A stretch of 64,000 nt of DNA from an uncultured Actinomycetota bacterium (lineage in GTDB: Bacteria; Actinomycetota; Actinomycetes; Propionibacteriales; Propionibacteriaceae). Below, piece by piece: positions 1 through 64,000 of this stretch. The DNA lies in contig CAVUFZ010000003.1 in the NCBI GenBank assembly GCA_963740925.1, forward strand, positions 337,605 to 401,604. The letters run 5' to 3'. The position numbers and the translations under genes are program-made. Every line of letters begins with the position of its first letter. Position 1 is the first letter of the stretch. The notes beneath the pieces are model-generated. The model was given only the letters and a program-made list of their open reading frames with translations, made no database searches and had not been told where the DNA came from.

Positions 1-18
1 GAGCGCGCGGGGAGGTCT

Positions 19-459
19 CTAGAAGGCGGCGGCGATCCGGATCAGGGCGAGTTCGTAGCCCAGCGGGCCGAGACCGGCGATGGTGCCGGTGGCGTAGGCC
101 GAGACCACCGAGTGGTGGCGGAACTCCTCGCGGGTGGCGATGTTGGACAGGTGCACCTCGATCAGGTCGGCGGTGCGCTGGGCCACGGCGTCGGCGACGG
201 CGATCGAGTAATGGCTCCAGGCGGCCGGATTGAGCACGACCGGGACGGCGTCGTCCGCGGCCTCGTGCAACCAGCCGACCAGCTCGGCCTCGGCGTCGGT
301 CTGGCGGACCTCGACCTCCAGCCCCAGCTCGGCGCCGCGACGGCGGCAGCGCTCGGCCAGCTGCTCGTGGGTCTCGGACCCGTAGACGCCGGGTTCGCGT
401 CGTCCGAGCCGGCCCAGGTTGACCCCGTTCAGCACCAGCACGCGCCTGGCTTCGCTCAT
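19..459 (-). CDS. aroQ: type II 3-dehydroquinate dehydratase
   Basis: 146 aa; motifs [25 protein letters not shown] and [17 protein letters not shown] are diagnostic of DHQase II. Confidence 0.95.
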
Positions 460-477
460 GGTCGAATCACCCTCCGG

Positions 478-1461
478 TCAGTGGGCGGGCGCAGCGGGAC
501 GCTCGGGCCGGCCGGCCGGGGCGTACTGCGCGTCGTAGATGTCGGGCTCGAGGTAGACCACGCTGACCAGCGGAGCCGCCGCACGGACCCGGCGTTCGGC
601 CCGGTCGATGGTCTCGGCCACCTCCACTGCCGACTCGGTCGGCTCCACCGCGATCTTGGCCGCCAGCAGCACCTCTTCCGGGCCCAGATGCAGCGTCTTC
701 AGGTGGATCACCCGGGCCACGCCGTCGGTGCCGGCCAGCGTCCGGGTGATCGTCTCGATCACCTCCGGGGTGGCCGATTCGCCGAGCAGCAGGCTCTTGG
801 TCTCGATCGCCAGCGTGATCGCCACCGCCACCAGCAGCAGGCCGATCAGCGCGGTCCCGATCACGTCGAAGATGGCGTTCTCGGTCAGCAGGGTCAGCGC
901 CACCCCGAGCAGGGCGAAGGCCAGGCCGATCAGGGCGGCGAAGTCCTCCAGCAGGATCACCGGCAGCTCCGGCGCCTTGGCCGAGCGGATGAACCGGGGC
1001 CAGCTCTGGGAGCCGCGGGTCTTGTTCGACTCCTTCACCGCCGTCCGGAACGACGTCCCCTCGGCCCCGATGGCCAACACCAGTACGGCCAGCGGCACCC
1101 ACCACCAGCGGCTGGTCAGCAGCTCGCTCTCGTGCCCGGCGTGCACCTCTTCGTACTTGTGGTAGGCCTCGTAGAGGGCGAACAGCCCGCCGACACTGAA
1201 CAGCACCACCGAGACCAGGAAGCCGAAGACGTAGCGCTCCCGGCCGAACCCGAACGGGTGGGCGGCGTTCGGTGCCCGCTTGGCCCGCCGGCCGCCGATC
1301 AGCAGCAGCAACTGGTTGCCCGAGTCGGCGACCGAGTGGATCGCCTCGGCCAGCATCGAGGAGGCCCCGGTCAGGGCGAACGCGGCGAACTTGGTCACCG
1401 CGATGAACGCGTTCGACAGCAGCGCCGCGATGACGGCCTTGGTCCCACCTTCTGCGCTCAC
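478..1461 (-). CDS. cation diffusion facilitator (CDF) family transporter
   Basis: N-terminal AVIAALLSNAFIAVTKF, SMLAEAIHSVADSGNQ and HPFGFGRERY; 6 hydrophobic segments and a C-terminal cytoplasmic domain; TAGACT -10 lies 8 nt before the GTG. Confidence 0.9.
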   Translation of the reverse strand: MSAEGGTKAVIAALLSNAFIAVTKFAAFALTGASSMLAEAIHSVADSGNQLLLLIGGRRAKRAPNAAHPFGFGRERYVFGFLVSVVLFSVGGLFALYEAYHKYEEVHAGHESELLTSRWWWVPLAVLVLAIGAEGTSFRTAVKESNKTRGSQSWPRFIRSAKAPELPVILLEDFAALIGLAFALLGVALTLLTENAIFDVIGTALIGLLLVAVAITLAIETKSLLLGESATPEVIETITRTLAGTDGVARVIHLKTLHLGPEEVLLAAKIAVEPTESAVEVAETIDRAERRVRAAAPLVSVVYLEPDIYDAQYAPAGRPERPAAPAH

Positions 1462-1489
1462 GGAGGATGAGTCTAGGGCTGAGAGGCGC

Positions 1490-2518
1490 TCAGGGACCGT
1501 AACGGCCGAGGCCGACGGCCAGATAGACCGCGGCGTAGAGCCCGGTCTGCAGCAAGGTGGCGTAGCGCTCCAGCTCGGAGCCGCCGGCGTGGCCGATCAC
1601 GCAGACGCCGACATCGTTGCGGTCGGCGCTGCCCCGCAGCCGGGAGGCGGCGATCCGGCTGACGTCGTCGCCCAGCCCGTCGTCGACGATCACCACTCCG
1701 GGCCGACGGTCGCTGGCCCCGACGTCCTCGAACGGGTCGGCGAACGGATCCCGCGGGGCGGCGGCCTCCAGCAGGGGCAGCATCGCCTCGGCGTCGGCGG
1801 CCAGCGCCACCCGTCCGGTCGCCCCCCGGAACGCCTCGGCGATCCTGCGGCTGGCCCGACTGGCCAGCACGGTGCCGCCCCAGACCAGCGGCTGGACGTC
1901 GGCCAGTCGGAGGGCCAGATCCTTGGCCGGGTTCTCGGTCACGTCCAGGAAGGGCGAGCAGTCCTCGGCCACCCGGTCCATCGCGTCGGCGATGGCGTCC
2001 GGGCGCACCTCGGGCCCGAGACCCATCCGGTGCAGACCGGTCAGTGCGACGATCACCGCGGCCAGCGAATCCCCGGTCCGGGTCGGCAGCAACACCGTCT
2101 CCCGGCCGGCCGCGTGCTCGGCCAACGGCGAGGCGGGCGGACAGGCGACGATCAGCTGGCTCCCCCGGCGGACGGCCTCCCGGACGGCGCCGATCAGGGC
2201 CGCGCTGCTGCCCTCGGTGGCCAGCACCACCACCAGGTCGAGGGCCCCGACCCAGCCGGGCAGACCCGCCCACGGCCAGGCCACGAACGGCACCGGGCAG
2301 GCCGGTTCGAGCAGGGCGCGAACCAGTCGCGCCTCGGAGCCGAGGGTGATCACCGCGCGCGGCCGGGGATTGCCGGTCAGGCCGGTCAGCGGCAGCTCGG
2401 CCTCACCGCTCTCCTGCCGGACCCGGGCGCCGGCGCCGGCCAGCCGGCGCAGCACCTCATCGGCCGCGGCCAGGATGCTGCGGTCGTCCAGGGCCGAGTC
2501 GTCGAAGACGCCGGCCAT
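1490..2518 (-). CDS. SIS-domain protein (Rv3256c/TobH-like, phosphosugar isomerase fold)
   Basis: 342 aa; GWVGALDLVVVLATEG SIS-like strand; conserved position after Trm112 and the phosphomannomutase. Confidence 0.75.
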   Translation of the reverse strand: MAGVFDDSALDDRSILAAADEVLRRLAGAGARVRQESGEAELPLTGLTGNPRPRAVITLGSEARLVRALLEPACPVPFVAWPWAGLPGWVGALDLVVVLATEGSSAALIGAVREAVRRGSQLIVACPPASPLAEHAAGRETVLLPTRTGDSLAAVIVALTGLHRMGLGPEVRPDAIADAMDRVAEDCSPFLDVTENPAKDLALRLADVQPLVWGGTVLASRASRRIAEAFRGATGRVALAADAEAMLPLLEAAAPRDPFADPFEDVGASDRRPGVVIVDDGLGDDVSRIAASRLRGSADRNDVGVCVIGHAGGSELERYATLLQTGLYAAVYLAVGLGRYGP

Positions 2519-2521
2519 CGC

Positions 2522-2710
2522 TCAGGACTGGTCCGGGCGGCGGGCCTCGTCGATCAACAGCACCGGGATGCCGTCGCGGACCGGGAAGGCGAGCCGGCAG
2601 TCGACCGAGGAGCAGACGAGTTCGTCGGCGTCGTGGTCCACCAGCAGCGCGCCGTGACAGTCCGGACAGGCCAGGATCTCCAGCAACTCCGGAGCCAGCT
2701 CCACCGCCAT
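2522..2710 (-). CDS. Trm112 family protein
   Basis: 62 aa; [10 protein letters not shown]...[17 protein letters not shown] is the Trm112/YcaR signature. Confidence 0.92.
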
Positions 2711-2807
2711 CGCGTTCCTCTTCTCGTTCGTCGGCTTCTCGTTCGTCGGCTCGACACCCGAGCCGTCGGGCCATCCCGCTCGGTCACCGGCGCCACCTCG
2801 ACCGGCC

Positions 2808-4172
2808 CTAGCCGCGGACGATCTCCAGCACCTCGTCCCGCAGCTGGTCGGTGACCGATTGTGACACGGACTCCACGTTCAACCGCAGCAGCGGCTCGGT
2901 GTTCGAGGGTCGCAGGTTGAACCACCAGTCCGACGCGTTGACCGTCAGCCCGTCCTCGCGGTCGACACTGCCGCGGTCGGTGAACCGCTCGGCCACCGCG
3001 TCCATGCTGGCGGCCGCGTCGGCCACGGTGGAGTTGAGCTCACCGGAGGCGGCGTACCGGTCGTAGCCGGCGGCCAGTGCCGACAGCGGCTGGTCGGAAT
3101 GGCCGGCCAGGGCCAGCACGTGCAACGCGGCCAGCATGCCGGTGTCGGCGCCCCAGAACTCGCGGAAGTAGTAGTGCGCGGAGTGCTCGCCGCCGAAGAT
3201 CGCGTTCTGGGCCGCCATCGCCGCCTTGACGAAGGTGTGCCCGACCTTGGTGGTCACGCACCGGCCACCGGCGTCGGCCACCACCTCGGCCACGGTGCGC
3301 GAGGTGATGGTGTTCTTGACGATCACCCCGCCCGGCTCGCGGGCCAACTCCTGGGCGGCGATCATCGCGGTGATCACCGACGGGCTGACCACCTCGCCGC
3401 GCTCGTCGATGATGAAACAGCGGTCGGCGTCGCCGTCGAAGACCAGGGCCAGATCGGCGCCGTGCTCGCGGACCGCGGCCCGGGCGTCCAGCAGGTTCTG
3501 CGGCTCCAGCGGGTTCGGCGCGTGGTTGGGAAAGGTGCCGTCCAGTTCGGTGAACAACCCGATCAGCTCCAACCCCGGGACCCGGTCGGCGCCCAGGACG
3601 GCCGGCAGGGTGTGCCCGGCCATCCCGTTGCCGGCGTCGGCCACCACCCGCAGCGGCCGGATGCCGGACAGGTCGACGAGCGAGTGCAGATGGTCGGCGT
3701 AGGCCGGCAGCAGATCCTGCTCGGTCCGGCTGCCCGGAGTCGGCGCCGGGCCCGGATCGGCCCCGGTGGCCCGGTCGGCCAGTTCGACCAGCAGATCCGA
3801 GGAGACGGGCTGGGCCCCGGCCAGGCAGAACTTCACCCCGTTGTAGGCGGCGGGATTGTGGCTGGCGGTGAACATCGCCCCGGGCAGGTTCAGCCGCCCG
3901 GAGGCGAACCAGAGCCCGTCGGTGCTGGCCAGGCCGATGTCGACGACGTCCACCCCGCGGCTCAGCACCCCGGCGGTGAAGGCGGCACTGAACTCGGGCC
4001 CGGTCGTCCGCATGTCCCGGGCGAGGACCAGCCGGCCCTCGGCGTTGGTCAGATCGAGGGCGTCGACCAGCGCGGCGCCGATCCGGAAGGCACCGTCGGT
4101 GTCCCACTCGACCTGGTCGCCGACCGCGATCCCGCGGATGTCGTTGGCCTTGAAGATGACTCGATCGATCAC
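2808..4172 (-). CDS. manB: phosphomannomutase/phosphoglucomutase
   Basis: FKANDIRG start, phosphoserine loop TASHNP, metal loop [17 protein letters not shown] and RPSNTEP; start placed at GTG 4172, 7 nt after the TAGTCT -10. Confidence 0.93.
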
Positions 4173-4561
4173 GTCAGTGAGACTATCGGGCGGCCCGGAC
4201 AAGGCAGTAGGCCCCGACGATGTCTCGCCGAGGCCTACCGCGGCTGGGTGAGACCACCCGACGCACACCCCCCGTGCACGTCGAGCAGCTTGGGCCGAAT
4301 GATCTTGGGGTTTCATCGGCCCGCCACCCAGGTTGTCGGGGAAGCCGCCCCCCGGAGGCTTCAACCCGACTCCTATAGATTGAACCGTCAATCCGGGGAT
4401 AACCCAAGGGCTGGAGCAGGATCTGCAGAAGATTCGCCCAGATTCACAGTCTGCGGACAGGTTGCGGCTCGTTGACGTTCTCTTCGGCGTCCCCGGGGGC
4501 GGCGTTCTCGGCTCGGCGTCCCCTGGGTCGGCGTTCTCGGGTCAGCGTTCTCGGGTCAGTC

Positions 4562-4921
4562 TCAGGCGTCCGGATCGGCCAGCACGGTCAGGTGGCGCCG
4601 GCGGGCCAACTCGATCACCGTGGCCTTCGTCTCGGCGGGCTCGTCCAGGCCGTAGCTCAGGCCGACCTCGCGGACGGCGTCGGCCAGGGCGAGCAGGTCG
4701 TCGCTGCTCGGGGCCGGGTCGGGCTCCGGGTCCAGCCGGATCACCTCCCAGCCCCGCGGCACCGAGAGCGCGTGCGCATGCTGGCGACAGAGGTCGTAGC
4801 CGTGCGGTTCGGCTCGGACGGCCAACGGGCCGAGGACGGCGGTCGAGTCGGTGTAGACGTAGGTCAGCGTGGCCTTCGCCGACTGACCGCAGCCTGCGCG
4901 CGAACACCGTCGAAACGTCAC
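4562..4921 (-). CDS. DUF3499 family protein
   Basis: RRCSRAGC..AKATLTYVY.DSTAVLGPLA...EPHGYDLC..HA and DDLLALADAVRE; GTG 4921 follows TAGTTT by 7 nt. Confidence 0.88.
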   Translation of the reverse strand: MTFRRCSRAGCGQSAKATLTYVYTDSTAVLGPLAVRAEPHGYDLCRQHAHALSVPRGWEVIRLDPEPDPAPSSDDLLALADAVREVGLSYGLDEPAETKATVIELARRRHLTVLADPDA

Positions 4922-4968
4922 GAGCGCGAAACTACCCGCGAGCACGGACCTCGGTGGGGCGGCTCGCC

Positions 4969-5023
4969 GGGGTGAGGCGTGGGTGAGTCAGGGGTGACGC
5001 AGGGGTGAGTCACGGGTGAGCCA
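4969..5023. repeat. five tandem 11-bp units, consensus NGGGTGAGTCA
   Basis: ggggtgaggcg/tgggtgagtca/ggggtgacgca/ggggtgagtca/cgggtgagcca read directly, in the divergent intergenic region. Confidence 0.85.
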
Positions 5024-5065
5024 GGAGGTCGAGCACTAGTCTTACCGCCATGCCGGAGCCCCGCG

Positions 5066-5512
5066 ATGTCCGAACGCAGGCGTGATCGGCACGGCCGGGG
5101 CCTGCGCGGGCCGCTGGCCGTCCGTAATCCGCTGACCGGCACCGTGCTGCGCCCGGCCCAGCCGCCCAGCCGGTCGGCCTTCTTCGACGAGGCCGTCTCC
5201 GACGCCGTCGAGCAGATCCGGCGCAACTGCCCGGAAGCGGTGGCCGGCGTCCGGTTCGGCATCGAGGACGTGCCCTATCTGGAGACCGCCTGGTCCGGGG
5301 ACCGGGTGCCGCTGGCCTCCGCCCTCGAGGCCGGCGACACCCGACCCGCGCAACTGGTGCTCTACCGGCGTCCGCTGGAACACCGCGCCGCCACCCGGCA
5401 GGGCCTGCAGATCCTGGTCTACCGGACCCTGGTCGAGCAGTTGGCCGCCCTGAGCGGACGCAGCGTGGACGACCTCGACCCCGAAGGTCTCGGCGAGGAC
5501 GACGAGCTCTAG
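5066..5512 (+). CDS. zincin-like metallopeptidase family protein (Rv3259-like)
   Basis: RRRDRHGRGLRGPL N-terminus, IEDVP and LVLYRRPLEHRA; conserved position divergent from DUF3499. Confidence 0.85.
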   Translation: MSERRRDRHGRGLRGPLAVRNPLTGTVLRPAQPPSRSAFFDEAVSDAVEQIRRNCPEAVAGVRFGIEDVPYLETAWSGDRVPLASALEAGDTRPAQLVLYRRPLEHRAATRQGLQILVYRTLVEQLAALSGRSVDDLDPEGLGEDDEL

Positions 5513-5578
5513 CAGGCTCAGGGAGGGATTGCCCACCGGCCTCGCGGCAACAGCTGGGTGCTTCGGGGCCGACCGGGC

Positions 5579-6142
5579 TCAGTCGATCATGGCGAGGACG
5601 TCGCCGACCAGCTCGCGTGCGTCGTCCTCCGCGACTCCGAGTGCGAAAACGACCCGGTAGTACAAGGGGGCGACGATGTGGTCGAGGATCTGGCGGACCG
5701 TGGGTGACGTCTCGCCCCGCTCACGGGCGCGACGGACCACCTCCGCCGCCTGCTCTCTCCGCTTGTCGCTCACCGGGCAGCTGAGCACGAGGTCGGTGCG
5801 CGAGGACACCATGGCCCGCAGGTAGCGGGCACGTTCGGGCCGGCCGATGTCGTGGGTGATGGCGATCGCCCACTGGGTCAGATCCCCCTCGACCGACCCG
5901 GTGTCGGGCGCCGACTCGCCCTGGCGGGTGAGAGCGGCAGCGGTGACCTCCTCGAGCAGGTCCGCGACGTCGGCCCACCGTCGATACAGCGTCGTCGGCG
6001 CGACACCGGCCCGCTCCGCGATCACCGGGAACGTGATCTTGTCGCAACCCTCGCCCACCAACTCGCCGACCGAGGTGTAGATGGCCGCCACCACCCGGCC
6101 GCTGCGCCCACCGGGCCGGGCCGTTCCGGTCGAAGGAGACAT
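5579..6142 (-). CDS. TetR/AcrR family transcriptional regulator
   Basis: RPGGRS, HTH ITFPVIAERAGVAPTTLYRRW and PDTGSVEGDL; divergent from an MFS gene. Confidence 0.92.
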   Translation of the reverse strand: MSPSTGTARPGGRSGRVVAAIYTSVGELVGEGCDKITFPVIAERAGVAPTTLYRRWADVADLLEEVTAAALTRQGESAPDTGSVEGDLTQWAIAITHDIGRPERARYLRAMVSSRTDLVLSCPVSDKRREQAAEVVRRARERGETSPTVRQILDHIVAPLYYRVVFALGVAEDDARELVGDVLAMID

Positions 6143-6195
6143 GACACGATGATGGCAAAGAAGTTGGCTTTAACCAACCCACGAGTGCTACCGTC

Positions 6196-6222
6196 GCTAA
6201 AGCAAACTACTTTGGCTTTAGC
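6196..6222. promoter_or_regulatory. candidate TetR operator (GCTAAAGC-N11-GCTTTAGC)
   Basis: 8-bp perfect inverted repeat in an AT-rich spacer between divergent tetR and MFS genes. Confidence 0.6.
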
Positions 6223-6234
6223 TCGGAGGTTCTC

Positions 6235-7461
6235 ATGCTCGGTCGGTCAGGCTCCTTTCTCGTGGCGGGAACCGCCGGGGCGGCGACGCTCACCGCTGCC
6301 TCGGCCCCGTCCCCGCTCTACCCGGTCTATCAGCGTCTGTGGGGGTTGTCCGCGTTCACGCTGACCGTCGTGTTCGCGGTCTACGTGCTCGCGCTGCTGG
6401 CTGCGTTGCTGAGCGTCGGCTCCCTGTCCGACCGGGTCGGACGCCGGCCGGTCGCCTCCGCGGCCCTGACGCTCCTCGCCCTGGGCATGGTGCTGTTCAC
6501 CGTCGCCGGGGGTGCCGGCGGGCTGATGGCCGCTCGCGTCGTCCAGGGGCTCGCCGTCGGCGCCGCCACCGGAACCGTCACCGCGATGATCATCGACGCC
6601 GCACCCAGCCCGCGGATCGGCTCGATCGTCAGCAGCGCCGTGCCGACGTTGGGGATCACGGTCGGATCGGTCCTCGCCGGCGCTCTGGTGCAGTACGCGC
6701 CGCTGCCCCGCCAACTCGTCTTCTGGATCCTCGCATCGCTCTACCTGGTGCTGGCTGCGCTCGTCTGGCTGGTGCCCGAGCATGATCGGCCCGGCTCGAC
6801 CTCGACCTCGACCTCGACCATCTGGCGTTCGCTGCTGCCGAGCGCCGGGCTCCCGAAGGTCGCACGACCGGTCTTCTTCTCCCTGGCTCCGCTGATCGGC
6901 GCCACCTGGGCGCTCTCGGGGCTCTACCTGTCGCTCGGGTCGTCCATCATCGGCAGCGTTCTCGGCGTCGGTAACCACTTCGTCGTCGGCCTCGTGCTCG
7001 GGGCGTTCTTCGCCGCCGGGGTCGTGGGCACGGTGGCTTCTGCGGCGGTCCCCGCCCGACTGCGCGACTGGCCCGGTAACGCCGCCCTGGTGCTGGGTGT
7101 GCTGCTCACGATCGCCGCCCTGCCCGCCGGGGAACTGCCGCTCTACCTGGTCGGCTCGGTCATCGCCGGGATCGGTTTCGGCGCGACGTTCCGGTTCGCC
7201 GTCCATGCTCTCGGTACGGCGGCGCCGGACGGCCGGCGCGGTCAGGTGTTCGCGACGATGTACATCCTCAGCTATCTCGCCTTCAGCGTGCCCGCGCTCG
7301 CGGCCGGCCTCGCCGTGCATCGCTTCGGACTGGCCCCGACCGCGATCACGTACGGGGTGCTGGAGGTCGCACTCGTCGTGGTCGCCACCGCCCTCGGACT
7401 CCGCCGAGCGCACCGGGAGGACCGCAGGCACAAGCTGCCGGTGAGGGCCGCCGCCGGATGA
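6235..7461 (+). CDS. MFS transporter (probable efflux)
   Basis: 408 aa, ~12 hydrophobic segments; motif A GSLSDRVGRRPV; PSPLYPVYQ. Confidence 0.9.
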   Translation: MLGRSGSFLVAGTAGAATLTAASAPSPLYPVYQRLWGLSAFTLTVVFAVYVLALLAALLSVGSLSDRVGRRPVASAALTLLALGMVLFTVAGGAGGLMAARVVQGLAVGAATGTVTAMIIDAAPSPRIGSIVSSAVPTLGITVGSVLAGALVQYAPLPRQLVFWILASLYLVLAALVWLVPEHDRPGSTSTSTSTIWRSLLPSAGLPKVARPVFFSLAPLIGATWALSGLYLSLGSSIIGSVLGVGNHFVVGLVLGAFFAAGVVGTVASAAVPARLRDWPGNAALVLGVLLTIAALPAGELPLYLVGSVIAGIGFGATFRFAVHALGTAAPDGRRGQVFATMYILSYLAFSVPALAAGLAVHRFGLAPTAITYGVLEVALVVVATALGLRRAHREDRRHKLPVRAAAG

Positions 7462-7505
7462 TGCCTGGACCTCCTCGGCTCCGGTGCTCGGCTCCGGTGC
7501 TCGGC

Positions 7506-8624
7506 TCAGGTCCGGGGCGGACGGGGCGAGGCCGGGATCCGGACCCGGTTCCACCAGGTCGACAACCCGATGGCCAGCACGATCAGCAGACCGCCGGCCG
7601 CGGCGAACCAGGAGGCGATGTCGACGTGTTCGGTGGCCACCACGATGTGGCTGGGCAGATCACCGAGCGCGCCCTGCAACTGGTCGGCGTTCACGGCCCG
7701 GTAGTACTGGCCGCCGGTGGTGCGGGCGACGTTCTTCAGTGCGTCCTCGTCGATCACCAGCGGGCTGCGGCCACTGCCGCCGTAGCCACCGCCGTAGTTG
7801 CCGTAACCACCGGACCGGCCGCCGCCGCCGCCGTAACCCCCGCCGTAGCCACCGCCGCCGGCCCAGCCGCCGGCCTGCTGACCGGTGCAGGCCATCCGTG
7901 TCGGGGAGGTGGTGCCGAAGCCGATCGTGTAGACCCGGACGCCGCGGACGGCCGCGGTCCGGGCGGCCACCGCCGGCTCCGGGCCCTGGGTGTTGGCGCC
8001 GTCGGTCAGCAGCACGATCACGTCCGGGGCGACGCCGCTCCGCTGGGCCTGCTCGGCGTCCACCCCGCTCGGCGCGACGGTCGGGTCGACGGCGGCGATC
8101 CCGTCGATGGAGGTCAGGATGGCCGAGCCGATCGCCGTGCCGCGGGCGGTGGAGAAGGCGTCGATGGCCTGGATCAGCGTGTCGGTGTCGGTGGTCGGCG
8201 GCACCTGCAGCCCGGCCACGCCGGCGAAGGCGACCAGACCGATCCGGACGCCGCCGTGCTGGGCCTTGATGAACGCCGTCGCCGCCTGTTGGGCCACGGT
8301 GATCCGGTTCGGGTCGACGTCGGTGGAACACATCGAACCGGAGACGTCCATCGCGAGCATGATGGTGGTCGAGTTCGAGGCGACCGGGACGCTGGCCTGC
8401 GGCCGGGCCGCACCGACGGCCAGCAACGCCAGCCCGAGCAGCAGGGCGCCGGAGGGCACCAGCCGGCTCCAGCGGCTGCGGGCCGGCATCGCCGAGCGGA
8501 CCAGGGCGATGGAGGAGACCCGGATCGCCGAGCGACGTCGGCGCCGACGGAGCAGCCAGACCACGCCGACCAGCAGCGGCAGCAACAGCAGCGAGGCCAG
8601 GGCCCAGGGCCAGGTGAAACTCAT
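7506..8624 (-). CDS. VWA domain membrane protein (BatA-like) with Gly/Tyr-rich insert
   Basis: N-terminal TM; MIDAS DVSGS, GTAIG and LTDG; VYTIGFGT; C-terminal TM. Confidence 0.88.
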   Translation of the reverse strand: MSFTWPWALASLLLLPLLVGVVWLLRRRRRRSAIRVSSIALVRSAMPARSRWSRLVPSGALLLGLALLAVGAARPQASVPVASNSTTIMLAMDVSGSMCSTDVDPNRITVAQQAATAFIKAQHGGVRIGLVAFAGVAGLQVPPTTDTDTLIQAIDAFSTARGTAIGSAILTSIDGIAAVDPTVAPSGVDAEQAQRSGVAPDVIVLLTDGANTQGPEPAVAARTAAVRGVRVYTIGFGTTSPTRMACTGQQAGGWAGGGGYGGGYGGGGGRSGGYGNYGGGYGGSGRSPLVIDEDALKNVARTTGGQYYRAVNADQLQGALGDLPSHIVVATEHVDIASWFAAAGGLLIVLAIGLSTWWNRVRIPASPRPPRT

Positions 8625-8627
8625 GGC

Positions 8628-9590
8628 TCAGACCAGCCTTCCGGTGCGGACGCCGTTCAGCACGGCGGCGGCGATCAGCAGGGCCAGCGCGAACGCGGCG
8701 AACCCGCCGGCCAGCGGGACGTCCTGTTCGGCCACGGTCAGCCGCAGGTCGATGCCGTCGGCGACGCCGTTCAGCTCGGCGGCGTCGGAGGCCGGGTGAT
8801 AACTGCCGCCGGTGCTCTGGGCGATCGTGGTCAGCCGGTCGGCGTCCAGCGCGGTGTGCAACTGGTAGCCCTGCTGGGTCACCGTCGCGCCGGTCGCGGT
8901 GCCGACGCCCACGGTCTCGATGTGGACGCCCGCGTTCTGGGCCAGTGTGGTCGCCTGGGTGGTGGCCTCGGTGCCGCTGTCGCCCTGCTGCTCGCCGTCG
9001 GAGAACAACACGATCGTGGCCGAGCCCCAGTAGCCGAGATCGGGCAGGCTGCCGTCCTTGCCGATGGTGACCGTCTTGTGGGTGATCGCGCTCAGCGAGC
9101 CGAGGATGGCCGCGGCCAGCGAGGTGCCGCCCGACGTCCGCAGGTTCTCCACCGCGGCCTTGGTCGCGGCCCGGTCGGCGCTCGGCAACGAGGTGGCCAG
9201 CGAGCCCTGGTCGAAGCCGACCACGCCGATGTCGACGGTGTCGGGCTGGGCATCGACGAACGCGTCCGCGGCCTGTTGGGCCGCCGCCAGCCGGCTGGGT
9301 GTGACGTCGGTGGCGCCCATCGAGTTGGAGGCGTCGATGGCCAGCACCACGGTGCCGGCGCTGCGTCCGACCGGGAGTTTCGCCGCCGGTCCGGCGACGG
9401 CCACGGCGAGCACACCGACCGCGGCCAGCGACAACCAGAGGCCGAGGTGCGCACCGCGTCGACGGGTCAGCCGGACGCCCGCCGCGGCCAACGCCGCGGA
9501 ACGACGCCGAACGGCCAGGATCGCGAAGACGATCAGCGCGGCCGCGACCAGCAGGGCCAGGACGAGCAGCCACGGGTGGGTGAGGGTCAT
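8628..9590 (-). CDS. VWA domain membrane protein
   Basis: N-terminal TM; MIDAS DASNSM, GGTSL and FSDGE; C-terminal TM. Confidence 0.88.
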   Translation of the reverse strand: MTLTHPWLLVLALLVAAALIVFAILAVRRRSAALAAAGVRLTRRRGAHLGLWLSLAAVGVLAVAVAGPAAKLPVGRSAGTVVLAIDASNSMGATDVTPSRLAAAQQAADAFVDAQPDTVDIGVVGFDQGSLATSLPSADRAATKAAVENLRTSGGTSLAAAILGSLSAITHKTVTIGKDGSLPDLGYWGSATIVLFSDGEQQGDSGTEATTQATTLAQNAGVHIETVGVGTATGATVTQQGYQLHTALDADRLTTIAQSTGGSYHPASDAAELNGVADGIDLRLTVAEQDVPLAGGFAAFALALLIAAAVLNGVRTGRLV

Positions 9591-10573
9591 CGGCCGGCCC
9601 CGTTCCGGGCCGACGCGGCGCCCGGACCGGCAGCCGAGGCCCGTCCGGAGCCGGTCTGACGGCCCCGGGCACCTCGGGTACGGGACACGATCGAGACCAG
9701 GGCCTCGATCAGGTCGGCGCCGACCTCGACCTGGTGCAGCGGGACGCCGGCCCGCCGGGTGCCGGCGACCAGGGCGGCGTCGCGTTCGTCCACCCCGTCG
9801 CGGAACCGGGCCCGGAACCAGGGGTCGGCCGAATCGACCAGCAACTGCTCGCCGGTCTCGGCGTCCTCGACCACGATCAGACCGACCGCGGGCAGCGCGT
9901 CGTCGGCCCGGTCGGTGACCCGGATCGCCACCACCTCGTTGCCGTAGGCGAGTTTGATCAGCGGCCGTTCCCAGGCGCCGGTGCCGATGAAGTCGGAGAC
10001 GACCACGACCAGCGACCGCCGCGCCAGCGACGAGACCGCGGCGAGCATCGCGGCCAGGTCGGTGGTGGCCCGGGCAGCACCGAGCGGGGCGCGTTCGACC
10101 TCGCGGCCGATCCGCAGCGCCTGTCGCCGGCCCGTCCCGGGCGTGACCACCCGGACGCTGCCGTCGTCGTAGAGCAGCGCCCCGACCCGGTTGCCGCTGC
10201 GGCCGAGCAGCCGGGCCAGCACCAACGCCAACTCGGTGGCCAGCTGCTGCTTGGTCCCGGCGCTTCCCGCACGCGCGGCGCCGTCCTTCTCAGACGCGGG
10301 ATCGTCGGCCATCGAGGCCGACCGGTCGAGCACCAGCCAGGTGGTCAGCTCGCGATCCTCGGTGAACTCGCGCAACTGCGGCTCGTCCAGCCGGGCGGTG
10401 ACGTTCCAGTCGATGTGGCGGGCGTCGTCACCCTCGACGTAGGCCCGCAGCCCGGCGAAGTCGAGCCCGGACCCTCGCCGTGACGTCCGGACCCCGCCCT
10501 GGATCCGGCCGTCCAGACGACGCAACACCGTCCACTCCAGTCGGTGCAGCAGGGCGTCCGGGGCGGTGGTCAC
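9587..10573 (-). CDS. DUF58 domain protein
   Basis: GLDFAGLRAYVEGDDARHIDWNVTAR and LVLDRSASM; ATGA overlap with the next gene. Confidence 0.9.
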   Translation of the reverse strand: MTTAPDALLHRLEWTVLRRLDGRIQGGVRTSRRGSGLDFAGLRAYVEGDDARHIDWNVTARLDEPQLREFTEDRELTTWLVLDRSASMADDPASEKDGAARAGSAGTKQQLATELALVLARLLGRSGNRVGALLYDDGSVRVVTPGTGRRQALRIGREVERAPLGAARATTDLAAMLAAVSSLARRSLVVVVSDFIGTGAWERPLIKLAYGNEVVAIRVTDRADDALPAVGLIVVEDAETGEQLLVDSADPWFRARFRDGVDERDAALVAGTRRAGVPLHQVEVGADLIEALVSIVSRTRGARGRQTGSGRASAAGPGAASARNGAGR

Positions 10574-10613
10574 CGGGGCGTCCCATCGGCCCGGGGGCAG
10601 GTACGGGGGCGGG

Positions 10614-11729
10614 TCACGGTTGCAGCACCACGTCCGGCACCCGGACAGCCCGCAGCACCCGGGTCAGGATCGTGTCGGCGTCGAGGTCGTCGGCGAGTGC
10701 CTCGTAGGAGAGCACCACCCGGTGCCGCAGCACGTCCAGGGCGATCTCGTCCAGATCCTGGGGCAGCACGTAGTCCCGGCCGCGCAGGTAGGCCAGCGCC
10801 CGGCCGCCGAGCACCAGGGCGATGGAGGCACGCGGGCTGGCGCCGTAGGTGACGTAGCGGTCCAGCTCGCCCTGGCCGACCGAGCCCGGCGACCGGGTGG
10901 CCGAGACCAGCCGGACGGCGTAGTCGGTGATCGCCGGGTCGACGTAGATCTCGCTCACCCGGGCCCGCATCGCGATCAGGTCCTGCGGGTTCAGCATCCG
11001 CTGCGGCAACCCGGGCGGGACCAGGGCCCGCTCGACGATGGCGTGCTCCTCGGCCGCGGACGGATAGCCGATCAGCACCTTCATCATGAACCGGTCGACC
11101 TGGGCCTCGGGCAGCGGATAGGTGCCGTCGGACTCGATCGGGTTCTGGGTGGCCATCACCAGGAACGGATCGGGGACGCGGTGGGTCTCGCGACCGATGG
11201 TGACCTGCCGCTCGGCCATCACCTCCAGCAGTGCGCTCTGCACCTTGGCCGGCGCCCGGTTGATCTCGTCGGCCAGCAACAGGTTGGCGAACACCGGGCC
11301 CAGCGTGATCTCGAACTCACCGGTCCGCTGGTGGTAGACCCGGGTGCCGACCAGATCGGCCGGCACCAGATCGGGGGTGAACTGGATCCGCTGGAACTGC
11401 CCGCCGATCGCGTCGGCCAGCGACTTGACCGCCAGGGTCTTGGCCAGGCCGGGGACGCCCTCGACCAGCAGGTGCCCGCCGGCCAGCATGGCCACGGCCA
11501 TCCGCTCCAGCAGCACGTCCTGGCCGACGATGACCCGCTTGACCTCGAACAGCACCTGCTCCAACGGGCTGCCCGCAGGCCGGCCGGGTTGTCCGGGTCG
11601 GCCGCCGGCGGGGGCCGTCGGGCCGGTGTGAGCGCCCCGGTGCCGGTCGTCCGACCGGGCCTCGAATCCCGCCCGGGACCAGACCGACTCCGGGCCCTGC
11701 GGGCCCCCCGACTCGCTACCTGACCTCAC
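10614..11729 (-). CDS. MoxR family AAA+ ATPase
   Basis: Walker A EGVPGLAKT, RIQFTPDLVPAD, Walker B LLADEINRAPAKVQSALLEVM and GASPRAS. Confidence 0.95.
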   Translation of the reverse strand: MRSGSESGGPQGPESVWSRAGFEARSDDRHRGAHTGPTAPAGGRPGQPGRPAGSPLEQVLFEVKRVIVGQDVLLERMAVAMLAGGHLLVEGVPGLAKTLAVKSLADAIGGQFQRIQFTPDLVPADLVGTRVYHQRTGEFEITLGPVFANLLLADEINRAPAKVQSALLEVMAERQVTIGRETHRVPDPFLVMATQNPIESDGTYPLPEAQVDRFMMKVLIGYPSAAEEHAIVERALVPPGLPQRMLNPQDLIAMRARVSEIYVDPAITDYAVRLVSATRSPGSVGQGELDRYVTYGASPRASIALVLGGRALAYLRGRDYVLPQDLDEIALDVLRHRVVLSYEALADDLDADTILTRVLRAVRVPDVVLQP

Positions 11730-12808
11730 AGCTGTGGTCCTCCTCCTGCTCCGGTCCCGTCGCCACCGCCCAGTGCGGAGCCGATCGGGACGGCGAACCC
11801 GATCCCGGCGAACGCGTCGTCCGCGCCCGGGTCGGCGATCGACAACACCACGCCGATCAGGTTGCCGTGGTCGTCCAACAGCGGGCCGCCGGAACTTCCC
11901 GGGTTGACCGACGCGTCGAACTGGATCAGGCCGGTGATCGTGCCGGCGCTGGTCTTGTTGGTCCGGCCCAGACCGGAGACGACCCCGGTCGAGGTGCTGT
12001 CCCGCAGGCCGAGCGGGTTGCCGATCGCCACCACGTCAGCACCGACGGCCGCACCGCCCCCGACCGTCGCCGCGACGACGACCTCGGGCAGCTCGGCCGG
12101 CACCAGGGTCGCGGTGTCGGTGGCGGTGCTGCGGCTCTGGACCTTCGCGGTGGTCTTGGTGCCGTCGGCGAACTGCACGCTCACCTGTCCGCCGCCGGAG
12201 ATGACGTGGTTCGCGGTCAGGATGGTGCCGGTGTCGGTGACCACCGTGCCCGAGCCGAGCGAGCCCCTGGAGGTGGTGATCAGGACGACCGAGGGAGCCA
12301 GCCGTTGGTACAGCTCGGTGGTGGGCAGCGGTGTCGCGCCGGCCCGGGCCGACGAGGACGCCTCCGACGGGTTCGGCGACGAGGTGGAGCCGGCCGCGGG
12401 ATCGGAAGCCCGGGTCGAGCCGAGCCGGAAGGCCAGCACGGCGATGACCACGATCGCCACCACCAGCACCCCGCCGGCCGCGATCAGCCAGCGCCAGGAC
12501 GCCGACCGGGCGGGACGGAGCTGAGCAGTCGGTGTGCCGGCGGGGACGTCGGCGTCCGGCTCGGCCCGCCGGCGGGTCGCCGGCGGCGGTCCGCCCTGCA
12601 GCACCTCGGCGTTCGCGGACGCGGGCGGGGTCGGCGATCCGGGTGCCGATGATCCGGGTGCCGATGATCCGGGCGCCGATGATCCGGCGGCCCGGGGGCC
12701 GAAGCGGTCGGTCGGCCCGTCCGGGCCGCTCACGTCCTGGACCGGTACGTCCTCGTCCGGCCGGGGCGCACGGAAGCCACGCTCGCGTCCGCCGCCGGAG
12801 CCGTCCAT
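11726..12808 (-). CDS. membrane-anchored S1C (trypsin-like/HtrA-type) serine protease without PDZ domain
   Basis: Single TM; catalytic triad ILTANHV, D(T)A and NPGSSGGPL; ORF ends shortly after the protease domain. Confidence 0.85.
   Translation of the reverse strand: MDGSGGGRERGFRAPRPDEDVPVQDVSGPDGPTDRFGPRAAGSSAPGSSAPGSSAPGSPTPPASANAEVLQGGPPPATRRRAEPDADVPAGTPTAQLRPARSASWRWLIAAGGVLVVAIVVIAVLAFRLGSTRASDPAAGSTSSPNPSEASSSARAGATPLPTTELYQRLAPSVVLITTSRGSLGSGTVVTDTGTILTANHVISGGGQVSVQFADGTKTTAKVQSRSTATDTATLVPAELPEVVVAATVGGGAAVGADVVAIGNPLGLRDSTSTGVVSGLGRTNKTSAGTITGLIQFDASVNPGSSGGPLLDDHGNLIGVVLSIADPGADDAFAGIGFAVPIGSALGGGDGTGAGGGPQL
12636..12687. repeat. 15-bp coding tandem repeat (SSAPG x3.5)
   Basis: gatccgggtgccgat repeated in frame within the protease N-terminus. 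Confidence 0.85.
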
Positions 12809-12887
12809 AGCGGAAGCTTAGAGAGCGTTCCTAGCAGTGGGCTGTGAGTCCTCGTCGCCGCCCTGCCCGGGAGCGAACACACACCGC

Positions 12888-13640
12888 TCAGAGATAGGGG
12901 TCGGCCCAGGCGCTGATCACCCGGCCGGCGCGGGCGGCCTGGCGCCGTTGGGTCAGCAGATGGTCGGCCCCCTCCAGCGAGACGAAGCTGCGCGGGTGCC
13001 GGGCGGCCTGGAAGATCAGGCTGGCGTTGAGGATGCCGACGGTGTTGTCGGTCGGTGAGTGCAGCACCAGCAACGCCCGGTGCAACGTCCGGATCCGTTG
13101 CCGCAGATCCACCGAACGGACGTCGGTGATGAAGTGCCGGCGCAACGTGAGGGCCTTGCCGCCGATCAGGAACGGCGCCTCCCCCTCGGCCATGATCTTC
13201 TCCACCAGGGCGTCGTAGTTGTGCTCGACGTGGGCCGGTTCGAACGGTGAGGCGACCGAGGCGACCGCACGGATCTCGTCCAGTTCGCCCGCCGCCGCGA
13301 TCGCCGCCGCCCCGCCGAAGGAGTGACCCACCAGCAGCCGGACCGGATAGCCCGCATCGATCATGAACCGGACGGCCCGGACGGTGTCGGCCACCTTGCG
13401 CGAGAACGACCCGTCACCCCAGTCACCCTCGGAGTCACCGAGGCCGAGGTTGTCGAAGCGCAGCATCCCGATCCCGTCGCGGGCCAACTGCTTGCAGATC
13501 CGGCTCGCGGCCGGGGAGTCCTTGCTGAGGGTGAACCCGTGCGCGAACACGCCCCAGCCCCGGACGTCCCCCTCGGGCTCGTCGATCAGCCCGGCCAGCT
13601 GTTCGCCGCCGGCGGAGGTGAACCGCACCTGAGTGGCCAT
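12888..13640 (-). CDS. alpha/beta hydrolase (OsmC-associated N-terminal type)
   Basis: FAHGFT, nucleophile GHSFGG, LHSPTDNTV and HPRSFVSLEGADHLL. Confidence 0.88.
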   Translation of the reverse strand: MATQVRFTSAGGEQLAGLIDEPEGDVRGWGVFAHGFTLSKDSPAASRICKQLARDGIGMLRFDNLGLGDSEGDWGDGSFSRKVADTVRAVRFMIDAGYPVRLLVGHSFGGAAAIAAAGELDEIRAVASVASPFEPAHVEHNYDALVEKIMAEGEAPFLIGGKALTLRRHFITDVRSVDLRQRIRTLHRALLVLHSPTDNTVGILNASLIFQAARHPRSFVSLEGADHLLTQRRQAARAGRVISAWADPYL

Positions 13641-13696
13641 TGATCGACTCTTCTCTCTCCGGGCTCACTTGTGTCCGGGCTCAGCTGGATCCGGGC

Positions 13697-15326
13697 TCAG
13701 CGAGCGACGTCGGGATCGCTGAGCACGACGGTGGCCCGGCCGGACTGGTCGGGGCTGGTCAGCGCCGCGGCGGTCAGCCCGGCCACCGAATCCTGGTCTG
13801 AGGACTCGGTCACCCCGGCGTAGATCTCGGCGCCGGTGGGCGCCTTCAGCGTCAGGTAGGCCGGGGCGGGCTGGGTCAGCTGCCGACCGGCCGTCGAATG
13901 CGGCGCGATCGGGATGTCCTCGGTGTAGAGGCTGACCCCGTTCAGGTCGAACAGCCCCAGGCTGACGGTGACCGAGCGGGAGCCCGCGTTGCTGACGGCA
14001 AGTTGGTTGGTCGCCTGGTCGGCGATGGCCAGCGGCGCCAGGGCGAGTGGTCCGAGCTCGGGTTGGGCGGTGGAGACGGCGAGATCCTCACCGGAGTCGG
14101 TGCTCTGCGAGATCGACCGGACGGCGGCCGTCACCGGTTGGTCGCTGGTCAGCTCGACGGTGCCGAGTTGTCCGGCCAGCCCGTCGGTGACGTCGATGCT
14201 GGTGGTGCTCTGGGCGGGCACCGCAACCGTCGAGGCGCCGGCCGGGGCGAAGGCGCCGTCCGGTCCGAGGATCTGGAGCGTCACGGTGGCCCGGCTCAGA
14301 CCGGGGTTGACCAGGTGCAGGGTCCGGCTGCCCTTACCGCCGGGGACGCCGGGGACGATCTGGCGGGTCGCCGGGGCGGCCGAGCCGGGATGGAAATCGA
14401 TGCCGCCCGGGTCGGCCCCGCTGGTGCGGATGTCCTCGGCCATGATGCCGACCCGCCCGGTACTGGCACGGACCTCGACGGCGATCGACCCGGCGGTGTC
14501 GATCAGGTCGGCCAGCGAGATCGTCCGGGAGCCGTCGGCCGGTACGGTCAGCCCGGACGCGCCGGCCGCGGCGACCGGGCCGTCCTCGCCGTAGATCCGC
14601 AGGTCGACGATCGCGTCGACGGCGTCGGGATTGGTCAGGGTGATGTTGCTCCGCAGAGCGCTGGTGCCACCCAGGCCGGTCAGCCACTGGTCGACCCCCG
14701 GCACCACGCAGGGGCCGAGTTCGAGACCGCGGTTCTGGCCGCTCTCGGAGCGCTGGTAGATCACTCCCGCGCTGTCGTCGGACATCGCGCCCTCGGCGTT
14801 CAGGACCAACGACGACTGCGGTGAGCGCAGCAGCTTTCCGCTGCCGCGGGTGGTGAGATCGATCACCGGCGAGCTGTCGGTGCCGCCCATCCGGGACGCC
14901 TGCAGGGTGCCGTCGCCGTCGCTGCCCTCGCGGGCGTTGACCGCGACCACCGAGAGGTTCTCGGGCTCACCCGCCGGGGTGGACGGGGTGGCTGAGGCGG
15001 ATCCGGACGGGGACGACGAACCCGACGGGGACGCCGAACCGGACGGGGTGGACGTCGGGCTCGAGCCCGGATCGGTAGCCGGGCCGGGAGGGGTCGGCCG
15101 GGCTCGGCGAGGTGGCGGAGCCGGTGGACGGGTCGGTGGTGTCCTCACCGGGCAGGATGCAGACCGAGCTGGTCCGTCCGAGACCGGGGGCCAGCGGCTG
15201 TGGCCCGGCCGCGGTCTGCACCGGCAACCGTGAGCCGCCGAGGGCGATGGCGGCGACGACCACGGCGGCGACCGGGGCCGCGATCCATCCCGCCCGGCTC
15301 CGGCCGGACCCGCGTCCGGCCCTCAT
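13697..15326 (-). pseudogene. DUF5719 family secreted/anchored protein, split by a +1 frameshift (real or sequencing error)
   Basis: ATG 15326 (ATGA overlap with the upstream GT2) starts MRAG...WIAAPVAAVVVAAIAL; frame changes at ~15086-15093; downstream frame has LTNPDAVDAIVDLRIYGEDGP and LVNPG repeats. Confidence 0.75.
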
Positions 15327-18300
15327 CGTGTCCCTCCTGCGTTGTCGTCGGAGGTGGCCACCCGACGCGCGCTGCGGGTCGGATCCCTGACCTCCGGCCG
15401 ACGGATCCCGGGGGCGGCCAGCACCGCGGCGATCAGCAGCACGGCGATCTGGACCAGGCCGTACCAGCGCTCGTGGTCGACCAACTGCCACTGCACGAAC
15501 CCGCCGGAGGCCGGCAACTGATAGCTCTGTTGCCAGTCGTCGTCGACGCTGGGCACCAGCGGCACCCCGTTCAGGGTGGCCCGCCACCGCGGGTCCTTGG
15601 CCTCCCCCAGCCGCAGCGTGCGGCTCAGGGCGCTGGAGCCGATCTGCTGACCGCTCCGGTCGTTCAGCACGGTGGTCTGCTCACCGGAGACGATCCGCAC
15701 CCGCCCGGTCGGTTCGGCCAGTTGCCAGACCGTGCTGATCGCGTTGCCGCTGGCGGTGGCCAGACCGGGCGTGTTGCTGATCCGCGACCGCGCGTCCGCG
15801 TCGGCGCCGGTCACCCAGATGTAGTTGATGCCGAGGTCGGAGAGCTGGGTCGCGATGTCCTCGTCCCCGGTGCCCGAGGTGAGCCGGCCGACGAGGGAGG
15901 CGACCTCACTGCGGGCCTGGTCCGAGCCGCCGAAGGTGAAACCGCGATCGGCGTCGCCGAGGCGGAGTTGGTCGGCGTCGACCACGCTGTAGTGCACGGT
16001 GGTTCCGCCCAGGTCGACGGCCAGCGTGCGGACCGCCGTCGGCGACTGCTGCGCGTTCAGCACGTAGGGCGGGATGGCGGCGAGATCGGTGGTCCGGATC
16101 GGCCCGGCGCCGCCGGCGAGCACCCACCAGCCGGCCCCGAGCAGGCTCACCGCACCGACGATCACGGTCATCAGTACCGCCAGCGGCTGCAGCACCGAGA
16201 AGCTCTGCCGGCCGAGTTCGCGGGTCAGCCCGTCCACGCCGATCCCGCCGGCCAGGATCAGCGCACCGAAGCCGAGCAGCAGATAGCCGCCGACCTCGGG
16301 CCGGGTCGGGGCGCCCAGCGGCTCGGCGACCACCACCAGCCGGGACAGTCCGACGGCGGCGGCCAGGCTGAGCAGGGCGACCAGCCAGCCGCCGATCACC
16401 GCCCGCCGGGCGCCGCTGCGGATCAGGCCGATCAGGGCGACCAGCCAGATCGCCCCGAAGACCAGCGCGTCGACCCACAGCGGCGGCAGACCGGTGCCAC
16501 CCGGCCGGCCGAGCAGGAACTCCCACGGCGGGGCGTCCCGCACGGTGCCGTTCAGGGCGGCGTCCGGACCGAGCAGCAGACCTCGCCACCGGGTGAGGAT
16601 GCCGGGCCACCAGGACGCCCAGACCAGCAGCGGGATCGCCAGCGCGATGCCCAGCCGGCCGATCTTGCGGCCGCGACGGGCCACGGTCAACGCCGCCGCC
16701 AGCGCCAGCAGCACCGCCAACGCCATCATCGACGGCGCGAACGCGACCACCACGGTGAGCGCCAGACCGGCCCCCCAGGCGCCTCGCCACGCCTCCGGGT
16801 TACCGGCCCGGCGCAGCACCAGGCCACGGACCGAGAGCACCAGCAGCGGCAACACCAGGGCGAGCACGCTGAGGCTCAACCGGCCCTGGTTGGTGCCGCC
16901 GAGCAGAGCGGGCAGCAGGGCGTAGCTGACGGCCACCCAGAGCCGGAAGCGGCGACCGGCGATGGTGGCCCGGACCAGCGGATAGACGGCGAGCAGGGCC
17001 AACGGGACGACCGCGATCACCAGCACCCGGGCGAACCACTCCGGTTGCCCGGCGAGCACGCTGGAGCCGAGCGCGACCAGGCCCAGCCACGGGGTCTGGC
17101 CGGCCTCGGGGGCGCCGGGCACCGGGTCGAGGAAGGCACCCCAGGAGGCGGCGAGGGTGCTCGGGCTGGGCAGCAGGAACTGGCTCGCCAGCGATCCGGC
17201 ACCGAGGAGCCGGCGGGCGGTGACCAGGCAGGCGACGACCGAGACGGCGACCGCGATCACGATCGGTGAGGTCCACGGGCTGCGGCGGACGTCCTCGCCG
17301 GTGCTGGACAGCTCGTCGCTGGTCAGCTCGTCCAGGGTGGCGGCCTCGGCCTGGCCGGCGATCGCGCTGTAACGGTTGCTGATCGCACCGCTGACCGCTT
17401 CCAGCGAGCCGCGGAGCCCCGCCCACCACGGCGGACGCAGGGTGGCGACCCGCTGCCGGTCCTGCGGCGTCGGGGTGACCCTGTGCAGCCGGTGCCGGAC
17501 CCGGAGGACCCGGCGCGGGTGCAGCACGAAACCGGTGACGGCGCCGAGCTCGTCCCAGGCCCGGCCGGGGGCCTTGCCGACGAGATAGCCGACGGTGCGG
17601 ACCAGACTGCCGAGCACGAGCCGCAGCCAGAAGAGCGGATAGGTCACGGTCCGGGCGTGGGCCGCGACCAGCACCAGGCCGAGTTCGCGGTCGACCCGGC
17701 CCGGTCGGCGTCGGGCGAACCCGGAGGGACGCAGGCCGGCGCGGCCGACGTGGCGGTGGGTCATCCGCGCCGCCGGCGTGGTCACCACCCGGTAGCCGGC
17801 CAGTTGGGCTCGCCAACCGAACTCGAGCCCGTCGCGGAGCCCCGGGACGGCCGGATCGAAGCCACCGAGCCGATCCCAGACCGTCCGCCGGACCAACATG
17901 CCGCAACTCGAGACGGCCAGCCGGGCCGCCGGTTCGTCGCGTTGGCCCTGGTCGATCTCGCCGGACTCCAACCCGAGTTCGCGCCGGCCACTGCCGCTGA
18001 TCGACAGCCCGATCTCACTCAGCTCCGGCGGTCGGTCGCGTCCCTGCGGGCGGAGCAGCTTCGGCCCGGTCACGTCGATGCTCGGATCGACGGCGACGTG
18101 GGCGAGCAACTGGGCCAACGCGTCCGGCGCCGGGGCGGCGTCGTCGTGCAGCAGCCAGAGCCACTCCTCGAGGTCGTCGCCGGTCGGCCGTCCGCTCGAG
18201 GGCGTCGCCGGTCTGGCCGTCCTGCTCGAGGGCGTCGCCGGTCTGCCCGTCCTGCTCGAGGGCGTAGACCAGGGCGTCACCGAAGCCGAAGTCGCGTTCG

Positions 18301-18863
18301 CCGGGATAGACGTGATCGAGGACGCCGTCGGCGCAGGCCTCGGCCAGCATCGCCGCACTACCGTCGGTGCTGGCGTTGTCGATGGCGATGACCCGGGCCG
18401 GAGCGACGTCGAGATCGGCCAACCCGGAAAGCGCCTCCGGCAGCCAGCGCTGACCCTGATGACTGACCAGGACGGCGGTCACCCGCAACTGCGAGACGTC
18501 GGTCGTCTCGGGATCAGGGGCCTGGCTGGCCCAGGCCCAGGGATCGTCGGCGGCGACGTCGTCGTCGGGCCGCGGGCCGAGTTCGAGGGCCTGGATCTCG
18601 TCGGCACTCGGATCGTCGAACGGGCTCGGCGAGGCGGCCGGATTCCGACGCCGGCCCCGCGGCGGCGGACCGGAACGAGCAGACCCCGGTCTCGCCGCCG
18701 ACTGCTCCGGCCCGCTCCGGGCGGTCGCTTCGACCTCGCTCGGAGAGTCGGCGTGCGTGCTCAGGGTCTCGTCCTCACAGTGGGTGTCGGTTCCTCGGAC
18801 CGTCCTGGCCAGGGGCGATCCGGCCCCGGACGTGCCGAAGGGCGCTCCGTGGAGCGCCCTCAA
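15323..18863 (-). pseudogene. large GT2 glycosyltransferase with multi-TM C-terminal domain, frameshifted (real or sequencing error); true start uncertain (CTG 18764 possible)
   Basis: Frame 1 has VTAVLVSHQGQRWL, IAIDNASTDGS and GFGDAL; frame 2 continues EWLWLLHDDAAPAPDAL...GPKL; the break lies in a 30-bp repeat at 18176-18263. Confidence 0.8.
18176..18263. repeat. 30-bp tandem repeat (ALEQDGQTGD), third copy 28 bp
   Basis: Copies at 18234-18263 and 18204-18233, plus degenerate copy 18176-18203 lacking two single bases. Confidence 0.9.
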
Positions 18864-19018
18864 CTGTAGGCGAGGTCACCGACAGACACCATCGTGACGC
18901 TGCTCGCCCGCTCGACAGCCCCCGGCTCTGCCGGCTCGATCCGGCGCGAGGAACTGGCGCGACGACCTGGCGCGCAGGCCGACAACGGGATCAGACGACG
19001 CGAAGGCCGTCGACGGGA

Positions 19019-19444
19019 TCAGACGGCGCGCTTCTTCAGCTTCCGCCGCTCACGCTCGCTGAGCCCACCCCAGATCCCGAACCGCTCGTCCTTGGCCAAG
19101 GCGTACTCCAGGCATTCGGACCGGACGTCGCAGGACAGGCAGACCTTCTTGGCCTCGCGGGTCGACCCACCCTTCTCGGGGAAGAAGGCCTCCGGATCGG
19201 TCTGGGCGCAGAGGGCACGTTCCTGCCAGCTCAGAACGCCGTCGTCCGACTCCCACATCTCTTCGAACTCTTCCACGGCTGACGCCTCCTCGACCCGATC
19301 GTGTGCGTGTGCTGAGCCGTCAGCCAACCGGCCCGGACCACCATCGGGGGCTCCCGCGAGCAGGGATTCGCGGTCCCCGGGGAGCGGCTCGAACGTGACC
19401 GGTCGCCGAGTCCCGGCATCCCGCAACTCAACAGCGAACGACAT
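19019..19444 (-). CDS. whiB: WhiB family Fe-S transcription factor (WhiB2/WhmD orthologue); alternative start GTG 19276
   Basis: WQERALCAQTDPEAFFPEKGGSTREAKKVCLSCDVRSECLEYAL..DERFGIWGGLSERERRKL: four Cys plus the GIWGG turn. Confidence 0.96.
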   Translation of the reverse strand: MSFAVELRDAGTRRPVTFEPLPGDRESLLAGAPDGGPGRLADGSAHAHDRVEEASAVEEFEEMWESDDGVLSWQERALCAQTDPEAFFPEKGGSTREAKKVCLSCDVRSECLEYALAKDERFGIWGGLSERERRKLKKRAV

Positions 19445-19451
19445 GGGTGAA

Positions 19452-19481
19452 ATTACATGCCTGTTGGTAGGCCCACGTCAA
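19452..19481 (-). promoter_or_regulatory. whiB promoter TTGACG-N18-TGTAAT
   Basis: -35 at 19476-19481, -10 at 19452-19457, 7 nt upstream of ATG 19444. Confidence 0.7.
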
Positions 19482-19709
19482 GTGCCGGACCGTTATTGGA
19501 CGGCCATATCAGCACGTCAGCCGAGGATGAGGCATGGGTGTTTCCGGCGGCTGTCGCAGCGCGCCCGGCGGTTCTCAGGACGCGAACGGCGCTTCGACCC
19601 ACCCCGCGAACCGCGATTCGATCTCGCCCCGCGAACCGTGCTTCAACCCCGGCTCACGAACGTCGGTTCGACTCCGGCCCGCGAACCGTGGTTCGACCTC
19701 ACGCGACGA

Positions 19710-21302
19710 TCAGTTGGGCGGCCTGCCCCAGCCGCTCGTCTCGTCGGAGTCGCGGCCCTGGTCGGGGTCGTGGTCGTCGTGGTGATCGTGGTGGGGCTCG
19801 TCCTGCGCCCGCTGATCCCGGTCATGGTCCGGAGTGCCGCTGTCCGCTGCGGTGCCATCGCCCTCGGACGGCTTGCTCGAGTCGTGGTCAGCGAACCGAT
19901 CGCTCTGCTCACCCCGTCGGCCGTAGCCGTGCTCTCCGCCACCGTCCTCCTCATGGTTCTGCGGCCCTGCGTAGCCCTCCGACCCGCCGTGGCTCTGCTC
20001 TCCGCCGTAAGCCTGCTGACCGCCGTAGGACTGCTGACCGCCGTAAGCCTGCTGACCGCCATACGAGTGCCCGCCGGGGTTGTATTCGCCGTAGGACTGC
20101 TGCTGGCCGTGTGCCGGCTCGCCGGCCGACGGCTCATCGGCCCCGACCGCCGGGAAGCCAGCCACGGTGGTGGGCTGGTCTGCCTCGCTCGAGGGCCAGC
20201 CGGACGGCCCGAACGGATCAGGTCCGGGCTGGGTGTCCTGGTCCTGACGCCCCCCGGCCGGCGAGGCATGGGACTGCATCGACCCCGGAGCGGCGAACGG
20301 TCCCGGCTCGGCAGCGGGTGCGGACGGTGCGGACCTCGGGCCGGCGGCCTCCGGCCGTCCGTAAGGCCCCGGTTCCGGGCGACCCTGCTCTGGCCGTCCC
20401 TGCTCGGGCCGTCCCTGCTCGGGATGACCGGCATCGGAGTACGGCCCGCTGCCCCACTGCTCGCGTGGCGGTCCGGACGGATATCCACTTCCGGGCCGGC
20501 TGGCCGGCGCTCCACCCTGGCCCTGCTCACCCTGGCGCCGCTCACCCTGCTGGCCCTGGCCACCCTGGTTCGCACCCGGGTAGGGCGGATAGGACTGACT
20601 GGCCGACGACGCGCTGGCCGGGCCCTGTCGCGACGGGTCGCCCGCGGGACCGCCGGAACCGAACGGGCCGTAGTACATCGCACCACCGGACCCCTCCTGC
20701 TCGGAGCCGACCGGCCGGCCGGATGGCCCCCGTCCCTGCTGACCCTGCTGCTGGCCCTGCTGTTGGCCGTGCTGCTGGCCCTGCTGCTGCCCGTACGGCT
20801 GGCCCGGGAAGCCCGGCCCGGCCTGACCCGGATACCCCTGCTGCGGGTAGTTCCCGGCCGAGACCGCCCTGGGGGCCGCGGCCGGCAGCGCCTGCCGGAT
20901 CGTCAGCAGGCCGAGGAGCGCCAGCGCGGTCACGATCCGCTCCGCCAGGTAGTAGAAGAGCGTGTCGAACTGGAGCCGACCCAGGTCGCCGATCAGGGCC
21001 AGCAGCACACCGATCGCCAGGCTGACACCGACCACGAGCAACGCCGTCCGAGCGATGAACTGACTGCGCCCGGTGGCCGGTTGGCCCAGACACGCCAGCG
21101 TCACCAGGGCAGCGGCCCCACTCAGCAGCGGCGAACCGAACCCGAAGGATGCGCTCGTCGCCCCGATGAGGAATCCGAGATCGGTGGAGTAGTAGATCAG
21201 TGCGATCAGACCGACCAGACCCTCGACGGCGATCGCAGCCAACAGCGCCAGCGCAGCCGGCTCCCGCCAGCGCATCAGTTTGTCGATCACCGTCTTGACC
21301 AT
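19710..21302 (-). CDS. membrane protein with ~4 TM segments and a long Gln/Gly/Pro-rich disordered tail
   Basis: RBS GAAGGAG before ATG 21302; hydrophobic N-terminal ~125 aa then QQGQQ, EQGRP and YGGQQ repeats. Confidence 0.7.
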   Translation of the reverse strand: MVKTVIDKLMRWREPAALALLAAIAVEGLVGLIALIYYSTDLGFLIGATSASFGFGSPLLSGAAALVTLACLGQPATGRSQFIARTALLVVGVSLAIGVLLALIGDLGRLQFDTLFYYLAERIVTALALLGLLTIRQALPAAAPRAVSAGNYPQQGYPGQAGPGFPGQPYGQQQGQQHGQQQGQQQGQQGRGPSGRPVGSEQEGSGGAMYYGPFGSGGPAGDPSRQGPASASSASQSYPPYPGANQGGQGQQGERRQGEQGQGGAPASRPGSGYPSGPPREQWGSGPYSDAGHPEQGRPEQGRPEQGRPEPGPYGRPEAAGPRSAPSAPAAEPGPFAAPGSMQSHASPAGGRQDQDTQPGPDPFGPSGWPSSEADQPTTVAGFPAVGADEPSAGEPAHGQQQSYGEYNPGGHSYGGQQAYGGQQSYGGQQAYGGEQSHGGSEGYAGPQNHEEDGGGEHGYGRRGEQSDRFADHDSSKPSEGDGTAADSGTPDHDRDQRAQDEPHHDHHDDHDPDQGRDSDETSGWGRPPN

Positions 21303-21442
21303 GACCTGCTCCTTCATCCGGGCTGTCCGACTGGTTCTCTGCGACGCGTTCCCCACCCCTGACCGGGGAGCCATCAGACTAAAGCGCCCCGCTGACAGAA
21401 CGTGGGACGCGGTCGCCGGCCGGCCAGGACCGACGTGCCAAG

Positions 21443-22429
21443 ATGGCGCCCGTGCAGGTGGCCATCGTTGCGGGCGGGGTCGGCGGATCCCGGTTCGTCC
21501 GCGGGGTGCGGGCCGCCTATCCCGACGCTCAACTCGACGTGATCGTGAACACCGCCGACGACGTCACGATGCACGGCCTGCGGATCTGCCCCGACCTGGA
21601 CACGATGATGTACTCCCTCGGTGGAGCCATCGATCCGCACCGGGGCTGGGGCCGGGCCGAGGAGACGTGGCGGGTCGGTGCCGAACTCAAGGCCTACGGC
21701 GTCGAGCCGAGCTGGTTCGGGCTCGGCGATCTCGACCTGGCCACCCACCTCGTCCGCAGCCAGATGCTGGACGCCGGCTACCCCCTGTCGCAGGTCACCG
21801 CCGCGTTGTGCAGCCGCTGGCTCGCCGACGTCCCCGGCGTCCGGCTGTTGCCGATGAGCGACGACCGGGTCGAGACCCACGTCGTGATCGCCGACCCGGA
21901 CGCCCCCTCGGGCCAGCGGAGTGTGCACTTCCAGGAGTACTGGGTGCGGTTACGGGCCGTACCAGAGGCGTTGCGGGTGCTGCAGATCGGCATCGAGCAG
22001 GCCTCCCCGGCCCCGGGCGTGGCGGCCGCGCTCGAGCACGCCGATCTGATCCTGCTGGCGCCGAGCAACCCGGTCGTCTCCGTCGGTCCGGTGCTCGCCG
22101 TACCGGGCCTTCGTGCGGTGCTGAGCGCGGCGGCGGCTCCGGTGGTCGGCTTCTCCCCCATCATCGGTGGCGCGCCGGTGCTCGGCATGGCCGATCGGCT
22201 GTTGCCGGCCGTCGGAGTGGCCACCGAGGCGGCCGATGTCGGTCTGCACTACGGCGCCCGATCCGCCGGTGGGGTGCTGGACGCCTGGGCGGTCCACACC
22301 GCCGACGCCGGCCGGGTCGAGGACGTCCGGGCCGCCGGGATCGCCTGCGACAGCACCGATCTGATCATGCACGACCCCGAGGCCACGGCACGGTTCGTCC
22401 GCTTCGGCGTCGATCTCGTGCGGTCGTGA
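21443..22429 (+). CDS. cofD: 2-phospho-L-lactate transferase (F420 biosynthesis)
   Basis: AGGVGGSRF, IVNTADD, ICPDLDT, WFGLGDLDLATH, HFQEYWV and PSNPVVSVGP. Confidence 0.95.
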   Translation: MAPVQVAIVAGGVGGSRFVRGVRAAYPDAQLDVIVNTADDVTMHGLRICPDLDTMMYSLGGAIDPHRGWGRAEETWRVGAELKAYGVEPSWFGLGDLDLATHLVRSQMLDAGYPLSQVTAALCSRWLADVPGVRLLPMSDDRVETHVVIADPDAPSGQRSVHFQEYWVRLRAVPEALRVLQIGIEQASPAPGVAAALEHADLILLAPSNPVVSVGPVLAVPGLRAVLSAAAAPVVGFSPIIGGAPVLGMADRLLPAVGVATEAADVGLHYGARSAGGVLDAWAVHTADAGRVEDVRAAGIACDSTDLIMHDPEATARFVRFGVDLVRS

Positions 22430-22436
22430 GCGGGCC

Positions 22437-23402
22437 ATGAGCACCCTGGACCGGGTGAGCCCCGACCGGTCGACGATCAGCATCATCGCCCCGGACGGCA
22501 TCGGCGAGATCGGTCCGCAGACCGATCTGGCGGGCGTCGTCCACTCCGCTCTGGTCGCGAGGTTGGCCGCGAGCCCGGACGGCCCGCTCCGTGACGGCGA
22601 CATCGTCGTGGTCACCTCGAAGATCCTGAGCAAGCACGAAGGCCGCTTCGCCCCGGCCACCGAACGGCCGGCCGCAATCGAGGCCGAGACCGTCCGGACG
22701 GTCGCCCGGCGTAAGTCGATGGCCATCGTCGAGACCCCGTCCGGGTTGACCCAGACCGCCGCCGGGATCGACAACTCCAACGTCGCCGCCGGGACGATCC
22801 TGCTGCTGCCGCAGGACTCCGACGCCAGTGCCGAACGATTGCGGTCCCGGCTGGCCGACCTGAGCGGCGCCAGGATCGGGGTGATCGTCTCCGACACCGC
22901 CGGCCGGGCCTGGCGGATCGGCCAGACCGACCACGCGATCGGGGCCGCCGGCGTCCGGGTGATCGACGCCTACGACGGCCGCACCGACGCCTACGGCAAC
23001 GAACTCCACGTCACGGCGGTGGCGATCGCCGACGAGCTGGCCGCGGCCGCCGACCTGGTCAAACGCAAGCTGGCCGGACGTCCGGTGGCGGTGATCCGCG
23101 GCCTGGGCGAATTCGTGACCGATCCCGGATCCGGCCCTGGACTTGACAGTGGTGGCGACTCGGGAGCCCGTCCGACCGCGCGCGATCTGGTCCGGCCCGG
23201 CAGTGAGGACCTGTTCCGGATGGGCGTCCGCGAGTCGGTCCTCCATGCGGTGCTGACCGCACTCGGCCGCCAGGACGACTACGAGCGGATCGTCCGGATC
23301 GAAGAGCCCGACGAACTCCGCGCCGCCGTCCTCGGCGAGGGTGTCGAACCGGAGGAACGAGCGCTGGTCGAACGGCTGCTGGACACGCTGCCGGTCTGGT
23401 AA
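22437..23402 (+). CDS. cofE: coenzyme F420-0:L-glutamate ligase
   Basis: DGDIVVVTSKILSK.EGR, AGIDNSN, VSDTAGRAWRIGQTD.AIG and DELAAAADLVK. Confidence 0.92.
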   Translation: MSTLDRVSPDRSTISIIAPDGIGEIGPQTDLAGVVHSALVARLAASPDGPLRDGDIVVVTSKILSKHEGRFAPATERPAAIEAETVRTVARRKSMAIVETPSGLTQTAAGIDNSNVAAGTILLLPQDSDASAERLRSRLADLSGARIGVIVSDTAGRAWRIGQTDHAIGAAGVRVIDAYDGRTDAYGNELHVTAVAIADELAAAADLVKRKLAGRPVAVIRGLGEFVTDPGSGPGLDSGGDSGARPTARDLVRPGSEDLFRMGVRESVLHAVLTALGRQDDYERIVRIEEPDELRAAVLGEGVEPEERALVERLLDTLPVW

Positions 23403-23430
23403 CCGGACGCCGGTCCCCTGGCCGGTCGGA

Positions 23431-24510
23431 TCAGGCGTAGGAGTGACCGAGCCGCTGCGTCACCTCGGCCAGCAGTTCCTTGATCCGCTCGGCCTCGCTC
23501 ATCGGACAGACCAGCGTGATCTCCGCGGTCTGCACGATCACCATCCCGCTCAACCCGACCACCGCGACCACCCGTCCGTCCTCGGTCTTGTTGATCACCA
23601 GGTTGTCGTGGGAGTCGACCAGCACGCTGGCCCCGGAGAGCGCGTTGCCGGCCGGGTCGCGGGGCATCTGCTCACCGAGGGCCTGGAACCCGCCGACGTC
23701 GTGCCAGGTGATCGGCAGCCGGATGGCCAGCACCTCGGCCGTCCCCTTGCCCTGCGAGACCGGCTCCATCACCGCGTAGTCGACGCTGATCCGCTCCAGC
23801 TGGGGGTAGAGCTCGGCCAACCGGGTCGGATCGGCGGCGACCGTGGTGACGATGTCGTAGGTCTGCGGTACCAGGATCCGCAGCTGGTCGAGCAGGGTCT
23901 GCGCCCGCCAGACGAACATGCCGGAATTCCACCAGTACTCACCCGAGGCCAGGTAGCTCTCTGCGGTCGGCCGGTCGGGCTTCTCCCGAAAGCTGGCCAC
24001 TGCGGCCACGTCGGGGAACTCGGCCAGCGCCGGGCCACGCTGCAGATAGCCGAACCCCGTGTGCGGAGTGCTGGGTACGACCCCGAAGGTGATCAGTGCG
24101 TTCGTCCGGGTCTCGGCCACGGTGAACGCCTCCCGGAGCGAATCGCGGAGCTGACCGGCCGGGTTCATGATGTGGTCCGACGTCATCATCGCCACCACCG
24201 CGTCCGGATCCCGGGCGGCCAGGATCGCCGCCGGCCAGGCCACCGCGTTCAACGAATCGCGGCCGACAGGTTCGCCGAGGATGTTCTCGGCCGGCAACTC
24301 GGGCAGCTCGGCCTGGACCAGATCGGCGAAGTCGGCACCGGTACAGACCAGGATCTGTGCGTCCGGGACGACACCGACCACCCGTTCGTAGGCGATCCGC
24401 AACAAACTCTTGCCCTCGACCAGGTTCAGCAGCTGCTTCGGCATGTCCTGACGCGACAACGGCCAGAGCCGTTTGCCCGAGCCGCCGGCAAGGATGACCA
24501 CGTAACGCAT
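23431..24510 (-). CDS. manC: mannose-1-phosphate guanylyltransferase
   Basis: VILAGGSGKRLWPLSR..PKQ, GEPVGRDS, SDH, FREKP, WNSGMF and ISVDYAVME; TAAGGT -10 lies 7 nt before the ATG. Confidence 0.92.
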   Translation of the reverse strand: MRYVVILAGGSGKRLWPLSRQDMPKQLLNLVEGKSLLRIAYERVVGVVPDAQILVCTGADFADLVQAELPELPAENILGEPVGRDSLNAVAWPAAILAARDPDAVVAMMTSDHIMNPAGQLRDSLREAFTVAETRTNALITFGVVPSTPHTGFGYLQRGPALAEFPDVAAVASFREKPDRPTAESYLASGEYWWNSGMFVWRAQTLLDQLRILVPQTYDIVTTVAADPTRLAELYPQLERISVDYAVMEPVSQGKGTAEVLAIRLPITWHDVGGFQALGEQMPRDPAGNALSGASVLVDSHDNLVINKTEDGRVVAVVGLSGMVIVQTAEITLVCPMSEAERIKELLAEVTQRLGHSYA

Positions 24511-24560
24511 GCGCCATACCTTAGAGCTCGCCCGTCGGCAGATGTGTCAGGATCGAGACG

Positions 24561-25298
24561 ATGAAGCCGCTCAGTTCGCTCCTGCGTGACCGGTGCCGTA
24601 CGGCGGGCGCCGAACCGCTGCTCACCTACTACGACCTGGTCGCAGGTGAACGCACCGAGTTGTCGGGTGTCACCTTCGCCAACTGGGTCGACAAGACCTC
24701 CAACCTGCTGAACGACGAGTTCGCGCTGGCTCCCGGGGAGGCCGTCGGGTTCGATCTGGCCATCGACCACCCCGGCCACTGGGTCACCCTGGTCTGGGTG
24801 GCCGCCCTCTGGCAGCTCGAGGCGGTGGTCGCGATCCCCGGGTCGACCTCGGTGCACGCCGCCGATCCGGCGCTGGAGGTGGTCGGCCCCGAACGGGCGC
24901 ACGAGCCGGCCGGGACGATCCCCAGACTGGCCGCCCGACTGCACCCGCTCGGCCTCGGCTTCGACGCGCCACTGCCGGATCAGGTGGTCGACTACGCCGT
25001 CGAGGTGCGCGGCCAGGCCGACCGGTTCGTCGGGGGCGTGCCCGGGCCGAACGCGTTGGCCTGGGTGGACGAACACCGCGAGGTGAGCCAGCGACAGCTT
25101 CTCGAGGATCTCGGCGATCACGTCGCGGACGACGGCGGGACGCGGCGGCTGGTCGTTCCGGACAAGGCCTGGGTCACCGTCCGCGATGCACTGATCCGCC
25201 CGGTCGCGACGGGCGGATCGGTGGTGATCGTCCGCGGCGCTGCCGAGGACGATCTGCGTCGGATCGCCGACACCGAACGCGTCGACCGGTCGGGATAG
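24561..25298 (+). CDS. TIGR03089 family protein
   Basis: PLLTYYD...ERTELSG.TFANWVDKTSNLL and HWVTLVW. Confidence 0.85.
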   Translation: MKPLSSLLRDRCRTAGAEPLLTYYDLVAGERTELSGVTFANWVDKTSNLLNDEFALAPGEAVGFDLAIDHPGHWVTLVWVAALWQLEAVVAIPGSTSVHAADPALEVVGPERAHEPAGTIPRLAARLHPLGLGFDAPLPDQVVDYAVEVRGQADRFVGGVPGPNALAWVDEHREVSQRQLLEDLGDHVADDGGTRRLVVPDKAWVTVRDALIRPVATGGSVVIVRGAAEDDLRRIADTERVDRSG

Positions 25299-25347
25299 CA
25301 GCGACGCGGCTGATGTCCGTCGGCGCCGATGCAGGAACGGTCGCCCG

Positions 25348-26685
25348 TCAGCGGAGCGGGCGTCCGCTGCTGTCCCGGGGATGGCGTCCACGCCAGTGCC
25401 GGCGCATGGCGTGGTGCAACGGGTCGACCGCCGTCCCCTCGGCCAGCATCCCGGCCCGGGTCTGGCGTCGGGTCCGGCGCAGGCTGAGGAAGCCGAAGAT
25501 CCAGCCGATGTACTGGAAGCAGAACGCGAGCTTGAACGCCCCGAGACTGTAGGCGACACCGTCCGGCGTCTGCGCGTCCAGGATCACCCCGACGGCCAGG
25601 ATGGTGACCAGGGAGGCGACGAAACCGCCCATGTTGACGATGCCGGTGGCGCCGCCGAGCCGGGTGGCCGGGTTGAACGTCCGGGCGAAGTCGAAACCGA
25701 CCGCCGAGGCCGGGCCGTTGCTGGCCAGCACCAGGATCAGGAGCACCAGCAGCGGGAACGGGACCGGTCCCGGCCAGATCAGCAGCACCGTCCAGATCAG
25801 CACGGTGGCGATCAGCACGCCGAAGATCAGATTGCTTCTGCGCAACGGATAGCGGGCCGTGAGCTGGCCGAGCACCGGCCCGATGCAGGCGGCCGCGATC
25901 ACCATCAGGGTCAGCATCGAGGCGGCCAGCCGGGGTGAGTAGCCGAGCCCGGTGGTCATGAACGGGAAGCCCCAGAGCAGCGCGAACACCGTGCCCGAGA
26001 ACTGGGTGCTGAAGTGCGACCACAGACCCAGCCGGGTGCCCGGGTGCAGGAAGGAGGCACGCAGGTCGGCCAGCGCCCACTTCAGGCTGCTGGGCGGCTC
26101 GGGCGGTGCGGCGTCGGCCGGGGCGTTCCGGATCACGGCGAAGATCACCACCGCGGCGACGACCCCGATCGCGGCACTGCCGGCGTAGGCGGTGGTCCAG
26201 CCCGGCCCGGCCAACACGGCGGCCAGCGGGATCGCGCTGGCGATCTGGCCGAGCTGGCCGAGCAGCGCCGTCAACTGGGTGATCAGCGGCACCCGTCCGG
26301 CCGGGAACCAGGCCGGGATCAAGCGCAGCACCGAGATGAAGGTCATCGCGTCGCCCGCACCGACCAGCACCCGCGCCATGATGGCCACGCCGGCGTGGGT
26401 GGCGAAGGCCATCGTCAACTGCCCGGTCGCCATCACCAGCGCCCCGACGGCGATCATCTTCCGCGAGCCGATCCGGTCCAGGGCCAACCCGACCGGGATC
26501 TGGGCCCCGGCGTAGACCAGCAGTTGCAGCACCGCGAACAGCGACAGCACCGAGGCGCCGACCCCGAACCGCTCGGTGACCGCGTGGGCGGCGACGGCGA
26601 GCGACGTCCGGTTGAAGACGGCGACGATGTAGGCGAAGACGCCGACCAGCCAGACCCCGAGGGCGCGTCCGGTCGAGGGGTTCAC
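25348..26685 (-). CDS. MFS transporter
   Basis: ~12 TM; GLALDRIGSRK, ARVLVGAGDAMTFISVLRL and GGATGIVNMGGF. Confidence 0.9.
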   Translation of the reverse strand: MNPSTGRALGVWLVGVFAYIVAVFNRTSLAVAAHAVTERFGVGASVLSLFAVLQLLVYAGAQIPVGLALDRIGSRKMIAVGALVMATGQLTMAFATHAGVAIMARVLVGAGDAMTFISVLRLIPAWFPAGRVPLITQLTALLGQLGQIASAIPLAAVLAGPGWTTAYAGSAAIGVVAAVVIFAVIRNAPADAAPPEPPSSLKWALADLRASFLHPGTRLGLWSHFSTQFSGTVFALLWGFPFMTTGLGYSPRLAASMLTLMVIAAACIGPVLGQLTARYPLRRSNLIFGVLIATVLIWTVLLIWPGPVPFPLLVLLILVLASNGPASAVGFDFARTFNPATRLGGATGIVNMGGFVASLVTILAVGVILDAQTPDGVAYSLGAFKLAFCFQYIGWIFGFLSLRRTRRQTRAGMLAEGTAVDPLHHAMRRHWRGRHPRDSSGRPLR

Positions 26686-26795
26686 CCCCTCATCCTCCCC
26701 TGCCGGCGTCCGCGAGCCGGCCCCGTCCGCTCCGGGTCGTTGCCTTTACCCGCCGTCTGCCTCCGGCCGCCCTGCTCGCCCCCGGGTCTGCTACC

Positions 26796-26930
26796 CCGAC
26801 TTTGCGACCGGTTCAGCCAGTTTGCGCCCGCTGCAGCAGACGCAAACTGCACGCAAGGGTCGCAAAGTCGGCACGAAGGGCGGGTGGGACGCCGAAGTCG
26901 GCAACCGGCTCCCACCCCGACTTTGCGACC
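26796..26930. repeat. REP/MITE-like nested inverted repeat with a third arm copy
   Basis: ccgactttgcgacc (26796-26809) pairs with 26858-26871; inner cagtttgcg/cgcaaactg (26818-26826 and 26841-26849); arm recurs at 26917-26930. Confidence 0.75.
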
Positions 26931-27076
26931 GGTCACAGGCTCGCCATGCGGCCGGCCGGCCGGGTCGACCAACCCTCGCCCACGCCCCGACGACCCTCAG
27001 CTACGCCACAGCACTCGTGGTCGCTCCGATCACTTCGGCTCGGTCGCCATCAGAGCTGGGCAACCACAAGGCTGAG

Positions 27077-27433
27077 CTAGGCTCCCGTCTTGATCGCGAG
27101 GACGGGAACGGGCGAATCCAGCAGCAGTTGCTGACTCACGCTGCCGAAGATCGCCTTGCCGAGCGGACTCCGATGCCGTAGCCCGATCACCAATCGAGTG
27201 ACGTCAGGGTGCTCCGCCAGATAGCCGAGCACCACATCTGCCGGCTCGTGTTCTTCAGCGGACCTCTCGACCAGAACCAGGTCGACCCCGGTGGGCAGGC
27301 TCTCTTTGCTCAGCTTATCCAACCCGAAATTGATCACGACGAGATCTGTCCCGAACGTGCGCGCTTCATCTGCGGCGGCCCGCAACGGGGACCACCCTTC
27401 GGAACTCCCCGGGATGGCGGCGAGAATCGTCAT
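27077..27433 (-). CDS. universal stress protein (single short USP domain)
   Basis: LVIGLRHRSPLGKAIFGSVSQQLLLDSPVPVLAIK; RBS GAAGGA before ATG 27433. Confidence 0.88.
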   Translation of the reverse strand: MTILAAIPGSSEGWSPLRAAADEARTFGTDLVVINFGLDKLSKESLPTGVDLVLVERSAEEHEPADVVLGYLAEHPDVTRLVIGLRHRSPLGKAIFGSVSQQLLLDSPVPVLAIKTGA

Positions 27434-27515
27434 AGTTCCTTCTTCCACTGCTTGATGGAGAACTGCCCCTCTCTCCGCAGGGGGAAGGGCAGCTCAGGTC
27501 GACGGCTGCTGAGAC

Positions 27516-28946
27516 CTAGGCGTTGGCTGACCCTGCGGCGGCAGGGACTCGAAGGTGTGCCTCAAGGCTCTCGAGGCTGTGGCCCTTCGTCTCGGGGGCG
27601 ACTCGGAAGATGAAGAAGATGGATACGAGGTTGATGGCCGCGAAGAGCAGGAACGTGACCGTCGAACCCAGGGCGGCGGCCGTCGGCGGGAAAGCGTAGG
27701 AGATCGCGCCGTTGACCGCCCAGACGAAGAACACTGACAGCCCCATGGCGAACCCACGAATGGCCAGCGGAAAGATCTCGGAGAGCATGAGCCAGATGCC
27801 GGTGCCGATGAAACACTGGACGAAGGCGACGAAGACCATCATGGCGGCCAGGATGACGTAGCTGCGAACACTGGATTGAGGCAGCAGGAAGACGAGGGCC
27901 AGGGTGACTTGGGACGAGGCCACGCCGATGAAGCCGGTCAGGAGCATCTTGCGCCGTCCGACAAAGCCCAGCAGCCAGATACCCACGATCGTCATGATCA
28001 CCGAGGTAGCGCCGATGGCGATCGTCGAGACCAACGCCGCCTGGTCGCCCAGGCCACTGTCGGCAAGAATCGTTGTGCCGTAGTAGTTCACAGTATTGAT
28101 GCCAGTGGCCTGCTGCACAGCGGCCAGACCAGCGCCGATCCACAGAAGTCGACGCATCCAGGGGTTCTCCCGCAGCACCTGGCCGATCGACATACGGGCG
28201 GCAGACTTGTCTTCACTTGCGAGGTGGGCAACTTCGCCCAGTTCGCGCTCGGCCTCGGCGTCGCTACGACTCCGGTGCAGAACGGCGCGCGCCTCTACGG
28301 TCCGACCCTTCAGGGCGAGCCAACGGGGGGATTCAGGCAGGACGAACATGCCGATAATCAGGCCGATCGCGGGGATGGCGGCGATGCCGAGCATGACGCG
28401 CCATTCGCCTTGACCCTGATGAAGCGCACCGATGATGGCGTTGATGGCGAACGCGAGCAGTTGGCCGGTCACGATCATGAGCTCATTGATGGTCACCATG
28501 CGAGCGCGGCCGTTCACCGGCGCCATCTCAGCCAGGTACACCGGGCAGATGACAGCGGCTGCTCCTACGCCGAGACCCAAGAGGAAGCGGAAGATCACCA
28601 GGAAAGCAAACCCCGGCGAGAGAGCGCAACCCGAGGCTCCCACCAAGAAGATGACGCCACAGATCATCAGGGTTCGCCGCCGGCCCAGGCGATCGGCGAT
28701 CCGCCCCGCCAGGAGGGCGCCCAGTGCTGCCCCGGGAAGCAGAAGAATCCCGACCGCGACAGCGGTCTGTCCCGTGGACAAACCGAGGTCCTTGGGCATT
28801 GTGAGCAGCGCTCCGGCGATCACACCGGTGTCGTAGCCGAAGAGCAAGCCGCCCAAGGTGGAAATGATCGTCAACCGGACCAGGAAACTCCGGGCTTTCG
28901 GTGTGAGGCGCTCGGACGTGATGCCCGAGGAATGACTGGCTGACAT
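27516..28946 (-). CDS. iolT: sugar porter family MFS, IolT-like
   Basis: LGGLLFGYDTGVIAG, ADRLGRR, VYLAEMAP, PESPRWL, QQATGIN..NYYG and PETKG. Confidence 0.85.
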   Translation of the reverse strand: MSASHSSGITSERLTPKARSFLVRLTIISTLGGLLFGYDTGVIAGALLTMPKDLGLSTGQTAVAVGILLLPGAALGALLAGRIADRLGRRRTLMICGVIFLVGASGCALSPGFAFLVIFRFLLGLGVGAAAVICPVYLAEMAPVNGRARMVTINELMIVTGQLLAFAINAIIGALHQGQGEWRVMLGIAAIPAIGLIIGMFVLPESPRWLALKGRTVEARAVLHRSRSDAEAERELGEVAHLASEDKSAARMSIGQVLRENPWMRRLLWIGAGLAAVQQATGINTVNYYGTTILADSGLGDQAALVSTIAIGATSVIMTIVGIWLLGFVGRRKMLLTGFIGVASSQVTLALVFLLPQSSVRSYVILAAMMVFVAFVQCFIGTGIWLMLSEIFPLAIRGFAMGLSVFFVWAVNGAISYAFPPTAAALGSTVTFLLFAAINLVSIFFIFRVAPETKGHSLESLEAHLRVPAAAGSANA

Positions 28947-29302
28947 CGGTTCTCCCTTGACCGTCGATCTGCGGTGGCGTCATCTGTAGCTGCTGCGTGA
29001 CAGATTGACTGCAGCTTGCATTAGTAGGCAGGACTTGCTTCTAACGTGTGGCTGTCCGTGCTGCGAGCATCCGGTAGCGCTTCCCGTTTTGTGGACGTTG
29101 CGCGCGATCGGGGTGGAGCCGGCGAACGAGCTGGACGCCCCGTCCGGTGGCCCTACTTCTATCCATAATGGCGCCATCCATATTGGCGCCATGGACAGTG
29201 ACGTCGCAGGAGTCCTGCCGGGTTTTGCCCGCAGTGCTCTCCCTCACACCGACATGAAGAAACAGATGTTCCCTCAGCCGGTCTGCTGCGCCACTTGCTC
29301 GA

Positions 29303-29346
29303 ACGCTAGGCGCAACAGGGCGTGCCGTCAACACTTTGTCCAAACA
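29303..29346 (-). promoter_or_regulatory. promoter TTGACG-N17-TAGCGT with adjacent IolR-like box TGTCCAAACA (29337-29346)
   Basis: -35 at 29326-29331 and -10 at 29303-29308; box lies 5 nt upstream of the -35. Confidence 0.55.
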
Positions 29347-29606
29347 AACTTTGAAGGAATGTCGGTGACGTTCTCCGAGGTAATGCGAGGTGTGAGCATC
29401 TGGACTCGAACCGACCCGTCCGGTCGTCGAATCGGTGTGGTGGTGGGAGCTGCGACCGAAGCCTGCTCGAGCGTGTCAGCGCCCGTAGCAGCAAGTTGGT
29501 CACGCCGGTTGCGCGGTGACACGAAGTCGCCTCGGCCGGAGTACGGCCGCACCGGACGTCGTGGGTGACGACGCCTCCGCCGTCTGTTCGCTGCGTCTTT
29601 GGTTCG

Positions 29607-30149
29607 CTAACCCGTCCTGCCCGCGTCGGGGGCGAACCGGTCCCGGTCGTAGGTGACGTCGTGGTAGCCGTGCGGCGCGGGTCGCCCGGCCTCGTCCAGT
29701 CCGACGAAGACGATCGTGCTGATGGTCAAGATCGACGAGCGGGTGATCATGTTGCGGACCTGCGCCTGCATCGTGATCGAGGTCCGCCCGAACGCGGTCG
29801 CCCGGAGGCCCATCTCGACCAGATCACCCTGCCGAGCGGAGCTGACGAAGTCGATCTCGGAGATGAGCTTGGTCACCACTCGGGGGTTGCCGAGCTGCAT
29901 GATCGCGTAGATCGTGGCCTCCTCGTCGATCCACTTCAGCAGGCTGCCGCCGAACAGAGTTCCGTTGGCGTTCAGGTCCTCGGGTCGGATCCACTTTCGC
30001 GTATAGAAGTTGATCGGCGCTGCACCGGCGGCGTCGTCGGGGGGCGTTGAGCCGGCCGGTCGAGACGCCACCTCACCGAAGACGTCGCTGTCCGAGCCGG
30101 CCTCTCCTGCCGCTCCATGTCCCTGGCCGACGCCCTTGGGCGCGGTCAT
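29607..30149 (-). CDS. hotdog-fold acyl-CoA thioesterase (start uncertain)
   Basis: RKWIRPEDLNANGTLFGGSLLKWIDEEA and VTKLISEIDFVSSARQGD. Confidence 0.88.
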   Translation of the reverse strand: MTAPKGVGQGHGAAGEAGSDSDVFGEVASRPAGSTPPDDAAGAAPINFYTRKWIRPEDLNANGTLFGGSLLKWIDEEATIYAIMQLGNPRVVTKLISEIDFVSSARQGDLVEMGLRATAFGRTSITMQAQVRNMITRSSILTISTIVFVGLDEAGRPAPHGYHDVTYDRDRFAPDAGRTG

Positions 30150-30436
30150 CGGCGGCCGCCCGCTCGCTGCCCGGTCACGTTCAACGCCGCAGCCACGCGT
30201 GAACGACCCTCATCGCTCGCTTGCCACCATCGCGTCGACTGTGGGAGGCGCTGACGGCTCTGATCGCGACGGACTCCTGAAGTGTCCGACGGGGATGTTC
30301 CGCTGGACGGAACGCCGTTCTTCACGACGGGATCGTAAGAAGGCTGCCGTTTCAGGGTCAAGAGAGATCGCCGGGGGTCGAGAACGACAGAACCATCTGA
30401 GGTGCTGACGGTGAACCCGGCGGCGCAGAGCAGTCC

Positions 30437-30530
30437 GGTCCTCGAGGACGCCGACCATCTCATGACCGAGGGCGAGGGGCGGGCCAGCCCGCTGATGGGT
30501 ACCGACCAGGATGGCCAGATCCGAACTCTG
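30437..30530 (-). pseudogene. remnant of a zinc-dependent alcohol dehydrogenase (MDR) N-terminus
   Basis: Translates SSDLAILVGTHQRAGPPLALGHEMVGVLED, matching the (C)GSDL..G.HP...PL.LGHE..G.V pattern; catalytic Cys and the rest of the gene are absent. Confidence 0.45.
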
Positions 30531-30537
30531 CTCACCA

Positions 30538-30999
30538 TCAGACCGCACTGGCGGCGTTCAGCGGGTTGTCCGCCACCGTCTCCGACATCGACTCCAGCAA
30601 CTGTGCGACGAGGGCGAGGACCATAGTGTCCTGCCGCATGATCGACTGACCGAACGGGCCTCGCGCCCGCGCGAACGACGACCCCACTCGCAGAATCGCC
30701 TGCTTCGTCTCGCTCCGGTCCGGCCCGGGAACACGCTCCAGCAGATCGGCGACCTGATTCAGACCGGAAACGATCGAGCGGCCGTCCAGGGCGAACTGGT
30801 CGAACATCCAGTTGCGGTTGCGACTGACGGCGTCGAGCAACTGCCAACTGAGCGCACCCCGCTCCGGCGCGTCGTCCACGGCCCGCCAGAACGCCTTCTG
30901 CTCCGGCTCGTCCAGATGGTCACGACCGACCATGGCGCTGACCACCCACAGCGGCGCGAACTGCAGCGTCTGCCATTCGCGCTCTGACCAGTTGCTCAT
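30538..30999 (-). CDS. hypothetical protein (153 aa)
   Basis: High-GC3 codon pattern and globular composition; no motif recognised. Confidence 0.6.
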   Translation of the reverse strand: MSNWSEREWQTLQFAPLWVVSAMVGRDHLDEPEQKAFWRAVDDAPERGALSWQLLDAVSRNRNWMFDQFALDGRSIVSGLNQVADLLERVPGPDRSETKQAILRVGSSFARARGPFGQSIMRQDTMVLALVAQLLESMSETVADNPLNAASAV

Positions 31000-31083
31000 C
31001 AACCCACTACCCGCCGTCTTCAGCCCGAACGCAACGAGACGATCGGCGCCGACCACTCGTGCCCGCCTCTTCGCCCGGCACGA

Positions 31084-31464
31084 TCAAAGGGACGCCCGAG
31101 TGGGAATCTTCACCGTCAGGACGGGGACCGGAGACTGGAGCAGGAGCCGTTGGGTCACGCTGCCCAGCACCGCCTTGCCGACGGGGGTCCGCTTGCGCAT
31201 CCCCAGGACGAGCCGTGCGATGTCCCGCTCGGCGATCTCGTCCAGCACGGCCTCGACCGGGTCGCGGTCGTCGGGCCCGCTGCGCTCCAGCACGGTGACC
31301 GAGAGGTCGGTGCCGTCGGGCAACTCCAGTGGCGCGGCGGCGAACGACCCCAAGCTCAGATGCAGAACCACCAGATCGGTCCGCAGCAGTCGGGCCTCGG
31401 CGACCGCGGCCGTCAGCGCGGCCTGACCCTCGGCGTTGTCGGCCACGACGACCAGCACGCTCAT
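31084..31464 (-). CDS. universal stress protein (single short USP domain)
   Basis: MSVLVVVADNAEG...LVLGMRKRTPVGKAVLGSVTQRLLLQSPVPVLTVK; ATGA overlap with the upstream transporter. Confidence 0.88.
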   Translation of the reverse strand: MSVLVVVADNAEGQAALTAAVAEARLLRTDLVVLHLSLGSFAAAPLELPDGTDLSVTVLERSGPDDRDPVEAVLDEIAERDIARLVLGMRKRTPVGKAVLGSVTQRLLLQSPVPVLTVKIPTRASL

Positions 31465-32906
31465 CGGGCGGTCACCTTCGCGCCGCCGTTCTCGCCGGCT
31501 TCGCGCCGGAAGCGCTCCTCCAACTGCTCGAGGGAAAAGCCCCGGGTCTCGGGGACGAACCGCCAGGCGAACAGCAGGCCGCAAGCGTTCAGCGCGGCGA
31601 AGATGAAGAACGTCGGAGAGATGCCGAGTGCGGCGACCACCGGCGGGAAAGCCGCGGCCACGCCCGCGTTGGCCAGCCACAGCACCAGGATCGAGATACC
31701 CATGGCCAGGCTGCGGATCTTCAGCGGGAACAACTCCGAGATCATCAGCCAGACCAGCGGACCGAGCGTGCCCTGCATCGAGAAGACGAAGAGCACCACG
31801 AAGATCAACACCACCACGGCCTTGACGATGCCGTCCGGCAGCAGCGAGGCCGACAGACCGACCAGCAGGTGGAAGAAGGTGACCAGGCTGAAGCCGGCGA
31901 TCAGCATCGTCCGTCGGTTCAGCTTGTTGATCAGGGCGATGCCGGTCAGACAGCCGGCCAGGCTGAACACCCCGTTGAGGATGTTGGCCAGGATCGCTCC
32001 GCTGGCCGAGAAGCCGGCTGTGGTCAGCAACTGGGTGCCGTAGTACATGATCGAGTTGATGCCGGTGAGCTGCTGGAACACCCCGAGCAGGGCGCCGATG
32101 ACGATCAGCTTCCTGATCCACGGCACCGAGAGATCGGTGGCCCCGCCGGTCTTGGCCTTCTTCTCCTCGTCGGCCAGCGCCCGCACCTCGGCCATCTCGG
32201 CCTCGGCCCGCTCGTCGGTGCGGACCTGTTTCAGCACGGCCAGCGCCTCCTCGTCGCGGCCCTGGGCGACCAGCCAGCGGGGACTCTCCGGCATCCGTAA
32301 CATCCCGATGAACAAGGCGACCGCAGGCAGTACGGCAACGAGCAGCATCACCCGCCAGATGCTTTCGACCTGGCCCCAGATCTGGTAGATCACCGCATTG
32401 ATGACGAAGGCGGCGAACTGACCGCTGACGATCATCACCTCGTTGCGGCTGACCAGGCTGCCGCGGCGCTCGAACGGGGCCACCTCGGCCAGGTAGGCCG
32501 GCACCGTCGCCGATGCGCCACCCACGGCCAGCCCGAGGATGAACCGGAAGCCGGCCAGCACCTCCCACGTCGGCGACAGCACCTCCCCGATGGTGCCGAC
32601 CATGAAGATGATCGACAGCATGATGATGTTGTGCCGACGGCCCTGCTTGTCCGACAACATCCCACCGAACAGCGCTCCGATGGCTGCACCGAAGATCAGC
32701 ACGCTGACCACGAACCCCTCGATCCCCGGGGTCAGGCCGAGGTCGGTGCGTAGCGGTTCGAGGGCGCCGTTGATGACGCCGGTGTCGTAGCCGAACAGGA
32801 GTCCGCCGAAGGTGGCGACGACAGCGATCGTCCCCAGCCGTCGAGAATGCGGGCCCCGGGTGTCCGGGGGTAGATCGATCGTGGGGCTCACCGTGTCGTG
32901 CGCCAT
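31461..32906 (-). CDS. iolT: sugar porter family MFS, IolT-like
   Basis: FGGLLFGYDTGVINGAL, SDKQGRR, AYLAEVAP, PESPRWL, QQLTGINSIMYYG and PETRG; RBS GGAGGA before ATG 32906. Confidence 0.9.
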   Translation of the reverse strand: MAHDTVSPTIDLPPDTRGPHSRRLGTIAVVATFGGLLFGYDTGVINGALEPLRTDLGLTPGIEGFVVSVLIFGAAIGALFGGMLSDKQGRRHNIIMLSIIFMVGTIGEVLSPTWEVLAGFRFILGLAVGGASATVPAYLAEVAPFERRGSLVSRNEVMIVSGQFAAFVINAVIYQIWGQVESIWRVMLLVAVLPAVALFIGMLRMPESPRWLVAQGRDEEALAVLKQVRTDERAEAEMAEVRALADEEKKAKTGGATDLSVPWIRKLIVIGALLGVFQQLTGINSIMYYGTQLLTTAGFSASGAILANILNGVFSLAGCLTGIALINKLNRRTMLIAGFSLVTFFHLLVGLSASLLPDGIVKAVVVLIFVVLFVFSMQGTLGPLVWLMISELFPLKIRSLAMGISILVLWLANAGVAAAFPPVVAALGISPTFFIFAALNACGLLFAWRFVPETRGFSLEQLEERFRREAGENGGAKVTAR

Positions 32907-32971
32907 GCTGGTTCCTCCTCCGTTGGTGGAAACTCCCTGGTCTCTTGACGGGAGACTCGGTCCCGCGCTCG

Positions 32972-34477
32972 TTACTGGTTCTGCGGGAAGCCCAGGTTCA
33001 GCCCGCCGTGACTCGGATCGAGCCAGCGGCTGGTCACCACCTTGCCACGGGTGAAGAAGTGAACGCCTTCGGTGCCGTGGGCGTGGGTGTCGCCGAACAG
33101 GCTGTTCTTCCACCCACCGAAGGAGTAGTAGGCCATCGGCACCGGGACCGGGACGTTGATACCGATCATCCCGACCTTCACCTCGTTCTGGAACTGCCGG
33201 GCGGCACCGCCGTCGTTGGTGAAGATGGCGACGCCGTTGCCGTAGGGGTTGTCGTTGATCAGCTTCACCCCGTCCTCGTAGTTGTCTACCCGGACCACTG
33301 ACAGCACCGGGCCGAAGATCTCGTCGGTGTAGATGCTCATGTCGGTCGTGACGTGGTCGAACAGGGTCGGGCCCACGAAGAAGCCTTCACCGTCGGCGTC
33401 GAAGCCGCCCGCGGTGCTGCTGGCGCGACCGTCGACCACGAGGGTGGCGCCGGCCTCCTCGCCGGCGTCGATGTAGCCCGAAACCCGCTGCTGGGCCACC
33501 GAGGTGACCAGCGGGCCCATGTCGCAGCCGCGAGTGCCGTCACCGGTCCGCAGCGTGTGGGCACGTTCAGCGATCTTGGCCACCAACTCGTCGCCGATGT
33601 CCCCGACGGCCAGTACGGCCGAGATCGCCATACAGCGCTCGCCGGCCGAGCCGAAGCCGGCGTTGATGGCCTGGTCGGCGGCCAGATCGAGATCGGCGTC
33701 CGGCAGCACCAGCATGTGGTTCTTGGCTCCACCCAGCGCCTGGACCCGCTTGCCGTGGCTGGTGCCGGTCTCGTAGACGTAACGGGCGATCGGGGTCGAG
33801 CCGACGAAGCTGATGGAGTCGACCTCGGGGTGGGTCAACAGCGTGTCCACGGCCTCCTTGTCACCGTTGACGACGTTGAAGACACCGTCGGGCAAGCCGG
33901 CCTCCTTCCACAACTGCGCCATCCACAGCGCAGCGGTCGGCACCTTCTCACTCGGCTTGAGCACCACCGCGTTACCGGCGGCGATGGCGATCGGGAAGAA
34001 CCACATCGGCACCATGGCCGGGAAGTTGAACGGGCTGATGATCCCGACCACGCCGAGCGGCTGGCGAACCGAGTGGACGTCGACCTTGGTCGAGGCGTTC
34101 TCGGTGAAGCCGCCCTTGAGCAGGTGGGCGATCCCGCAGGCGAACTCGACCACCTCCTGGCCGCGGCTCACCTCACCGAGGGCGTCGGAGAGGACCTTGC
34201 CGTGTTCGGAGGTGATGATCTCGGCCAGCTCACCCTTCCGGGCGTTGAGCAACTCCCGGAAGGCGAACATGACCGTGGTGCGCTTGGCCAATGACGTGTC
34301 GCGCCACTTCGGGAAGGCCGCCCGGGCGGCCGCGATCACCTCGCCCACCTCGTCGGCCGAGGCGAGCGAGAGCTGGGCGCTGACCTCGCCGGTGGCCGGG
34401 TTGGTCACATCGGAGAACCGGCCCGAGGTGCTCTCGAAGTCGGCGCCGTTCTTCCAGTGGTGCAGGGTGGTGGCCAT
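32972..34477 (-). CDS. iolA: CoA-acylating (methyl)malonate-semialdehyde dehydrogenase
   Basis: PFNFPAMVPMW, KPSE, FVGSTP, LGGAKNH, AGFGSAGERCMA, EIFGPV and FGGWKNSLFGD. Confidence 0.95.
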   Translation of the reverse strand: MATTLHHWKNGADFESTSGRFSDVTNPATGEVSAQLSLASADEVGEVIAAARAAFPKWRDTSLAKRTTVMFAFRELLNARKGELAEIITSEHGKVLSDALGEVSRGQEVVEFACGIAHLLKGGFTENASTKVDVHSVRQPLGVVGIISPFNFPAMVPMWFFPIAIAAGNAVVLKPSEKVPTAALWMAQLWKEAGLPDGVFNVVNGDKEAVDTLLTHPEVDSISFVGSTPIARYVYETGTSHGKRVQALGGAKNHMLVLPDADLDLAADQAINAGFGSAGERCMAISAVLAVGDIGDELVAKIAERAHTLRTGDGTRGCDMGPLVTSVAQQRVSGYIDAGEEAGATLVVDGRASSTAGGFDADGEGFFVGPTLFDHVTTDMSIYTDEIFGPVLSVVRVDNYEDGVKLINDNPYGNGVAIFTNDGGAARQFQNEVKVGMIGINVPVPVPMAYYSFGGWKNSLFGDTHAHGTEGVHFFTRGKVVTSRWLDPSHGGLNLGFPQNQ

Positions 34478-34517
34478 CAGATTCTCTTTCCTGGTTGCGT
34501 TTGCGCTGAAGGAGGGC

Positions 34518-35384
34518 TCAGCTGGTGAAGTGCTGGTCGATCAAGGCCTGGGCCTGTTCGCGCTGCCGGGTGTTCACGCCGTCGGCGTCCTCTTCGAAAC
34601 CGAACACGCAGCTCGAGATCACCCCGTCGAAGTCGACCGAGGCGAGGGCGGCGAAGATGTCGTCGTAAGGCACCTCGCCGCGGCCCATCTCCATGTGCTG
34701 ATGGACCCGGACGGGGTTGCCCGGCGGGTTGGTGATGTAGCGCAACCCGTGGCTGGCCGTGTGGTCGAAGGCGTCGGCCAGATGGACATAGCGGGTCTTC
34801 TCCCCCGCGGCCGCGATGATCTCGGCCGGGCTGTGACCCTGGTGGAAAGCGTGCGGGGTGCAGTAGAGGAAGCCGATCCAGTCCCGGTTCAGCCCGCGCA
34901 GCATCCCGACCGCGTCCAACCCGTCCTCGATGAAGTCGTCCGGATGCGGCTCGATGATCAACTGCAGGCCTTCGCGCTCGAAGACGGGCAGCAACTCGTC
35001 CATCGAGCGCAGGAACATCGCCTCGGCGTGCTCGGGTTCTTCCGGCCGGCCGTTGAACTCGGTGTTGATCACCTCGACCCCGAGATCGACCGCGATCTGG
35101 ATGATCCGCCGGAACGAGCGGACCGCCGCCTGGCGCTCGTCCTCACCCGGACCGGACCAGCGCTGCACGGGCAGCAACGAGGCGATCCCGACCCCGGCGT
35201 CCGCGGCGACCTTCTTCAACTGCGCCACGCCGGCGTCGTCGACCCTGGGGTGTCGGAAGAAGGGCACGAAGTCGCTCTTCGGCGACAACTCCATCCACTG
35301 ATAGCCCAACCGGGCCACGATGTCGGGCAACTCCCAGACCGAGTGGTCGGCGAAGTACATCTGCGGGTCGAGGGCCAGTTTCAT
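34518..35384 (-). CDS. iolH: sugar phosphate isomerase/epimerase, IolH-like
   Basis: MKLALDP.M, IEPHPDDF, HLADAFDH and RVHQH; located in the iol operon. Confidence 0.8.
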   Translation of the reverse strand: MKLALDPQMYFADHSVWELPDIVARLGYQWMELSPKSDFVPFFRHPRVDDAGVAQLKKVAADAGVGIASLLPVQRWSGPGEDERQAAVRSFRRIIQIAVDLGVEVINTEFNGRPEEPEHAEAMFLRSMDELLPVFEREGLQLIIEPHPDDFIEDGLDAVGMLRGLNRDWIGFLYCTPHAFHQGHSPAEIIAAAGEKTRYVHLADAFDHTASHGLRYITNPPGNPVRVHQHMEMGRGEVPYDDIFAALASVDFDGVISSCVFGFEEDADGVNTRQREQAQALIDQHFTS

Positions 35385-36391
35385 GGTCGGCTCCCCAGCT
35401 CGATGGCCACCTTGTCGCCGGTCCGGAACGCCTGCACCCCAGCCTCACAGGCCACGACCGCGGCGTAACCGTCCCAGACGCCCGGGCCATCGATGCCGCC
35501 GGCCCGGGCCGCGTCCACCCAGCGCTGCAGTTCGGTGTCGTAGGCAGCGCCGAAGCGTTCGACGAAGCCTGGGGAGATAGCGCCGGAGCGGCGTCCGTCC
35601 GGACCGGTCCGGATCAGCTGCTGGTCGAGCCCGATCATGGCCGAACCCTGCTCACCGACGACCTCGGTCCGCACCTCGTAGCCGACGCCGGTCCGGACGA
35701 AGACCTCATCGGTGACGATCCGGCCGGAGGCGGTCTCGAAGACGACCAACAACGGGTCGTTGGTGCCCGCGGGCGCGGCCGCGGTGGCGACACCACCGAT
35801 CACCCGGACGCTGCTCAGCTCCTCGCCCAGCAGGAACCGGGCCGCATCCACCTCGTGCACCACCGAGTCCCTGATCATGAATTCGGAGTTGAAATGATCG
35901 CCGACTGCTTCGTTGCGGTGCACGCAGTGCACCATCAGCGGGTTGCCCAGCCCACCCGAGGCGATCAGGTCGCGCAGAGCGACGTACTCGGCGTCGAAAC
36001 GACGCATGAACCCGACCTGCACCAGGGGTCGGCCCACCTTCGCCTCGGCCTGCACCAAGGCGTAGGAGCTCTCGGCGTCGGTGGTCAGCGGCTTCTCGCA
36101 CAACACCGGGATGCCGCGCTTCAGACACGCGCTCACCTGATCGAAGTGGGTGTTGCCCGGCGTGGCCAGCAGGACGGCGTCCACCTCGTCGTCGTTGATC
36201 GCCTCGATCGGGTCGGCCACCGCCCGGGCGCCGATCTTCGCGCCCAGCTCGGTGGCGAGATCGGCTACGTAGTCGTTGACCACACTGACGGTGACGCCCT
36301 TGATCCGGCTGGCCAGGGCCTCGACGTGGAAGGCGCCCATCATGCCGAGGCCGAGCACGGCCACCCGAAGATCGTCCTTGGTCTCGCTCAT
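35381..36391 (-). CDS. iolG: myo-inositol 2-dehydrogenase (Gfo/Idh/MocA)
   Basis: GLGMMG Rossmann motif, CEKP, QVGFMRRFD and SVVHEVD. Confidence 0.85.
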   Translation of the reverse strand: MSETKDDLRVAVLGLGMMGAFHVEALASRIKGVTVSVVNDYVADLATELGAKIGARAVADPIEAINDDEVDAVLLATPGNTHFDQVSACLKRGIPVLCEKPLTTDAESSYALVQAEAKVGRPLVQVGFMRRFDAEYVALRDLIASGGLGNPLMVHCVHRNEAVGDHFNSEFMIRDSVVHEVDAARFLLGEELSSVRVIGGVATAAAPAGTNDPLLVVFETASGRIVTDEVFVRTGVGYEVRTEVVGEQGSAMIGLDQQLIRTGPDGRRSGAISPGFVERFGAAYDTELQRWVDAARAGGIDGPGVWDGYAAVVACEAGVQAFRTGDKVAIELGSRP

Positions 36392-37314
36392 CGTCCGGCT
36401 CCGTCCACTCGGCCCATGTCGATCTTGACGTCGCTGCATCCGGACAGGTAGGTCTTGGTGCGCTTGGCGATCGGCAGCGGAACGTCCGGCGCGCACGGGT
36501 AGAGGTCGTGCTCGATGATCCCCTTGATCGGACGGCCGAGACCGGCCAGCGCCTCCAGCACCGGCGGCATCTCCGGCACCCCGCGCGGCGGCTCGGTCAT
36601 CGCCCCCATCCGGACGGCCTCCGGCCAGACCACGTTCTTCGCCCGCACTTCAGCCATCACGGCCGGGTCGACCTGCTTGAGGTGGACGTAGCCTATCCGG
36701 TCCGGGTACTTCGTGATCAGCTCGACGCAATCGCCGTCGTAGTAGGCGATGTGGCCGGTGTCCAGGCAGAGGTTGACCTTGGCCGGGTCGGTGCTCTCCA
36801 GGAACCGCTCGACGTCGCGCTGATAGCCGACGTGGCTCTCGGCGTGCGGGTGGAACTGGACGTTGAGGCCGTACTCGTCCAGGATCCTTCTGCCCAGCTC
36901 GTCGGTCTGGCTGGTCAGCAGCTGCCACTGCTCGGCGGTAAGTGTCGACGGCTCCAGATCGGCGCCGGTCTTCTCGTCCCGCCACATCGCCGGGATGACC
37001 ACGATGTGCTCGCCACCGACGGCTTTAGTCAGCGCGGCCACGTTGGTGACCTGTTGCCAGACGTGGTCCCACGACCCGGGCTGGTGCAGGCCGGAGAACA
37101 CGGTGCCGGCCAGCACCGACAGGTGGTGCTTCTCCAACGCCTCACTCAGGGCCGCCGGATCGGTCGGCAGGTAGCCGTACGGGCCGAGTTCGATCGCCTC
37201 GTAGCCGGCTTCGGCGACCTCGGCCAGAAATCGATCGGACGGCAGCTGCTCAGGGTCGCTGGGGAACCAGACGCCCCAGCTGTCCGGGGCGGTGCCGATG
37301 GTGAGGGTGGACAC
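36388..37314 (-). CDS. iolE: 2-keto-myo-inositol (inosose) dehydratase
   Basis: GTAPDSWGVWF, ELGPYGYLP, FHPHA, LCLDTGH, HLKQVD and EHDLYP. Confidence 0.85.
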   Translation of the reverse strand: MSTLTIGTAPDSWGVWFPSDPEQLPSDRFLAEVAEAGYEAIELGPYGYLPTDPAALSEALEKHHLSVLAGTVFSGLHQPGSWDHVWQQVTNVAALTKAVGGEHIVVIPAMWRDEKTGADLEPSTLTAEQWQLLTSQTDELGRRILDEYGLNVQFHPHAESHVGYQRDVERFLESTDPAKVNLCLDTGHIAYYDGDCVELITKYPDRIGYVHLKQVDPAVMAEVRAKNVVWPEAVRMGAMTEPPRGVPEMPPVLEALAGLGRPIKGIIEHDLYPCAPDVPLPIAKRTKTYLSGCSDVKIDMGRVDGAGR

Positions 37315-37380
37315 GAGAACGGAACTCCTTGGTCGAGAGGGGTTGGTCGAGCGGGGTCTTGTCGGAAGAAGTGAACCGGC

Positions 37381-39279
37381 TCAGCTGGTCGGACGGAGAT
37401 AGCGGCGCTGGTCGGCTTTGTGTTCGTCATAGGTGATCCGGGCTGCCCGGGTGGACTCCAGGGTTGAGGTCTCACTCACCGGGACGTCCCACCACGACTC
37501 CGAACTCGGGGCATCGATCAACGGGTCGGTCTCCACGTAGATCACGCACGGATCGGTGCCGGCCTTGGCCTGCTTGATCGCGTCCGCCAGCTCGGACTTG
37601 GTGGCGGCCCGGATCACCTCCAGGCCGAAGCTGGCTGCGTTGGCGGCGAGGTCGATCGGCAGTTTGGCCCCATCGAGCCGACCGGATTCGCTGTCGCGGT
37701 AGCGATATCGGGTCCCGAAGCGCTGCGAGCCGAGGGACTCCGAGAGCGAACCGATCGAGGCGAAGCCGTGGTTCTGGACCAGCACCAGGATGACCTTCAG
37801 GCCCTCCTGGACCGCAGTGGCCAGCTCGGTCGCCATCATCAGGTACGAGCCGTCCCCGACCATGACGAAGACGTCTCGGTCCGGACAGGCCAGCCGGACC
37901 CCGAGGCCGCCGGCTACTTCGTAGCCCATACAGGAATAGCCGTACTCGACGTGGTAGCCCTTCGGATCGCGAACCCGCCACAGCTTGTGCAGATCACCGG
38001 GCATCGACCCGGCCGCACAGACCACCACGTCACGCGGATCGGACAGCTCGTTGACCGCGCCGATCACCGAGTTCTGGGTCAGTAGTCCGTCGGCCGGCTC
38101 TTCCTCGGCGTAGGCCTGCTCCACCGTGCTTTCCCAGGCAGCGTTCTGCTCGGCGACGCTGTTCGCGTACTCGGTGCTGACCTGATAGTCACCGAGGGCG
38201 GAGGCCAACGCCAGCAGCGATTCCCTGGCGTCGGCCTGCACTGCGTAGCCGGCCTGCTTGACCGCATCGATCGGCGCGACGTTGACGTTGACGAACCGCA
38301 CGTCAGGGTTGGCGAAGGCCGTCCGGCTGGCCGTGGTGAAGTCCTCGTAACGAGTACCGATCCCGATCACCACGTCGGTCTCGTGGGCGATGGTGTTGGC
38401 GGCCGTGGTGCCGGTGGAGCCGATCGCCCCCAGGCACTGCGGGTGGTCATAGACCAGCGTTCCCTTGCCGGCCTGCGTTTGTCCGACCGGGATGCCGGTC
38501 TGCTCGCACAGCGCAGCCAGAGCGTCGGTGGCGCCGGAGTAGTGCACGCCGCCGCCGGCCACGATCAGCGGCTTCTTTGCGCTGGCGATGATCTCTGCCG
38601 CGTGTTGCAGCCGTCCGGTCTCGGGCAGCGGACGGGCGATGTGCCAGACCCGCTTGGCGAACAGCTCGTTCGGCCAGTTGTGGGCCTGTGCCTGCACGTC
38701 CTGAGGGAAGCAGACGGTGACGGCGCCCGTCTCGGCCGGATCGGTCAGCACCCGCATCGCCGAGATCATCGCTGCCGGCAGCTGCTCGGGTCGCCATATC
38801 CGGTCGAAATACTTGCTGACCGGGCGGAAGACGTCGTTGACGGTGGTGTCACCGGACCAGGGCAGCTCGAGTTCCTGCAGCAGCGGCGATGCGGCACGGT
38901 CGGCGAACGTATCGGCGGGCAGCAGCAACACCGGCAGCCGGTTGATGGTGGCCAGCGCGGCGCCGGTGACCATGTTGGTCGCACCCGGGCCGACCGAGGA
39001 GGAGATCGCGTAGGTCTGCAGCCGGTTCTTCATCCGGGCGTAGGCGACCGCGCTGTGCACCATGGCCTGTTCGTTGCGGCCCAGGATGTAGGGCAGGCAG
39101 TCCGGCTCTTCGAGTTCGGCCTGCAGCAACGCCTGACCGATGCCGGCGACGTTGCCGTGGCCGAAGATGCCGAAGCACCCGGCGAACAACTTCTGCTCGA
39201 CCCCGTCGGACTCGCTGTACTGCGCGCCGAGGAACTTCACCAGTGCCTGGGCGACGGTCAGCCGCACCGTCTCGTTCAT
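37381..39279 (-). CDS. iolD: 3D-(3,5/4)-trihydroxycyclohexane-1,2-dione acylhydrolase
   Basis: RLTVAQALVKFL, GIFGHGNVAG, RNEQAMVH, EYGYSCMGYE and TPP motif GDGSYLM. Confidence 0.97.
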   Translation of the reverse strand: MNETVRLTVAQALVKFLGAQYSESDGVEQKLFAGCFGIFGHGNVAGIGQALLQAELEEPDCLPYILGRNEQAMVHSAVAYARMKNRLQTYAISSSVGPGATNMVTGAALATINRLPVLLLPADTFADRAASPLLQELELPWSGDTTVNDVFRPVSKYFDRIWRPEQLPAAMISAMRVLTDPAETGAVTVCFPQDVQAQAHNWPNELFAKRVWHIARPLPETGRLQHAAEIIASAKKPLIVAGGGVHYSGATDALAALCEQTGIPVGQTQAGKGTLVYDHPQCLGAIGSTGTTAANTIAHETDVVIGIGTRYEDFTTASRTAFANPDVRFVNVNVAPIDAVKQAGYAVQADARESLLALASALGDYQVSTEYANSVAEQNAAWESTVEQAYAEEEPADGLLTQNSVIGAVNELSDPRDVVVCAAGSMPGDLHKLWRVRDPKGYHVEYGYSCMGYEVAGGLGVRLACPDRDVFVMVGDGSYLMMATELATAVQEGLKVILVLVQNHGFASIGSLSESLGSQRFGTRYRYRDSESGRLDGAKLPIDLAANAASFGLEVIRAATKSELADAIKQAKAGTDPCVIYVETDPLIDAPSSESWWDVPVSETSTLESTRAARITYDEHKADQRRYLRPTS

Positions 39280-39290
39280 CTCTGCCTCTC

Positions 39291-40163
39291 TCACTTGCTC
39301 GTCAGCCGCGGGTCGATCTGCTGGTCGGCCCAGCCCGCCCGGATCCAGGCCTGGTCGGGGTGATCGGAGATCTTCCACACCCGCTCCCCCGGACCGGCCA
39401 TCACGTTCAGGTAGTACATGGTCTGGCCGGGCGCGGCGCTGGCCGGACCGTGCCAGCCGTAGGGCACCAGTACGGTGTCGCGATCGTGCACCTCCAGACA
39501 CAGATCGATGTCGTGGCCCGGTGAGGACGACGTGCGGAAGAAGCCGATCCCCGGCTCACCCTGCGGGCCGGACTCGATCTCGAAGTAATAGATCTCCTCC
39601 AGTTCGCTCTCGTGCTCACTCGCCTGGTCGTGCTTGTGCGCCGGGTAGGACGACCAGTTGCCGCCCGGGGTGATCACCTCACACGCGATGATCGAACCGG
39701 CCTCGAGCGCCTCGGGGGTGCCGAAGTTGCGGACCTGCCGGGAGCACTGCCCCGCTCCGCGCAATTCCACCGGGACCTCGGCGGCCGGGCCGTACCGCAG
39801 CGGCAGATCAGCCTCGGTGCGGGCACCGCAGAGGGCGAAGCGGCCACCGGAGACACTGCCGATCGCCATCGTCGAGTTCCGTGGTACGTAGGCGAAATCG
39901 GTCGGACCGGCGAACACCGACGGCCGTCCGGCCAGTTCGAGGTGGTCATCCCCGACAGCCACCAACGCCGACCCGCTCAGCGGCACCACGATGATCTCGT
40001 CCGGCCCGGTGTGCAGGGTCTCGGTCTGGTTGGCGTCCAGGGCGAGGACCTTCAGCGACGAATAGCCCCAGCCTGCCGACTCGGGACTGACGTCGACCTG
40101 GTAGCCGTCTCCGCCGGCCTCCCGGGCCGGTAGGTAGAGGTTCGCTCGATCAGAGCTGGGCAT
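39291..40163 (-). CDS. iolB: 5-deoxy-glucuronate isomerase
   Basis: EVITPGGNWSSYPAHKHD, LEEIYY and VPYGWHGP...YYLNVMAGP. Confidence 0.95.
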   Translation of the reverse strand: MPSSDRANLYLPAREAGGDGYQVDVSPESAGWGYSSLKVLALDANQTETLHTGPDEIIVVPLSGSALVAVGDDHLELAGRPSVFAGPTDFAYVPRNSTMAIGSVSGGRFALCGARTEADLPLRYGPAAEVPVELRGAGQCSRQVRNFGTPEALEAGSIIACEVITPGGNWSSYPAHKHDQASEHESELEEIYYFEIESGPQGEPGIGFFRTSSSPGHDIDLCLEVHDRDTVLVPYGWHGPASAAPGQTMYYLNVMAGPGERVWKISDHPDQAWIRAGWADQQIDPRLTSK

Positions 40164-40173
40164 GGTCGCCTCC

Positions 40174-41061
40174 TCAGCGAACCAGCGAGACGGCGGTGTC
40201 CACCGCTCCCGCCACGTTGTCGTCCGGTGGGTACAGCATGGTTCGCCCGACCACCAGCCCACGGACGGACGGCAGGGCCAGTGCGCGCTGCCATTTCGCG
40301 TACGTCTCATCCGGCGAACCCTCGGGATCCCCACCCAGCAACAGGGTCGGCAGTGTGGTGGCGGCCATCACCCGTTCCATCTCGGCCACCACCGGCAACT
40401 TCATCCAGGTAAAGGCGCTGGTGGTGCCCAGACCCTGGGCGATGTGCACCGACTTGATCACCGCATCGGAGCTCAGGTCGTTGACCACCTTGCCCTGTTC
40501 GTTGCGTGCCGACATGAACGGCTCGACCAACGCGATCAGCTCGGCCCGGTTCAGCTCGCTGATGACGCGGGCACAGGTCTCCATGGTGGCCACGGTGCCA
40601 GGATCGGAGAGGTCGATCCGCAACAGCATCTTGGCTCCGTCGAAGCCGGACTCGACGGTCCCGGTGACGTCGTACCCGGTCATCCGGTCGTCCAGCTCGA
40701 AGCTGGAGCCGGCCAGCCCGCCGCGGTTCATCGAGCTGAAGACGACCTTGTCCTCCAGCGCGCCGAGCAGCAGTAGGTCCTCGGCGATGTCGGCGGTGGC
40801 CAGTAGGCCGTCCACCCCCGGCCGAGCCAGCGCGGTGACCAGCCGGTCGAGCAGGTCGACACGGTCGTTCATCGCGTCCGGGCGTCCGGAAGCAGCCAAG
40901 GCGCCTCGAGCCGGGTGGTCGCAGGCGATGATCATCAATTTGCCGTCCGGCGGCACCACCTCGGCCCGACGGGCGCGTCCGGCCAGCAACTTCTTGATCC
41001 GGCGCGGATCGCGTAACCGGACCTCGTTGATATCGGCCACTGAGCCGACGAAGTCGGTCAT
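40174..41061 (-). CDS. Cgl0159-like (beta/alpha)8 protein, probable class I aldolase
   Basis: IIACDHPARG, MNRGGLAG, DGAKMLLRID, WMKLP and GLVVGR; sits between iolC and iolB. Confidence 0.75.
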   Translation of the reverse strand: MTDFVGSVADINEVRLRDPRRIKKLLAGRARRAEVVPPDGKLMIIACDHPARGALAASGRPDAMNDRVDLLDRLVTALARPGVDGLLATADIAEDLLLLGALEDKVVFSSMNRGGLAGSSFELDDRMTGYDVTGTVESGFDGAKMLLRIDLSDPGTVATMETCARVISELNRAELIALVEPFMSARNEQGKVVNDLSSDAVIKSVHIAQGLGTTSAFTWMKLPVVAEMERVMAATTLPTLLLGGDPEGSPDETYAKWQRALALPSVRGLVVGRTMLYPPDDNVAGAVDTAVSLVR

Positions 41062-42083
41062 CGCCGGCCCGCCGGCACGTGCACGGCCTGGTCGTCGGAG
41101 AGGCCGGCGTTCGGATCGCCACCGTCGAGCAGGGTGTCGATCTCGGCATCGGTGGGCATCGCCGTCGAGCACTCCAGCCGGGAGGCGACGATCGCCCCGG
41201 CGGCGTTGGCCCGCTGCAGGATGCGCTCCAGTGGCCAGCCCCGCAACAGACCGTGACACAGGGATCCGCCGAAGCTGTCCCCGGCCCCCAGACCGTTCAT
41301 CGGCTCGATCAGGATCGGCGCGGACTCGACCCGCTGTCCGTCGCGGGTCTTGGCCAGCACCCCCTTCGGCCCCTGCTTGACCACCGCCAGTTCGACCCCT
41401 GCGGCAAGCAGCGCGTCGGCGGCCCGCTCCGGCTCGGTCTCACCGACCGCGACCTCGCACTCCTCGCGGTTGCCGACGGCCACGGTGATGAAGGGCAACG
41501 CCTTCTGTACCTGCTCGGTGGCCGCTGCCGCGTCGGCCCAGAACATCGGGCGGTAGTCCAGATCGAGAACGGTGAACGGTTGACGGTCACGAGCCTGCAG
41601 CACCTCGAAGTGCGACTGCCGGCTCGGCTCCTCACTCAGACCCGAGACCGACAACCACATCAGCCTGGCGGCCCGAACGGCGTCGAAGTCGACGTCGGAG
41701 GGCGCGACCTGCAGATCCGGCGCAGTCGGCTTCCGGTAGAACCAGAGCGGGAAGTTGTCGGGCGGGAAGATCTCGCAGAACGTCACCGGCGTGGCGTACG
41801 TGGTGTTCGTGACCACGTGAGAGTCGTCCACGCCGAGATCGCGCAACTCGCGGCGGACGTAGCGACCGAACGGATCGTCGCCGACACCGGTGATGATGCC
41901 AGCCCGCTCCCCCAGCCGGGCCGCGGCCACGGCCACGTTGGCCGTGGTGCCACCGAGATATTTGCCGAACGAGGTGACGTCCTCCAGGCCGACACCGATC
42001 TGCAACGGGTAGATGTCCACCCCGGCCCGGCCGAACGTCAACACGTCCAGAGCCGTGGCTTCGGCCTGGTCAGCGTTGCTCAT
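41058..42083 (-). CDS. iolC: 5-dehydro-2-deoxygluconokinase (PfkB family)
   Basis: GRAGVDIYP, LGGTTANVAVAAARLG, LDLDYRP and NGLGAGDSFGG. Confidence 0.95.
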   Translation of the reverse strand: MSNADQAEATALDVLTFGRAGVDIYPLQIGVGLEDVTSFGKYLGGTTANVAVAAARLGERAGIITGVGDDPFGRYVRRELRDLGVDDSHVVTNTTYATPVTFCEIFPPDNFPLWFYRKPTAPDLQVAPSDVDFDAVRAARLMWLSVSGLSEEPSRQSHFEVLQARDRQPFTVLDLDYRPMFWADAAAATEQVQKALPFITVAVGNREECEVAVGETEPERAADALLAAGVELAVVKQGPKGVLAKTRDGQRVESAPILIEPMNGLGAGDSFGGSLCHGLLRGWPLERILQRANAAGAIVASRLECSTAMPTDAEIDTLLDGGDPNAGLSDDQAVHVPAGRR

Positions 42084-42165
42084 CGCTCTCCTTTGAATCG
42101 AGATCAGAATCGGGATCGAATAAAACGAGCTCGAAATGACGGATCTGAATCAGGCCCGTCGAACC

Positions 42166-42555
42166 TCACAGCTCACCGGTGAGGAACTGCGCGCGACCCA
42201 GGCCGAAGGACCAGTCATCCACTGTATTCGTACTGATCGAGACGACGAGATCCTGGGGTCGAAGTTCACACTGCGCTTCCAGCCGGAGGGCCAACTGCTC
42301 GTAGACCGCGACCTTCTGATCGCGTGACCGGCCCTGCTGAAAGATATGGATCACCGTGACCTCGCTGCTGCGGGTCAGGCCCAGGCCACTGTCGTCGGCG
42401 ATGATGTGGCCGACCGGATGCTCGGTGATGATCTGGTACCGGTCGTTCACCGGCGCCGCGAACACATCCACCATCACGTCTTGCACCACGTCCGCCAACC
42501 GTCGCAACTCGGCCGGTGACCGGCCCTGCTGAACATCGATCCGCACCAACGGCAC
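42166..42555 (-). CDS. tautomerase superfamily protein, malonate semialdehyde decarboxylase (MSAD)/IolK-like
   Basis: Pro-1 after Met removal; P.NDRYQ (Asp37), DSGLG..RS, QQGR (Gln73, Arg75) and DWSFG.GRAQFLTGEL. Confidence 0.82.
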   Translation of the reverse strand: MPLVRIDVQQGRSPAELRRLADVVQDVMVDVFAAPVNDRYQIITEHPVGHIIADDSGLGLTRSSEVTVIHIFQQGRSRDQKVAVYEQLALRLEAQCELRPQDLVVSISTNTVDDWSFGLGRAQFLTGEL

Positions 42556-42577
42556 AGCTGCCTCCCTCGACGACCCA

Positions 42578-42607
42578 ATTCTAGACTTTGTCAGGACATT
42601 AGATCAA
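42578..42607 (-). promoter_or_regulatory. iol operon promoter TTGATC-N18-TAGAAT with IolR-like box TGTCAGGACA in the spacer (42589-42598)
   Basis: Read directly upstream of the tautomerase start. Confidence 0.7.
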
Positions 42608-42679
42608 ACCAAGATCCTTCATGGTTCGGAGGCTGCGGCAGGCTCTCAGCGCTGGCGATCTGCCGCTCCGTCCGTTAGC

Positions 42680-43495
42680 TCAGCGCTGCAGCTCATGACT
42701 GAGCTCGGCGAGTTCGTCGCCGCCGGCCATCTGTCGGGTGAGTTCGTCCAGACCGACATCGGACCGCTTCTTGTCGAGCACCGCCTGGCCCAGCTTCAAG
42801 ATGATGAAGTGGTTGCCGACGAGATAGGCGTGGTGCGGGTTGTGGGTGATGAAGACCACGCCCAGGCCGGCGTCACGGGCCGCAGCGGTGTACTTCAGCA
42901 CCACCCCGGACTGCTTGACGCCGAGAGCAGCGGTGGGCTCGTCGAGGATCAACACCCTCGCTCCGAAATAGACCGCACGGGCGATGGCGACACATTGGCG
43001 CTGACCGCCGGACAGCTCGCCGATCGGCTGATCGATGTTCTTGACGACGATGCCCATCTTGCGCAGTTCTTCGTCCGCGATGCGCTTCATGTCCTTGGAC
43101 TTGAGTCCCGAGAGCGGGAACTTGCTGCCGGTCATTTCCGAGCCGAGGAAGAAGTTGCGCCACACCTCCATCAGTCCGACTACCGCCAGATCCTGGTACA
43201 CCGTGGCGATGCCGTGGGACAGCGCGTCCCGCGGGTTGCTGAAGGTCTGCGGCTTGCCGTCGATGAGCATCTCGCCCTCGTTGTGCGGATGCAAACCGGC
43301 CATGATCTTGATCAGGGTCGATTTGCCGGCCCCGTTGTCACCCAGGACGCAACTGACCTCACCCGCCTTGACGGTGAGATTGATGCCCTTCAGGGCTCGG
43401 ATGGCTCCGTAGCTCTTGCCCACGTTGCGCATCTGGATGAGCGACTCGCCATCGTGCAGTTCCGGGTCGGCGTGTTCGTGCAGCGTGTCAGTCAC
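42680..43495 (-). CDS. sugar (inositol) ABC transporter ATP-binding protein
   Basis: Walker A GDNGAGKST, LSGGQRQ and Walker B ILDEPT. Confidence 0.95.
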   Translation of the reverse strand: MTDTLHEHADPELHDGESLIQMRNVGKSYGAIRALKGINLTVKAGEVSCVLGDNGAGKSTLIKIMAGLHPHNEGEMLIDGKPQTFSNPRDALSHGIATVYQDLAVVGLMEVWRNFFLGSEMTGSKFPLSGLKSKDMKRIADEELRKMGIVVKNIDQPIGELSGGQRQCVAIARAVYFGARVLILDEPTAALGVKQSGVVLKYTAAARDAGLGVVFITHNPHHAYLVGNHFIILKLGQAVLDKKRSDVGLDELTRQMAGGDELAELSHELQR

Positions 43496-44563
43496 CTAAC
43501 CCACCTTTCTCGTCGTCGACAGTTTCTTCACGTAGAGGTTGACCAGCACGGCGAGCAGGAGCATGACGCCGAGGAAGGCCTTGAACCAGTTCGGGTCCCA
43601 GCCCGCGTAGACGATGCCGAGGTTGGTCATGCCGAAGATGAACGCCCCGATGGCGACACCCCAGGCGTTGCCGAACCCGCCCGTCATCAGCGTTCCGCCG
43701 ACCACAGCCGCGATGATGTAGAGGAATTCGTTCCCGACGCCGTTCCCGGCCTGCAGGGTGTTGAAGTTGTACAGGCTGTGCATGCCGATGAACCAGCCGA
43801 GGAACGACGTGGCCATGAAGAGCCCGATCTTCACCCGCCGGACGGGCACGCCCACGGCGCGGGCGCTGGCGGCATTGCCGCCGACGGCGTAGATCCAGTT
43901 GCCCATCCTGGTTCGCTGCAGGATGTAGCCGGACAACCCGACGAACACCAGCCACCAGATCACGGTCCCCCACACGGTGACGGGACCGACGTGGAAGCTG
44001 GAGGCGAAGATCGCGTGCAGGATGTTGTAACCGTCCATCTGGTTGATGTTGACGGTCGACACCGAGCCCGTGACCAACTTGGTCACACCGAGATTGGCTC
44101 CCTGCAGGACGAAGAAGGTGCCCAGGGTGATCAGGAAGCTCGGGATCCCTGTTCGCATCACGAGGTATCCGTTGACGAAACCGATGGCCAGGGCGAAGAC
44201 CAGGGAGAGAACGGCACCGACGATGAGGTTGATTCCCAGCTGGTAGCAGAACATCGCGTTCAGCAGACCGGCCGAGACGGGGACGACGCCGGCGGAGAGG
44301 TCGAATTCACCGCCGATCATCAGCATGCCGACCCCGACGGCCACGATGCCGATGGTCGAGGACTGATAGAGAACCGTGAAGAAGGAAGCGGGCGAACGGA
44401 AGGCCGGCGCGACGATCAGGAAGAAGATGAAGATCGCGATGGCCGCGACCAGTGCCCCGACCTCGGGGCGAGCAAGCAAACGGTTCGACAGACCAAGTGA
44501 CACCCGGTTCGATGATTCCGCCGGTGCCCCGGTGGGCGGTCGTGTCTGTACGGAATGACTCAT
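43496..44563 (-). CDS. sugar (inositol) ABC transporter permease (CUT2)
   Basis: GEFDLS, RTGIPSFLITLG, GNWIYAVGGN and AVVGGTLMTGG. Confidence 0.93.
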   Translation of the reverse strand: MSHSVQTRPPTGAPAESSNRVSLGLSNRLLARPEVGALVAAIAIFIFFLIVAPAFRSPASFFTVLYQSSTIGIVAVGVGMLMIGGEFDLSAGVVPVSAGLLNAMFCYQLGINLIVGAVLSLVFALAIGFVNGYLVMRTGIPSFLITLGTFFVLQGANLGVTKLVTGSVSTVNINQMDGYNILHAIFASSFHVGPVTVWGTVIWWLVFVGLSGYILQRTRMGNWIYAVGGNAASARAVGVPVRRVKIGLFMATSFLGWFIGMHSLYNFNTLQAGNGVGNEFLYIIAAVVGGTLMTGGFGNAWGVAIGAFIFGMTNLGIVYAGWDPNWFKAFLGVMLLLAVLVNLYVKKLSTTRKVG

Positions 44564-44635
44564 GAGTTGGCTCCGATTGACGAGGGTCGCACGGGCGGCC
44601 GGGACGCGATGGCCCCGGCCACCCGTTGCGGTGAC

Positions 44636-45631
44636 CTAGCGGGTGTTGTTCTTGGCGAACGGGAGGATGGTGTCGATGTTGGTGCTGTCGACGATGGACG
44701 GGCCGGTGAGCACGGGCTGACCGCCCCCGATGTCGTTGCCGTTCTTCTTGTACAGGTACAGCGAAGTGACGGCCATGAAACCCTGCACGTAAGGCTGCTG
44801 ATCGACCGAGAACTGGATCTGTCCGTCCTTGATCGCCTGCGCGGCGTCGACGTTCAGATCGAAGGTTGCCAGCTTGGCGCTGCTGCTCGACTGGCTGATG
44901 GCCTTGATCGCGTCGAGCGCGATCGGTGCCCCCAGCGTGACGATGTAGTCGATGGACTTGTCCTGGCTGAGCTTGGCCTGCAAGCTCGAGACCACCGAGG
45001 AGTCATCCGCCCCGTTGACCTGCAGGTTCTCGGTGTTCGAGAGGCCCTGCTTGACGCCGGCGCAGCGTGCTTCGAGCGCCACCGAACCGGAGGCCTGGAT
45101 GATGCACAGGCCGTGCTTGGCGCCTTCCGACGCCGCGCGCTTGCCGACGGTCTGCCCGGCGAGGGTCTCATCGGAGCCGAAGTACATCAGGGCTCCGACC
45201 GATTTGTACTCATCGATCCCGGAGTTGAACGCGACGACCGGGATGTTCGCCGACTTCGCGTTCTGGACCGCACCCTTGAGCGCGTCCGGCGTGGCCAGGG
45301 TGGTGGCGATGCCGTCGACCTTCGAGTCGACCGCGTTCTGGATCAGCGTGGACTGCTTGCTCGGGTCGGGGTCGTTGGAGTACTTCAGCGTGACGCCCTC
45401 GTTCTTGGCGGCCTGCTGGGCACCCGCCTTGATCTTGTCCCAGAAGGTGTCGCCGGGGGTCTCGTGGGTGACCATGGCAAAGGTGTAGCCGGAGCTGTCG
45501 CCGGCTCCCCCACTACCGCTGTTGTCGCTGGTGGAAGGAGCGGCGCCGCCGCCGCTGCACGCGGTGAGAGAAATGGCGGTTGCTGTGGCCAGGGCCAAGC
45601 CGGCCAGAAGCCGGGGACGTGGACGAATCAT
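44636..45631 (-). CDS. sugar (inositol) ABC transporter substrate-binding lipoprotein
   Basis: Lipobox SLTAC, VTHETPGDTFW and DQQPYVQG; RBS GAAAGG before ATG 45631. Confidence 0.92.
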   Translation of the reverse strand: MIRPRPRLLAGLALATATAISLTACSGGGAAPSTSDNSGSGGAGDSSGYTFAMVTHETPGDTFWDKIKAGAQQAAKNEGVTLKYSNDPDPSKQSTLIQNAVDSKVDGIATTLATPDALKGAVQNAKSANIPVVAFNSGIDEYKSVGALMYFGSDETLAGQTVGKRAASEGAKHGLCIIQASGSVALEARCAGVKQGLSNTENLQVNGADDSSVVSSLQAKLSQDKSIDYIVTLGAPIALDAIKAISQSSSSAKLATFDLNVDAAQAIKDGQIQFSVDQQPYVQGFMAVTSLYLYKKNGNDIGGGQPVLTGPSIVDSTNIDTILPFAKNNTR

Positions 45632-45879
45632 CGATGATCCTTTCGTGAGGTCGCAGGACCGCGACCGCGGGACAGGGGTGAATCCGCGAGAATGTGACCT
45701 CGCGGCCGCCACGAGCGGCCGGGGTCACGGGATCGCATGTCGGGGCCACCGAGCCGGTTGCCTTCGAGCGAACCGGCGGTCACCGACTGGCGCAGCACCG
45801 GAATCGCGATCCCGGTCAATGTCCCTGCACTCATCGATGAGCCCTCCACGTTGTCGTCGGCCGCGGTGCCGACGGGCTA

Positions 45880-45923
45880 ACTGTGATGGTGAGTTCACGC
45901 CGTGTCAAGTGTTTGTCTTAACA
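45880..45923 (-). promoter_or_regulatory. ABC operon promoter TTGACA-N17-CACAGT with IolR-like box TGTCTTAACA (45914-45923)
   Basis: -35 at 45903-45908; box lies 5 nt upstream of it, the same geometry as at 29326-29346. Confidence 0.65.
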
Positions 45924-46018
45924 TCTTGACCAATTCGTGTCTTGTCGGGGCGAACGGGTCACGCAACAATCGGACTCGGCCCGTCGGCGGCAGCAGTGAG
46001 CGAGCGTGAAGGAGCGAC

Positions 46019-47056
46019 ATGAGGATCGGGCTGGTCGGATACGGTACGGGCGGACGGCACTTCCACGCCCCGTTCATCGAGGCTGCTGACGATTGCGACC
46101 TGGTGGGCATCGTCACCCAGAACCCGGAGCGGGTGTCCCAGGCCGAAGCCGAATGGCCGTCCGTACCGGTCGTGAACTCCTTGCCCGAGCTCATCGACGC
46201 CGGTGTCGACGCGGTCGCCATCTCGACCCCGCCGGCCTCGCGCCGAGAGCTCGTGCTCGAGGCCGTGGGCCGGGGTGTGCACGTGGTGGCTGACAAGCCG
46301 TTCGCGCCGGACGCCGCTTCGGCGGTCGAATTGATCGACGCGGCCGAGGCAGCCGGCGTGGTGCTGAACGTGTTCCACAATCGGCGTTGGGACACCGACA
46401 TCCGCACCCTGGCGGCCGTTCTGGGCGAGGGCCTGGTGCTGACACCCTGGCGATTCGACTCACGATTCGACTTCGATGACCCAGCCACCCTCGAGATGGG
46501 CCCGAGTGGGGGCCTGCTGCGAGATATCGGCAGTCATCTGGTGGACCAGGCGCTCTGGCTCTTCGGCGCAGTCGATGACGTCTACGCCGATCTGGACTGG
46601 GTCGGGGAGAACGACCAGCGCACCGATGCGGGCTTTGCGCTGGTTCTGCACCATCGAGCCGGCGTCCACTCCCACCTGTCGGCCAGCAAGGTCAACGCAC
46701 TGATCTCCCGTGAACTCAGACTCCTCGGATCCGGGGGGAGCTACGTCTCGGACCAGACCGATGTCCAGGCCCAGGCGGTCTTCGCGGGCCTTCGGCCGTC
46801 TCAGGACCCGGCGGGCTGGGGGTATGAGGCTCGGCCACGGTGGGGATCGCTGACCGTTCCCGGCGCGGCACCCCTCGAGATCCCCTCCGAACAGGGGCGC
46901 TATCACGACTTCTACAGCCAGTTCGCCCGCGCTTGTGCTGGTTCGGCGGCAGAACCCGTGCCGGCCATCGAGGGACTGGCGGTGCTCGAGGTTCTTGACG
47001 CCGCACGGGCCAGCGCGGCGTCCGGTCAGGTCGTGGCCGTCGCCCACTCACGCTGA
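46019..47056 (+). CDS. Gfo/Idh/MocA oxidoreductase, IolW-like (scyllo-inositol dehydrogenase type)
   Basis: GLVGYGTGGRHFHAP, VADKPF, FHNRRWD and DIGSHLVDQ. Confidence 0.85.
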   Translation: MRIGLVGYGTGGRHFHAPFIEAADDCDLVGIVTQNPERVSQAEAEWPSVPVVNSLPELIDAGVDAVAISTPPASRRELVLEAVGRGVHVVADKPFAPDAASAVELIDAAEAAGVVLNVFHNRRWDTDIRTLAAVLGEGLVLTPWRFDSRFDFDDPATLEMGPSGGLLRDIGSHLVDQALWLFGAVDDVYADLDWVGENDQRTDAGFALVLHHRAGVHSHLSASKVNALISRELRLLGSGGSYVSDQTDVQAQAVFAGLRPSQDPAGWGYEARPRWGSLTVPGAAPLEIPSEQGRYHDFYSQFARACAGSAAEPVPAIEGLAVLEVLDAARASAASGQVVAVAHSR

Positions 47057-47071
47057 TCGCCAGCCCCCGTT

Positions 47072-47812
47072 TCAGGCGACCAGAGAGGCCTGGATGTGGT
47101 AGTCGGTGGCCCGGTAGATGTGCCGACCGGCCTCGACCACCCGGCCGGTGTCGTCATAGACCACCCGAGAGGCGGTCAGGCACGCGGCCGGGAGGGTCTC
47201 GGCCAGCAGTTCGGCTTCCGCCGGATCGAGCAGCCGGGCACCGACCTGCTGATGGGCGATGCGCAGATTGACCCCGAGTCTGCGCAGACATTCATAGAGC
47301 CCCCCCTGCTGCAACTCCTCGGCAGGAACCGCCCAACGGCTCGGCAGGTAGTTGGTCAGAATGGCCAATGGGTGCCCGTCGGCCGAGCGCAGTCGCCTGA
47401 TCCGGAGGACGCGTTCGTCCTCCGAGGCCAGCTCCTGGGGGGCGTTGCCGAGATCGACCCAGTGGTAGGCGAGCAGTTGCGTGCCCGGAGTCCGGCCGGC
47501 AGTGACCAGGTCGTCCTGCAGGCTGGTCAACCGCTCTTCGCGGCTGAAGCTCCGCGGCACCACCTGGGTACCGACACCCCGTTTGCGCACCAGCAGACCT
47601 TTACGGACCAGCTCCTGGATCGCCTGCCGCGCGGTCGGCCGTGACAGACCCAGCCGAGCGGTCAGCGACATTTCGTTCTCCAGCCGCTCTCCGGGCGCGA
47701 GCGTGCCGTCGGCAATCGCGCTCTCGATGGACTGCGCCAGTTGGTGGTAGAGCGGCACCGGCGAGCTGCGCTCGAGGGCGATCTCGAGCTGCCGGGCATC
47801 CGATCGCGACAT
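47072..47812 (-). CDS. iolR: GntR (HutC subfamily, UTRA domain) regulator, IolR-like
   Basis: SPVPLYHQL, LGLSRPTARQAI and LLVRKRGVGT followed by a UTRA domain; embedded in the iol cluster. Confidence 0.8.
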   Translation of the reverse strand: MSRSDARQLEIALERSSPVPLYHQLAQSIESAIADGTLAPGERLENEMSLTARLGLSRPTARQAIQELVRKGLLVRKRGVGTQVVPRSFSREERLTSLQDDLVTAGRTPGTQLLAYHWVDLGNAPQELASEDERVLRIRRLRSADGHPLAILTNYLPSRWAVPAEELQQGGLYECLRRLGVNLRIAHQQVGARLLDPAEAELLAETLPAACLTASRVVYDDTGRVVEAGRHIYRATDYHIQASLVA

Positions 47813-47838
47813 AGCCACAGTATGGCGCCGATGCTGCT

Positions 47839-47848
47839 TGTTCGTACA
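47839..47848. promoter_or_regulatory. IolR-like box TGTTCGTACA between gntR and usp
   Basis: TGT-N4-ACA box in an AT-rich divergent intergenic region. Confidence 0.5.
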
Positions 47849-47894
47849 TAATGACAAGACTTGTTTGTCCAACCGTCTTGATCGGAGTTCGCAG

Positions 47895-48308
47895 ATGACC
47901 GTCGCGGTAGCCCATCAGGCAGCCTCCAACGCCCGGACGATCGCGCTGCAGGAAGCAGCCCGCGAGGCGGGGGCCCGAGCCACCGATCTGGTCGTTCTGC
48001 ACGTCGTCGAAGCTCTCGATCTGGACATCGAGGCCGCCTACCGCAGCGGACTCTCCGACGAGATCGAGCAGGCACTGGCCAGCCAGGACGTCTCCTCGGT
48101 GCCGTGGACGCTGAAGCTGGCGGCCTCCACCAAGGACGATGACGTCGCTGAGCAGATCCTGCGACTGGCCGACGAAGCGAAGGCCGAGGTTCTCGTCATC
48201 GGGGCCCGACGACGATCGCCCCTCGGCAAGTTCCTGATGGGCTCAGCCACCCAGACGCTCATCCTGGAGGCCAAGATGCCCGTCGTCGTGGTCAAGGCGC
48301 CGGCCTGA
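47895..48308 (+). CDS. universal stress protein
   Basis: LVIGARRRSPLGKFLMGSATQTLILEAKMPVVVVK. Confidence 0.88.
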   Translation: MTVAVAHQAASNARTIALQEAAREAGARATDLVVLHVVEALDLDIEAAYRSGLSDEIEQALASQDVSSVPWTLKLAASTKDDDVAEQILRLADEAKAEVLVIGARRRSPLGKFLMGSATQTLILEAKMPVVVVKAPA

Positions 48309-48332
48309 GTCAGCCGAGCCCGACCGCCGATC

Positions 48333-49352
48333 GTGCCTGAGCGGGGAGGCCGAGGGGTCTCCGGTCGGGTCACGCTCGAGCAGGTGGCGCGGCACGCCGG
48401 GGTGTCCCGGGCCCTGGTCTCGATCGTGATGCGGGACGCCCCCGGGGCCAGTACGTCCACCCGTGACCGGGTGCGGGCGGCCGCGGCCGAACTGGGTTAT
48501 CGACCGGACGTGCGGGCCCGCGCGCTGGCCGGGCAGAGCTCACGCCTGATCGGGGTGATGTTCGGCGTCGGCGCCGGAACCTTCCACTTCGACCTGCTGG
48601 AAGGTCTCTACCAGGCCGCCGAGGCCCGTGATCTGAACCTGCTGTTGACCGCGGTCACGCCGCGGCGAAACGAACAGAAAGCGGCAGAATCCCTACAGGG
48701 CTTCAGTTTCGACGGGTTGATCATGCTCGGGCCGCCCACCGGGCAGCCGCTGCTGGCGGGGCGGGTGCCGGTCGTCGTCGTCGGCTGGCAGGTCGACGAT
48801 CCGGCGGTCGACGTGGTCAGAACCTCCGACACCGAGGGGATGTCGGCCGCACTGGCGCACCTGGTCGAGCTGGGACATCGCCGGATCGCCCATCTGGACG
48901 GGGGCTCGAGCGTGATCGCAAAGGCGCGTCGCGAGGCCTACGTCCAGCAGATGCAGGTCGCCGGGTTGGGGGCGAACGTAAGAGTCGTACCGGGTGGGCA
49001 GAGCCAGCTTGACGGCCAGCACGCCGCCCACACACTGCTCGGCGAACCCGACCGGCCCACGGCGCTGATCTGCTACAACGACGACACGGCCGCGGCCGCG
49101 ATCAGCGTCTTCGCCCAGCAGGGCCTACGGGTTCCCGTCGACATCTCGGTGCTCGGCTGGGACGACAACGAGGCCGCGGCCCTGGCTCCGGTGCGACTGA
49201 CCAGCGTGGCCCAGCACCCGCACGAACTGGCCCGGCTGGCGGTGGCGCGGATCGCGGCCCGGAGGCAGCACGATCTCGTCGAGCCGCGCGACGTCGTGCT
49301 GTCACCGGAGCTGCGAGTTCGCGACAGCACGTCGGCGCCGCCACCGGCCTGA
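48333..49352 (+). CDS. LacI family transcriptional regulator (start uncertain)
   Basis: VTLEQVARHAGVSRALVS, LGYRPD..AR.L, ICYNDDTA, VPVDISVLGWDD and LTSV. Confidence 0.93.
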   Translation: MPERGGRGVSGRVTLEQVARHAGVSRALVSIVMRDAPGASTSTRDRVRAAAAELGYRPDVRARALAGQSSRLIGVMFGVGAGTFHFDLLEGLYQAAEARDLNLLLTAVTPRRNEQKAAESLQGFSFDGLIMLGPPTGQPLLAGRVPVVVVGWQVDDPAVDVVRTSDTEGMSAALAHLVELGHRRIAHLDGGSSVIAKARREAYVQQMQVAGLGANVRVVPGGQSQLDGQHAAHTLLGEPDRPTALICYNDDTAAAAISVFAQQGLRVPVDISVLGWDDNEAAALAPVRLTSVAQHPHELARLAVARIAARRQHDLVEPRDVVLSPELRVRDSTSAPPPA

Positions 49353-49403
49353 TCTCGTCAGGCACGCACGGTCGAGGCGAGGGCCGGGATCGATCTCGAC
49401 CCG

Positions 49404-49445
49404 CTCGTCACAGATCAAGCACCACTCGTCACAGATCAAGCACCA
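49404..49445. repeat. perfect 21-bp tandem duplication of the P450 gene 3' end
   Basis: ctcgtcacagatcaagcacca at 49404-49424 and 49425-49445. Confidence 0.9.
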
Positions 49446-51663
49446 ATTGTGGCGTCCTGGCCCGGGACACACAGATCATCATGCAGGTGCCGGCGGACTG
49501 CTCCTGCGGATCGAGCACCGAGTCGCGGTGATCGGCGACCCCCTCGACGATTCTCACCTCGCAGGTGCCGCAGGTGCCCTCGGCGCAGGACGACAACACC
49601 CCGACACCCGCTTCCTCCACGACGGAGAGGATCGAGCGCTCGGGCGGCACGGTCAGGGTGAGACCGCTCCGACGCAGCTTCACGGTGAACGCGTCCGAAC
49701 GCGCAGGCTCCGCGAGGGGTTTGGCCGCGAACCGCTCGACGTGGAGTGCGCCGCGGGGCCAGGGACCGACCCGTTGTTCGACAGCGGCCAGCAGCGGCTC
49801 GGGACCACAGCAGTAGACCAGGGTGTCCGCCCGCGGTGTCGACAGCAACGAGTCCAGATCGAGCAGGCCCGATTCGTCCTGCGGTCGTACCGACACCCGG
49901 TCGCCGTAACCGGCCAGCTCGTCGAGGAACGCCATCGACGCTCGCTGTCGACCGCCGTAGACCAACTGCCACTCTCGCCCACCGGCTTCGGCCGCTCTGA
50001 TCATGGCCAGGATGGGGGTGATACCGATACCGCCGGCGATGAACAGGTAGCGCGGAGAGTCGATCAGCCGGAAGTGGTTGCGAGGCCCGCGAACGCCGAC
50101 GGTGTCTCCGATCTCGAGCCGGTCGTGGACGAAAAGTGACCCGCCGCTGCCGAGCGGGTCACGCAACACCCCGATTCGCCAGCGCTCCCCGTCGGCGGGA
50201 TCTCCGCACAACGAGTACTGCCGGGTCGGGGCGTCGGGCAGCACCAGGTCGATGTGGGCGCCCGCTGACCACGGCGGTAGCACCTGGCCGTCGGCGGCGC
50301 GCAGGGTCAGCGCGACCACCCCGTCGGCGAGGACCTCCTTGGCCTCGACGATCGCCCCGGCCTCGAACTCCTCGGTCCGGCCGGTCAGGTCCGCACCGAG
50401 CTGCTCGCCACGGTCGACCGCAGCGGCCGTCTGCGCGTCCTCCGGGGCTGCGTCGAACCGCACCGGCAGAGCCGACCAGACGTACATGTTGGGCGTCGTC
50501 TTGTAGCGCACGGCCGAGCCGTCGATGCGGTAGTCCCCCAGGACCGGCAGCGCCTCCTCCAGAGCGACCTTCACCTCCAGCCGAGCCAGCGGTGCGCCGA
50601 GACAGCCGTGCATCCCCTCGGAGAATCCGAGGTGCCGGGTGACCCCGCGACGGATGTCGAACCGGGTCGGGTCGGCAAAGCGACGCTCGTCGCGGTTGGC
50701 CGCCCCGTAGACGAGGACGACACGGCCGCCGGCCGGAATCGTCACCCCGTGGATCGTCACCTCCCGGGAGGTGGTCCGCCCGGCGAGCTGGAGCGGGGTG
50801 GCGACGCGGATCGCCTCCTCCACCGCGGCCGGGATGAGGGCGGGATCCTCGTGCAGCAGGGCTCGCTGATCGGGATTCTCGGCCAACAGTTTCAGCACCG
50901 TCGCGGTCAATCCGGCCGTGCTCTCCACCCCGCCGAGAAACAACACCATCATCAGACCGAGGATCTCCGAGGCGGGCTCGAGGTGTTCCTCGGCGAACGG
51001 GACACCGCCGATCTCGGCGTTGACCAGATGGGTGACCAGATCGGGACGCGGGTGGCGGCGGCGCTCGGCCAGCAGGTCGATGAAGTAGCGCTGGATGCCT
51101 TCGGTCGCCGCCTTGGCGACGGGGGTCAGACGTGCGTCGTCGGGCCGGCGGTCCTTGAGCTCGTGGATCCACCGTTCGAGTTGCTCTCGGCCCTGCTCGC
51201 GGGCGCTGGGTAGCCCGAGCACGTTGAAGAACACCTCGTTGGGCATCGGCCAGGCGAGTTCGCTCGCCACGTCCACCGTGCCGCGAGTACGCCAGGGATC
51301 GATGAGCCCGCGGACCACCGCACGGATGCTCTCCTCCTGCTGGGCGATCCGGCGCGGCAGGAACCACGGCTGGACCACGGCCCGAACCTGGTCGTGGCGC
51401 GGGTTGTCCAGGTCGGGCAGGAATCCCGGACCGCTCTGGTCCTTGGCCGTGTCGTCGATGTCGATGCCCTGATAGCTGAGGAAAAGGCTCGGATCGAGCG
51501 CGGCCGCCCGGACGTCATCGAATCTCGACAGCGCCCACCAGTTCCATTTCTGACTGTAGAAGACCGGCGACTCGTCACGCATCCACTGGTAGACGGGGAA
51601 CGGATCGGCCTGGAACTCGGCGCTGAACGGGTCGTATTCCATCGCCGTGGGCGTTGTGGTCAT
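49429..51663 (-). CDS. self-sufficient cytochrome P450 fused to a phthalate-dioxygenase-type reductase (FMN/NAD(P)H/2Fe-2S)
   Basis: 744 aa single ORF: I-helix GGVEST, EEAIR, heme FSEGMHGCLG (Cys at 50602-50604), then RQYSLC, IAGGIGITP, YCCGP and CAEGTCGTC...ICVSR. Confidence 0.95.
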   Translation of the reverse strand: MTTTPTAMEYDPFSAEFQADPFPVYQWMRDESPVFYSQKWNWWALSRFDDVRAAALDPSLFLSYQGIDIDDTAKDQSGPGFLPDLDNPRHDQVRAVVQPWFLPRRIAQQEESIRAVVRGLIDPWRTRGTVDVASELAWPMPNEVFFNVLGLPSAREQGREQLERWIHELKDRRPDDARLTPVAKAATEGIQRYFIDLLAERRRHPRPDLVTHLVNAEIGGVPFAEEHLEPASEILGLMMVLFLGGVESTAGLTATVLKLLAENPDQRALLHEDPALIPAAVEEAIRVATPLQLAGRTTSREVTIHGVTIPAGGRVVLVYGAANRDERRFADPTRFDIRRGVTRHLGFSEGMHGCLGAPLARLEVKVALEEALPVLGDYRIDGSAVRYKTTPNMYVWSALPVRFDAAPEDAQTAAAVDRGEQLGADLTGRTEEFEAGAIVEAKEVLADGVVALTLRAADGQVLPPWSAGAHIDLVLPDAPTRQYSLCGDPADGERWRIGVLRDPLGSGGSLFVHDRLEIGDTVGVRGPRNHFRLIDSPRYLFIAGGIGITPILAMIRAAEAGGREWQLVYGGRQRASMAFLDELAGYGDRVSVRPQDESGLLDLDSLLSTPRADTLVYCCGPEPLLAAVEQRVGPWPRGALHVERFAAKPLAEPARSDAFTVKLRRSGLTLTVPPERSILSVVEEAGVGVLSSCAEGTCGTCEVRIVEGVADHRDSVLDPQEQSAGTCMMICVSRARTPQLVLDL

Positions 51664-51757
51664 CGGTGATCCTTCTCTCCAGCTCGGTGCGAGTGCTGCG
51701 CCCGGCCCCACCTGGTCCGGACGAAGTTTCCAGGACGCGTGCAGGACGACCTTCGCC

Positions 51758-51809
51758 TTGACACCCGCCGCGCAATGTTCATACCCTGACATCTCCTAGA
51801 GCGCTCTAG
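51758..51809. promoter_or_regulatory. promoter TTGACA-N18-TACCCT (+) and perfect LacI-type palindrome CTAGAGCGCTCTAG (51796-51809)
   Basis: 14-bp perfect palindrome with central CG between the divergent P450 and isomerase genes. Confidence 0.75.
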
Positions 51810-51870
51810 CAAGTGCCGCCCGGCAACAGCTCGATGATCAGCTCGATAATCAGACGGTAGGAGCAGTCCG

Positions 51871-52872
51871 ATGAAGTTCGGTGTCTACAACGCGATTCTG
51901 CACGACCGGAGCCTGCCCGAGGCGCTGAGCGTGATCGGCGGGCTCGGCCTGAGTGGGATCGAGCTCAACTCCGGCGGCTTCCTGCCGGCCACCCACATCC
52001 CGACCTTCGACGACATCCTCACCTCCGACGACGCGCGGGACGACTTCCTCGGCCAGTTCGAGGGCACCGGGGTCGAGATCGCCGGGCTCAACTGCAACGG
52101 CAACCCGCTGCACCCCGACCCCACGATCGGCGATGCGCACGCCGAGGACGTCCGGCGCAGCATCCGGCTGGCCCATCGGCTGGGCCAGACCCGGGTGGTC
52201 ACGATGTCCGGGCTGCCGGCTGGTGAGCCGGACGCGACCCGGCCCAACTGGATCGTCAACGCCTGGAACTCCAGCGCGCTCGACGTACTGGACTATCAGT
52301 GGAGCGTGGCCGAGACCTTCTGGCGCGAGATCGACCGGGAAGCGGCCGACCTGGGCGTCAAGGTCGCCCTGGAGCTGCACCCGCAGAACCTGGTGTTCAA
52401 CCCGGCCGGCATCCGTGAGCTGGTGGAACGGACCGACGCCACCCATATCGGCGTCGAACTGGACGCCTCGCACCTGTTCTGGCAGTGGATGGATCCGGTC
52501 GCCGTGGTCCAGGATCTCGGCCCGCTGGTTTTCCACGCCGCCGCCAAGGACGTCAGGATCAACCCGGCGGCGGCGGTGTACGGCGTGCTCGACAACCGGT
52601 TCCGGAAGCTGTCACCGGAGGAGAAGCGGACCAACCTCGGCGGGGACGAGTGGGCCAACGAGTGGCCGGCGAACGCCGCCTGGGACTTCGTCGCCCTCGG
52701 TCGCGGTCATGACGCCGTCTACTGGTCGACCTGGCTGGCCGCGCTGGCTGCCGTCGACCCCGAGATGGCCGTCAACATCGAGCACGAGGACACCTCACTC
52801 GGCGCGGTGGAGGGCCTGGAGATGGCCGCCGGCGTGCTGCTGGACGCGGCCCGACGGGCCGGCCTGGCCTGA
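51871..52872 (+). CDS. TIM-barrel sugar phosphate isomerase/epimerase (resembles C. glutamicum Cg3390)
   Basis: MKFGVYNAILHDR, LNCNGNPLHP, VVTMSGLP, LELHP, ELDASHLFWQ, HAAAKD and NIEHED. Confidence 0.85.
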   Translation: MKFGVYNAILHDRSLPEALSVIGGLGLSGIELNSGGFLPATHIPTFDDILTSDDARDDFLGQFEGTGVEIAGLNCNGNPLHPDPTIGDAHAEDVRRSIRLAHRLGQTRVVTMSGLPAGEPDATRPNWIVNAWNSSALDVLDYQWSVAETFWREIDREAADLGVKVALELHPQNLVFNPAGIRELVERTDATHIGVELDASHLFWQWMDPVAVVQDLGPLVFHAAAKDVRINPAAAVYGVLDNRFRKLSPEEKRTNLGGDEWANEWPANAAWDFVALGRGHDAVYWSTWLAALAAVDPEMAVNIEHEDTSLGAVEGLEMAAGVLLDAARRAGLA

Positions 52873-52900
52873 GACCCGACCTGCCCGGGCACAGCCCGGG

Positions 52901-54121
52901 TCAGCCGAGCGGGACCCATCGGCGCTCGGCCGCCGAGGTCGCCATCGCGTCGACCACCCGGGCCACGCTCAGTGCGTCCTCGATCGTCGCACCGGAGACG
53001 ATGCCGGTGCTGATCGAGGTCAGCAGCCGGCGGGCCTCGATCACCTTCAGGTCGTCATAGCTCATCGAGGTCGCCGAACCCGGCTGGAAGACCCGGTACT
53101 CGCCGTCGCCGGGCCGGGCCAGCCGGGTCTGGGTGAACGCGTCGGTGTAGCCCTGATCGAGGCAGACCTGCAACTCCCCCATCCGGCGGAAATCCCAGGC
53201 CAGCGAGCCGCGGTCGCCGTGCACCTCGATGCCGTAGCGGTTCTGGTCGCCGACGGAGACCCGGCTCGATTCGAGCGTCCCGCGGGCCCCGCCGGCCAGC
53301 CGCAGCAGCGCCGAGACGTGATCCTCGTTCTCCACCGGGCCGGGTTCACCGGTGCCGACCGCGCCGTGACCGGTGCTGGCCGCGGCGAGCCGGCGCCGTT
53401 GCGGGATGAAGATCGCGGTGTCGGCGACCACCTCCTCGACCTCGCCGACGACGTAGCGGGCCAGGTCGACGCCGTGGCTGACCAGGTCGCCCAGCACCCC
53501 AGAGCCCGCCCACTGGTTCTCATACCGCCAGGTCAGGGCGCCGTCGGGATCGGCGGCGTAGTCGGAGCAGAAGGTGATCCGGACCGTCTCGATCCGGCCG
53601 AGCCGCCCGTCGGCCACCAGCCCGCGGGCCGCCTCGACCGCCGGCGCGTTGCGGTAGTTGAAGCCGGCGGCGCTCTGCACCCCGGCCTCGGCCACCGCGG
53701 CCGCGATCTCCGCGGTCTCCCCGCTGTTGCGTCCGGCCGGCTTCTCGATCCACAGGTGTTTGCCGGCCCGGGCCACGGCCACGCCGACGTCGCGGTGGAC
53801 GAAGTTCGGCCCGGTCACGCTGACCAGGTCGATGTCGTCCCGGTCGACCAGCTCACGCCAGTCGGTGTGCACGTCGGCGAAGCCGTAGGCCTCGACCGCA
53901 GCCCGCAGTCGTTCGTCGGTGGCGTTGTCGGCCACGGCCACGAACTCGATCGGTGCGTTGTCCGGGTAGTACTGCCGGACCCTGCTGTAGGCCCGGGAAT
54001 GCACTTGGCCCATCCAGCCGAAGCCGACGACGCCGACCCGGATCGGACGGATCCGCTCGGCCGCAGCAGGATCGACAGCAGGATCGACAGCAGCAGGATC
54101 GACGGCGGGGTCGACAGTCAT
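52901..54121 (-). CDS. Gfo/Idh/MocA oxidoreductase
   Basis: GVVGFGWMGQVH, IEKP, GFNYR and GVLGDLVSHGVD; N-terminal VDPA repeats. Confidence 0.9.
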   Translation of the reverse strand: MTVDPAVDPAAVDPAVDPAAAERIRPIRVGVVGFGWMGQVHSRAYSRVRQYYPDNAPIEFVAVADNATDERLRAAVEAYGFADVHTDWRELVDRDDIDLVSVTGPNFVHRDVGVAVARAGKHLWIEKPAGRNSGETAEIAAAVAEAGVQSAAGFNYRNAPAVEAARGLVADGRLGRIETVRITFCSDYAADPDGALTWRYENQWAGSGVLGDLVSHGVDLARYVVGEVEEVVADTAIFIPQRRRLAAASTGHGAVGTGEPGPVENEDHVSALLRLAGGARGTLESSRVSVGDQNRYGIEVHGDRGSLAWDFRRMGELQVCLDQGYTDAFTQTRLARPGDGEYRVFQPGSATSMSYDDLKVIEARRLLTSISTGIVSGATIEDALSVARVVDAMATSAAERRWVPLG

Positions 54122-54164
54122 GATCAGGATCTCCGAAACGTCGTGCGGGTTGAGAAGCGGCTGC

Positions 54165-55181
54165 TCAGCCGCGGCTGCGCAGCTCGTCCAGCCGGACCGG
54201 ACGGTGCTCGCGCCAGGACAAGGTGGCGGCCTCGGCGACCCAGCTGGCCTCCAGCCCGTCGACCACCGTGCACGGGGTCGGCCGCTCGCCCGCGACCACC
54301 TCGCAGAAGGCGGCCATCTCGGCAGCGAAGGCGGTGGCCAACCGGTCCATGAAGAAGGTGTGGGCCGGACCGGGCGGGAATTCGGTGGCCGGATCGGCCG
54401 AGCGCATCGGCAGCCCGGCGTCCAGGCCGGCGGCGATCGAGCCGTCCGAGCCGTGCAACTCCAACCGGACGTCGTAGCCCTCGGCGTTGTAGCGGGTGTT
54501 GGAGACCACGCCGATGGCCCCGTCGTCGAAGGTCAGCAGGGTGGAGGCCGTGTCGGCGTCGCCGAGCTCGGTGAACCACTTCTCACCGCGGTTCGAGCCG
54601 ACCGCATAGACCTCGACCACCTCGCGGCCCGACGCCCAGCGGACGGCGTCGAAGTCGTGGATGGCGCAGTCGTGGAAGATGCCGCCGGAGCGGGCGATGT
54701 AGGCCGCGGGCGGCGGCGCCGGATCCATGGTGGTGGAGCGGATGGTGGACAACCAGCCGAGCTCACCGCCGTCCAGGGCGGCCTTGGCGGCGACGAACGC
54801 CGGGTCGAAGCGCCGCGGGAAACCGATCTGGACGCTGACCTGGGAGTCGGCGACGAAACCGGCCAGATCCGCGGTGGCGTAGGGATCCCCGGAGACCGGC
54901 TTCTCACAGAAGGTGGTGATGCCGGCGCCGACGCTGGCCCGCAGCAACTCCAGGTGGGAGTCGGTGGAGGAGGCGATCAGGACGCCGTCCACCCCGGCGG
55001 CCAGCAGCGCCTCCGGGGAATCGGCGACGCTGACCGAGGTGCCGCTGAGCCGTCCGGCCGCCTGCTCGGCGACGCCGGGCACGACGTCGGCCAGCACCAG
55101 CTCGTCCACCCGCTCCAGACCGCTGAGCGTGGTGGCGTGGTACGCCCCGATCCGACCCAGCCCGATGATGCCGATCCGCAT
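54165..55181 (-). CDS. Gfo/Idh/MocA inositol dehydrogenase-like oxidoreductase
   Basis: GIIGLGRIG, FCEKP, QIGFPRRFD and SGGIFHDCAIHDFD. Confidence 0.9.
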   Translation of the reverse strand: MRIGIIGLGRIGAYHATTLSGLERVDELVLADVVPGVAEQAAGRLSGTSVSVADSPEALLAAGVDGVLIASSTDSHLELLRASVGAGITTFCEKPVSGDPYATADLAGFVADSQVSVQIGFPRRFDPAFVAAKAALDGGELGWLSTIRSTTMDPAPPPAAYIARSGGIFHDCAIHDFDAVRWASGREVVEVYAVGSNRGEKWFTELGDADTASTLLTFDDGAIGVVSNTRYNAEGYDVRLELHGSDGSIAAGLDAGLPMRSADPATEFPPGPAHTFFMDRLATAFAAEMAAFCEVVAGERPTPCTVVDGLEASWVAEAATLSWREHRPVRLDELRSRG

Positions 55182-55263
55182 TGACCCACTCCCCGTTCGT
55201 CGACCCGGCCGTGGAGACTCTCCGGCGGCCCAGCGCCCGCTCGTGCGGACGCTCACCTCATGT

Positions 55264-55273
55264 TGTCAGGACA
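55264..55273. promoter_or_regulatory. IolR-like box TGTCAGGACA upstream of the dehydrogenase at 55181
   Basis: Identical 10-mer to the box at 42589-42598. Confidence 0.6.
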
Positions 55274-55305
55274 AACCCGGACCTGCCAAGCGCACTCGCC
55301 GGTGC

Positions 55306-56085
55306 TCAGTCGTGCGCACCGGGGACGTTCTGGTCCCAGTCGATCACCGATCCGGTCACCACGCCGCTGTCGGGTGAGAGCAGCAGGACGGCCAACCGGG
55401 CCACCTCGTCCGGTTCGATCAGCTGCCCCATCGGCAACCGGTCGGCCGCCTGATCGGCCCAGCCGTCCTCGGCCTGGTGGAACCGGCGCTGGATCTCGTC
55501 CTCGCCCTCGGTCCGGGTCCAGCCGAGGTTGATCCCGTTCACCCGGATCTTGTCCCAGCGGTGAGCATGGGCGACGTTCTTGGTCAACCCGATCAGCCCG
55601 GCCTTGGTCGCGGCGTAGGCGGCCAGATAGGGCTGACCGCCGAGCGCGCTCATGGTGATCACGTTGACGATCGACCCGGCCGCCTCACGACGGAGCAGAT
55701 CGGCCACCACCGCCTGCATCAGGAAGAACGGACCGCGCAGGTTGACCGCGACGTGGTCGTCGAACAACTCCGGCGTGGTCTCCAGCAGCGTGCCCCGAGT
55801 CGTCAGCCCGGCCGCGTTCACCAGGCCGTCCACCCGGCCGAACCGCCGCACCAGCTCGGCCACCACCGTGCGTCCGGACTCGACGTCACCGGCGTCGCCG
55901 GCCAGATAGACGGCCTCGGCGGAGCCTGCCGCACGCAGTTCTTCGACCGCGGCCTCACCCCGCTCGGCACGTCGGCCGGTGACGGCCACGGTGGCCCCGG
56001 CACGGGCGGCGGCCCGGCCGATGGCCAGACCGACACCCTGGGTGCCGCCGCTGATCAGGATCACCTTGTCGTTCAGGTCAGCCAT
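55306..56085 (-). CDS. short-chain dehydrogenase/reductase
   Basis: ISGGTQGVG, LVNAAG and catalytic YAATK. Confidence 0.93.
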   Translation of the reverse strand: MADLNDKVILISGGTQGVGLAIGRAAARAGATVAVTGRRAERGEAAVEELRAAGSAEAVYLAGDAGDVESGRTVVAELVRRFGRVDGLVNAAGLTTRGTLLETTPELFDDHVAVNLRGPFFLMQAVVADLLRREAAGSIVNVITMSALGGQPYLAAYAATKAGLIGLTKNVAHAHRWDKIRVNGINLGWTRTEGEDEIQRRFHQAEDGWADQAADRLPMGQLIEPDEVARLAVLLLSPDSGVVTGSVIDWDQNVPGAHD

Positions 56086-56093
56086 CGGGCGGG

Positions 56094-57311
56094 TCAGATC
56101 TCGTCGGTACGGTGCCGGACGCCGTAGCCGTCCAGATCGGCCTGCAGCTGGTCGGCGCTGGCCTCAGCGGCCAGCGACTGCTCCAGCAGGGCCGCCTGGG
56201 ACAGCGGAGTCAGGCCGTCCACGTTGTGGTCCAGATCGAGGTTGGTGGGGAACGGGTACCCCTCGGCGGCGCAGGCGATCGCGTTGTGCAGCAGGGAATC
56301 CGCGACCCCGGCCGCCCGGCGGGACTGCAGCGCCGGATAGATCGCACGGCTGATCTTGGCCCGGTCGACGCTCTCCATCGCCCGGCCGAAGGCGGAGGAA
56401 ACCTGCAGCAGGTTGGCCATCCGCTGCACGTCGGTGGAGACGTTGTTGCCGGCCCCGTGGAACAGCGCGGGGTTGAAGAAGGCGGCGTCGCCCTTGGCCA
56501 AGGGCAGCTGGACGTAGTGGTGGTTGAAGTAGTCCCGGAATTCGGGCCGCCGCCAGGCCAGGTAGCCCGGGCCGTAGGTGTGGGAGTAGGGCAGATACAT
56601 CGTCGGGCCGCTCTCCACCGGCATGTCGGAGTGCGCGACCGCCCCCTGCAGGGTGAGGACGGGCGAGAGCAGATGGACGTGCGCCGGGTAGCTCGCCGCG
56701 ACCTCGTTGGAGAGGAAGCCGAGATGGTAGTCGCGGTGCGGATCCTGGGCCTTGCCGCCGGGCCGGACCTGGTTGACCTGGGACGTCAGCTGAAAACCGG
56801 GGCCGAGCCAGGCGGTGCTGATCAGCGCCAGCAGTTCGTTGCCGTAGTAGTCGACGAATGTCTCGGGATCACGGACGGCCAGCTTCTCCAGCGCGTTCCA
56901 GACCCGGTCGTTGGCCCCGGCCTTGGCGAAGTGGTCGTTGCCACCGCCCCCGTGCTCTGCGGCCGCGGCCTTCTCGTCGGCGATGATCGCGTCGAAGGCG
57001 GCGGTGGCCCGGTCGACGACCGACGTGTCGGCGAAGGCGCCCTTCAGGGCGACGATGCCGGGCCCTTCGGTCAGCGCACGGACGAGCTCGGCCTCGACGG
57101 CCTGACGCCCTTGGACCGAAGCGAGCTCGCGGCGCAGCCGGGCGCTGTCGTAGACCAGCACGTTCTGGACGACGTCGGCGGCGAACGGGTAGTCCGTCAC
57201 CTCGGTGCGTCGATCGAGGGAGGCGACGAACTCATCCAGCCGGCAGTCGTCTTCGGTGAAACGGCCGGGGATGGTGGTGGCCGCGGACGGGGTGGGTGCG
57301 GTAGTGGTCAT
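56094..57311 (-). CDS. phytanoyl-CoA dioxygenase (PhyH) family Fe(II)/2-oxoglutarate-type dioxygenase
   Basis: Facial triad PHRDYH...FHGAG; TAGGCT -10 lies 7 nt before the ATG. Confidence 0.85.
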   Translation of the reverse strand: MTTTAPTPSAATTIPGRFTEDDCRLDEFVASLDRRTEVTDYPFAADVVQNVLVYDSARLRRELASVQGRQAVEAELVRALTEGPGIVALKGAFADTSVVDRATAAFDAIIADEKAAAAEHGGGGNDHFAKAGANDRVWNALEKLAVRDPETFVDYYGNELLALISTAWLGPGFQLTSQVNQVRPGGKAQDPHRDYHLGFLSNEVAASYPAHVHLLSPVLTLQGAVAHSDMPVESGPTMYLPYSHTYGPGYLAWRRPEFRDYFNHHYVQLPLAKGDAAFFNPALFHGAGNNVSTDVQRMANLLQVSSAFGRAMESVDRAKISRAIYPALQSRRAAGVADSLLHNAIACAAEGYPFPTNLDLDHNVDGLTPLSQAALLEQSLAAEASADQLQADLDGYGVRHRTDEI

Positions 57312-57433
57312 GTCCGAAAGCCTAGAGAATCCGGCCCGGGCGATACGATGCGAAAACCATCAAAAAGACCTCAGGCGGTCCGCTCCCGGTTCCAGGTCCG
57401 GGTCGACCGAAACGCTTGGACAAGGGGCGAACC

Positions 57434-58447
57434 GTGCATCGACACCGGATCCGGACCATCGCCGAGCAGGCTGGGCTGAGCGAGGCCACCGTGGACCGGG
57501 TGCTGAACGGGCGTCCCGGGGTCCGGGCGTCCACCGTGGCCGAGGTGGGCCGGGCCGTCGACGAACTCGACCGGCAACGCGACCAGATCCGACTCGGCAA
57601 GCGCCGGTTCCTGATCGATCTGGTGATGCAGGCCCCGGCCCGGTTCAGCTCGGTCGTCCAGCGCGCGCTGGAGGCCGAACTGCCGAATCTGGCCCCGGCG
57701 GCGATCCGCTGCCGCTTCCACCTCCGCGAAGAGGGCCGGCCGGCTGACGTCGCCGAGGTGTTGGCCCGGGTCGGTCGTCGCGGCTCGGCCGGTGTCCTGC
57801 TGAAGGCACCCGACGATCCCCGGATCGTCGAGGCGGTGGATTCTCTGCAGCAGCAGGGAATCCCGGTGGTCACCCTGGTCACCGATCTGGTCGACAGCCG
57901 GCGGGTCGGCTATGTCGGCATGGACAACCGGGCCGCCGGCGCGACCGCCGGCTATCTGATGCACCACCTGTCTCCCGACCGGTCGCGCGGCGTGCTGATC
58001 ACGCTGAGCCGGACCAGCTTCCGCGGCGAGGAAGAACGAGAAGCCGGCTTCCGGGCCCTGCTCGCCGAGCTCGAGCCGGAACGGCCGGTGGTCGAGGTGA
58101 CCGAGACCGACGGGCTGGACACCGTCCTGCTGCGGATGGTGTCGGTGGCCCTGGCCGAGCATCCCCACCTCGGCGCCGTCTACTCCGTCGGCGGCGGCAA
58201 CCTCGCCATCCTGGAGGCGTTCCGGCAGGCCGGCCGTCGAGCCGATCCGTTCCTGGCCCACGATCTGGACGCCGACAACCGGGCGCTGCTGCGGCAACGT
58301 CGGATCACCGCCGTGCTGCATCACGATCTGCGCGCCGATCTCCGGTCAGCCTGCCAGCTGGTGCTTCGGGTACACGGCGCGTTACCCGGTCCGCCGCTCG
58401 CTTCGCCATCCGCGATCCAGGTGGTGACCCCGTTCAACGCCCCGTGA
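57434..58447 (+). CDS. LacI family transcriptional regulator
   Basis: IRTIAEQAGLSEATVDRVLNGR, YVGMDN.AAG and HDL; divergent from the PhyH operon. Confidence 0.9.
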   Translation: MHRHRIRTIAEQAGLSEATVDRVLNGRPGVRASTVAEVGRAVDELDRQRDQIRLGKRRFLIDLVMQAPARFSSVVQRALEAELPNLAPAAIRCRFHLREEGRPADVAEVLARVGRRGSAGVLLKAPDDPRIVEAVDSLQQQGIPVVTLVTDLVDSRRVGYVGMDNRAAGATAGYLMHHLSPDRSRGVLITLSRTSFRGEEEREAGFRALLAELEPERPVVEVTETDGLDTVLLRMVSVALAEHPHLGAVYSVGGGNLAILEAFRQAGRRADPFLAHDLDADNRALLRQRRITAVLHHDLRADLRSACQLVLRVHGALPGPPLASPSAIQVVTPFNAP

Positions 58448-58492
58448 CACCACCGAGGTGAAGCGTCATGAGCCCTGACAGCGCCGGCCCGG

Positions 58493-59564
58493 TCAGCGGG
58501 ACGGCTTCGGCCGGGACGGCAGCCCGATCAGGAATCCCGTGCCCCAGGCCAGGTGCATCGAGGCCAGCACGAACGGCAGCCGCGCCCGGGCGGCTGCGGA
58601 CAACGCCGGCCCGGCGGTCAGCGCTCCCCCGGTGACCAGGGCCGCATAGCCGGCCGGGGCCAGCCAGCCGATCCGCAGCCAGCGGTGTCCGGTGGCTCTC
58701 GCGGCCAACCCGGCGAGCACGCCGGCGACCACGCCGACGGTGGCCACCGGCGGGGCCAGATAGCGCACGCTGACGGTGTCGGGATGACGCCGGGCGACCT
58801 CACGGCGCCATTGTCCGGTCCGGAAGAACTGTGGGATCAGCGTCCGGAAGGACGACCGTGGCCGGTAGGTCACCTTCAACTCCGGTGAGAACCAGATCAG
58901 GCCGCCGCCCTTGCGCAGCCGGTAGTTCAGCTCCCAGTCCTGGGCCCGGTGCATGCTCTCGTCGAAGCCGCCGGCGGCCAGCACGGCCTGCTTGCGGAAC
59001 ACCCCGAGGAAGACGGTCTCGGCCTCGCCCTCGGCCGACTCCTCCAGGTGGAACTTCGCTCCGCCGATGCCCAGCCGCGAGGTGTAGGCGAAGGCGACGG
59101 CCTGCTCGAACGGGGTCTCACCCTGGGCGTCCATCACCCCGCCGACGTTGACCGCACCGGTGGTCTGCAACAGCTCGACCGCCCGGGCGATGTAGCCGGT
59201 GGTGAGCTCGCCGTGCCCGTCCACCCGGACCAGGATGTCGTGCTCGGCGGCGGCGATGGCCAGATTCAGCGCCGTCGGGGTCTTGCCCCGCGGGTTGTCG
59301 ACCAGCCGGATCCGTGGGTCGGAATCGGCCAGCTCCTCGGCGATCTGGTGGGTCGCGTCCCGGCTGGGCCCGACGGCCATGATCACCTCGAGCGGGCCGG
59401 CGTACTGCTGGGCCAGGATCTCCCGGACGGCGTGCGCCAGATGCTGTTCTTCGTTCAGCACCGGCATCACCACCGAGACGCCGGGCGGCCGGGTCGCCTC
59501 CGTCGAGCCCTGTCCCGTCGAGCCCTGTCCCGCTCGAACCCTGGCCCGCCGAACCCTGACTCAC
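58493..59564 (-). CDS. GT2 glycosyltransferase (ExoA-like); unshifted ORF starts 59473, probable true start GTG 59564 across a +1 frameshift
   Basis: VSVVMPVLNE, AVGPS.D.T, RVDGH and RAQDWELNYR. Confidence 0.85.
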
Positions 59565-59571
59565 CGACGCC

Positions 59572-61107
59572 TCAGGCCGAGCAGACGGCGTCGAGGTTGT
59601 CGGTGTCGTCCGCCGCCGCGGCCGACGAGGTCGCCGAGGACTTCGCCTTGGCGGTGGCCGAGGAGGTGGCCGTGGGCGTGCCGGTGGGGCTGTCGGTCGG
59701 CGCGCTGGTGGACGCCTTCTTCTTCGCCTTCGGCTCGTCCGCGGCTTCGGCCTTGGCGATCTTCGCAGCCACCATGGCGTGCATCTCGGCGAAGTCCGGG
59801 TTCGACGGGACGACCTTCGGCGGCACGAACGCGACGCTGGTGATCGGCTTGGAGCGGGCCTTGGTGGCCAGCGTCATCAGGGTGTCGATCTGGGAGGTCG
59901 GGATGTCGGTGGCCACGATCTGCTTGCCGGCCGAGGCGATCTGGTTGAACTTGGTCAGCACGGTGACCGGGTCGAGCTGGTTCAGCATCGCGTTCATCAC
60001 GCACTTCTGCCGCTCCATCCGGGCGTAGTCGGAGTCCGCGTGCCGGGAGCGGGCGAACCACAGGGCGTGATAGCCGTCCAGGTGCTGGCGACCGGGCTCG
60101 ATGTAGTTCTTGACCGGCGCCCCGGGCACCTGACCGCCGATCGGCAACCGGGTGTTGACGGTGACCGTGATGCCCCCGACCGCGTCGATCAGGGCCCGGA
60201 AGCCCTTGAGATCGATCAGCGCCCAGTAGTTGATGGACAGCCCGGTGGCGCCCTCGGCGGCTTCCAACGTCGCCTGCGCACCGGGATCCCGCACGCCCGG
60301 GTACAGGTCCTTGTGCGCCATCGCGTAGGTGTAGACGGCGTTCAGCATGCAGGAATGGTCGGCGCAGGAGTAGCCGTGCGGGAACTTCGCGTGCAACGGC
60401 GAGCTGGCCGGGAACGGCACCTTCTCCATGTTGCGGGGCAGGCTGAGCAGGACGGTCCGGCCGGTCTTGGCGTCGATGCTGGCCACGGTCATGCTGTCCG
60501 GTCGCAGCCCGACCCGGTCGGCCCCGGCGTCCCCACCCATCAGCAGGACGTTGATCCGGCCGTCGGCGGCGGTCGAGTCGCCGCCACCGGCGAAGACGGA
60601 GGCCATCAGGTCGTGCTGGGCCGAGATCATCGAGGCACTGGCCACCATGCCGCCGGTCAACAACAGGACGAGCGCCAGGTTCAGGCTGGCGAAGGCGACC
60701 CGGTGGCCGCGGGCCAGCTCCGGCGGACGACTGATCCGCCAGGCGTCCACGAAGAGGCCGATCCAGCCGATCCCGAGCACGATCACCAACGCCTGCACGA
60801 TCCGCAGGGTGGGCGGGAAGGTGACGATCGAGATGGCCGTGCCGTGCGAGACCAGGGCGAGCAGCGCGAAGGCGATCGCCAGGATCCACAGGGCGGCCCA
60901 GATCCGCAGCGCGACCCGGCCGACCCGCCGGTTGCCGGCCGCCAGCTGGGCCGATCCCGGCAGGACGATGGTCATCGCCACGAACGTCAGGGCCCGGCGG
61001 AGCTTGATCTGATCGCTGCGTTGTTCGGTCCGCAGGCTCGGCCGGCCGGCGCTCGTAGTGCCGGGGTTCGGCTCGGGCGCGGCGGACTGGTGGGTACGTG
61101 AGGACAC
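59572..61107 (-). CDS. LCP (LytR-CpsA-Psr) family glycopolymer transferase with multi-TM N-terminus
   Basis: LLMGGDAG.DR.G.RPDS, SLPRN, NAVY and RSRHADSDYARMERQ. Confidence 0.9.
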   Translation of the reverse strand: MSSRTHQSAAPEPNPGTTSAGRPSLRTEQRSDQIKLRRALTFVAMTIVLPGSAQLAAGNRRVGRVALRIWAALWILAIAFALLALVSHGTAISIVTFPPTLRIVQALVIVLGIGWIGLFVDAWRISRPPELARGHRVAFASLNLALVLLLTGGMVASASMISAQHDLMASVFAGGGDSTAADGRINVLLMGGDAGADRVGLRPDSMTVASIDAKTGRTVLLSLPRNMEKVPFPASSPLHAKFPHGYSCADHSCMLNAVYTYAMAHKDLYPGVRDPGAQATLEAAEGATGLSINYWALIDLKGFRALIDAVGGITVTVNTRLPIGGQVPGAPVKNYIEPGRQHLDGYHALWFARSRHADSDYARMERQKCVMNAMLNQLDPVTVLTKFNQIASAGKQIVATDIPTSQIDTLMTLATKARSKPITSVAFVPPKVVPSNPDFAEMHAMVAAKIAKAEAADEPKAKKKASTSAPTDSPTGTPTATSSATAKAKSSATSSAAAADDTDNLDAVCSA

Positions 61108-61267
61108 CGTACGGACCTTTCGAGCTGACGCCACCGGAACGGAGACGCTGGGACCTGGGGAAGGCCCTCAGTATCGCCGGGGTGTCCGCCGCGACCGGGC
61201 CCGCCACGCCGATAACGGAACGGTTTCGAAACCGGCCGGACGGCGCGGTCCGCGTACCGTGGATGCC

Positions 61268-62560
61268 ATGTCACCCGGGCGCGACGAGGATCTCGACTGG
61301 CTCTACGGGCGCGGCCAGACCGGCGCGCCGGACGAGCCGGAGCCCACCCGCGTCTTCGCACCGCCCCCCTCGTCCCGAGCCCGGAACCGGCCCCAGAACC
61401 CGCCTCAGAACTCGCCTCAGGCCCAACCTCGGAACCCGGCCCAGAACCCTGCTTCGCGAGGGCCGTCCGCCAGCTCAGCAGCCGGGCCGCCGCGGCCGCA
61501 CCCCGCGGTCCAGCCGGCGCCACGGCCGCTCCCGGGCTCCTCGGACGGTTCGGGTGACGGCTCCGGCGGCTCAGCGCCCCGGGGGGCGGTGAAGAGGCGA
61601 CGGTCCCCCGTCCGCCGGTTCTTCGCCGTGTTCGGCGTGTTCATCGCCCTCGTCCTGGTCTGGCTGATCGCCGTCCCGATCTGGGCCTGGAACCAGATCT
61701 CCCGGGTCGACAACGACCCGAGCGGGAGCCGTCCGGACGACCAGCCCGGCTACACCTTCTTGCTGCTGGGCTCGGATTCCCGGGCCGGGCTGACCAAGGC
61801 CCAGCGCAAGGCCCTGGGCACCGGCAGTGCGGCCGGTCAGCGCACCGACACCATCATGCTGTTGTCGGTGCCGGCCAGTGGCGAGCCCGCGCTGATCTCC
61901 ATTCCCCGCGACTCCTACGTCTCGATCCCCGGCAACGGGAAGAACAAGATCAACGCCGCCTACGCGTTCGGCGGCCCGAAGTTGATCACCCAGACCGTGG
62001 AGCAGGACACCGGGCTGAAGATCGACGGTTACGTCGAGGTCGGCTTCGGCGGTTTCGTCAACGTGATCGACGCGCTCGGCGGGATCCGGCTCTGCCTGCC
62101 GAACGCGATCAAGGACAAGGACGCCCACATCGACCTGCCCAAGGGGTGCCAGAACCTGAGCGGCGCGAACGCGCTCGGCTACGTCCGGGAACGACACGCC
62201 GATCCGCTCGGCGACCTGGGCCGGGTGCAGCGGCAACGACAGATGCTGTCGGCGATGATCACGAAGGCCGCGTCCCCGTCCTCGGTGCTGAACCCGGTCG
62301 CCTACCGCAATCTCAGCAAGGCCGGCGCCCAGTCGATCACCCTCGGCGACTCCACCTCGGCCTGGGAGATGCTGCATTTCGTGCTGGCCATGAAGCGGGT
62401 CTCCTCCGGTGAGGGCTACACGCTGACCGTCCCGGTCAGCAACGCCAACGCCTCCACCAGCGCCGGCTCCGCGGTGTTGTGGGACACGACGCGGTCGAAG
62501 GCGATGTTCGCCGACCTGGCCCGGGGTGACACCTCGGAGATGAAGAAGTACGCCAAGTAG
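61268..62560 (+). CDS. LCP (LytR-CpsA-Psr) family protein
   Basis: LLGSDSR, RTDTIML, SIPRDS, KINAAYAFGG and GDLGRVQRQ; TACCGT -10 lies 7 nt before ATG 61268. Confidence 0.92.
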   Translation: MSPGRDEDLDWLYGRGQTGAPDEPEPTRVFAPPPSSRARNRPQNPPQNSPQAQPRNPAQNPASRGPSASSAAGPPRPHPAVQPAPRPLPGSSDGSGDGSGGSAPRGAVKRRRSPVRRFFAVFGVFIALVLVWLIAVPIWAWNQISRVDNDPSGSRPDDQPGYTFLLLGSDSRAGLTKAQRKALGTGSAAGQRTDTIMLLSVPASGEPALISIPRDSYVSIPGNGKNKINAAYAFGGPKLITQTVEQDTGLKIDGYVEVGFGGFVNVIDALGGIRLCLPNAIKDKDAHIDLPKGCQNLSGANALGYVRERHADPLGDLGRVQRQRQMLSAMITKAASPSSVLNPVAYRNLSKAGAQSITLGDSTSAWEMLHFVLAMKRVSSGEGYTLTVPVSNANASTSAGSAVLWDTTRSKAMFADLARGDTSEMKKYAK

Positions 62561-62570
62561 CGTGAGGCGG

Positions 62571-64000
62571 GTGTCCACCGAACCCACGAACCCGCACACC
62601 CGGTCCGTCACCGCACTGCTCGACCTGCGCAGTTGGGTGGCCTTCGACATCGACGCCGACGGGCGGGTGCTGGCCGGGCACGACGAGCTGGGCAGCGTGC
62701 AACTGGTGGAGATCGCGGCGGACGGCGGCCGGACGTCGTTGACCGATCTGCCCGGGAAGTGTCGCGGTCGCTACGTCCCCGGGAGCCGGCAGGTCGTGGT
62801 CGAACACGACAACGGCGGGGACGAGAAGATGCAGCTTTCCCTGCTGGGGTTGGACGATCCCGACCTCGACTACCCGGTCGGGCTGGCCGACCTCACCCCG
62901 CTGGTCGCCGACCCGCGCTTCATGCACGTGCTCGGTGACGTCACCGCAGAGCGCCTCGTCTACAGCACCAACCGGCGTAACGGCGTGGACATGGACGTCG
63001 TCGTCCGGGAGTGGCGGAGCGGTGACGAGCAGGTGTTGTACGACGGCGGCGGTTACGTCGGCGAGCTGTCCGTGGCCCACGACGGCGCGACCGTGGCGCT
63101 CACCCTGCTCAGCCGGCAGCCGAACTCGACCCAGCTGTTGCTGGCCGGCCCCGACTCGACCACGTCACTGACCGCGGCCGACGAACACGCCCTGCACCGT
63201 TCCGCCGGCTGGAGCACCGGGGACGAGGCGCTCGTCCTCGCCTCCGACCACGATCGCGACTTCGCGGCGATCTTCTCCCTGGCCACCGGCTCCCCCTCGA
63301 CCGATTCCTCCTCGACCGGCGAGCCGACCTGGACGACCCTGGTCGCCGACGACGAGCACGATCTCGATCTCTGGGTCTCCCCCGACGGATCCGCGATGGT
63401 GGTCGGCACTCTGGACGACGGCGCCCTCACCTTGGCCGTGCACGAGATCGACGGGCGCGTGCGCTGCCCCGTCCGGCTGCCCCGCGAGGGGGCACTGGAT
63501 CTGGTCTGGGCCGCCGACGGCTCCCGGTTCGTGGTGACGCTGTCCAGCCCGACCGTGCCGGCCTCACTGTTCGGGGTCGACGCCGCCACCGGCGAGGTGA
63601 CCTCGCTGGCCGACGGAGCGGACCAGACCGCGGCCGAGTTGTCGGGCCCGACGGTCGAGCCGAGCCGGCACCGGGTGCCGACCCCGGACGGCGAGCGCAT
63701 CCCCTGCTTCGTCTACTCCCCGGCCGGTTCGAGCGGCGGTCCCGATGCCGCCGGCGCCTCGGTGCTGCTGGTGCACGGCGGGCCCGAGGGCGCCTCGACC
63801 CGGGCCTTCAACCCGACGGTGCAGGCGCTGGTGGCGAGCGGGCTGACCGTGCTGGTGCCGAACGTCCGCGGTTCCACCGGCTACGGCAAACGGTGGTACA
63901 GCCTGGACGACGTCGATCTGCGCCTGGACTCGGTCGCCGATCTGGCCGCCCTGCACGCCTGGCTGCCCGAGATCGGCCTCGACCCGCAGCGCTCGGCGTT
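62571..64000 (+). CDS. S9 family (prolyl oligopeptidase/acylaminoacyl) peptidase, truncated by the window edge
   Basis: Open from GTG 62571 to the end (absent from the ORF track); VHGGPEG and PNVRGSTGYGKRW. Confidence 0.88.
   Translation, partial: MSTEPTNPHTRSVTALLDLRSWVAFDIDADGRVLAGHDELGSVQLVEIAADGGRTSLTDLPGKCRGRYVPGSRQVVVEHDNGGDEKMQLSLLGLDDPDLDYPVGLADLTPLVADPRFMHVLGDVTAERLVYSTNRRNGVDMDVVVREWRSGDEQVLYDGGGYVGELSVAHDGATVALTLLSRQPNSTQLLLAGPDSTTSLTAADEHALHRSAGWSTGDEALVLASDHDRDFAAIFSLATGSPSTDSSSTGEPTWTTLVADDEHDLDLWVSPDGSAMVVGTLDDGALTLAVHEIDGRVRCPVRLPREGALDLVWAADGSRFVVTLSSPTVPASLFGVDAATGEVTSLADGADQTAAELSGPTVEPSRHRVPTPDGERIPCFVYSPAGSSGGPDAAGASVLLVHGGPEGASTRAFNPTVQALVASGLTVLVPNVRGSTGYGKRWYSLDDVDLRLDSVADLAALHAWLPEIGLDPQRSA

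What the first reader, a model, noticed from the sequence alone, without database searches (positions are those of the whole stretch)
27077..58447. ~31 kb cyclitol region extending well beyond myo-inositol catabolism
Seen: the core iol pathway plus four Gfo/Idh/MocA enzymes, three TIM-barrel isomerases, an SDR, two oxygenases, two sugar porters, an ABC importer, three regulators and three USPs. Knowledge: multiple dehydrogenases and isomerases funnel scyllo- and chiro-inositol into IolE; TIGR03089 and LCP genes are normally neighbours (Mtb Rv3267/Rv3268). Inference: the block was inserted into the envelope locus and has an oxidative front end for modified cyclitols feeding the IolR-controlled core.
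Basis: partly seen in the sequence, partly recalled or inferred. Interest (0 to 1): 0.72.

Follow-up and report, generated by a model that had tools for sequence, protein, structure and literature searches.

The report
Composite inositol locus with two oxygenase cassettes
A soil actinobacterium (family Propionibacteriaceae) carries an ordinary inositol-degradation operon at a recurrent insertion site among cell-envelope genes. In this lineage it is enlarged by transporters, extra inositol-type dehydrogenases and two separately regulated, uncharacterised oxygenase cassettes that may open up modified cyclitols or sugars.

Summary
The gene inventory is confirmed. The region holds a full iol core, four Gfo/Idh/MocA enzymes, three xylose-isomerase-type TIM barrels (one is the IolE candidate), an SDR and a P450-reductase fusion. 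It also holds a PhyH dioxygenase, two sugar porters, an ABC importer, GntR plus two LacI regulators, and three USPs.

Synteny in 52 related Propionibacteriaceae loci supports insertion between TIGR03089 and GT2/LCP, but not as one 31-kb block. About 30 relatives carry the ~10-kb core (IolA to IolC, or at least its IolA-proximal part) at this site. Twelve show the empty junction. In one relative the accessory ABC-Gfo-SDR-Gfo-TIM genes lie beyond the LCP genes.

The window's region (really 25.3-58.5 kb) is therefore a mosaic. Predicted operators indicate three control units:
- IolR-like boxes sit at the core, ABC and IolR promoters and in front of Gfo_54k.
- A unique palindrome lies between the P450 and TIM genes.
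- A unique conserved direct-repeat box lies between PhyH and its LacI.

Each oxygenase forms a widespread cassette with a LacI regulator. The cassettes often stand alone, but they recur beside inositol-type genes, and beside each other, in several lineages. An oxidative front end for modified cyclitols is plausible (about 0.35-0.4) but unproven. The core itself is ordinary.

The parts
24561..25298 (+). TIGR03089 family gene. It is the left anchor of the conserved envelope and F420 neighbourhood (CofE, ManC, TIGR03089).
   Evidence: NCBIfam TIGR03089 175 bits against a cutoff of 85. Collinear in 52 related loci.
25348..26685 (-). MFS_1 transporter, the first gene of the variable region. No relative has a match to it at this position.
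   Evidence: Pfam. No tblastn match in L008-L059.
26788..26933 (.). Small repeat structure at the left edge. Two 25-nt direct copies lie 121 nt apart with an inverted copy between them, and there is a hairpin with 38-nt arms.
   Evidence: Two exact 19-mers found where 0.05 are expected by chance.
27077..27448 (-). Universal stress protein (USP1), immediately downstream of sugar porter 1.
   Evidence: Pfam Usp 49 bits.
27516..28946 (-). Sugar-porter MFS transporter 1 (IolT-like).
   Evidence: Pfam Sugar_tr 364 bits. TIGR00879 345 bits against a cutoff of 238.
29607..30149 (-). 4HBT-fold thioesterase, cargo with no evident cyclitol role.
   Evidence: Pfam 4HBT.
30538..31056 (-). 172-aa ORF with coding-like GC3 and no family match.
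31084..31470 (-). Universal stress protein (USP3), immediately downstream of sugar porter 2.
   Evidence: Pfam Usp 54 bits. Translation read.
31461..32906 (-). Sugar-porter MFS transporter 2 (IolT-like), last gene of the iol operon.
   Evidence: Pfam Sugar_tr 351 bits. 44% identical to porter 1.
32972..34477 (-). IolA, CoA-acylating methylmalonate/malonate-semialdehyde dehydrogenase.
   Evidence: TIGR01722 684 bits against a cutoff of 448. 84-88% identical in relatives.
34518..35384 (-). Xylose-isomerase-like TIM barrel (TIM_a), in the IolH/IolI/IolO-like position.
   Evidence: Pfam AP_endonuc_2 157 bits. Weak hits to IolO and TM0416.
35381..36496 (-). IolG-like inositol dehydrogenase. The true start is probably near 36370.
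   Evidence: NF052679 271 bits and TIGR04380 204 bits, both below their cutoffs.
36388..37314 (-). IolE-like inosose dehydratase (TIM barrel).
   Evidence: TIGR04379 143 bits over the full length, below the cutoff of 290.
37381..39501 (-). IolD, a TPP-dependent ring-cleaving hydrolase. The true start is near 39290.
   Evidence: TIGR04377 925 bits against a cutoff of 715.
39291..40334 (-). IolB, 5-deoxy-glucuronate isomerase.
   Evidence: TIGR04378 268 bits against a cutoff of 205.
40174..41259 (-). Cgl0159-like barrel. An aldolase role (IolJ analogue) is inferred from its position.
   Evidence: Pfam PF22649 412 bits.
41058..42083 (-). IolC, 5-dehydro-2-deoxygluconokinase.
   Evidence: TIGR04382 388 bits against a cutoff of 300.
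42166..42555 (-). 4-oxalocrotonate-tautomerase-family protein, apparently the first gene of the core operon.
   Evidence: Pfam Tautomerase_2. Seen at the same position in the four relatives whose fetched DNA reaches it.
42589..42598 (-). IolR-like box TGTCCTGACA, between a -35-like TTGATC and a -10-like TAGAAT of the tautomerase/iolC promoter.
   Evidence: The same box and promoter architecture occur in L008, L010, L032 and L056, and the box occurs upstream of the tautomerase gene in Geodermatophilus L001.
42680..45712 (-). Sugar-type ABC importer: ATPase 42680-43495, permease 43496-44563, binding protein 44636-45712.
   Evidence: Pfam. The binding protein's best NCBIfam hit is the rhizopine SBP at 174 bits, below the cutoff of 420.
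45914..45947 (+). Two IolR-like boxes (TGTCTTAACA, TGTCTTGTCG) in the divergent promoter region between the binding-protein gene and Gfo_46k.
46019..47056 (+). Gfo/Idh/MocA oxidoreductase Gfo_46k, of the YvaA/PRK11579 type.
   Evidence: NF008607 171 bits. PDB 3gdo (B. subtilis YvaA) E 1.5e-41.
47072..47872 (-). GntR/UTRA (HutC-type) regulator, the IolR candidate. The probable start is at 47812.
   Evidence: Pfam GntR plus UTRA. IolR-like box at 47852-47861 in its upstream region.
47838..48308 (+). Universal stress protein (USP2), followed 24 nt downstream by LacI_48k on the same strand.
   Evidence: Pfam Usp 71 bits.
48333..49352 (+). LacI-family regulator LacI_48k, convergent with the P450 gene.
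   Evidence: Pfam LacI plus Peripla_BP_3. 43-49% identical to LacI genes next to P450 homologues in L001, L004 and L084.
49429..51663 (-). Self-sufficient P450: a heme domain fused to a phthalate-dioxygenase-reductase-like FMN/NAD and 2Fe-2S module (744 aa).
   Evidence: Pfam. Full-length alignment to CYP116B46 (6kbh) E 3e-131 and to PDR (2pia). Motifs FSEGMHGC, GGVEST, RQYS, GGIGITP and CAEGTCGTC read.
51796..51809 (.). Perfect 14-bp palindrome CTAGAGCGCTCTAG between the divergent P450 and TIM_51k genes, a candidate LacI operator.
   Evidence: Unique in the window at up to 3 mismatches. A related box lies upstream of the 77%-identical P450 in L062.
51871..52872 (+). TIM barrel TIM_51k, member of a family 76-88% conserved across Actinobacteria.
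   Evidence: Pfam. Homologues. Its usual partner is an upstream LGDH-like Gfo gene.
52901..54121 (-). Gfo/Idh/MocA Gfo_52k, of the levoglucosan-DH / scyllo-inositol-DH type.
   Evidence: NF052479 288 bits, below the cutoff of 650. PDB 6a3f E 8e-71 and 5ya8 E 1.6e-52.
54165..55256 (-). Gfo/Idh/MocA Gfo_54k, a second inositol 2-dehydrogenase-type enzyme.
   Evidence: TIGR04380 308 bits against a cutoff of 355. PDB 4hkt E 1e-59 and 3euw E 1e-47.
55264..55273 (-). IolR-like box TGTCCTGACA, 8 nt upstream of Gfo_54k inside the PhyH operon.
55306..56085 (-). Short-chain dehydrogenase (PRK06198 type).
   Evidence: NF004847 376 bits against a cutoff of 240. 66-70% identical homologues lie next to PhyH in L005 and next to P450 in L075.
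56094..57311 (-). PhyH-family Fe(II)/2-oxoglutarate dioxygenase (405 aa), first gene of the PhyH-SDR-Gfo-Gfo operon.
   Evidence: Pfam PhyH 113 bits. H192-x-D194 and H285 invariant in 31 homologues. AF2 model and Foldseek.
57357..57373 (-). Direct-repeat box TGAGGTCTTTTTGATGG in the intergenic region between PhyH and LacI_57k.
   Evidence: Conserved in the same position in L001, L005, L006, L007, L095 and L096. Unique in the window.
57416..58447 (+). LacI-like regulator LacI_57k with a Peripla_BP_4 sensor domain, divergent from PhyH.
   Evidence: Pfam. The divergent pairing is conserved in every PhyH locus examined.
58493..62560 (.). Right anchor: GT2 glycosyltransferase (58493-59473, minus strand) and two LCP genes (59572-61134 minus, 61058-62560 plus).
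   Evidence: Pfam. GT2 or an LCP gene lies close to TIGR03089 in 12 related loci: directly after it in most of the eight GT2-type loci, about 1 kb beyond it in the four more distant ones.

Best explanation
The region is a mosaic carbohydrate/cyclitol-utilisation locus built by stepwise accretion at one site, the convergent junction between TIGR03089 and the GT2/LCP envelope genes.

Shown:
1. A ~10-kb actinobacterial-type myo-inositol operon (tautomerase, IolC, Cgl0159 barrel, IolB, IolD, IolE, IolG, TIM, IolA) occupies this junction in many Propionibacteriaceae.
2. The window's lineage has two added arms. The left arm holds an MFS gene, two porter-USP pairs and a thioesterase. The 16-kb right arm holds an ABC importer, a YvaA-type Gfo, the GntR/UTRA regulator, USP, LacI, the P450-reductase fusion, a TIM barrel, two more inositol-type Gfo enzymes, an SDR, PhyH and a second LacI.
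3. Each oxygenase forms a conserved cassette with a LacI regulator, and each cassette is found widely in Actinobacteria.

Inferred from operator-like sequences: there are three control units.
- IolR-like boxes lie at the core operon, the ABC/Gfo_46k promoter region, the regulator's own promoter and in front of Gfo_54k-Gfo_52k.
- A unique palindrome serves the divergent P450 and TIM_51k genes, presumably bound by LacI_48k.
- A unique direct-repeat box serves PhyH-SDR-Gfo-Gfo, presumably bound by LacI_57k.

Inferred mechanism:
- Porters and the ABC system import inositols.
- IolG and the extra dehydrogenases, with the TIM isomerases, convert myo-, scyllo- and chiro-type isomers to 2-keto-myo-inositol.
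- IolE, IolD, IolB, IolC, the aldolase and IolA take this to DHAP, acetyl-CoA and CO2.
- The two oxygenases are single-step converters. By O-demethylation, C-H hydroxylation or oxidative deamination they turn substituted cyclitols or sugars into ordinary inositols or inososes for the SDR/Gfo/TIM module.

My confidence is about 0.85 for the mosaic and three-regulon architecture. It is about 0.35-0.4 for the oxygenases acting on cyclitol-like substrates.
For: Gene identities:
-.

Synteny:
- About 30 of 52 related loci have the core genes, in the window's order and orientation, directly after TIGR03089.
- Eight have TIGR03089 followed by GT2-LCP, and four more distant ones have TIGR03089 followed by LCP.
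- In L008, L010, L032 and L059 the core is followed directly by the GT2 C-terminus.
- In the genome of L056 the contig continues core | GT2-LCP-LCP | SBP-ABC-Gfo-SDR-Gfo-TIM_51k, with TIM_51k 88% identical.
- The gaps at this junction in relatives hold unrelated cargo such as DUF222, Rce1-like and NmrA-like genes.

Operators:
- Six of the seven matches to the IolR-like box lie in the 8.4% of the window that is intergenic.
- The box between -35 and -10 of the tautomerase promoter is conserved in four relatives, and a box also lies upstream of the tautomerase in Geodermatophilus.
- The PhyH box is conserved in six other loci and unique here.
- The P450 palindrome is unique here and has a relative in L062.

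Link between the oxygenases and carbohydrate or cyclitol genes:
- Both have LacI-family partners in essentially every locus with enough flank.
- P450 lies beside Gfo, TIM, SDR, IolA or inositol-type ABC genes in Geodermatophilus L001, L075, L080-L083, L084/L091 and the P0005 contig.
- PhyH lies beside an SDR (L005), a Gfo (L007), Gfo-TIM-Gfo (L095) and AKR plus ABC (L001).
- P450 and a LacI_57k-type gene co-locate in three lineages: the window, L001 and L080/L081.

Precedents:
- A P450 is known to demethylate a methoxy sugar (PMC6292453).
- A LacI-family repressor (IolQ) controls iolX in B. subtilis (PMC5504672).
Against: - Both cassettes occur alone among unrelated genes in most sampled loci. 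For P450: L002, L004, L060, L066, L068 and L073 and, on shorter contigs, L071 and L076-L079. For PhyH: L006 and L096. Linkage to iol genes is therefore facultative.
- No IolR-like box lies upstream of P450 or PhyH.
- The IolG-like and IolE-like proteins score below the NCBIfam equivalog cutoffs.
- The IolR motif was refined after I had seen the sites, and its match to the C. glutamicum consensus rests on my memory of Klaffl et al. 2013. It was not found in the searchable library.
- Gfo_52k and the usual partner of TIM_51k are as close to levoglucosan dehydrogenase as to scyllo-inositol dehydrogenase.
- Sequence and fold searches give no substrate clue for PhyH, TIM_51k or the P450.
- No expression data exist. 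The organism is known only from metagenomes.
Confidence: 0.55

Rival explanations
1. Co-location without functional linkage. The junction is an accretion hotspot. The LacI-P450 and LacI-PhyH cassettes act on substrates unrelated to inositol, for example other LacI-sensed small molecules or N- or O-methyl compounds. They landed next to the iol genes only because this site tolerates insertions.
For: - Both cassettes stand alone at unrelated loci in many genomes.
- They have private operators and no IolR box.
- The junction holds unrelated cargo in relatives, and a thioesterase and an unknown ORF here.
- In L002 and L060 the wider neighbourhood of the P450 contains Rieske/DAO or dimethylglycine-dehydrogenase-type genes.
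Against: - In at least four P450 lineages the cassette lies beside Gfo, TIM, SDR or inositol-type ABC genes.
- PhyH is repeatedly followed by SDR, Gfo or TIM genes in the same operon.
- The two cassettes co-locate with each other in three lineages.
- Here PhyH is the first gene of an operon whose last two genes are inositol-dehydrogenase-type and are preceded by an IolR-like box.
Confidence: 0.3
2. The right arm, or at least Gfo_52k, TIM_51k, the SDR and Gfo_54k, is an 'oxidise-then-eliminate' pathway of the levoglucosan / 3-keto-glycoside type. It would act on anhydrosugars, glycosides or ethers rather than on free cyclitols. A Gfo dehydrogenase makes a 3-keto intermediate, a TIM-barrel lyase eliminates the substituent, and a second reductase restores the sugar. 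This does not exclude cyclitol glycosides or ethers as substrates.
For: - The best solved relative of Gfo_52k is levoglucosan dehydrogenase 6a3f (E 8e-71), and NF052479 gives 288 bits.
- The conserved partner of TIM_51k in Arthrobacter globiformis and in L097 is an LGDH-like Gfo in the same operon under a LacI regulator.
- The levoglucosan pathway, as I recall it from the literature, uses exactly a Gfo enzyme plus xylose-isomerase-like TIM barrels plus a second Gfo.
Against: - The LGDH model score is far below its cutoff of 650.
- The same protein matches Paracoccus scyllo-inositol dehydrogenase (E 1.6e-52).
- Gfo_54k is clearly IDH-like and preceded by an IolR-like box.
- TIM_51k has no detectable similarity to any solved LgdB-type protein.
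- The A. globiformis locus also carries an inositol-type binding protein.
Confidence: 0.2
3. One recent horizontal acquisition: the whole ~31 kb arrived as a single genomic island in this genome.
For: GC is lower (0.63-0.68) over 27-48 kb than in the flanks (0.70-0.74). The region interrupts a conserved gene pair.
Against: - The core is at the same site in about 30 species-level relatives, whereas the arms are not seen there.
- Right-arm homologues lie elsewhere in a relative.
- GC3 of most island genes (0.80-0.93) overlaps that of the flanks, and the 52-58 kb part has flank-like GC.
- There is no tRNA, integrase or flanking direct repeat (and the Pfam scans).
Confidence: 0.07
4. Assembly artefact: the arrangement is a chimera of a metagenome-assembled contig.
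For: The organism is known only from metagenomes, and the supporting contigs in the runs are short.
Against: - The source contig is 477 kb.
- The listed near-identical contigs of run X1 match stretches throughout 28.6-57.3 kb.
- Independent contigs span the Gfo_46k-GntR-USP-LacI stretch (46945-48833) and the LacI_57k/GT2 junction (58302-58562).
- The position of the core is reproduced in about 30 other assemblies.
Confidence: 0.03

Closest known systems
Corynebacterium glutamicum iol clusters (iolR; iolC-iolJ-iolA-iolB-iolD-iolE-iolG-iolH; iolT; oxi genes)
   Same: Both have an actinobacterial gene set with a Cgl0159-type barrel in place of the Bacillus IolJ. Both have a GntR-type IolR, sugar-porter IolT transporters and several Gfo/Idh/MocA paralogues. 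[quoted passage not shown] The boxes here fit the IolR consensus KGWCHTRACA as I recall it.
   Different: This locus adds an ABC importer, a tautomerase as first gene of the operon, USP genes paired with each porter, and two oxygenase cassettes with LacI regulators. Its IolG- and IolE-like proteins fall below the equivalog cutoffs.
Rhizopine (moc) catabolism loci of Sinorhizobium/Rhizobium (mocA, mocB, mocC, mocR, mocDEF)
   Same: The logic is the same, from my knowledge of the moc literature. An oxygenase system removes the O-methyl group of a substituted cyclitol. A Gfo/Idh/MocA dehydrogenase, a TIM barrel and an inositol-type binding protein then pass the product to the iol pathway. The binding protein here has the rhizopine SBP model as its best NCBIfam hit (174 bits).
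   Different: The oxygenases belong to different families: P450-PFOR and PhyH here, a desaturase-like/Rieske system there. There is no MocR-type regulator, and the SBP score is far below the cutoff of 420. This is an analogy, not membership.
Carbohydrate-demethylating P450s of marine Bacteroidetes (6-O-methyl-D-galactose demethylase; PMC6292453)
   Same: In both, a P450 sits in a sugar-utilisation locus. The marine enzyme converts a methoxy sugar to the plain sugar plus formaldehyde in a single step. That is the kind of reaction proposed here.
   Different: The marine enzymes use separate ferredoxin and reductase partners. The protein here is a self-sufficient PFOR fusion, closest in sequence to CYP116B-type enzymes. 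No substrate is known for it.
Class VII self-sufficient P450s (CYP116B / P450-RhF type)
   Same: The domain order is the same: heme domain, then FMN/NAD(H) domain, then 2Fe-2S domain. The protein aligns over its full length with CYP116B46 (6kbh) and with phthalate dioxygenase reductase. All cofactor motifs are present.
   Different: It is a distinct, tightly conserved clade, 69-78% identical among the 120 best hits. The named ones come from Geodermatophilus, Marmoricola, Streptosporangiaceae and Pseudonocardia. Its conserved LacI partner is not, to my knowledge, a known feature of CYP116B.
Levoglucosan dehydrogenase pathway (LgdA, LgdB1, LgdB2, LgdC)
   Same: A Gfo dehydrogenase of the same subfamily as Gfo_52k is paired with xylose-isomerase-like TIM barrels and a second Gfo.
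   Different: Scores are far below the equivalog cutoff. The TIM barrel here is unrelated at sequence level to solved structures. The context is inositol-type.

Membership tests
Bacterial myo-inositol catabolic (iol) pathway | IolD (TPP-dependent trihydroxycyclohexane-1,2-dione hydrolase) | tested here: met
   TIGR04377 925 bits against a cutoff of 715.
Bacterial myo-inositol catabolic (iol) pathway | IolB, IolC and IolA | tested here: met
   TIGR04378 268 against 205, TIGR04382 388 against 300, TIGR01722 684 against 448.
Bacterial myo-inositol catabolic (iol) pathway | IolG (inositol 2-dehydrogenase) and IolE (inosose dehydratase) at equivalog level | tested here: inconclusive
   The alignments are full-length but below the cutoffs. 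IolG-like: 271 against 540 and 204 against 355. IolE-like: 143 against 290. Gfo_54k: 308 against 355. Their position and conservation within the operon support the roles.
Bacterial myo-inositol catabolic (iol) pathway | 5-dehydro-2-deoxyphosphogluconate aldolase | tested here: inconclusive
   There is no IolJ-type hit. A Cgl0159-like barrel (Pfam 412 bits) sits between IolC and IolB. The aldolase role is inferred from position only.
IolR (GntR/HutC-type) regulon | GntR HTH plus UTRA regulator, with its operator at the promoters of iol genes | tested here: inconclusive
   The regulator is present. Boxes matching TGTCYTRWCA lie at five promoter regions. Six of seven matches are intergenic, and the box in the tautomerase promoter is conserved in relatives. 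Binding was not tested, and the motif was partly defined after I had seen the sites.
Class VII self-sufficient cytochrome P450 | Heme domain with the Cys-ligand loop, fused at its C-terminus to a PDR-like FMN/NAD(H) and 2Fe-2S reductase | tested here: met
PhyH-type Fe(II)/2-oxoglutarate dioxygenase | Jelly-roll fold with an HxD...H iron triad | tested here: met
   Pfam 113 bits. H192, D194 and H285 are invariant in 31 homologues. The AF2 model has pTM 0.84, and Foldseek places it among PhyH-type enzymes.
Rhizopine (moc) catabolism locus | MocB-type binding protein, MocR regulator and MocDEF oxygenase at equivalog level | tested here: not met
   The SBP scores 174 bits against a cutoff of 420. 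The GntR regulator scores only 37 bits to MocR. No desaturase or Rieske oxygenase is present.
Levoglucosan dehydrogenase pathway | LGDH at equivalog level | tested here: not met
   NF052479 gives 288 bits against a cutoff of 650.
Mobile genomic island | Integrase or transposase, a tRNA target, flanking direct repeats | tested here: not met
   No tRNA in the window. No integrase or transposase domain in any called gene. No shared sequence at the two junctions.

The most novel reading that the evidence does not exclude
The LacI-P450(PFOR) and LacI(BP_4)-PhyH pairs are two widespread, uncharacterised actinobacterial 'converter cassettes'. Each would sense a substituted cyclitol or sugar (for example pinitol and other O-methyl-inositols, quercitols or inosamines) and turn it in one oxidative step into an ordinary inositol or inosose. 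If so, they would supply a bacterial demethylase for plant methyl-cyclitols. I found no such enzyme described in the literature searched, though the one paper read (PMC9788770) tested only two vanB genes in an Erwinia strain and concluded that demethylation is not needed there.
Probability: 0.25. Interest if true: 0.7.

Novelty: new variant of a known kind. Interest (0 to 1): 0.5.

Why it matters
Methylated and otherwise modified cyclitols such as pinitol, ononitol, quebrachitol and quercitols are abundant plant and soil carbon sources. I found no bacterial enzyme described for the first step of their breakdown in the literature searched.

This locus ties two large, tightly conserved and unannotated oxygenase families to inositol-type dehydrogenases, isomerases and transporters. 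The PhyH search filled its scoring limit of 8000 proteins, the listed best hits being 70-77% identical. The P450 search gave 546 hits, the listed best being 69-78% identical. Each oxygenase comes with a sugar-type repressor and a recognisable operator.

That makes the question directly testable. The P450 is self-sufficient and needs only NADH. Related cassettes occur in named organisms: a Geodermatophilus strain (P450 and PhyH together) and Microlunatus and Kineococcus (PhyH).

The synteny result also documents a recurrent insertion hotspot inside the conserved TIGR03089 / GT2 / LCP cell-envelope neighbourhood of Actinobacteria.

If the cassettes prove unrelated to cyclitols, what remains is a routine iol operon with paralogous dehydrogenases.

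Tried and rejected
1. Rfam scan of 20-64 kb found no riboswitch or other RNA family.
2. tRNA scan found none, so this is not a tRNA-targeted island.
3. PDB sequence searches for PhyH, TIM_51k and TIM_a gave only weak hits. The only strong SDR hit is an uninformative structural-genomics entry.
4. An AlphaFold model of PhyH with Foldseek against the PDB gave only generic natural-product 2OG dioxygenases at TM 0.4-0.6. KanJ ranked 33rd. This gives no substrate clue.
5. Literature searches for a bacterial pinitol or methyl-inositol demethylase, for a LacI-linked P450 and for MocD/MocE returned nothing directly relevant. The IolR consensus string is not in the searchable library.
6. Sequencing-run search found only metagenomic DNA contigs and no RNA, so the induction test was impossible.
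7. An NCBIfam scan of the desaturase-like oxygenase next to the TIM_51k homologue in Arthrobacter globiformis found no family. Its likeness to MocD remains a recollection, not a test.
8. A comparison of the two island junctions with empty-site junctions found no duplicated target or shared terminator.
9. I considered and rejected the idea that low GC proves foreign origin. GC3 of the island genes overlaps the flanks, and the lowest total GC coincides with membrane-protein genes.

Full report
**Observation**

The window has high GC (0.70-0.74 in the flanks), with a dip to 0.63-0.68 between 27 and 48 kb. I called genes by third-position GC and scanned them against Pfam and NCBIfam. Every item in the finding is present.

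The core is a complete actinobacterial-type myo-inositol pathway on the minus strand:
- tautomerase 42166-42555
- IolC 41058-42083
- Cgl0159-like barrel 40174-41259
- IolB 39291-40334
- IolD 37381-39501
- IolE-like 36388-37314
- IolG-like 35381-36496
- a second TIM barrel 34518-35384
- IolA 32972-34477
- a sugar porter 31461-32906

IolA, IolB, IolC and IolD pass the NCBIfam equivalog cutoffs. The IolG-like and IolE-like proteins align over their full length but fall below them.

Around the core lie the other listed genes:
- a second porter (27516-28946)
- an ABC importer (42680-45712)
- three further Gfo/Idh/MocA genes (46019, 52901, 54165)
- a third TIM barrel (51871)
- an SDR (55306)
- a P450 fused to a phthalate-dioxygenase-reductase-like module (49429-51663)
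- a PhyH dioxygenase (56094)
- a GntR/UTRA regulator (47072)
- two LacI-type regulators (48333, 57416)
- three USPs

The third USP (31084-31470) is hidden inside a longer spurious ORF.

I make two small corrections. There are three xylose-isomerase-type barrels in total, one being the IolE candidate, so only two are additional. No Rfam family and no tRNA lie in the region.

**Where the window comes from**

The closest relatives of the flanking TIGR03089 protein are Propionibacteriaceae metagenome-assembled genomes at 40-55% identity. PhyH homologues at about 75% identity come from Microlunatus, Friedmanniella and other Propionibacteriaceae.

The public runs that hold this DNA appear to be metagenomes, with millions of short contigs each. 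They contain near-identical short contigs at sampled points along the whole region. One spans 46945-48833 and another spans the LacI/GT2 junction at 58302-58562. No RNA run exists, so expression could not be examined.

**Is it an insertion into the envelope locus?**

I ran tblastn with all window proteins against the 52 related loci. The left flank (a 1011-aa gene, then a 328-aa gene, CofE, ManC, TIGR03089) is collinear almost everywhere. Three states follow TIGR03089.

1. About 30 loci carry IolA, TIM, IolG, IolE, IolD, IolB, the Cgl0159 barrel, IolC and the tautomerase in the window's order and orientation, as far as the fetched DNA reaches.
2. Eight loci (L021, L030, L034, L038, L043, L046, L051, L052) have TIGR03089 followed by GT2 and LCP. 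Where the junction was read, the two convergent genes are mostly within a few tens of bases of each other.
3. Four more distant loci (Propionicimonas, Micropruina and relatives) have TIGR03089 followed by an LCP gene.

The same premise holds, from established knowledge, for M. tuberculosis Rv3267/Rv3268.

The inserted unit shared among relatives is only the ~10-kb core. In L008, L010, L032 and L059 the DNA just beyond the core encodes the C-terminus of GT2.

The window's MFS gene at 25348-26685, its porter-USP pairs and thioesterase, and its whole right arm from the ABC importer to LacI_57k have no counterpart at this site in those relatives. Where relatives have extra DNA between TIGR03089 and IolA, it encodes unrelated cargo such as DUF222, Rce1-like and NmrA-like proteins.

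One relative shows a further twist. The contig of L056 continues into L097. There the order is core, then GT2-LCP-LCP, then an operon SBP-ABC-Gfo-SDR-Gfo-TIM. Its TIM protein is 88% identical to TIM_51k and parts of its ATPase are 74-91% identical to the window's. Homologues of the right arm thus lie on the other side of the envelope genes.

The 33-kb variable region of the window is therefore a mosaic made by accretion and rearrangement at a hotspot. It is not one acquired block.

No integrase, tRNA or junction repeat was found. The GC3 of island genes overlaps that of the flanks.

**Regulatory anatomy**

I compared intergenic regions across loci.

PhyH. The spacer between PhyH and LacI_57k contains a direct-repeat box, TGAGGTCTTTTTGATGG. 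Versions of it recur at the same place in Microlunatus (L005), Kineococcus (L006), L007, L095, L096 and Geodermatophilus (L001). It occurs once in the window.

P450. The spacer between the divergent P450 and TIM_51k genes contains a perfect palindrome, CTAGAGCGCTCTAG. It is unique in the window at up to three mismatches. A closely related box lies upstream of the 77%-identical P450 in L062. Most other P450 homologues have a divergent LacI gene and TTGGAACGATCCA-type boxes instead.

IolR. A third motif, TGTCYTRWCA, fits the C. glutamicum IolR consensus as I remember it (KGWCHTRACA; Klaffl et al. 2013, not retrievable in the library). It lies at these places:
- between the -35 and -10 elements of the tautomerase/iolC promoter (42589)
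- twice in the region between the binding-protein gene and Gfo_46k (45914, 45938)
- upstream of the GntR gene (47852)
- 390 nt upstream of porter 1 (29337)
- 8 nt upstream of Gfo_54k inside the PhyH operon (55264)

Six of the seven matches at up to one mismatch are intergenic, while only 8.4% of the window is intergenic. The binomial P is about 2e-6. This is optimistic, because I refined the motif after seeing the sites.

The tautomerase-promoter box and its promoter elements are conserved in L008, L010, L032 and L056. A box also precedes the tautomerase gene in Geodermatophilus.

The inference is three regulons: IolR (core, transport, Gfo_46k, itself and probably Gfo_54k-Gfo_52k), LacI_48k (P450 and TIM_51k) and LacI_57k (PhyH-SDR-Gfo-Gfo). 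None of this binding has been tested.

**What the accessory enzymes resemble**

- Gfo_54k is closest to solved inositol 2-dehydrogenases (S. meliloti 4hkt, C. glutamicum 3euw) and nearly reaches the IolG cutoff, 308 against 355.
- Gfo_46k is closest to B. subtilis YvaA. I recall that this protein is the NADP-dependent scyllo-inositol dehydrogenase IolW.
- Gfo_52k sits between levoglucosan dehydrogenase (6a3f) and the Paracoccus scyllo-inositol/L-glucose dehydrogenase (5ya8).
- The binding protein's best model is the rhizopine SBP, though far below its cutoff.

[quoted passage not shown] A LacI-family repressor of an inositol dehydrogenase gene is known in B. subtilis (PMC5504672).

**The two oxygenases**

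The P450 has all the motifs of a class VII self-sufficient enzyme. It aligns end to end with CYP116B46.

It belongs to a distinct, tightly conserved clade. The search found 546 hits, and the 120 best listed are 69-78% identical. The named ones come from Geodermatophilus, Marmoricola, Streptosporangiaceae and Pseudonocardia.

Across 14 genomic and 32 metagenomic loci, a LacI gene is its neighbour wherever enough flank is available. In most loci the pair is otherwise surrounded by unrelated genes. In at least four lineages it lies beside inositol-type genes:
- Geodermatophilus L001: ABC importer 63-77% identical to the window's, PhyH, LacI_57k-like, three Gfo genes, a TIM barrel, a tautomerase with an IolR box, and a porter.
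- L075: homologues of Gfo_54k (60%), the SDR (66%) and Gfo_52k (48%), with a TIM barrel, a TPP enzyme and an aldolase.
- L080-L083: IolA, SBP-ABC, IolG-like, TIM, Gfo and IolE-like genes.
- L084, L091 and the P0005 contig: Gfo with or without a TIM barrel.

PhyH has an intact HxD...H triad, invariant in 31 homologues. A divergent LacI/Peripla_BP_4 gene accompanies it in every locus examined. Its other neighbours vary: nothing related (L006, L096), an SDR (L005), a Gfo (L007), Gfo-TIM-Gfo (L095), or an aldo-keto reductase plus an ABC importer (L001).

The P450 and a LacI_57k-type gene co-locate in three lineages: the window, L001 and L080/L081.

Sequence and fold searches give no substrate clue for PhyH.

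TIM_51k belongs to a family 76-88% conserved across Kineococcus, Sinomonas, Arthrobacter, Kocuria and others. Its usual partner is an upstream LGDH-like Gfo under a LacI regulator. In Arthrobacter globiformis this pair lies near an inositol-type binding protein, a PfkB kinase and a desaturase-family oxygenase with its reductase.

**Most likely mechanism**

Shown:
- the gene content
- the shared core at a recurrent junction
- the mosaic arms
- the conserved cassettes and their private operator-like boxes

Inferred:
- Inositols enter through two porters and the ABC system.
- IolG and the paralogous dehydrogenases, with the TIM isomerases, funnel stereoisomers to 2-keto-myo-inositol.
- The core then degrades this to DHAP, acetyl-CoA and CO2 under IolR control.

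More speculative (about 0.35-0.4): the P450 and PhyH are single-step converters of substituted cyclitols or sugars. The reaction could be O-demethylation, hydroxylation of a deoxy position or oxidative deamination. Each would be switched on by its own LacI-type sensor, and the products would pass to the SDR/Gfo/TIM module.

Three arguments support this reading:
- The regulators are of sugar type.
- The cassettes lie repeatedly and independently next to the same oxidoreductase module.
- Both cassettes can function alone in other genomes, which suits enzymes whose product is already a common nutrient.

Two precedents exist for the logic. One is the sugar-demethylating P450 of marine bacteria (PMC6292453). 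The other, from my own knowledge, is MocDEF in rhizopine catabolism.

Among the papers I retrieved, the pinitol study (PMC9788770) names no bacterial pinitol demethylase. For its Erwinia strain it concludes that demethylation is not required.

**Rivals**

1. The cassettes are unrelated cargo at a hotspot (0.3). Their frequent solitary occurrence and private regulation favour this. The recurrent co-location argues against it.
2. Gfo_52k and TIM_51k, with the SDR and Gfo_54k, form a levoglucosan-like oxidise-and-eliminate pathway for anhydrosugars, glycosides or ethers (0.2, and not exclusive of the main explanation).
3. The region is a single recent 31-kb island (0.07). The synteny largely refutes this.
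4. The arrangement is an assembly chimera (0.03).

**Novelty and verdict**

The iol core, the IDH paralogy and the IolR control are known biology. The hotspot within the TIGR03089/GT2/LCP neighbourhood is a modest synteny finding.

What is new is the link of two large, uncharacterised oxygenase-regulator cassettes to inositol-type genes, with defined candidate operators. I rate this a new variant of a known kind, since oxygenase-fronted cyclitol catabolism exists in the moc system. I give it an interest of 0.5.

Noticed in passing
window 27077-28946 and 31084-32906: Each of the two sugar porters is followed directly on the same strand by a small universal-stress-protein gene, giving two porter-USP pairs. 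A third USP precedes LacI_48k. This recalls USP-type modulators encoded in transporter operons, but I did not examine it further.
   Followed up: partly
window 42166-42555; L001 17106-17565; L008, L010, L032, L056: A 4-oxalocrotonate-tautomerase-family gene is the promoter-proximal gene of the iol operon. The IolR-like box sits between its -35 and -10 elements. The same gene-and-box pairing occurs in Geodermatophilus. No tautomerase step is part of the textbook iol pathway.
   Followed up: partly
window 26788-26933: A compact repeat structure lies at the left edge of the lower-GC segment. Two 25-nt direct repeats are 121 nt apart, an inverted copy lies between them, and there is a hairpin with 38-nt arms. 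It is not found elsewhere in the window. It could be an operator array for the MFS gene or a small mobile-element remnant.
   Followed up: partly
window 28947-29606 (especially 29161-29190): A 660-bp stretch without a convincing gene lies upstream of porter 1. It contains a tandem pair, ATCCATAATGGCGCC / ATCCATATTGGCGCC, carrying TGGCGCCA palindromes. This may be another regulator's operator.
   Followed up: no
L011 10791-12236; L022 12528-13727; L036 11522-13057: DUF222-family proteins occupy the gap between TIGR03089 and IolA in several relatives. I recall DUF222 being often associated with HNH endonucleases, which would suggest repeated invasion of this junction.
   Followed up: partly
L098 13033-18084 (Arthrobacter globiformis): An inositol-type binding protein (49% identical to the window's) lies beside a PfkB kinase and a fatty-acid-desaturase-family oxygenase with a 2Fe-2S reductase. 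A Gfo-TIM_51k pair is nearby. This may be a third type of oxygenase-fronted cyclitol locus.
   Followed up: partly
L002 12330-16089; L060 17307-20840: In two lineages where the LacI-P450 pair is otherwise isolated, the wider neighbourhood contains methyl-group metabolism genes. L002 has a DAO oxidase and a Rieske oxygenase. L060 has a homocysteine S-methyltransferase-like gene and a dimethylglycine-dehydrogenase-like gene. This may be coincidence or may hint at a demethylase role.
   Followed up: no
L097 5101-10004: Several genes of the relative's accessory operon are split or fused in the gene calls: the permease is in two pieces, a Gfo is in two pieces, and a 526-aa Gfo-TIM fusion is called. 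This suggests frameshift errors in that assembly rather than real pseudogenes.
   Followed up: no

What the first reader, a model, noticed from the sequence alone, without database searches (positions are those of the whole stretch)
42166..42555. MSAD/IolK-like decarboxylase leads the iol operon, giving a second fate for malonate semialdehyde
Seen: first gene after the operon promoter, with Pro1, Asp37, Gln73 and Arg75. Knowledge: from memory it aligns without gaps to Pseudomonas MSAD (Pro1/Asp37/Arg73/Arg75); Gln73 occurs in the FG41 enzyme, and L. casei IolK is an iol-linked homologue. Inference: malonate semialdehyde can go to acetaldehyde + CO2 in parallel with IolA. I do not know of this branch in the C. 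glutamicum-type actinobacterial cluster.
Basis: partly seen in the sequence, partly recalled or inferred. Interest (0 to 1): 0.58.

Follow-up and report, generated by a model that had tools for sequence, protein, structure and literature searches.

The report
MSAD-type decarboxylase heading inositol operon
A small, intact enzyme gene of the malonate semialdehyde decarboxylase family is the first gene of this actinobacterium's inositol-breakdown operon; this optional add-on recurs in many bacteria and has a precedent in Lactobacillus casei, so it is real and tidy but only mildly new.

Summary
Window 42166-42555 (minus strand) encodes a 129-aa protein with Pro1, Asp37, Gln72, Gln73, Arg75 and the Trp114/Phe116/Phe123/Leu128 wall. 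It aligns without gaps to Pseudomonas pavonaceae MSAD (E 7e-33) and nearly so to FG41 MSAD (E 1e-28). The next non-MSAD tautomerase scores E 2e-3.

A conserved promoter with an embedded TGTCCTGACA operator sits directly upstream. iolC, a Cgl0159-type aldolase, iolB, D, E, G, an iolH-like gene and iolA follow on the same strand.

In the same genus, 12 of 24 other genomes have the same promoter-MSAD-iolC layout. MSAD-less relatives have a related promoter/operator directly before iolC, so the gene is an optional front cassette.

Across 80 named loci, the actinobacterial "QQGR" clade is iol-linked in 32 of 56 rows, in at least six different gene arrangements. A Bacillales clade is linked in 5 of 13, and PpMSAD-like clades in 0 of 28.

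Best reading (about 0.7): it decarboxylates the malonate semialdehyde made by the aldolase to acetaldehyde and CO2, alongside IolA. No assay exists for this clade.

The idea matches IolK of L. casei, and this scan noted the same thing in another genome. Verdict: new member of a known kind, modest interest.

The parts
42166..42555 (-). MSAD-family (IolK-like) gene. 129 aa, GTG start. Carries Pro1, Asp37, Gln72-Gln73-Gly74-Arg75, Trp114, Phe116, Phe123 and Leu128.
   Evidence: PDB phmmer E 6.6e-33 to 2AAG. AF2 model pLDDT 93.4, TM 0.89-0.90 to 2AAG and 3MJZ. Matches 52 of the 54 positions that are at least 90% conserved in its clade.
42578..42607 (-). Promoter-like site TTGATC-N18-TAGAAT of the MSAD-iolC operon.
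   Evidence: the only hit in 6.5 kb (0.7 expected by chance). The equivalent TTGACA...-10 module is conserved in 10 of 11 relatives.
42585..42601 (-). Putative IolR operator TAATGTCCTGACAAAGT in the promoter spacer. Core TGTCCTGACA at 42589-42598 is a TGTC-NN-GACA palindrome.
   Evidence: The 17-mer is unique in the window (0 expected by chance). A recognisable core sits upstream of all 11 orthologues read (degenerate in G018), and the same core or a related inverted variant sits before iolC in MSAD-less relatives. The match to C. glutamicum IolR consensus KGWCHTRACA is recalled from memory and was not verified here.
42560..42565 (-). Shine-Dalgarno GGGAGG, five bases before the GTG.
   Evidence: read from the sequence.
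41058..42083 (-). iolC (5-dehydro-2-deoxygluconokinase), 82 nt downstream of the MSAD-like gene.
   Evidence: TIGR04382, 388 bits, above the 300-bit cut-off. PfkB.
40174..41058 (-). Cgl0159-type aldolase, the iolJ analogue that releases malonate semialdehyde plus DHAP. The start is approximate.
   Evidence: PF22649 Cgl0159-like, E 8e-124.
39291..40334 (-). iolB (5-deoxy-glucuronate isomerase). ORF coordinates; the true start is probably near 40170.
   Evidence: TIGR04378, 268 bits, above cut-off.
37381..39501 (-). iolD. ORF coordinates; the true start is probably near 39290.
   Evidence: TIGR04377, 925 bits, above cut-off.
36388..37314 (-). iolE-like dehydratase (xylose-isomerase-like TIM barrel).
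   Evidence: TIGR04379 at 143 bits, which is below the 290-bit cut-off.
35381..36496 (-). iolG-like inositol dehydrogenase (ORF coordinates).
34518..35384 (-). iolH-like sugar-phosphate isomerase/epimerase fold protein.
   Evidence: AP_endonuc_2, E 1e-45.
32972..34477 (-). iolA (CoA-acylating methylmalonate/malonate-semialdehyde dehydrogenase), the known consumer of malonate semialdehyde.
   Evidence: TIGR01722, 684 bits, above cut-off.
47072..47872 (-). GntR/UTRA (HutC-type) regulator, the candidate IolR.
42680..45712 (-). Sugar ABC transporter upstream on the same strand: binding protein, permease and ATPase.
   Evidence: An operator-like TGTCTTAACA lies at 45914-45923 in its promoter region.

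Best explanation
The gene encodes a functional malonate semialdehyde decarboxylase of the tautomerase superfamily, an IolK-like accessory enzyme.

It is transcribed as the first gene of the inositol-inducible iolC-aldolase-iolB-D-E-G-H-A operon, from a promoter whose spacer carries the probable IolR operator.

When inositol is catabolised, the Cgl0159-type aldolase splits 2-deoxy-5-keto-gluconate-6-phosphate into DHAP and malonate semialdehyde. IolA turns most of that aldehyde into acetyl-CoA, CO2 and NADH.

The MSAD-like enzyme, using Pro1 as general acid with Asp37 and Arg75 (Gln72/Gln73 in place of Arg73), decarboxylates part of it to acetaldehyde and CO2 without needing CoA or NAD+. The likely benefit is protection against build-up of a reactive aldehyde, and/or a CoA- and redox-sparing overflow.

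Shown: family membership, intact catalytic residues, operon position, conserved promoter/operator, recurrent iol linkage and purifying selection.
Inferred: the substrate, the product and the physiological benefit.
For: - **Family.** The alignment to PpMSAD is gapless (E 6.6e-33), FG41 MSAD scores E 1.4e-28, and the next superfamily hit scores E 1.6e-3. The AF2 model (pLDDT 93.4) matches 2AAG and 3MJZ best, at TM 0.89-0.90.
- **Residues.** Pro1, Asp37, Arg75, Trp114 and Phe116 are near-invariant across 69 diverse representatives, while position 73 varies among R, Q, S, A, K and E. The window copy keeps 52 of the 54 clade-conserved positions; the two changes are conservative.
- **Tree.** The window lies in an actinobacterial QQGR clade. 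That clade is sister to the clade (SH-aLRT 98) holding the PpMSAD proxy P0152, and the FG41 proxy P0130 branches outside both. The window is therefore bracketed by the two assayed enzymes.
- **Context.** The gene sits directly upstream of iolC in 12 of 24 other genomes of the genus. In the named-genome scan, 32 of 56 QQGR-clade rows have iol genes in the locus. The layouts include upstream of iolC, divergent from iolC, after iolB, after iolD, after iolG and convergent with iolA. An FG41-type homologue also heads an iol operon in another family (G049).
- **Second context.** In Rhodococcus opacus the homologue follows a DAO-type oxidoreductase and an MMSDH that is 76% identical to the window's IolA, under a PucR-type regulator. 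By inference, malonate semialdehyde would be the shared metabolite between this context and the iol operon.
- **Regulation.** The promoter/operator is conserved upstream of 10 of 11 orthologues, and a related promoter/operator sits before iolC where the gene is missing.
- **Selection.** Median pairwise dN/dS is 0.21 over 66 pairs, with dS near saturation.
Against: - No member of the QQGR clade has been assayed.
- The active-site combination Gln72/Gln73/Arg75/Phe123 matches neither PpMSAD (Ser72/Arg73/Arg75/Phe123) nor FG41 MSAD (Thr72/Gln73/Arg76/Tyr123).
- Homologues at 57-73% identity also occur away from iol genes, for example beside a two-component system in a Nocardioidaceae MAG and in G026.
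- The gene is dispensable. Near-complete genomes of the same genus have iolC but no MSAD homologue (G008, G024, G021).
- IolA is present in every complete iol-linked cluster seen, so no pathway need is demonstrated.
- No dedicated acetaldehyde-consuming gene is evident in the operon.
- Public annotations call it only 'tautomerase family protein' or 'PptA'.
Confidence: 0.7

Rival explanations
1. It is an MSAD-fold tautomerase or hydratase acting on a different iol intermediate or another small keto or enol acid, not on malonate semialdehyde. One example would be ketonisation of the enol product of the IolE dehydratase.
For: Arg73 of PpMSAD is replaced by Gln, and position 72 is also Gln. Position 73 is the most variable active-site position in the family. 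Databases name the protein only as a tautomerase or PptA. Davidson et al. caution that most proteins in each subgroup may not catalyse the founder reaction (PMC5818174).
Against: Pro1, Asp37, Arg75 and the whole hydrophobic wall are retained. Gln73 is compatible with decarboxylase function in FG41 MSAD (PMC10606566). The window is bracketed by both assayed MSADs on the tree. The gene also sits next to an MMSDH outside any iol cluster, where no other iol intermediate exists.
Confidence: 0.15
2. It is a general-purpose malonate semialdehyde or aldehyde detoxifier that merely landed behind the iol promoter in this genus. Its main source of substrate would be beta-alanine, uracil or 3-hydroxypropionate metabolism rather than inositol.
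For: The gene is patchy within the genus and rare in the phylum: 9 of 400 other genomes have a hit at E <= 1e-15. It has non-iol contexts. Its G+C is lower (about 0.57-0.63) than that of the iol genes (0.66-0.72), which fits a cassette.
Against: Linkage to iol genes recurs in many different arrangements and in two phyla, which mere chance insertion does not explain. The gene sits between the conserved iol promoter/operator and iolC, so it is expressed exactly when the pathway makes malonate semialdehyde.
Confidence: 0.1
3. It is a decaying or functionless passenger ORF.
For: The window copy has a rather long terminal branch (0.31 against a median of 0.12) and uses GTG where most relatives use ATG.
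Against: Median dN/dS is 0.21. The copy keeps 52 of 54 clade-conserved residues and all catalytic ones. It has a good Shine-Dalgarno sequence and promoter. The fold model is confident.
Confidence: 0.03

Closest known systems
Malonate semialdehyde decarboxylase of Pseudomonas pavonaceae 170 (PpMSAD; PDB 2AAG/2AAJ/2AAL)
   Same: Same length and a gapless alignment at 42% identity, with model TM 0.89. Shares Pro1, Asp37, Arg75, Trp114, Phe116, Phe123 and Leu128.
   Different: Has Gln72/Gln73/Gly74 where PpMSAD has Ser72/Arg73/Pro74. PpMSAD serves 1,3-dichloropropene/3-chloroacrylate catabolism. None of the 28 PpMSAD-like clade rows surveyed lay near iol genes.
FG41 MSAD of coryneform bacterium strain FG41 (PDB 3MJZ/3MLC/4LHO/4LHP)
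   Same: Actinobacterial. Shares Gln73, Pro1, Asp37, Trp114, Phe116 and Leu128. 43-44% identity, TM 0.90.
   Different: FG41 has Thr72, a one-residue insertion that places the arginine at 76, and Tyr123 (PMC10606566). The window has Gln72, Arg75 and Phe123. FG41-type proteins branch outside the window's clade, yet one (G049) also heads an iol operon.
IolK of the Lactobacillus casei BL23 iol operon (Yebra et al. 2007, Appl Environ Microbiol 73:3850)
   Same: An MSAD-family gene inside an iol operon that also contains iolA. The logic is the same: a second fate for malonate semialdehyde. Cited in PMC2530867 and PMC10606566.
   Different: IolK is from a Firmicute, with a class II IolJ-type operon and a different gene position. 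Its sequence could not be retrieved here (papers not held), so sequence relatedness was not tested. I know of no published assay of IolK.
YodA-type MSAD homologues of Bacillus/Paenibacillus (Ser72-Lys73-x-Arg75 clade)
   Same: Same fold and core residues. 5 of 13 surveyed rows are iol-linked: Paenibacillus dauci, P. kribbensis, Paenibacillus sp. P8, P. azoreducens and Metabacillus sp..
   Different: Lys73 instead of Gln73. This clade groups with the PpMSAD side of the tree.

Membership tests
MSAD subgroup of the tautomerase superfamily | N-terminal proline (Pro1) directly after the initiator | tested here: met
   GTG-CCG at 42555-42550. All 11 orthologues read start M/V-PLVRI. Pro1 is present in 69 of 69 representatives.
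MSAD subgroup of the tautomerase superfamily | Asp37 | tested here: met
   Asp37 is present. It is conserved in 65 of 69 representatives.
MSAD subgroup of the tautomerase superfamily | Arginine pair Arg73/Arg75 that binds the carboxylate (PpMSAD definition) | tested here: inconclusive
   Arg75 is present, but position 73 is Gln. FG41 MSAD, an accepted member, also has Gln73 (PMC10606566). The pair is therefore not strictly defining, and Arg75 is the near-invariant one (65 of 69).
MSAD subgroup of the tautomerase superfamily | Hydrophobic wall Trp114, Phe116, Phe123, Leu128 | tested here: met
   All four residues are present.
MSAD subgroup of the tautomerase superfamily | About 129 residues with two fused beta-alpha-beta units, and closest in sequence and fold to MSADs rather than to 4-OT, CHMI, MIF or cis-CaaD | tested here: met
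   E 6.6e-33 and 1.4e-28 for MSADs against 1.6e-3 or weaker for other tautomerases; strand-helix-strand, strand-helix-strand; the top six Foldseek hits are MSADs.
MSAD subgroup of the tautomerase superfamily | Homotrimer | not tested
   No complex prediction was run. It would pass through likeness to the solved trimers and would add little.
MSAD subgroup of the tautomerase superfamily | Catalyses malonate semialdehyde to acetaldehyde plus CO2 | not testable with these tools
   This needs an enzyme assay.
IolK-type (iol-operon-encoded MSAD homologue) | Encoded within, and co-oriented with, an iol catabolic operon that also encodes IolA | tested here: met
   The same holds in 12 other genomes of the genus and in many named genomes.
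IolK-type (iol-operon-encoded MSAD homologue) | Under the iol repressor's control | tested here: inconclusive
   A conserved operator-like palindrome lies in the promoter spacer. Binding by the GntR/UTRA regulator was not shown. The C. glutamicum IolR consensus is recalled from memory only.
IolK-type (iol-operon-encoded MSAD homologue) | Sequence orthology to L. casei IolK | not testable with these tools
   The IolK sequence was not retrievable: it was not among the 120 best hits, and the papers are not held.

The most novel reading that the evidence does not exclude
The Gln72-Gln73-Gly74-Arg75 proteins may be a distinct, unassayed actinobacterial MSAD lineage whose native job is inositol (and beta-alanine-type) catabolism. 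This would suggest that the MSAD family's natural role is handling metabolic malonate semialdehyde, with the xenobiotic 3-chloroacrylate pathways being recent recruits. As an IolR-controlled front cassette, the enzyme would act as a CoA- and NAD-independent overflow. It would send malonate semialdehyde to acetaldehyde (and on to ethanol or acetate), letting cells grow on inositol when CoA or NAD+ is limiting, for example at low oxygen.
Probability: 0.3. Interest if true: 0.5.

Novelty: new member of a known kind. Interest (0 to 1): 0.33.

Why it matters
The textbook inositol pathway (B. subtilis, C. glutamicum) ends with IolA as the only fate of malonate semialdehyde.

A conserved, repressor-controlled MSAD gene at the head of many actinobacterial iol operons implies an accessory decarboxylative exit to acetaldehyde. 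That would change the carbon, CoA and redox balance of inositol catabolism. It is relevant to pathway models and to engineering of inositol- or 3-hydroxypropionate-related routes.

It would also give the MSAD family, studied almost only in pesticide degradation, a plausible everyday physiological role. And it points to an unassayed active-site variant (Gln72/Gln73/Arg75/Phe123) lying between the two solved enzymes.

The idea itself is not new: IolK was described in 2007. The value here is breadth and a clean test case rather than surprise.

Tried and rejected
- **IolK comparison.** I could not obtain the L. casei IolK sequence. The Yebra 2007 paper and the Poelarends 2008, Guo 2013, Huddleston 2014 and Lancaster 2022 manuscripts are not held. 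A homologue search seeded with the Sporolactobacillus protein returned only Bacillaceae YodA-like proteins in its top 120. The requested alignment to IolK was therefore not done.
- **IolR consensus.** KGWCHTRACA for C. glutamicum IolR (Klaffl 2013) could not be verified. It is used only as a recalled lead. In the window it gives 4 hits against 1.35 expected, which is weak on its own. The conserved 17-mer is the stronger evidence.
- **Terminator between the MSAD gene and iolC.** The scan found no terminator in the 82-nt MSAD-iolC gap. A stem-loop over the stop codon followed by GUUUUAUU folds no better than shuffled sequence (z 0.77). I reject it as evidence of a terminator.
- **NCBIfam.** No model scores above its cut-off for this protein, so there is no curated name.
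- **Literature.** Searches for any paper linking MSAD or a tautomerase with inositol genes in actinobacteria found none. The Mycobacterium MSAD survey (PMC10606566) does not analyse gene context.
- **Unpublished genome.** G358 gave a 58% hit on a 3.7-kb contig. No claim in this report rests on it.

Full report
**1. What is there**

The minus-strand ORF 42166-42555 begins at the first start codon of its frame (GTG) and encodes 129 residues. Counting from the proline that follows the initiator, the protein has Pro1, Asp37, Gln72, Gln73, Gly74, Arg75, Trp114, Phe116, Phe123 and Leu128.

Pfam assigns Tautomerase_2 (E 1e-26) and Tautomerase. No NCBIfam model reaches its cut-off. Public copies of close homologues are named only "tautomerase family protein" or "PptA", from Friedmanniella, Propionibacteriaceae and Nocardioidaceae.

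**2. Family**

Against all PDB chains, the best matches are:
- P. pavonaceae MSAD (2AAG): E 6.6e-33, residues 2-129 aligned without a gap.
- FG41 MSAD (3MJZ): E 1.4e-28, with one single-residue gap beside position 73.
- The next tautomerase-superfamily protein: only E 1.6e-3.

An AlphaFold2 model (pLDDT 93.4) has two beta-alpha-beta units. It is closest to 2AAG (TM 0.89, 42% identity) and to 3MJZ/3MLC (TM 0.89-0.90, 43-44% identity).

Among 69 diverse full-length representatives of the family, Pro1 (69), Asp37 (65), Arg75 (65), Trp114 (63) and Phe116 (55) are near-invariant. Position 73 varies freely: R 22, Q 11, S 8, A 7, K 7, E 5. Gln73 therefore does not disqualify the protein. FG41 MSAD, an accepted decarboxylase, has it too (PMC10606566).

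The window's combination is a third configuration: Gln72/Gln73/Arg75/Phe123. PpMSAD has Ser72/Arg73/Arg75/Phe123, and FG41 has Thr72/Gln73/Arg76/Tyr123.

**3. Tree**

I built a quick IQ-TREE of 104 rows: orthologues from relatives, 80 named loci, proxies for the two assayed enzymes, and four distant MSAD-like proteins as outgroup.
- The window falls in an actinobacterial clade of 56 rows in which 52 carry QQGR at 72-75 and four carry HQGR, EQGR or ETGR (SH-aLRT 87).
- Its sister (SH-aLRT 98) holds the PpMSAD proxy P0152, slow-growing Mycobacterium, Bacillales (Ser-Lys-x-Arg) and proteobacterial or acidobacterial Ser/Thr-Arg-Pro-Arg proteins.
- The FG41 proxy P0130 branches outside both.
- The proxies are sound: P0152 hits 2AAG at E 2e-48, and P0130 hits 3MJZ at E 2e-65.

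With that rooting, the window protein is bracketed by the two enzymes with demonstrated decarboxylase activity. Caveats: only 129 columns, a quick search, and a root that is not inferred.

**4. Operon and control**

Downstream on the same strand lie:
- iolC (TIGR04382, 388 bits)
- a Cgl0159-type aldolase (PF22649, E 8e-124)
- iolB, iolD, and iolE-, iolG- and iolH-like genes
- iolA (TIGR01722 MMSDH, 684 bits)
- an MFS sugar transporter

A GntR/UTRA regulator (47072-47872) and a sugar ABC transporter lie upstream.

The only sigma-70-like site in 41900-48400 is TTGATC-N18-TAGAAT at 42607-42578 on the minus strand. GGGAGG follows, five bases before the GTG. The spacer holds the palindrome TGTCCTGACA.

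In 10 of 11 orthologous loci of the same genus, the module TTGACA-ttATGTCCTGACAAAGT-(-10) is conserved immediately upstream of the MSAD-like gene; G018 keeps only a diverged operator. In genus members that lack the gene, the same operator-like palindrome lies directly in front of iolC. Two of the six examined (G011, G020) keep it in the same TTGAC-N-ATGTCYTNACAAA layout, and four carry an inverted or diverged variant next to a TTGAC. The gene therefore behaves as an optional cassette inserted between the iol promoter/operator and iolC.

The 10-mer fits the C. glutamicum IolR consensus as I remember it, but I could not verify that consensus here. An identical 10-mer lies at 55264-55273 and a variant at 45914-45923, both before other inositol-related genes.

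No terminator separates the ABC genes from the MSAD-like gene, or the MSAD-like gene from iolC.

**5. Distribution**

- The window's genome has one copy.
- In 24 other genomes of the genus, 12 have the gene immediately upstream of iolC on the same strand. Seven others have a bona fide iolC but no MSAD homologue, three of them near-complete (G008, G024, G021).
- In an even draw of 400 other Actinomycetota genomes, only 9 have a hit at E <= 1e-15. The gene is rare overall and enriched in this genus.
- In a scan of named genomes (80 loci, 10 kb each side), I searched the window's Iol proteins against the loci:
  - QQGR clade: 32 of 56 rows are iol-linked. Three of the unlinked rows are cut by contig ends.
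  - Bacillales clade: 5 of 13.
  - PpMSAD-like, mycobacterial and proteobacterial/acidobacterial clades: 0 of 28.

The linkage occurs in many layouts:

| Layout | Examples |
|---|---|
| Ahead of iolC | Propionibacteriaceae, Brachybacterium, Pengzhenrongella, G049 |
| Divergent from iolC | Geodermatophilus saharensis, Blastococcus |
| After iolB | Kocuria cellulosilytica |
| After iolD | L030 |
| After iolG | a Mycobacteriales MAG |
| Convergent with iolA | Amycolatopsis |
| Divergent from iolA | Paenibacillus |

Such reshuffled but persistent neighbourhood is the classic signature of functional coupling. IolA is present in every complete linked cluster, so the enzyme accompanies IolA rather than replacing it.

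**6. Other contexts**

- A 73%-identical homologue in a Nocardioidaceae MAG sits beside a two-component system.
- In G026 the gene is far from iolC.
- In Rhodococcus opacus it is the last gene of amino-acid permease / PucR regulator / DAO-type oxidoreductase / MMSDH (76% identical to the window's IolA) / MSAD-like. If the DAO-type oxidoreductase makes malonate semialdehyde, which I infer but have not shown, that aldehyde would be the metabolite this operon shares with the iol operon. This is the best indirect evidence for the substrate.

**7. Integrity**

Pairwise dN/dS among 12 gapless orthologues has a median of 0.21 (66 pairs, dS near saturation). The window copy matches 52 of the 54 positions that are at least 90% conserved in its clade, with two conservative exceptions, T55S and V106I.

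**8. Mechanism proposed**

Established pathway knowledge (B. subtilis and C. glutamicum iol pathway): the aldolase step yields DHAP plus malonate semialdehyde, and IolA converts the latter to acetyl-CoA, CO2 and NADH.

Inference: the MSAD-like enzyme decarboxylates part of the malonate semialdehyde to acetaldehyde without cofactors. This would act as a safety valve for a reactive aldehyde and/or as a CoA- and redox-sparing branch.

I put this at about 0.7. The rivals are:
- a different substrate on the same fold: 0.15
- a general malonate semialdehyde scavenger only loosely tied to inositol: 0.10
- a dead passenger gene: 0.03

**9. Comparison and novelty**

The concept of an MSAD homologue in an iol operon was published for L. 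casei BL23 as IolK. It is cited in PMC2530867 and listed among studied MSADs in PMC10606566.

I found no open paper describing it for actinobacteria or noting the QQGR clade. The 2023 Mycobacterium MSAD survey ignores gene context.

This scan had already noted the same kind of gene on other DNA (e1-5267021), with the same reading. I therefore class it as a new member of a known kind. The useful additions are the breadth of the linkage, the cassette-like position behind a conserved operator, the R. opacus MMSDH-MSAD operon, and an unassayed active-site variant.

**10. Limits**

- There is no biochemical or expression evidence.
- The IolR consensus is from memory.
- The tree is short and was built with a quick search.
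- One hit (G358) lies in an unpublished genome and is not used for any claim.

Noticed in passing
L059:3261-10393 (Rhodococcus opacus DSM 43205, NZ_CP134707.1): Apparent operon: amino-acid permease, divergent PucR-type regulator, DAO-type FAD oxidoreductase, an MMSDH 76% identical to the window's IolA, then an MSAD-like gene (QQGR type). It looks like a beta-alanine-type route that makes and disposes of malonate semialdehyde.
   Followed up: partly
L017 (G049:C15:289200-309100), MSAD-like gene at 9970-10356 on the minus strand: An FG41-type MSAD (Thr72-Gln73-Gly-Gly-Arg, Tyr123) lies directly upstream of iolC-...-iolD-iolA-iolE-iolG-iolH-MFS in a different actinobacterial family. FG41-type enzymes, known from chloroacrylate degradation, may therefore also serve inositol catabolism.
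   Followed up: partly
window 55264-55273 (-) and 45914-45923 (+): The operator core TGTCCTGACA recurs identically at 55264. A variant, TGTCTTAACA, lies in the divergent ABC-transporter/GFO-oxidoreductase intergenic region.
   Followed up: partly
window 42000-43500: G+C is lower over the MSAD-like gene and the ABC ATPase (about 0.57-0.64) than over iolC-iolB (0.66-0.72). This fits a later-acquired cassette.
   Followed up: no
window 42120-42175 (-): A stem-loop spans the MSAD stop codon and is followed by GUUUUAUU. It is not more stable than shuffled sequence (z 0.77), so it is probably not a terminator, but it could modulate read-through into iolC.
   Followed up: partly
G129:C19:139987-140370 (L019): A distant MSAD-like hit (39% identity) carries one in-frame TAG. 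It may be a pseudogene or a sequencing error.
   Followed up: no
L013:10001-12421 (Nocardioidaceae MAG): A 73%-identical QQGR-type homologue lies directly upstream of a response regulator/histidine kinase pair and downstream of a 1577-aa CHB_HEX_C/Fn3 protein, with no iol genes within 10 kb.
   Followed up: no

Follow-up and report, generated by a model that had tools for sequence, protein, structure and literature searches.

The window, that is, the whole stretch of 64,000 nucleotides analysed here, carries a complete gene in which a cytochrome P450 is joined to a PFOR-type reductase (Table 1). A preliminary description of this DNA had proposed one 744-residue protein made up of a P450 and a complete FMN/NAD/2Fe-2S reductase, and the ORF call, the Pfam profile (p450, NAD_binding_1 and Fer2, in this order along the frame) and the motifs checked by translation all agree with it; the quoted motifs GGVEST and FSEGMHGCLG and the N-terminal sequence were exact. 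The GC3 of the frame is 0.85. A longer open frame on the same strand (49429..51792, 787 aa) was also called. We favour the ATG at position 51663 as the start codon, because it is preceded by a Shine-Dalgarno sequence and because the homologues share the same starting motif as the fusion ORF, MxxxPxAMEYDPF; in addition, the longer frame, with its listed end at 51792, was taken to include the operator palindrome (51796-51809) described below.

Table 1. Features of the fusion gene and of its surroundings, with positions counted from the first nucleotide of the window.
Feature	Position	Strand	Details
myo-inositol catabolic region	32972..47872	.	Pfam/NCBIfam
iolA, TIM barrel, iolG, iolE, iolD, iolB, Cgl0159-type aldolase, iolC	33.0-42.1 kb		Pfam/NCBIfam
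CUT2 ABC transporter	42680-45712		within myo-inositol catabolic region
Gfo/Idh/MocA	46019-47056		within myo-inositol catabolic region
GntR regulator	47072-47872		within myo-inositol catabolic region
LacI-family regulator, likely repressor	48333..49352	+	convergent with P450; Pfam LacI and Peripla_BP_3
P450-PFOR fusion gene, complete	49429..51663	-	744 aa; stop codon 49429-49431; ORF and translation, Pfam, full-length CYP116B46 match
Plant-type [2Fe-2S] ferredoxin domain	49432..49698	-	residues 656-744; Pfam Fer2
Cluster cysteines C693, C698, C701, C731 (CAEGTCGTC...C, 693-731)	motif 49561-49587	-	checked by translation
PFOR FMN- and NAD(P)H-binding part	49699..50373	-	residues 431-655; Pfam NAD_binding_1
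NAD motif GGIGITP	50014-50034	-	residues 544-550; checked by translation
FMN motif RQYSL	50209-50223	-	residues 481-485; checked by translation
Interdomain linker PEDAQTAAAVDRGEQLGADLTGRT	50374..50445	-	residues 407-430; pLDDT <50 in AlphaFold2 model
P450 heme domain	50446..51663	-	residues 1-406; best solved relative CYP130
Heme loop FSEGMHGCLG, with Cys354	50596-50625	-	residues 347-356; checked by translation
EXXR = EEAIR	50806-50820	-	residues 282-286; checked by translation
I-helix GGVEST	50917-50934	-	residues 244-249; checked by translation
Shine-Dalgarno GGAGAGAAGGA	51670..51680	-	6 nt 5' of ATG 51663; from sequence
Perfect 14-bp palindrome CTAGAGCGCTCTAG, putative LacI-family operator	51796..51809	.	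divergent P450/TIM-barrel (51871) promoter region
Xylose-isomerase-like TIM-barrel protein	51871..52872	+	divergent from P450, common operator region; Pfam AP_endonuc_2, weak IolE-like match
Levoglucosan-dehydrogenase-like Gfo/Idh/MocA	52901-54121	-	operon 52901..57311; Pfam/NCBIfam, 288 bits
IolG-like dehydrogenase	54165-55256	-	operon 52901..57311; Pfam/NCBIfam
SDR	55306-56085	-	operon 52901..57311; Pfam/NCBIfam
PhyH-family dioxygenase	56094-57311	-	operon 52901..57311; Pfam/NCBIfam
Second LacI gene	57416-58447	+	divergent from operon 52901..57311

The four cluster cysteines are unchanged across 36 homologues, GGVEST is present in 111 of the best 120, and the B-C loop, which forms substrate recognition site 1 (SRS1), is invariant across the fusion's family (GIDIDDTAKDQSGPGFLPD.DNPRHDQ), acidic and very polar. 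In an AlphaFold2 model the linker of about 24 residues (407-430) is disordered, close to the 30 or so proposed earlier, while confidence is low for the B-C loop and the Fe-S domain. The top Foldseek matches of this model are the intact CYP116B46 structures 6kbh and 6laa, and both in sequence and in fold the intact CYP116B structures match the full length best, in line with the class VII architecture previously suggested. The other Foldseek matches are generic bacterial P450s with lipid, steroid or macrolide substrates, and structure prediction combined with Foldseek gave no substrate clue. All together, translation, domain and motif analyses confirm the prediction that the gene encodes a complete heme domain, a linker and a PFOR-type reductase in class VII arrangement, and the product is best explained, as proposed from its domains, as a catalytically self-sufficient P450 monooxygenase. 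Judging from the domain order and the solved CYP116B46 structure, electrons would pass from NAD(P)H to FMN and then to the C-terminal [2Fe-2S] cluster, which would hand them singly to the heme for O2 activation.

Class VII P450-PFOR enzymes, which are used in biocatalysis, are equated with CYP116B in the literature (PMC12126322, PMC11889516). CYP116B enzymes (P450 RhF, CYP116B46) show the same order of heme domain, linker, FMN/NAD(P)H-binding part and [2Fe-2S] domain. The alignment with CYP116B46 shows the motifs AAHETT and FGYGSHQCMG, just as the preliminary description had given them, whereas the present family has GGVEST and F(G/S)EGxHGC(L/I)G. Specifically, CYP130 (PDB 2uuq) tops the solved P450s compared with the heme domain (203 bits, 36% identity, 133/373 aligned), and the heme domain of CYP116B46 stands approximately 59th (159 bits, 31% identity, 120/383 aligned). 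Every solved P450 is less than 40% identical to the heme domain. With the CYP family threshold set at 40% identity or more, and that of the subfamily at 55% or more, the heme domain falls outside CYP116 and CYP116B (31%, with AAHETT and FGYGSHQCMG both absent) and outside the CYP130 family (36%, against at least 40% to CYP130A1). CYP130 of Mycobacterium tuberculosis (Rv1256c) resembles the present heme domain in its N-terminal region, but it is a stand-alone protein without a fused reductase and has no context in common with the fusion.

The fusion and its relatives form a clade of their own, comprising more than 120 full-length clusters at 68-79% identity; members of the family are 53-79% identical, after which identity falls to 45% or less. 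In a search of 1.84 billion proteins, the nearest representatives outside the family are unnamed and 40-45% identical (P0207 45%, P0254 44%). This P450 family is abundant in public genomes, occurring in hundreds of soil genomes with differing contexts, and for this reason may already carry a number in the CYP nomenclature. The reductase part scores 281 bits against the CYP116B46 reductase, with 46% identity, and less, 218 bits, against the stand-alone phthalate dioxygenase reductase 2pia. There is at least one further non-CYP116B PFOR fusion, P0258, with a CYP125-like heme domain; P0212, a long match considered as another PFOR fusion, was rejected, as it consists of two tandem P450 domains. 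A search of about 8 million PMC papers and of bioRxiv turned up nothing specific on a characterised homologue or a non-CYP116 PFOR fusion. In conclusion, these comparisons support the placement of the heme domain outside CYP116B, in a separate clade.

The relatives also speak to the origin of the fusion, which had been suggested to be independent. In Modestobacter marinus (L022) a 412-aa P450 is followed by a 341-aa PFOR gene, the TGA of the former overlapping the ATG of the latter, and the two proteins are likewise encoded by adjacent overlapping genes in Geodermatophilus ruber (L021), Blastococcus (L028) and the basal Chloroflexia (L027, L030, L031); a member of the Frankiales (L023) has them split as well. 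The linker of the fused G. siccatus protein aligns with the N-terminus of the split reductase (HVETVQHRTT.VT..EFEADVRVE), and fused and split versions are 77-79% identical across sister genera. In bootstrapped neighbour-joining trees a Geodermatophilaceae clade holding both forms obtained 99.5%, the fused subclade within it 94%, and the split forms were never monophyletic. In L015, L018 and L033, the ORFs that reach or exceed 1,000 aa are artefacts of upstream read-through at high GC and do not represent extra domains, and L024, L029, L034 and L035 were left unclassified because their internal frame shifts look like long-read MAG errors. Since in close relatives this P450 and PFOR remain separate genes, the split forms reveal the origin directly, and it is well supported by these sequence comparisons that the fusion arose independently of CYP116B; the present family has its own fusion origin, with the split operon surviving in relatives. 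The comparison shows the starting point to be a two-gene operon, P450 then PFOR with an ATGA-type stop/start overlap, from which the stop or frame boundary was lost, both forms persisting in close relatives.

Nearly all homologues come with a LacI-family repressor gene and an operator. A LacI homologue adjoins the P450 in about 28 of 36 loci by tblastn and in 22 of 33 by ORF clustering, and the dedicated regulator beside the homologues is always of the LacI family. In the window, a search for CTAGAGCGCTCTAG allowing up to three mismatches returned no second site, and none before the iol genes, the 14-mer being confined to 51796-51809 rather than common to the P450 and iol promoters. In Chloroflexia the identical 14-mer precedes P450 homologues by 70-169 nt, and in actinobacterial MAGs (L004, L015, L016, L026, L029) it stands before the dehydrogenase-isomerase-P450 operons. 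Other groups have related CG-centred palindromes, one variant of which, TTGGAACGATC(T/C)A, lies downstream of a TTGACA-type promoter. Scanning the region of the P450 for sigma-70 promoters gave no hit, as is to be expected in an actinobacterium of high GC, and no Rfam family was matched in the window. The LacI-family regulator would bind a CG-centred palindromic operator in the promoter region of the P450 and so repress the gene, and its effector would be a sugar-like compound.

The gene had been described as lying inside an inositol region, and the annotation of the window agrees: the iol genes (33.0-42.1 kb) are 7 kb from the P450, a CUT2 transporter occupies 42.7-45.7 kb, and Gfo/Idh/MocA and TIM-barrel genes stand on both sides of the P450. 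The transporter binding protein (44636-45712) scores 342 bits against the CUT2 binding protein 4RU1, and the IolG-like dehydrogenase 308 bits against TIGR04380. The Hyi-like TIM gene found with the P450 in other loci is absent from the window. Glycosyltransferase genes are present at 58.5 kb. Together with the nearby PhyH-family dioxygenase and SDR, a pair which we take to resemble the KanJ/KanK-type aminoglycoside tailoring pair, they could speak for a non-catabolic role of the P450 in tailoring a cyclitol-containing natural product such as an aminocyclitol. We consider this extremely improbable, given that sugar-aminotransferase, cyclase and other core biosynthetic genes are missing, that the genes around it encode importers, dehydrogenases of catabolism and repressors, and that the P450 family is so widespread in soil genomes of varied context.

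In the homologue loci, Gfo/Idh/MocA and TIM-barrel genes occur within 10 kb in 13 of 33 cases and a CUT2 ABC transporter in 17; no more than two of the loci have the canonical iolD, iolB or iolC at a distance of up to 10 kb, and LacI and P450 stand alone in 13. Co-location with iol genes is kept in part of the P450 family only (L021, L028, L016, L026, L029). Hence the cyclitol context put forward earlier held in part: the LacI gene found in most loci, the operator, the dehydrogenase and TIM-barrel genes and the transporters speak for it, whereas the scarcity of iolD, iolB and iolC and the loci with LacI alone do not. As for the expectation that homologues would retain their partners, the reductase is kept, fused or as an adjacent gene, in the relatives described, the iol neighbours only in some.

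Homologues of the TIM-barrel protein encoded from 51871 (51-71% identity) are found near the P450 in eight loci, and directly upstream in L023, L024 and L028; loci of Geodermatophilus, Modestobacter and Marmoricola also have parts of the 52901-57311 module close to the P450. In L016 and L026 an IolG-like gene overlaps by 4 nt a Hyi-like TIM gene, which is followed after a gap of 15-54 nt by the P450, while in Modestobacter (L020, L022) the order is ABC binding protein, permease, ATPase, P450 and PFOR. In L021 and L028 the P450 is embedded between an inositol-type transporter and iolA/iolG/iolE/iolD, and in the Chloroflexia locus L031 the series P450, PFOR, P450 adjoins IolG-like and TIM genes. 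Coupling to the pathway is seen in four different gene orders and two phyla. Four Chloroflexia loci have, in addition, a gene for a PanB-like hydroxymethyltransferase adjoining the P450/PFOR pair.

The dehydrogenase and TIM-barrel pair of L016 and L026 matches the logic of the B. subtilis D-chiro-inositol route that Yoshida et al. reportedly described in 2006, in which IolG and IolI convert chiro-inositol through keto-chiro-inositol to scyllo-inosose. The co-operonic TIM barrel was considered as an IolI orthologue and rejected; unlike the protein of the B. subtilis route, it has no detectable match to IolI and resembles hydroxypyruvate/oxo-tetronate isomerases (Hyi/OtnI).

CYP116B enzymes have been linked to aromatic acids (PMC8449657, PMC11889516), whereas the present family has LacI and sugar-type genes around it. 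Architecture and reductase are CYP116B-like, the nearest structural neighbours take hydrophobic substrates, and 13 of the 33 loci have no sugar or cyclitol genes beyond LacI, so a broad xenobiotic or aromatic oxidase of the CYP116B kind, acting by dealkylation or hydroxylation beside sugar-type neighbours that are coincidental or regulatory only, deserves consideration. We know, besides, of no sugar substrate for CYP130, the nearest solved relative. Such an oxidase is nevertheless unlikely: genes for aromatic-ring cleavage, terpene or lipid metabolism, a context looked for as contrary to a cyclitol role, do not recur across the 36 loci, the dedicated regulator belongs without exception to the LacI family, sugar-type genes share an operon with the P450 in several independent arrangements, and SRS1 is invariant, strongly acidic and polar. 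Gene context thus points to a cyclitol or sugar derivative as the likely, if putative, substrate.

For sugars, there is a precedent. The CYP236A enzymes of Zobellia and Formosa are 6-O-methyl-D-galactose O-demethylases that release formaldehyde, after which ordinary sugar enzymes proceed (PMC6292453, PMC10033563). They use a separate ferredoxin and ferredoxin reductase and belong to polysaccharide-utilisation loci of marine Bacteroidota, whereas the present redox system is fused, and no CYP236A entry was recognised in the top 60 of the 176 solved relatives of the heme domain; any likeness to CYP236A would be functional only and is hypothetical. An analogue of CYP236A acting as O-demethylase or oxidase on a monosaccharide or glycoside that bears a methyl group or another modification (3-O- or 6-O-methyl hexoses, for instance), and not on a cyclitol, would fit the LacI, CUT2 and Gfo/Idh/MocA genes and the ketose-epimerase/isomerase-type TIM barrels, which are equally typical of sugar pathways, as well as the levoglucosan-dehydrogenase-like enzyme. 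We regard it as improbable all the same: the co-operonic dehydrogenase family, the window member included, is nearest to IolG, the 4RU1-like binding protein points to inositol, the P450 has canonical iol genes at its flanks in the window and in L021 and L028, and no glycoside hydrolases were seen near the P450.

In rhizopine (3-O-methyl-scyllo-inosamine) catabolism, the MocDEF system is proposed to carry out the oxidative O-demethylation of a methylated cyclitol, and it adjoins Gfo/Idh/MocA and TIM-barrel (MocA/MocC-like) genes, as the present P450 does. In MocDEF a Rieske ferredoxin and a reductase serve a non-heme oxygenase, an enzyme type completely different from the present P450. Non-heme di-iron or Rieske components were not found by Pfam in the fusion ORF, which shows only P450, NAD-binding and Fer2 domains and therefore has no sequence kinship with MocDEF.

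The P450, as its conserved neighbourhoods suggest, would unblock a small cyclitol or sugar derivative by removing a modification, and the IolG-like dehydrogenase and the keto-isomerase-type TIM barrel would then pass the product into the inositol (iol) pathway. Methyl-inositols are major carbon compounds of plants and soil. The likeliest reaction, and our best specific guess from the sequence data, would be an oxidative O-demethylation acting on a methyl-inositol of plant origin (pinitol, quebrachitol, ononitol or sequoyitol), in which hydroxylation of the methyl group gives a hemiacetal that breaks down into free inositol and formaldehyde. With the same enzyme, regulation and pathway, the P450 might instead hydroxylate a cyclitol with a deoxy position or another modification (quercitols, viburnitol, carbasugars, anhydro-polyols), restoring a missing hydroxyl for the iol enzymes. 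The LacI regulator, IolG-like dehydrogenase, TIM isomerases and CUT2 inositol-type transporter would fit this reaction equally well, C-H hydroxylation is the default P450 reaction, and the actinobacterial loci have no adjacent formaldehyde-handling genes, as for a formaldehyde-free reaction. To our knowledge, there is no precedent for a catabolic P450 hydroxylation of deoxy-inositols. Moreover, O-demethylation is the documented role of P450s in sugar catabolism (CYP236A, PMC6292453) and the PanB-like hydroxymethyltransferase beside the P450/PFOR pair hints at C1 handling, so we give the hydroxylation little probability.

Several observations count against the demethylase model: the 13 of 33 loci with LacI and P450 alone, the scarcity of iolD, iolB and iolC near the P450, the restriction of the operator in the window to the P450/TIM promoter, the absence of the Hyi-like TIM gene from the window, the Hyi-like, non-IolI nature of the TIM protein, and the lack of an adjacent formaldehyde-detoxification gene in actinobacterial loci. 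In PMC and bioRxiv we found no characterised bacterial demethylase of methyl-inositols, pinitol included. P450-type demethylases have been implicated in pinitol use in a fungus, and Erwinia degrades pinitol via iol genes without a demethylase, which means that demethylation is not obligatory (PMC9788770). A P450 family under a sugar-type repressor and beside inositol-like genes probably readies a modified cyclitol for breakdown. The best explanation overall, which we hold tentatively, is that of a LacI-controlled self-sufficient P450 unblocking a cyclitol or sugar derivative for the iol route, perhaps by O-demethylation of a methyl-inositol. It is conceivable, although we remain doubtful, that the fusion is the missing bacterial O-demethylase of plant methyl-inositols, the first cyclitol P450 and, among P450s of class VII type, the first whose native substrate is carbohydrate-like, under a dedicated LacI regulator whose operator is conserved in Actinomycetota and Chloroflexota.

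These data add, beside CYP116B, a second abundant and phylogenetically separate family of class VII type, in which the same P450/reductase pair, fused and split in sister species, offers a natural experiment on the coupling and rate of electron transfer. The LacI/operator pair is a potential biosensor for its inducer. If the enzyme is indeed a methyl-inositol demethylase, a gap in cyclitol catabolism would close, with a single protein providing the route from pinitol to D-chiro-inositol.

The P450–reductase fusion gene lies in a window of about 64-75% G+C, and its start was placed at ATG 51663 on the basis of a strong Shine-Dalgarno sequence (GGAGAGAAGGA, 6 nt 5' of this ATG), of the homologues, which begin at the equivalent position, and of a palindrome falling within the longer frame. 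In the product, the Pfam domains p450, NAD_binding_1 and Fer2 follow one another, so that the length and domain order reported in the preliminary description were reproduced; the motifs quoted there proved exact, and their coordinates were verified by translation. The AlphaFold2 model (mean pLDDT 76) consists of two folded halves joined by disordered residues 407-430, and the top two Foldseek matches of this model were intact CYP116B46 crystal structures. In conclusion, these data show that an electron chain of the class VII type (a P450 fused to a phthalate-dioxygenase-reductase-type reductase, PFOR) and the P450 active site are intact in the window protein.

Features of the window and of the fusion protein
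Feature	Position	Strand or orientation	Remark
P450-PFOR open frame	49429..51792	-	ORF call
P450-PFOR gene, chosen start ATG 51663	49429..51663	-	744 aa
I-helix motif GGVEST	residues 244-249		translation
EXXR motif EEAIR	residues 282-286		translation
Heme loop FSEGMHGCLG	ligand Cys354		translation
FMN motif RQYSL; NAD motif GGIGITP; four cluster cysteines			present in the 744-aa protein; translation
cofD (2-phospho-L-lactate transferase) and cofE (F420 gamma-glutamyl ligase), adjoining	21443-23402	+	coenzyme F420 biosynthesis
Inositol module, complete	one side of P450		iolA, TIM barrel, iolG, iolE, iolD, iolB, Cgl0159-type aldolase, iolC
CUT2 ABC transporter, Gfo/Idh/MocA gene, GntR gene	after iolC		
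Cgl0159-like gene	40174-41259	-	PF22649, 412 bits; between iolB and iolC
LacI-family gene	48333-49352	convergent with P450	
Perfect 14-bp palindrome CTAGAGCGCTCTAG	51796-51809		putative operator, in 207-bp region
Two Gfo/Idh/MocA dehydrogenases, SDR, PhyH-family dioxygenase	within 52901-58447		operon on other side of P450
GT2 glycosyltransferase, then two LytR-CpsA-Psr family genes	58493-62560	the two LytR-CpsA-Psr family genes opposite to each other	

The best match of the full-length fusion was intact CYP116B46 (442 bits), a score largely owed to the reductase part, which by itself gave 281 bits (46% identity) with the CYP116B46 reductase and 218 bits with phthalate dioxygenase reductase. 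The nearest solved relative of the heme domain by itself was M. tuberculosis CYP130 (203 bits, 36% identity), whereas the CYP116B46 heme domain ranked about 59th in the list (159 bits, 31% identity), in line with the earlier proposal that the P450 is not a CYP116B. When the heme domain was searched exhaustively against 1.84 billion representative proteins, members of its own family were 53-79% identical to it; past them, identity fell abruptly to <=45%, mostly 36-42%, where the matches were ordinary unfused P450s about 395 aa long. Judged from this gap, the heme domain forms a discrete clade outside both CYP116 and CYP130. Bacterial CYP family numbers are now past CYP2700 (PMC12416667), and a family as common as this one may already have been given a number. 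In architecture and electron path the window enzyme is like CYP116B, but it falls outside CYP116B by identity as well as by motifs, and at 36% identity it is not a member of CYP130.

When sequences are clustered at 90% identity, more than 120 clusters match the window fusion over its full length at 68-78% identity, and one of these clusters by itself has 642 members. They come from soil metagenomes and from genomes of Geodermatophilus, Modestobacter, Blastococcus, Marmoricola, Pseudonocardia and Streptosporangiaceae, with Chloroflexia MAGs also among the carriers, and are annotated at source merely as 'cytochrome P450' or 'ferredoxin'. Of 120 homologues, 111 carry the GGVEST signature; F(G/S)EGxHGC(L/I)G is the consensus of the heme loop, and the acidic and polar B-C loop GIDIDDTAKDQSGPGF is invariant, which would be compatible with a polyol ligand without being proof of one. 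One search match, P0007, is far longer than other members (1158 aa; 1254 bits at 99% query coverage, with 48% identity in the best local alignment), and its excess length may represent an extra domain, a duplicated segment or a gene-call artefact. In the literature searched, no member of the family had been characterised, and the class VII label was applied to CYP116B only.

In several relatives the heme part and the reductase part are read in different frames. Specifically, in Modestobacter marinus (L022) the stop TGA of a 412-aa P450 and the ATG of the next gene, a 341-aa reductase, overlap (CGATGAGC), and the same two-gene layout occurs in Geodermatophilus ruber (L021), a Blastococcus MAG (L028), a Frankiales MAG (L023) and three Chloroflexia loci (L027, L030, L031). 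In Geodermatophilus siccatus (L002) and Geodermatophilus sp. TF02-6 (L005) the two parts form one gene. Their linker, ...HVETVQHRTTSVTVV.SEFEADVRVE..., corresponds to the N-terminal segment of the relatives' separate reductase and is also the linker consensus among fused members of the family. In a neighbour-joining tree of heme domains (200 bootstrap replicates) the split Chloroflexia forms are basal; the family is supported at 100%, the actinobacterial clade at 89%, a Geodermatophilaceae clade with both forms at 99.5% and the fused Geodermatophilus subclade inside it at 94%, while split forms were monophyletic in none of the replicates. This mixture of forms and the tree indicate that conversion between two genes and one took place within the family, probably more than once, and separately from the CYP116B fusion event. 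The independent fusion suggested earlier is thus borne out by directly observed split relatives and by the origin of the linker.

PFOR-type reductases evidently accompany differing P450s. Acrocarpospora pleiomorpha (L036:9932-12152) has a stand-alone, CYP116-like P450 that, among solved P450s, matches CYP116B heme domains best (~200 bits). A separate PFOR gene, 53% identical to the window reductase domain, comes after it, and the pair resembles the CYP116B arrangement in unfused form. In addition, the 727-aa match P0258 is a non-CYP116B fusion with a CYP125-like heme domain (237 bits; 330-338 bits to 6laa and 6kbh over the full length), so that P450s of several families have apparently become fused to a PFOR.

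A LacI-family gene adjoins the P450 in about 28 of 36 loci by tblastn, and in 22 of 33 by stricter ORF clustering. In the window, a 207-bp region separates the P450 from a divergent TIM-barrel gene (51871) and contains the palindrome CTAGAGCGCTCTAG, of which no second site occurs within the window. The identical sequence lies 70-169 nt 5' of P450 genes in four Chloroflexia loci, where it also precedes transporter, PanB-like and dehydrogenase genes, and paired sites stand 5' of dehydrogenase-isomerase-P450 operons in actinobacterial MAGs (L004, L015, L016, L026, L029); by our own arithmetic, the chance expectation for a perfect 14-mer is ~1.6e-4 per 22-kb locus. Related CG-centred palindromes, TTGAAGCGCTTCAA and TAGATCGATCTA, occur in other groups, and in a Streptosporangiaceae-like group TTGGAACGATC(T/C)A sits directly 3' of a CTTGACA...GGGATTCT promoter and recurs at the LacI gene. 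From these sites we infer that the P450 would be a direct target of a dedicated LacI-type repressor.

Among 33 informative loci, TIM-barrel and Gfo/Idh/MocA genes accompany the P450 in 13 and CUT2 ABC transporters in 17; 13 (nearly 40%) have LacI and P450 and nothing further. No further recurrent gene class was seen among the 33, and aromatic, terpene or lipid genes were absent from them. Coupling with sugar-type genes takes at least four gene orders: an IolG-like gene, a 4-nt overlap, a Hyi-like TIM gene, a 15-54 nt gap and the P450 (L016, L026); ABC binding protein, permease, ATPase, P450 and PFOR (Modestobacter); the P450 embedded between transporter and iolA/iolG/iolE/iolD (G. ruber, Blastococcus); and P450, PFOR and second P450 beside PanB-like, IolG-like and TIM genes (Chloroflexia). 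Gene orders that differ in this way across two phyla favour functional coupling over inherited synteny.

Chloroflexia L030, L031, L034 and L035 each have a pair of P450 paralogues, which share 57-60% and 69-75% identity with the window P450, near one separate PFOR gene. Among the Chloroflexia loci (L027, L030, L031, L034, L035), four have an adjoining PanB-like (ketopantoate-hydroxymethyltransferase-like, PF02548) gene; all carry the CTAGAGCGCTCTAG operator. Several of these long-read MAGs contain frameshifts. The handling of a C1 unit by PanB-like enzymes would be in keeping with a reaction that releases formaldehyde.

In the window, the P450 sits between two sugar-type modules. The CUT2 binding protein of the inositol side scores 342 bits with 4RU1, which we take to be a myo-inositol complex. 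The Cgl0159-like gene occupies the place where the class II aldolase IolJ is expected and probably serves as the pathway's aldolase in actinobacteria; as called it overlaps both neighbours, hence its true start lies further in. On the other side, one dehydrogenase is IolG-like (308 bits to TIGR04380) and the other levoglucosan-dehydrogenase-like; the PhyH-family protein (405 aa) has no NCBIfam match, and the module has its own divergent LacI gene. Close to the P450 of Geodermatophilus, Modestobacter, Marmoricola and one MAG, PhyH again stands together with LacI and a reductase, either an SDR or an aldo-keto reductase; this module may supply a second oxygenation of a modified cyclitol or amino-cyclitol. 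Across 26000-52000, which includes the iol cluster and the P450 as well as the ABC transporter and two MFS sugar transporters, G+C is 0.63-0.70, against 0.70-0.75 in the flanks, and this stretch may be a horizontally acquired catabolic island. The genes at 58493-62560 concern cell-wall glycopolymer attachment, unrelated to the P450; their LytR-CpsA-Psr ORFs as called (59572-61134, -, and 61058-62560, +) overlap by ~77 bp.

We propose that LacI would repress the P450 gene until relieved by a sugar-like inducer, that the substrate would enter by the inositol-type transporter, and that the product would pass to an IolG-like dehydrogenase and an ene-diol-type isomerase. The simplest fitting reaction would be O-demethylation of a methyl-inositol, for example pinitol to D-chiro-inositol and formaldehyde, followed by oxidation and isomerisation to scyllo-inosose, for which the B. 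subtilis IolG/IolI route is the model. A cyclitol- or sugar-type substrate is likely; the composite explanation is held tentatively, at slightly under even chances, and a methyl-inositol specifically is less likely than not. Against the latter stand the co-operonic TIM protein, which is Hyi/OtnI-like (an IolI-like assignment was rejected) and has no counterpart in the window, the absence of CTAGAGCGCTCTAG upstream of the window's iol genes, the 13 of 33 loci offering no pathway clue, and Erwinia, which uses up pinitol without a demethylase (PMC9788770). No bacterial methyl-inositol demethylase was found in the literature search. Hydroxylation of deoxy-cyclitols and demethylation of methyl sugars are rivals that would keep the sugar-type setting; a CYP116B-like xenobiotic role and tailoring in biosynthesis are further ones. 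The putative role parallels those of the CYP236A sugar demethylases and of MocDEF; there is no homology to MocDEF, and no recognised CYP236A entry stands among the 60 best of 176 solved relatives of the heme domain. Of the earlier interpretation, the independent, non-CYP116B fusion stands, and the cyclitol context holds for part of the loci.

In conclusion, the clearest new result is the natural polymorphism of fused and split forms within this family, together with a putative LacI operator shared across phyla.
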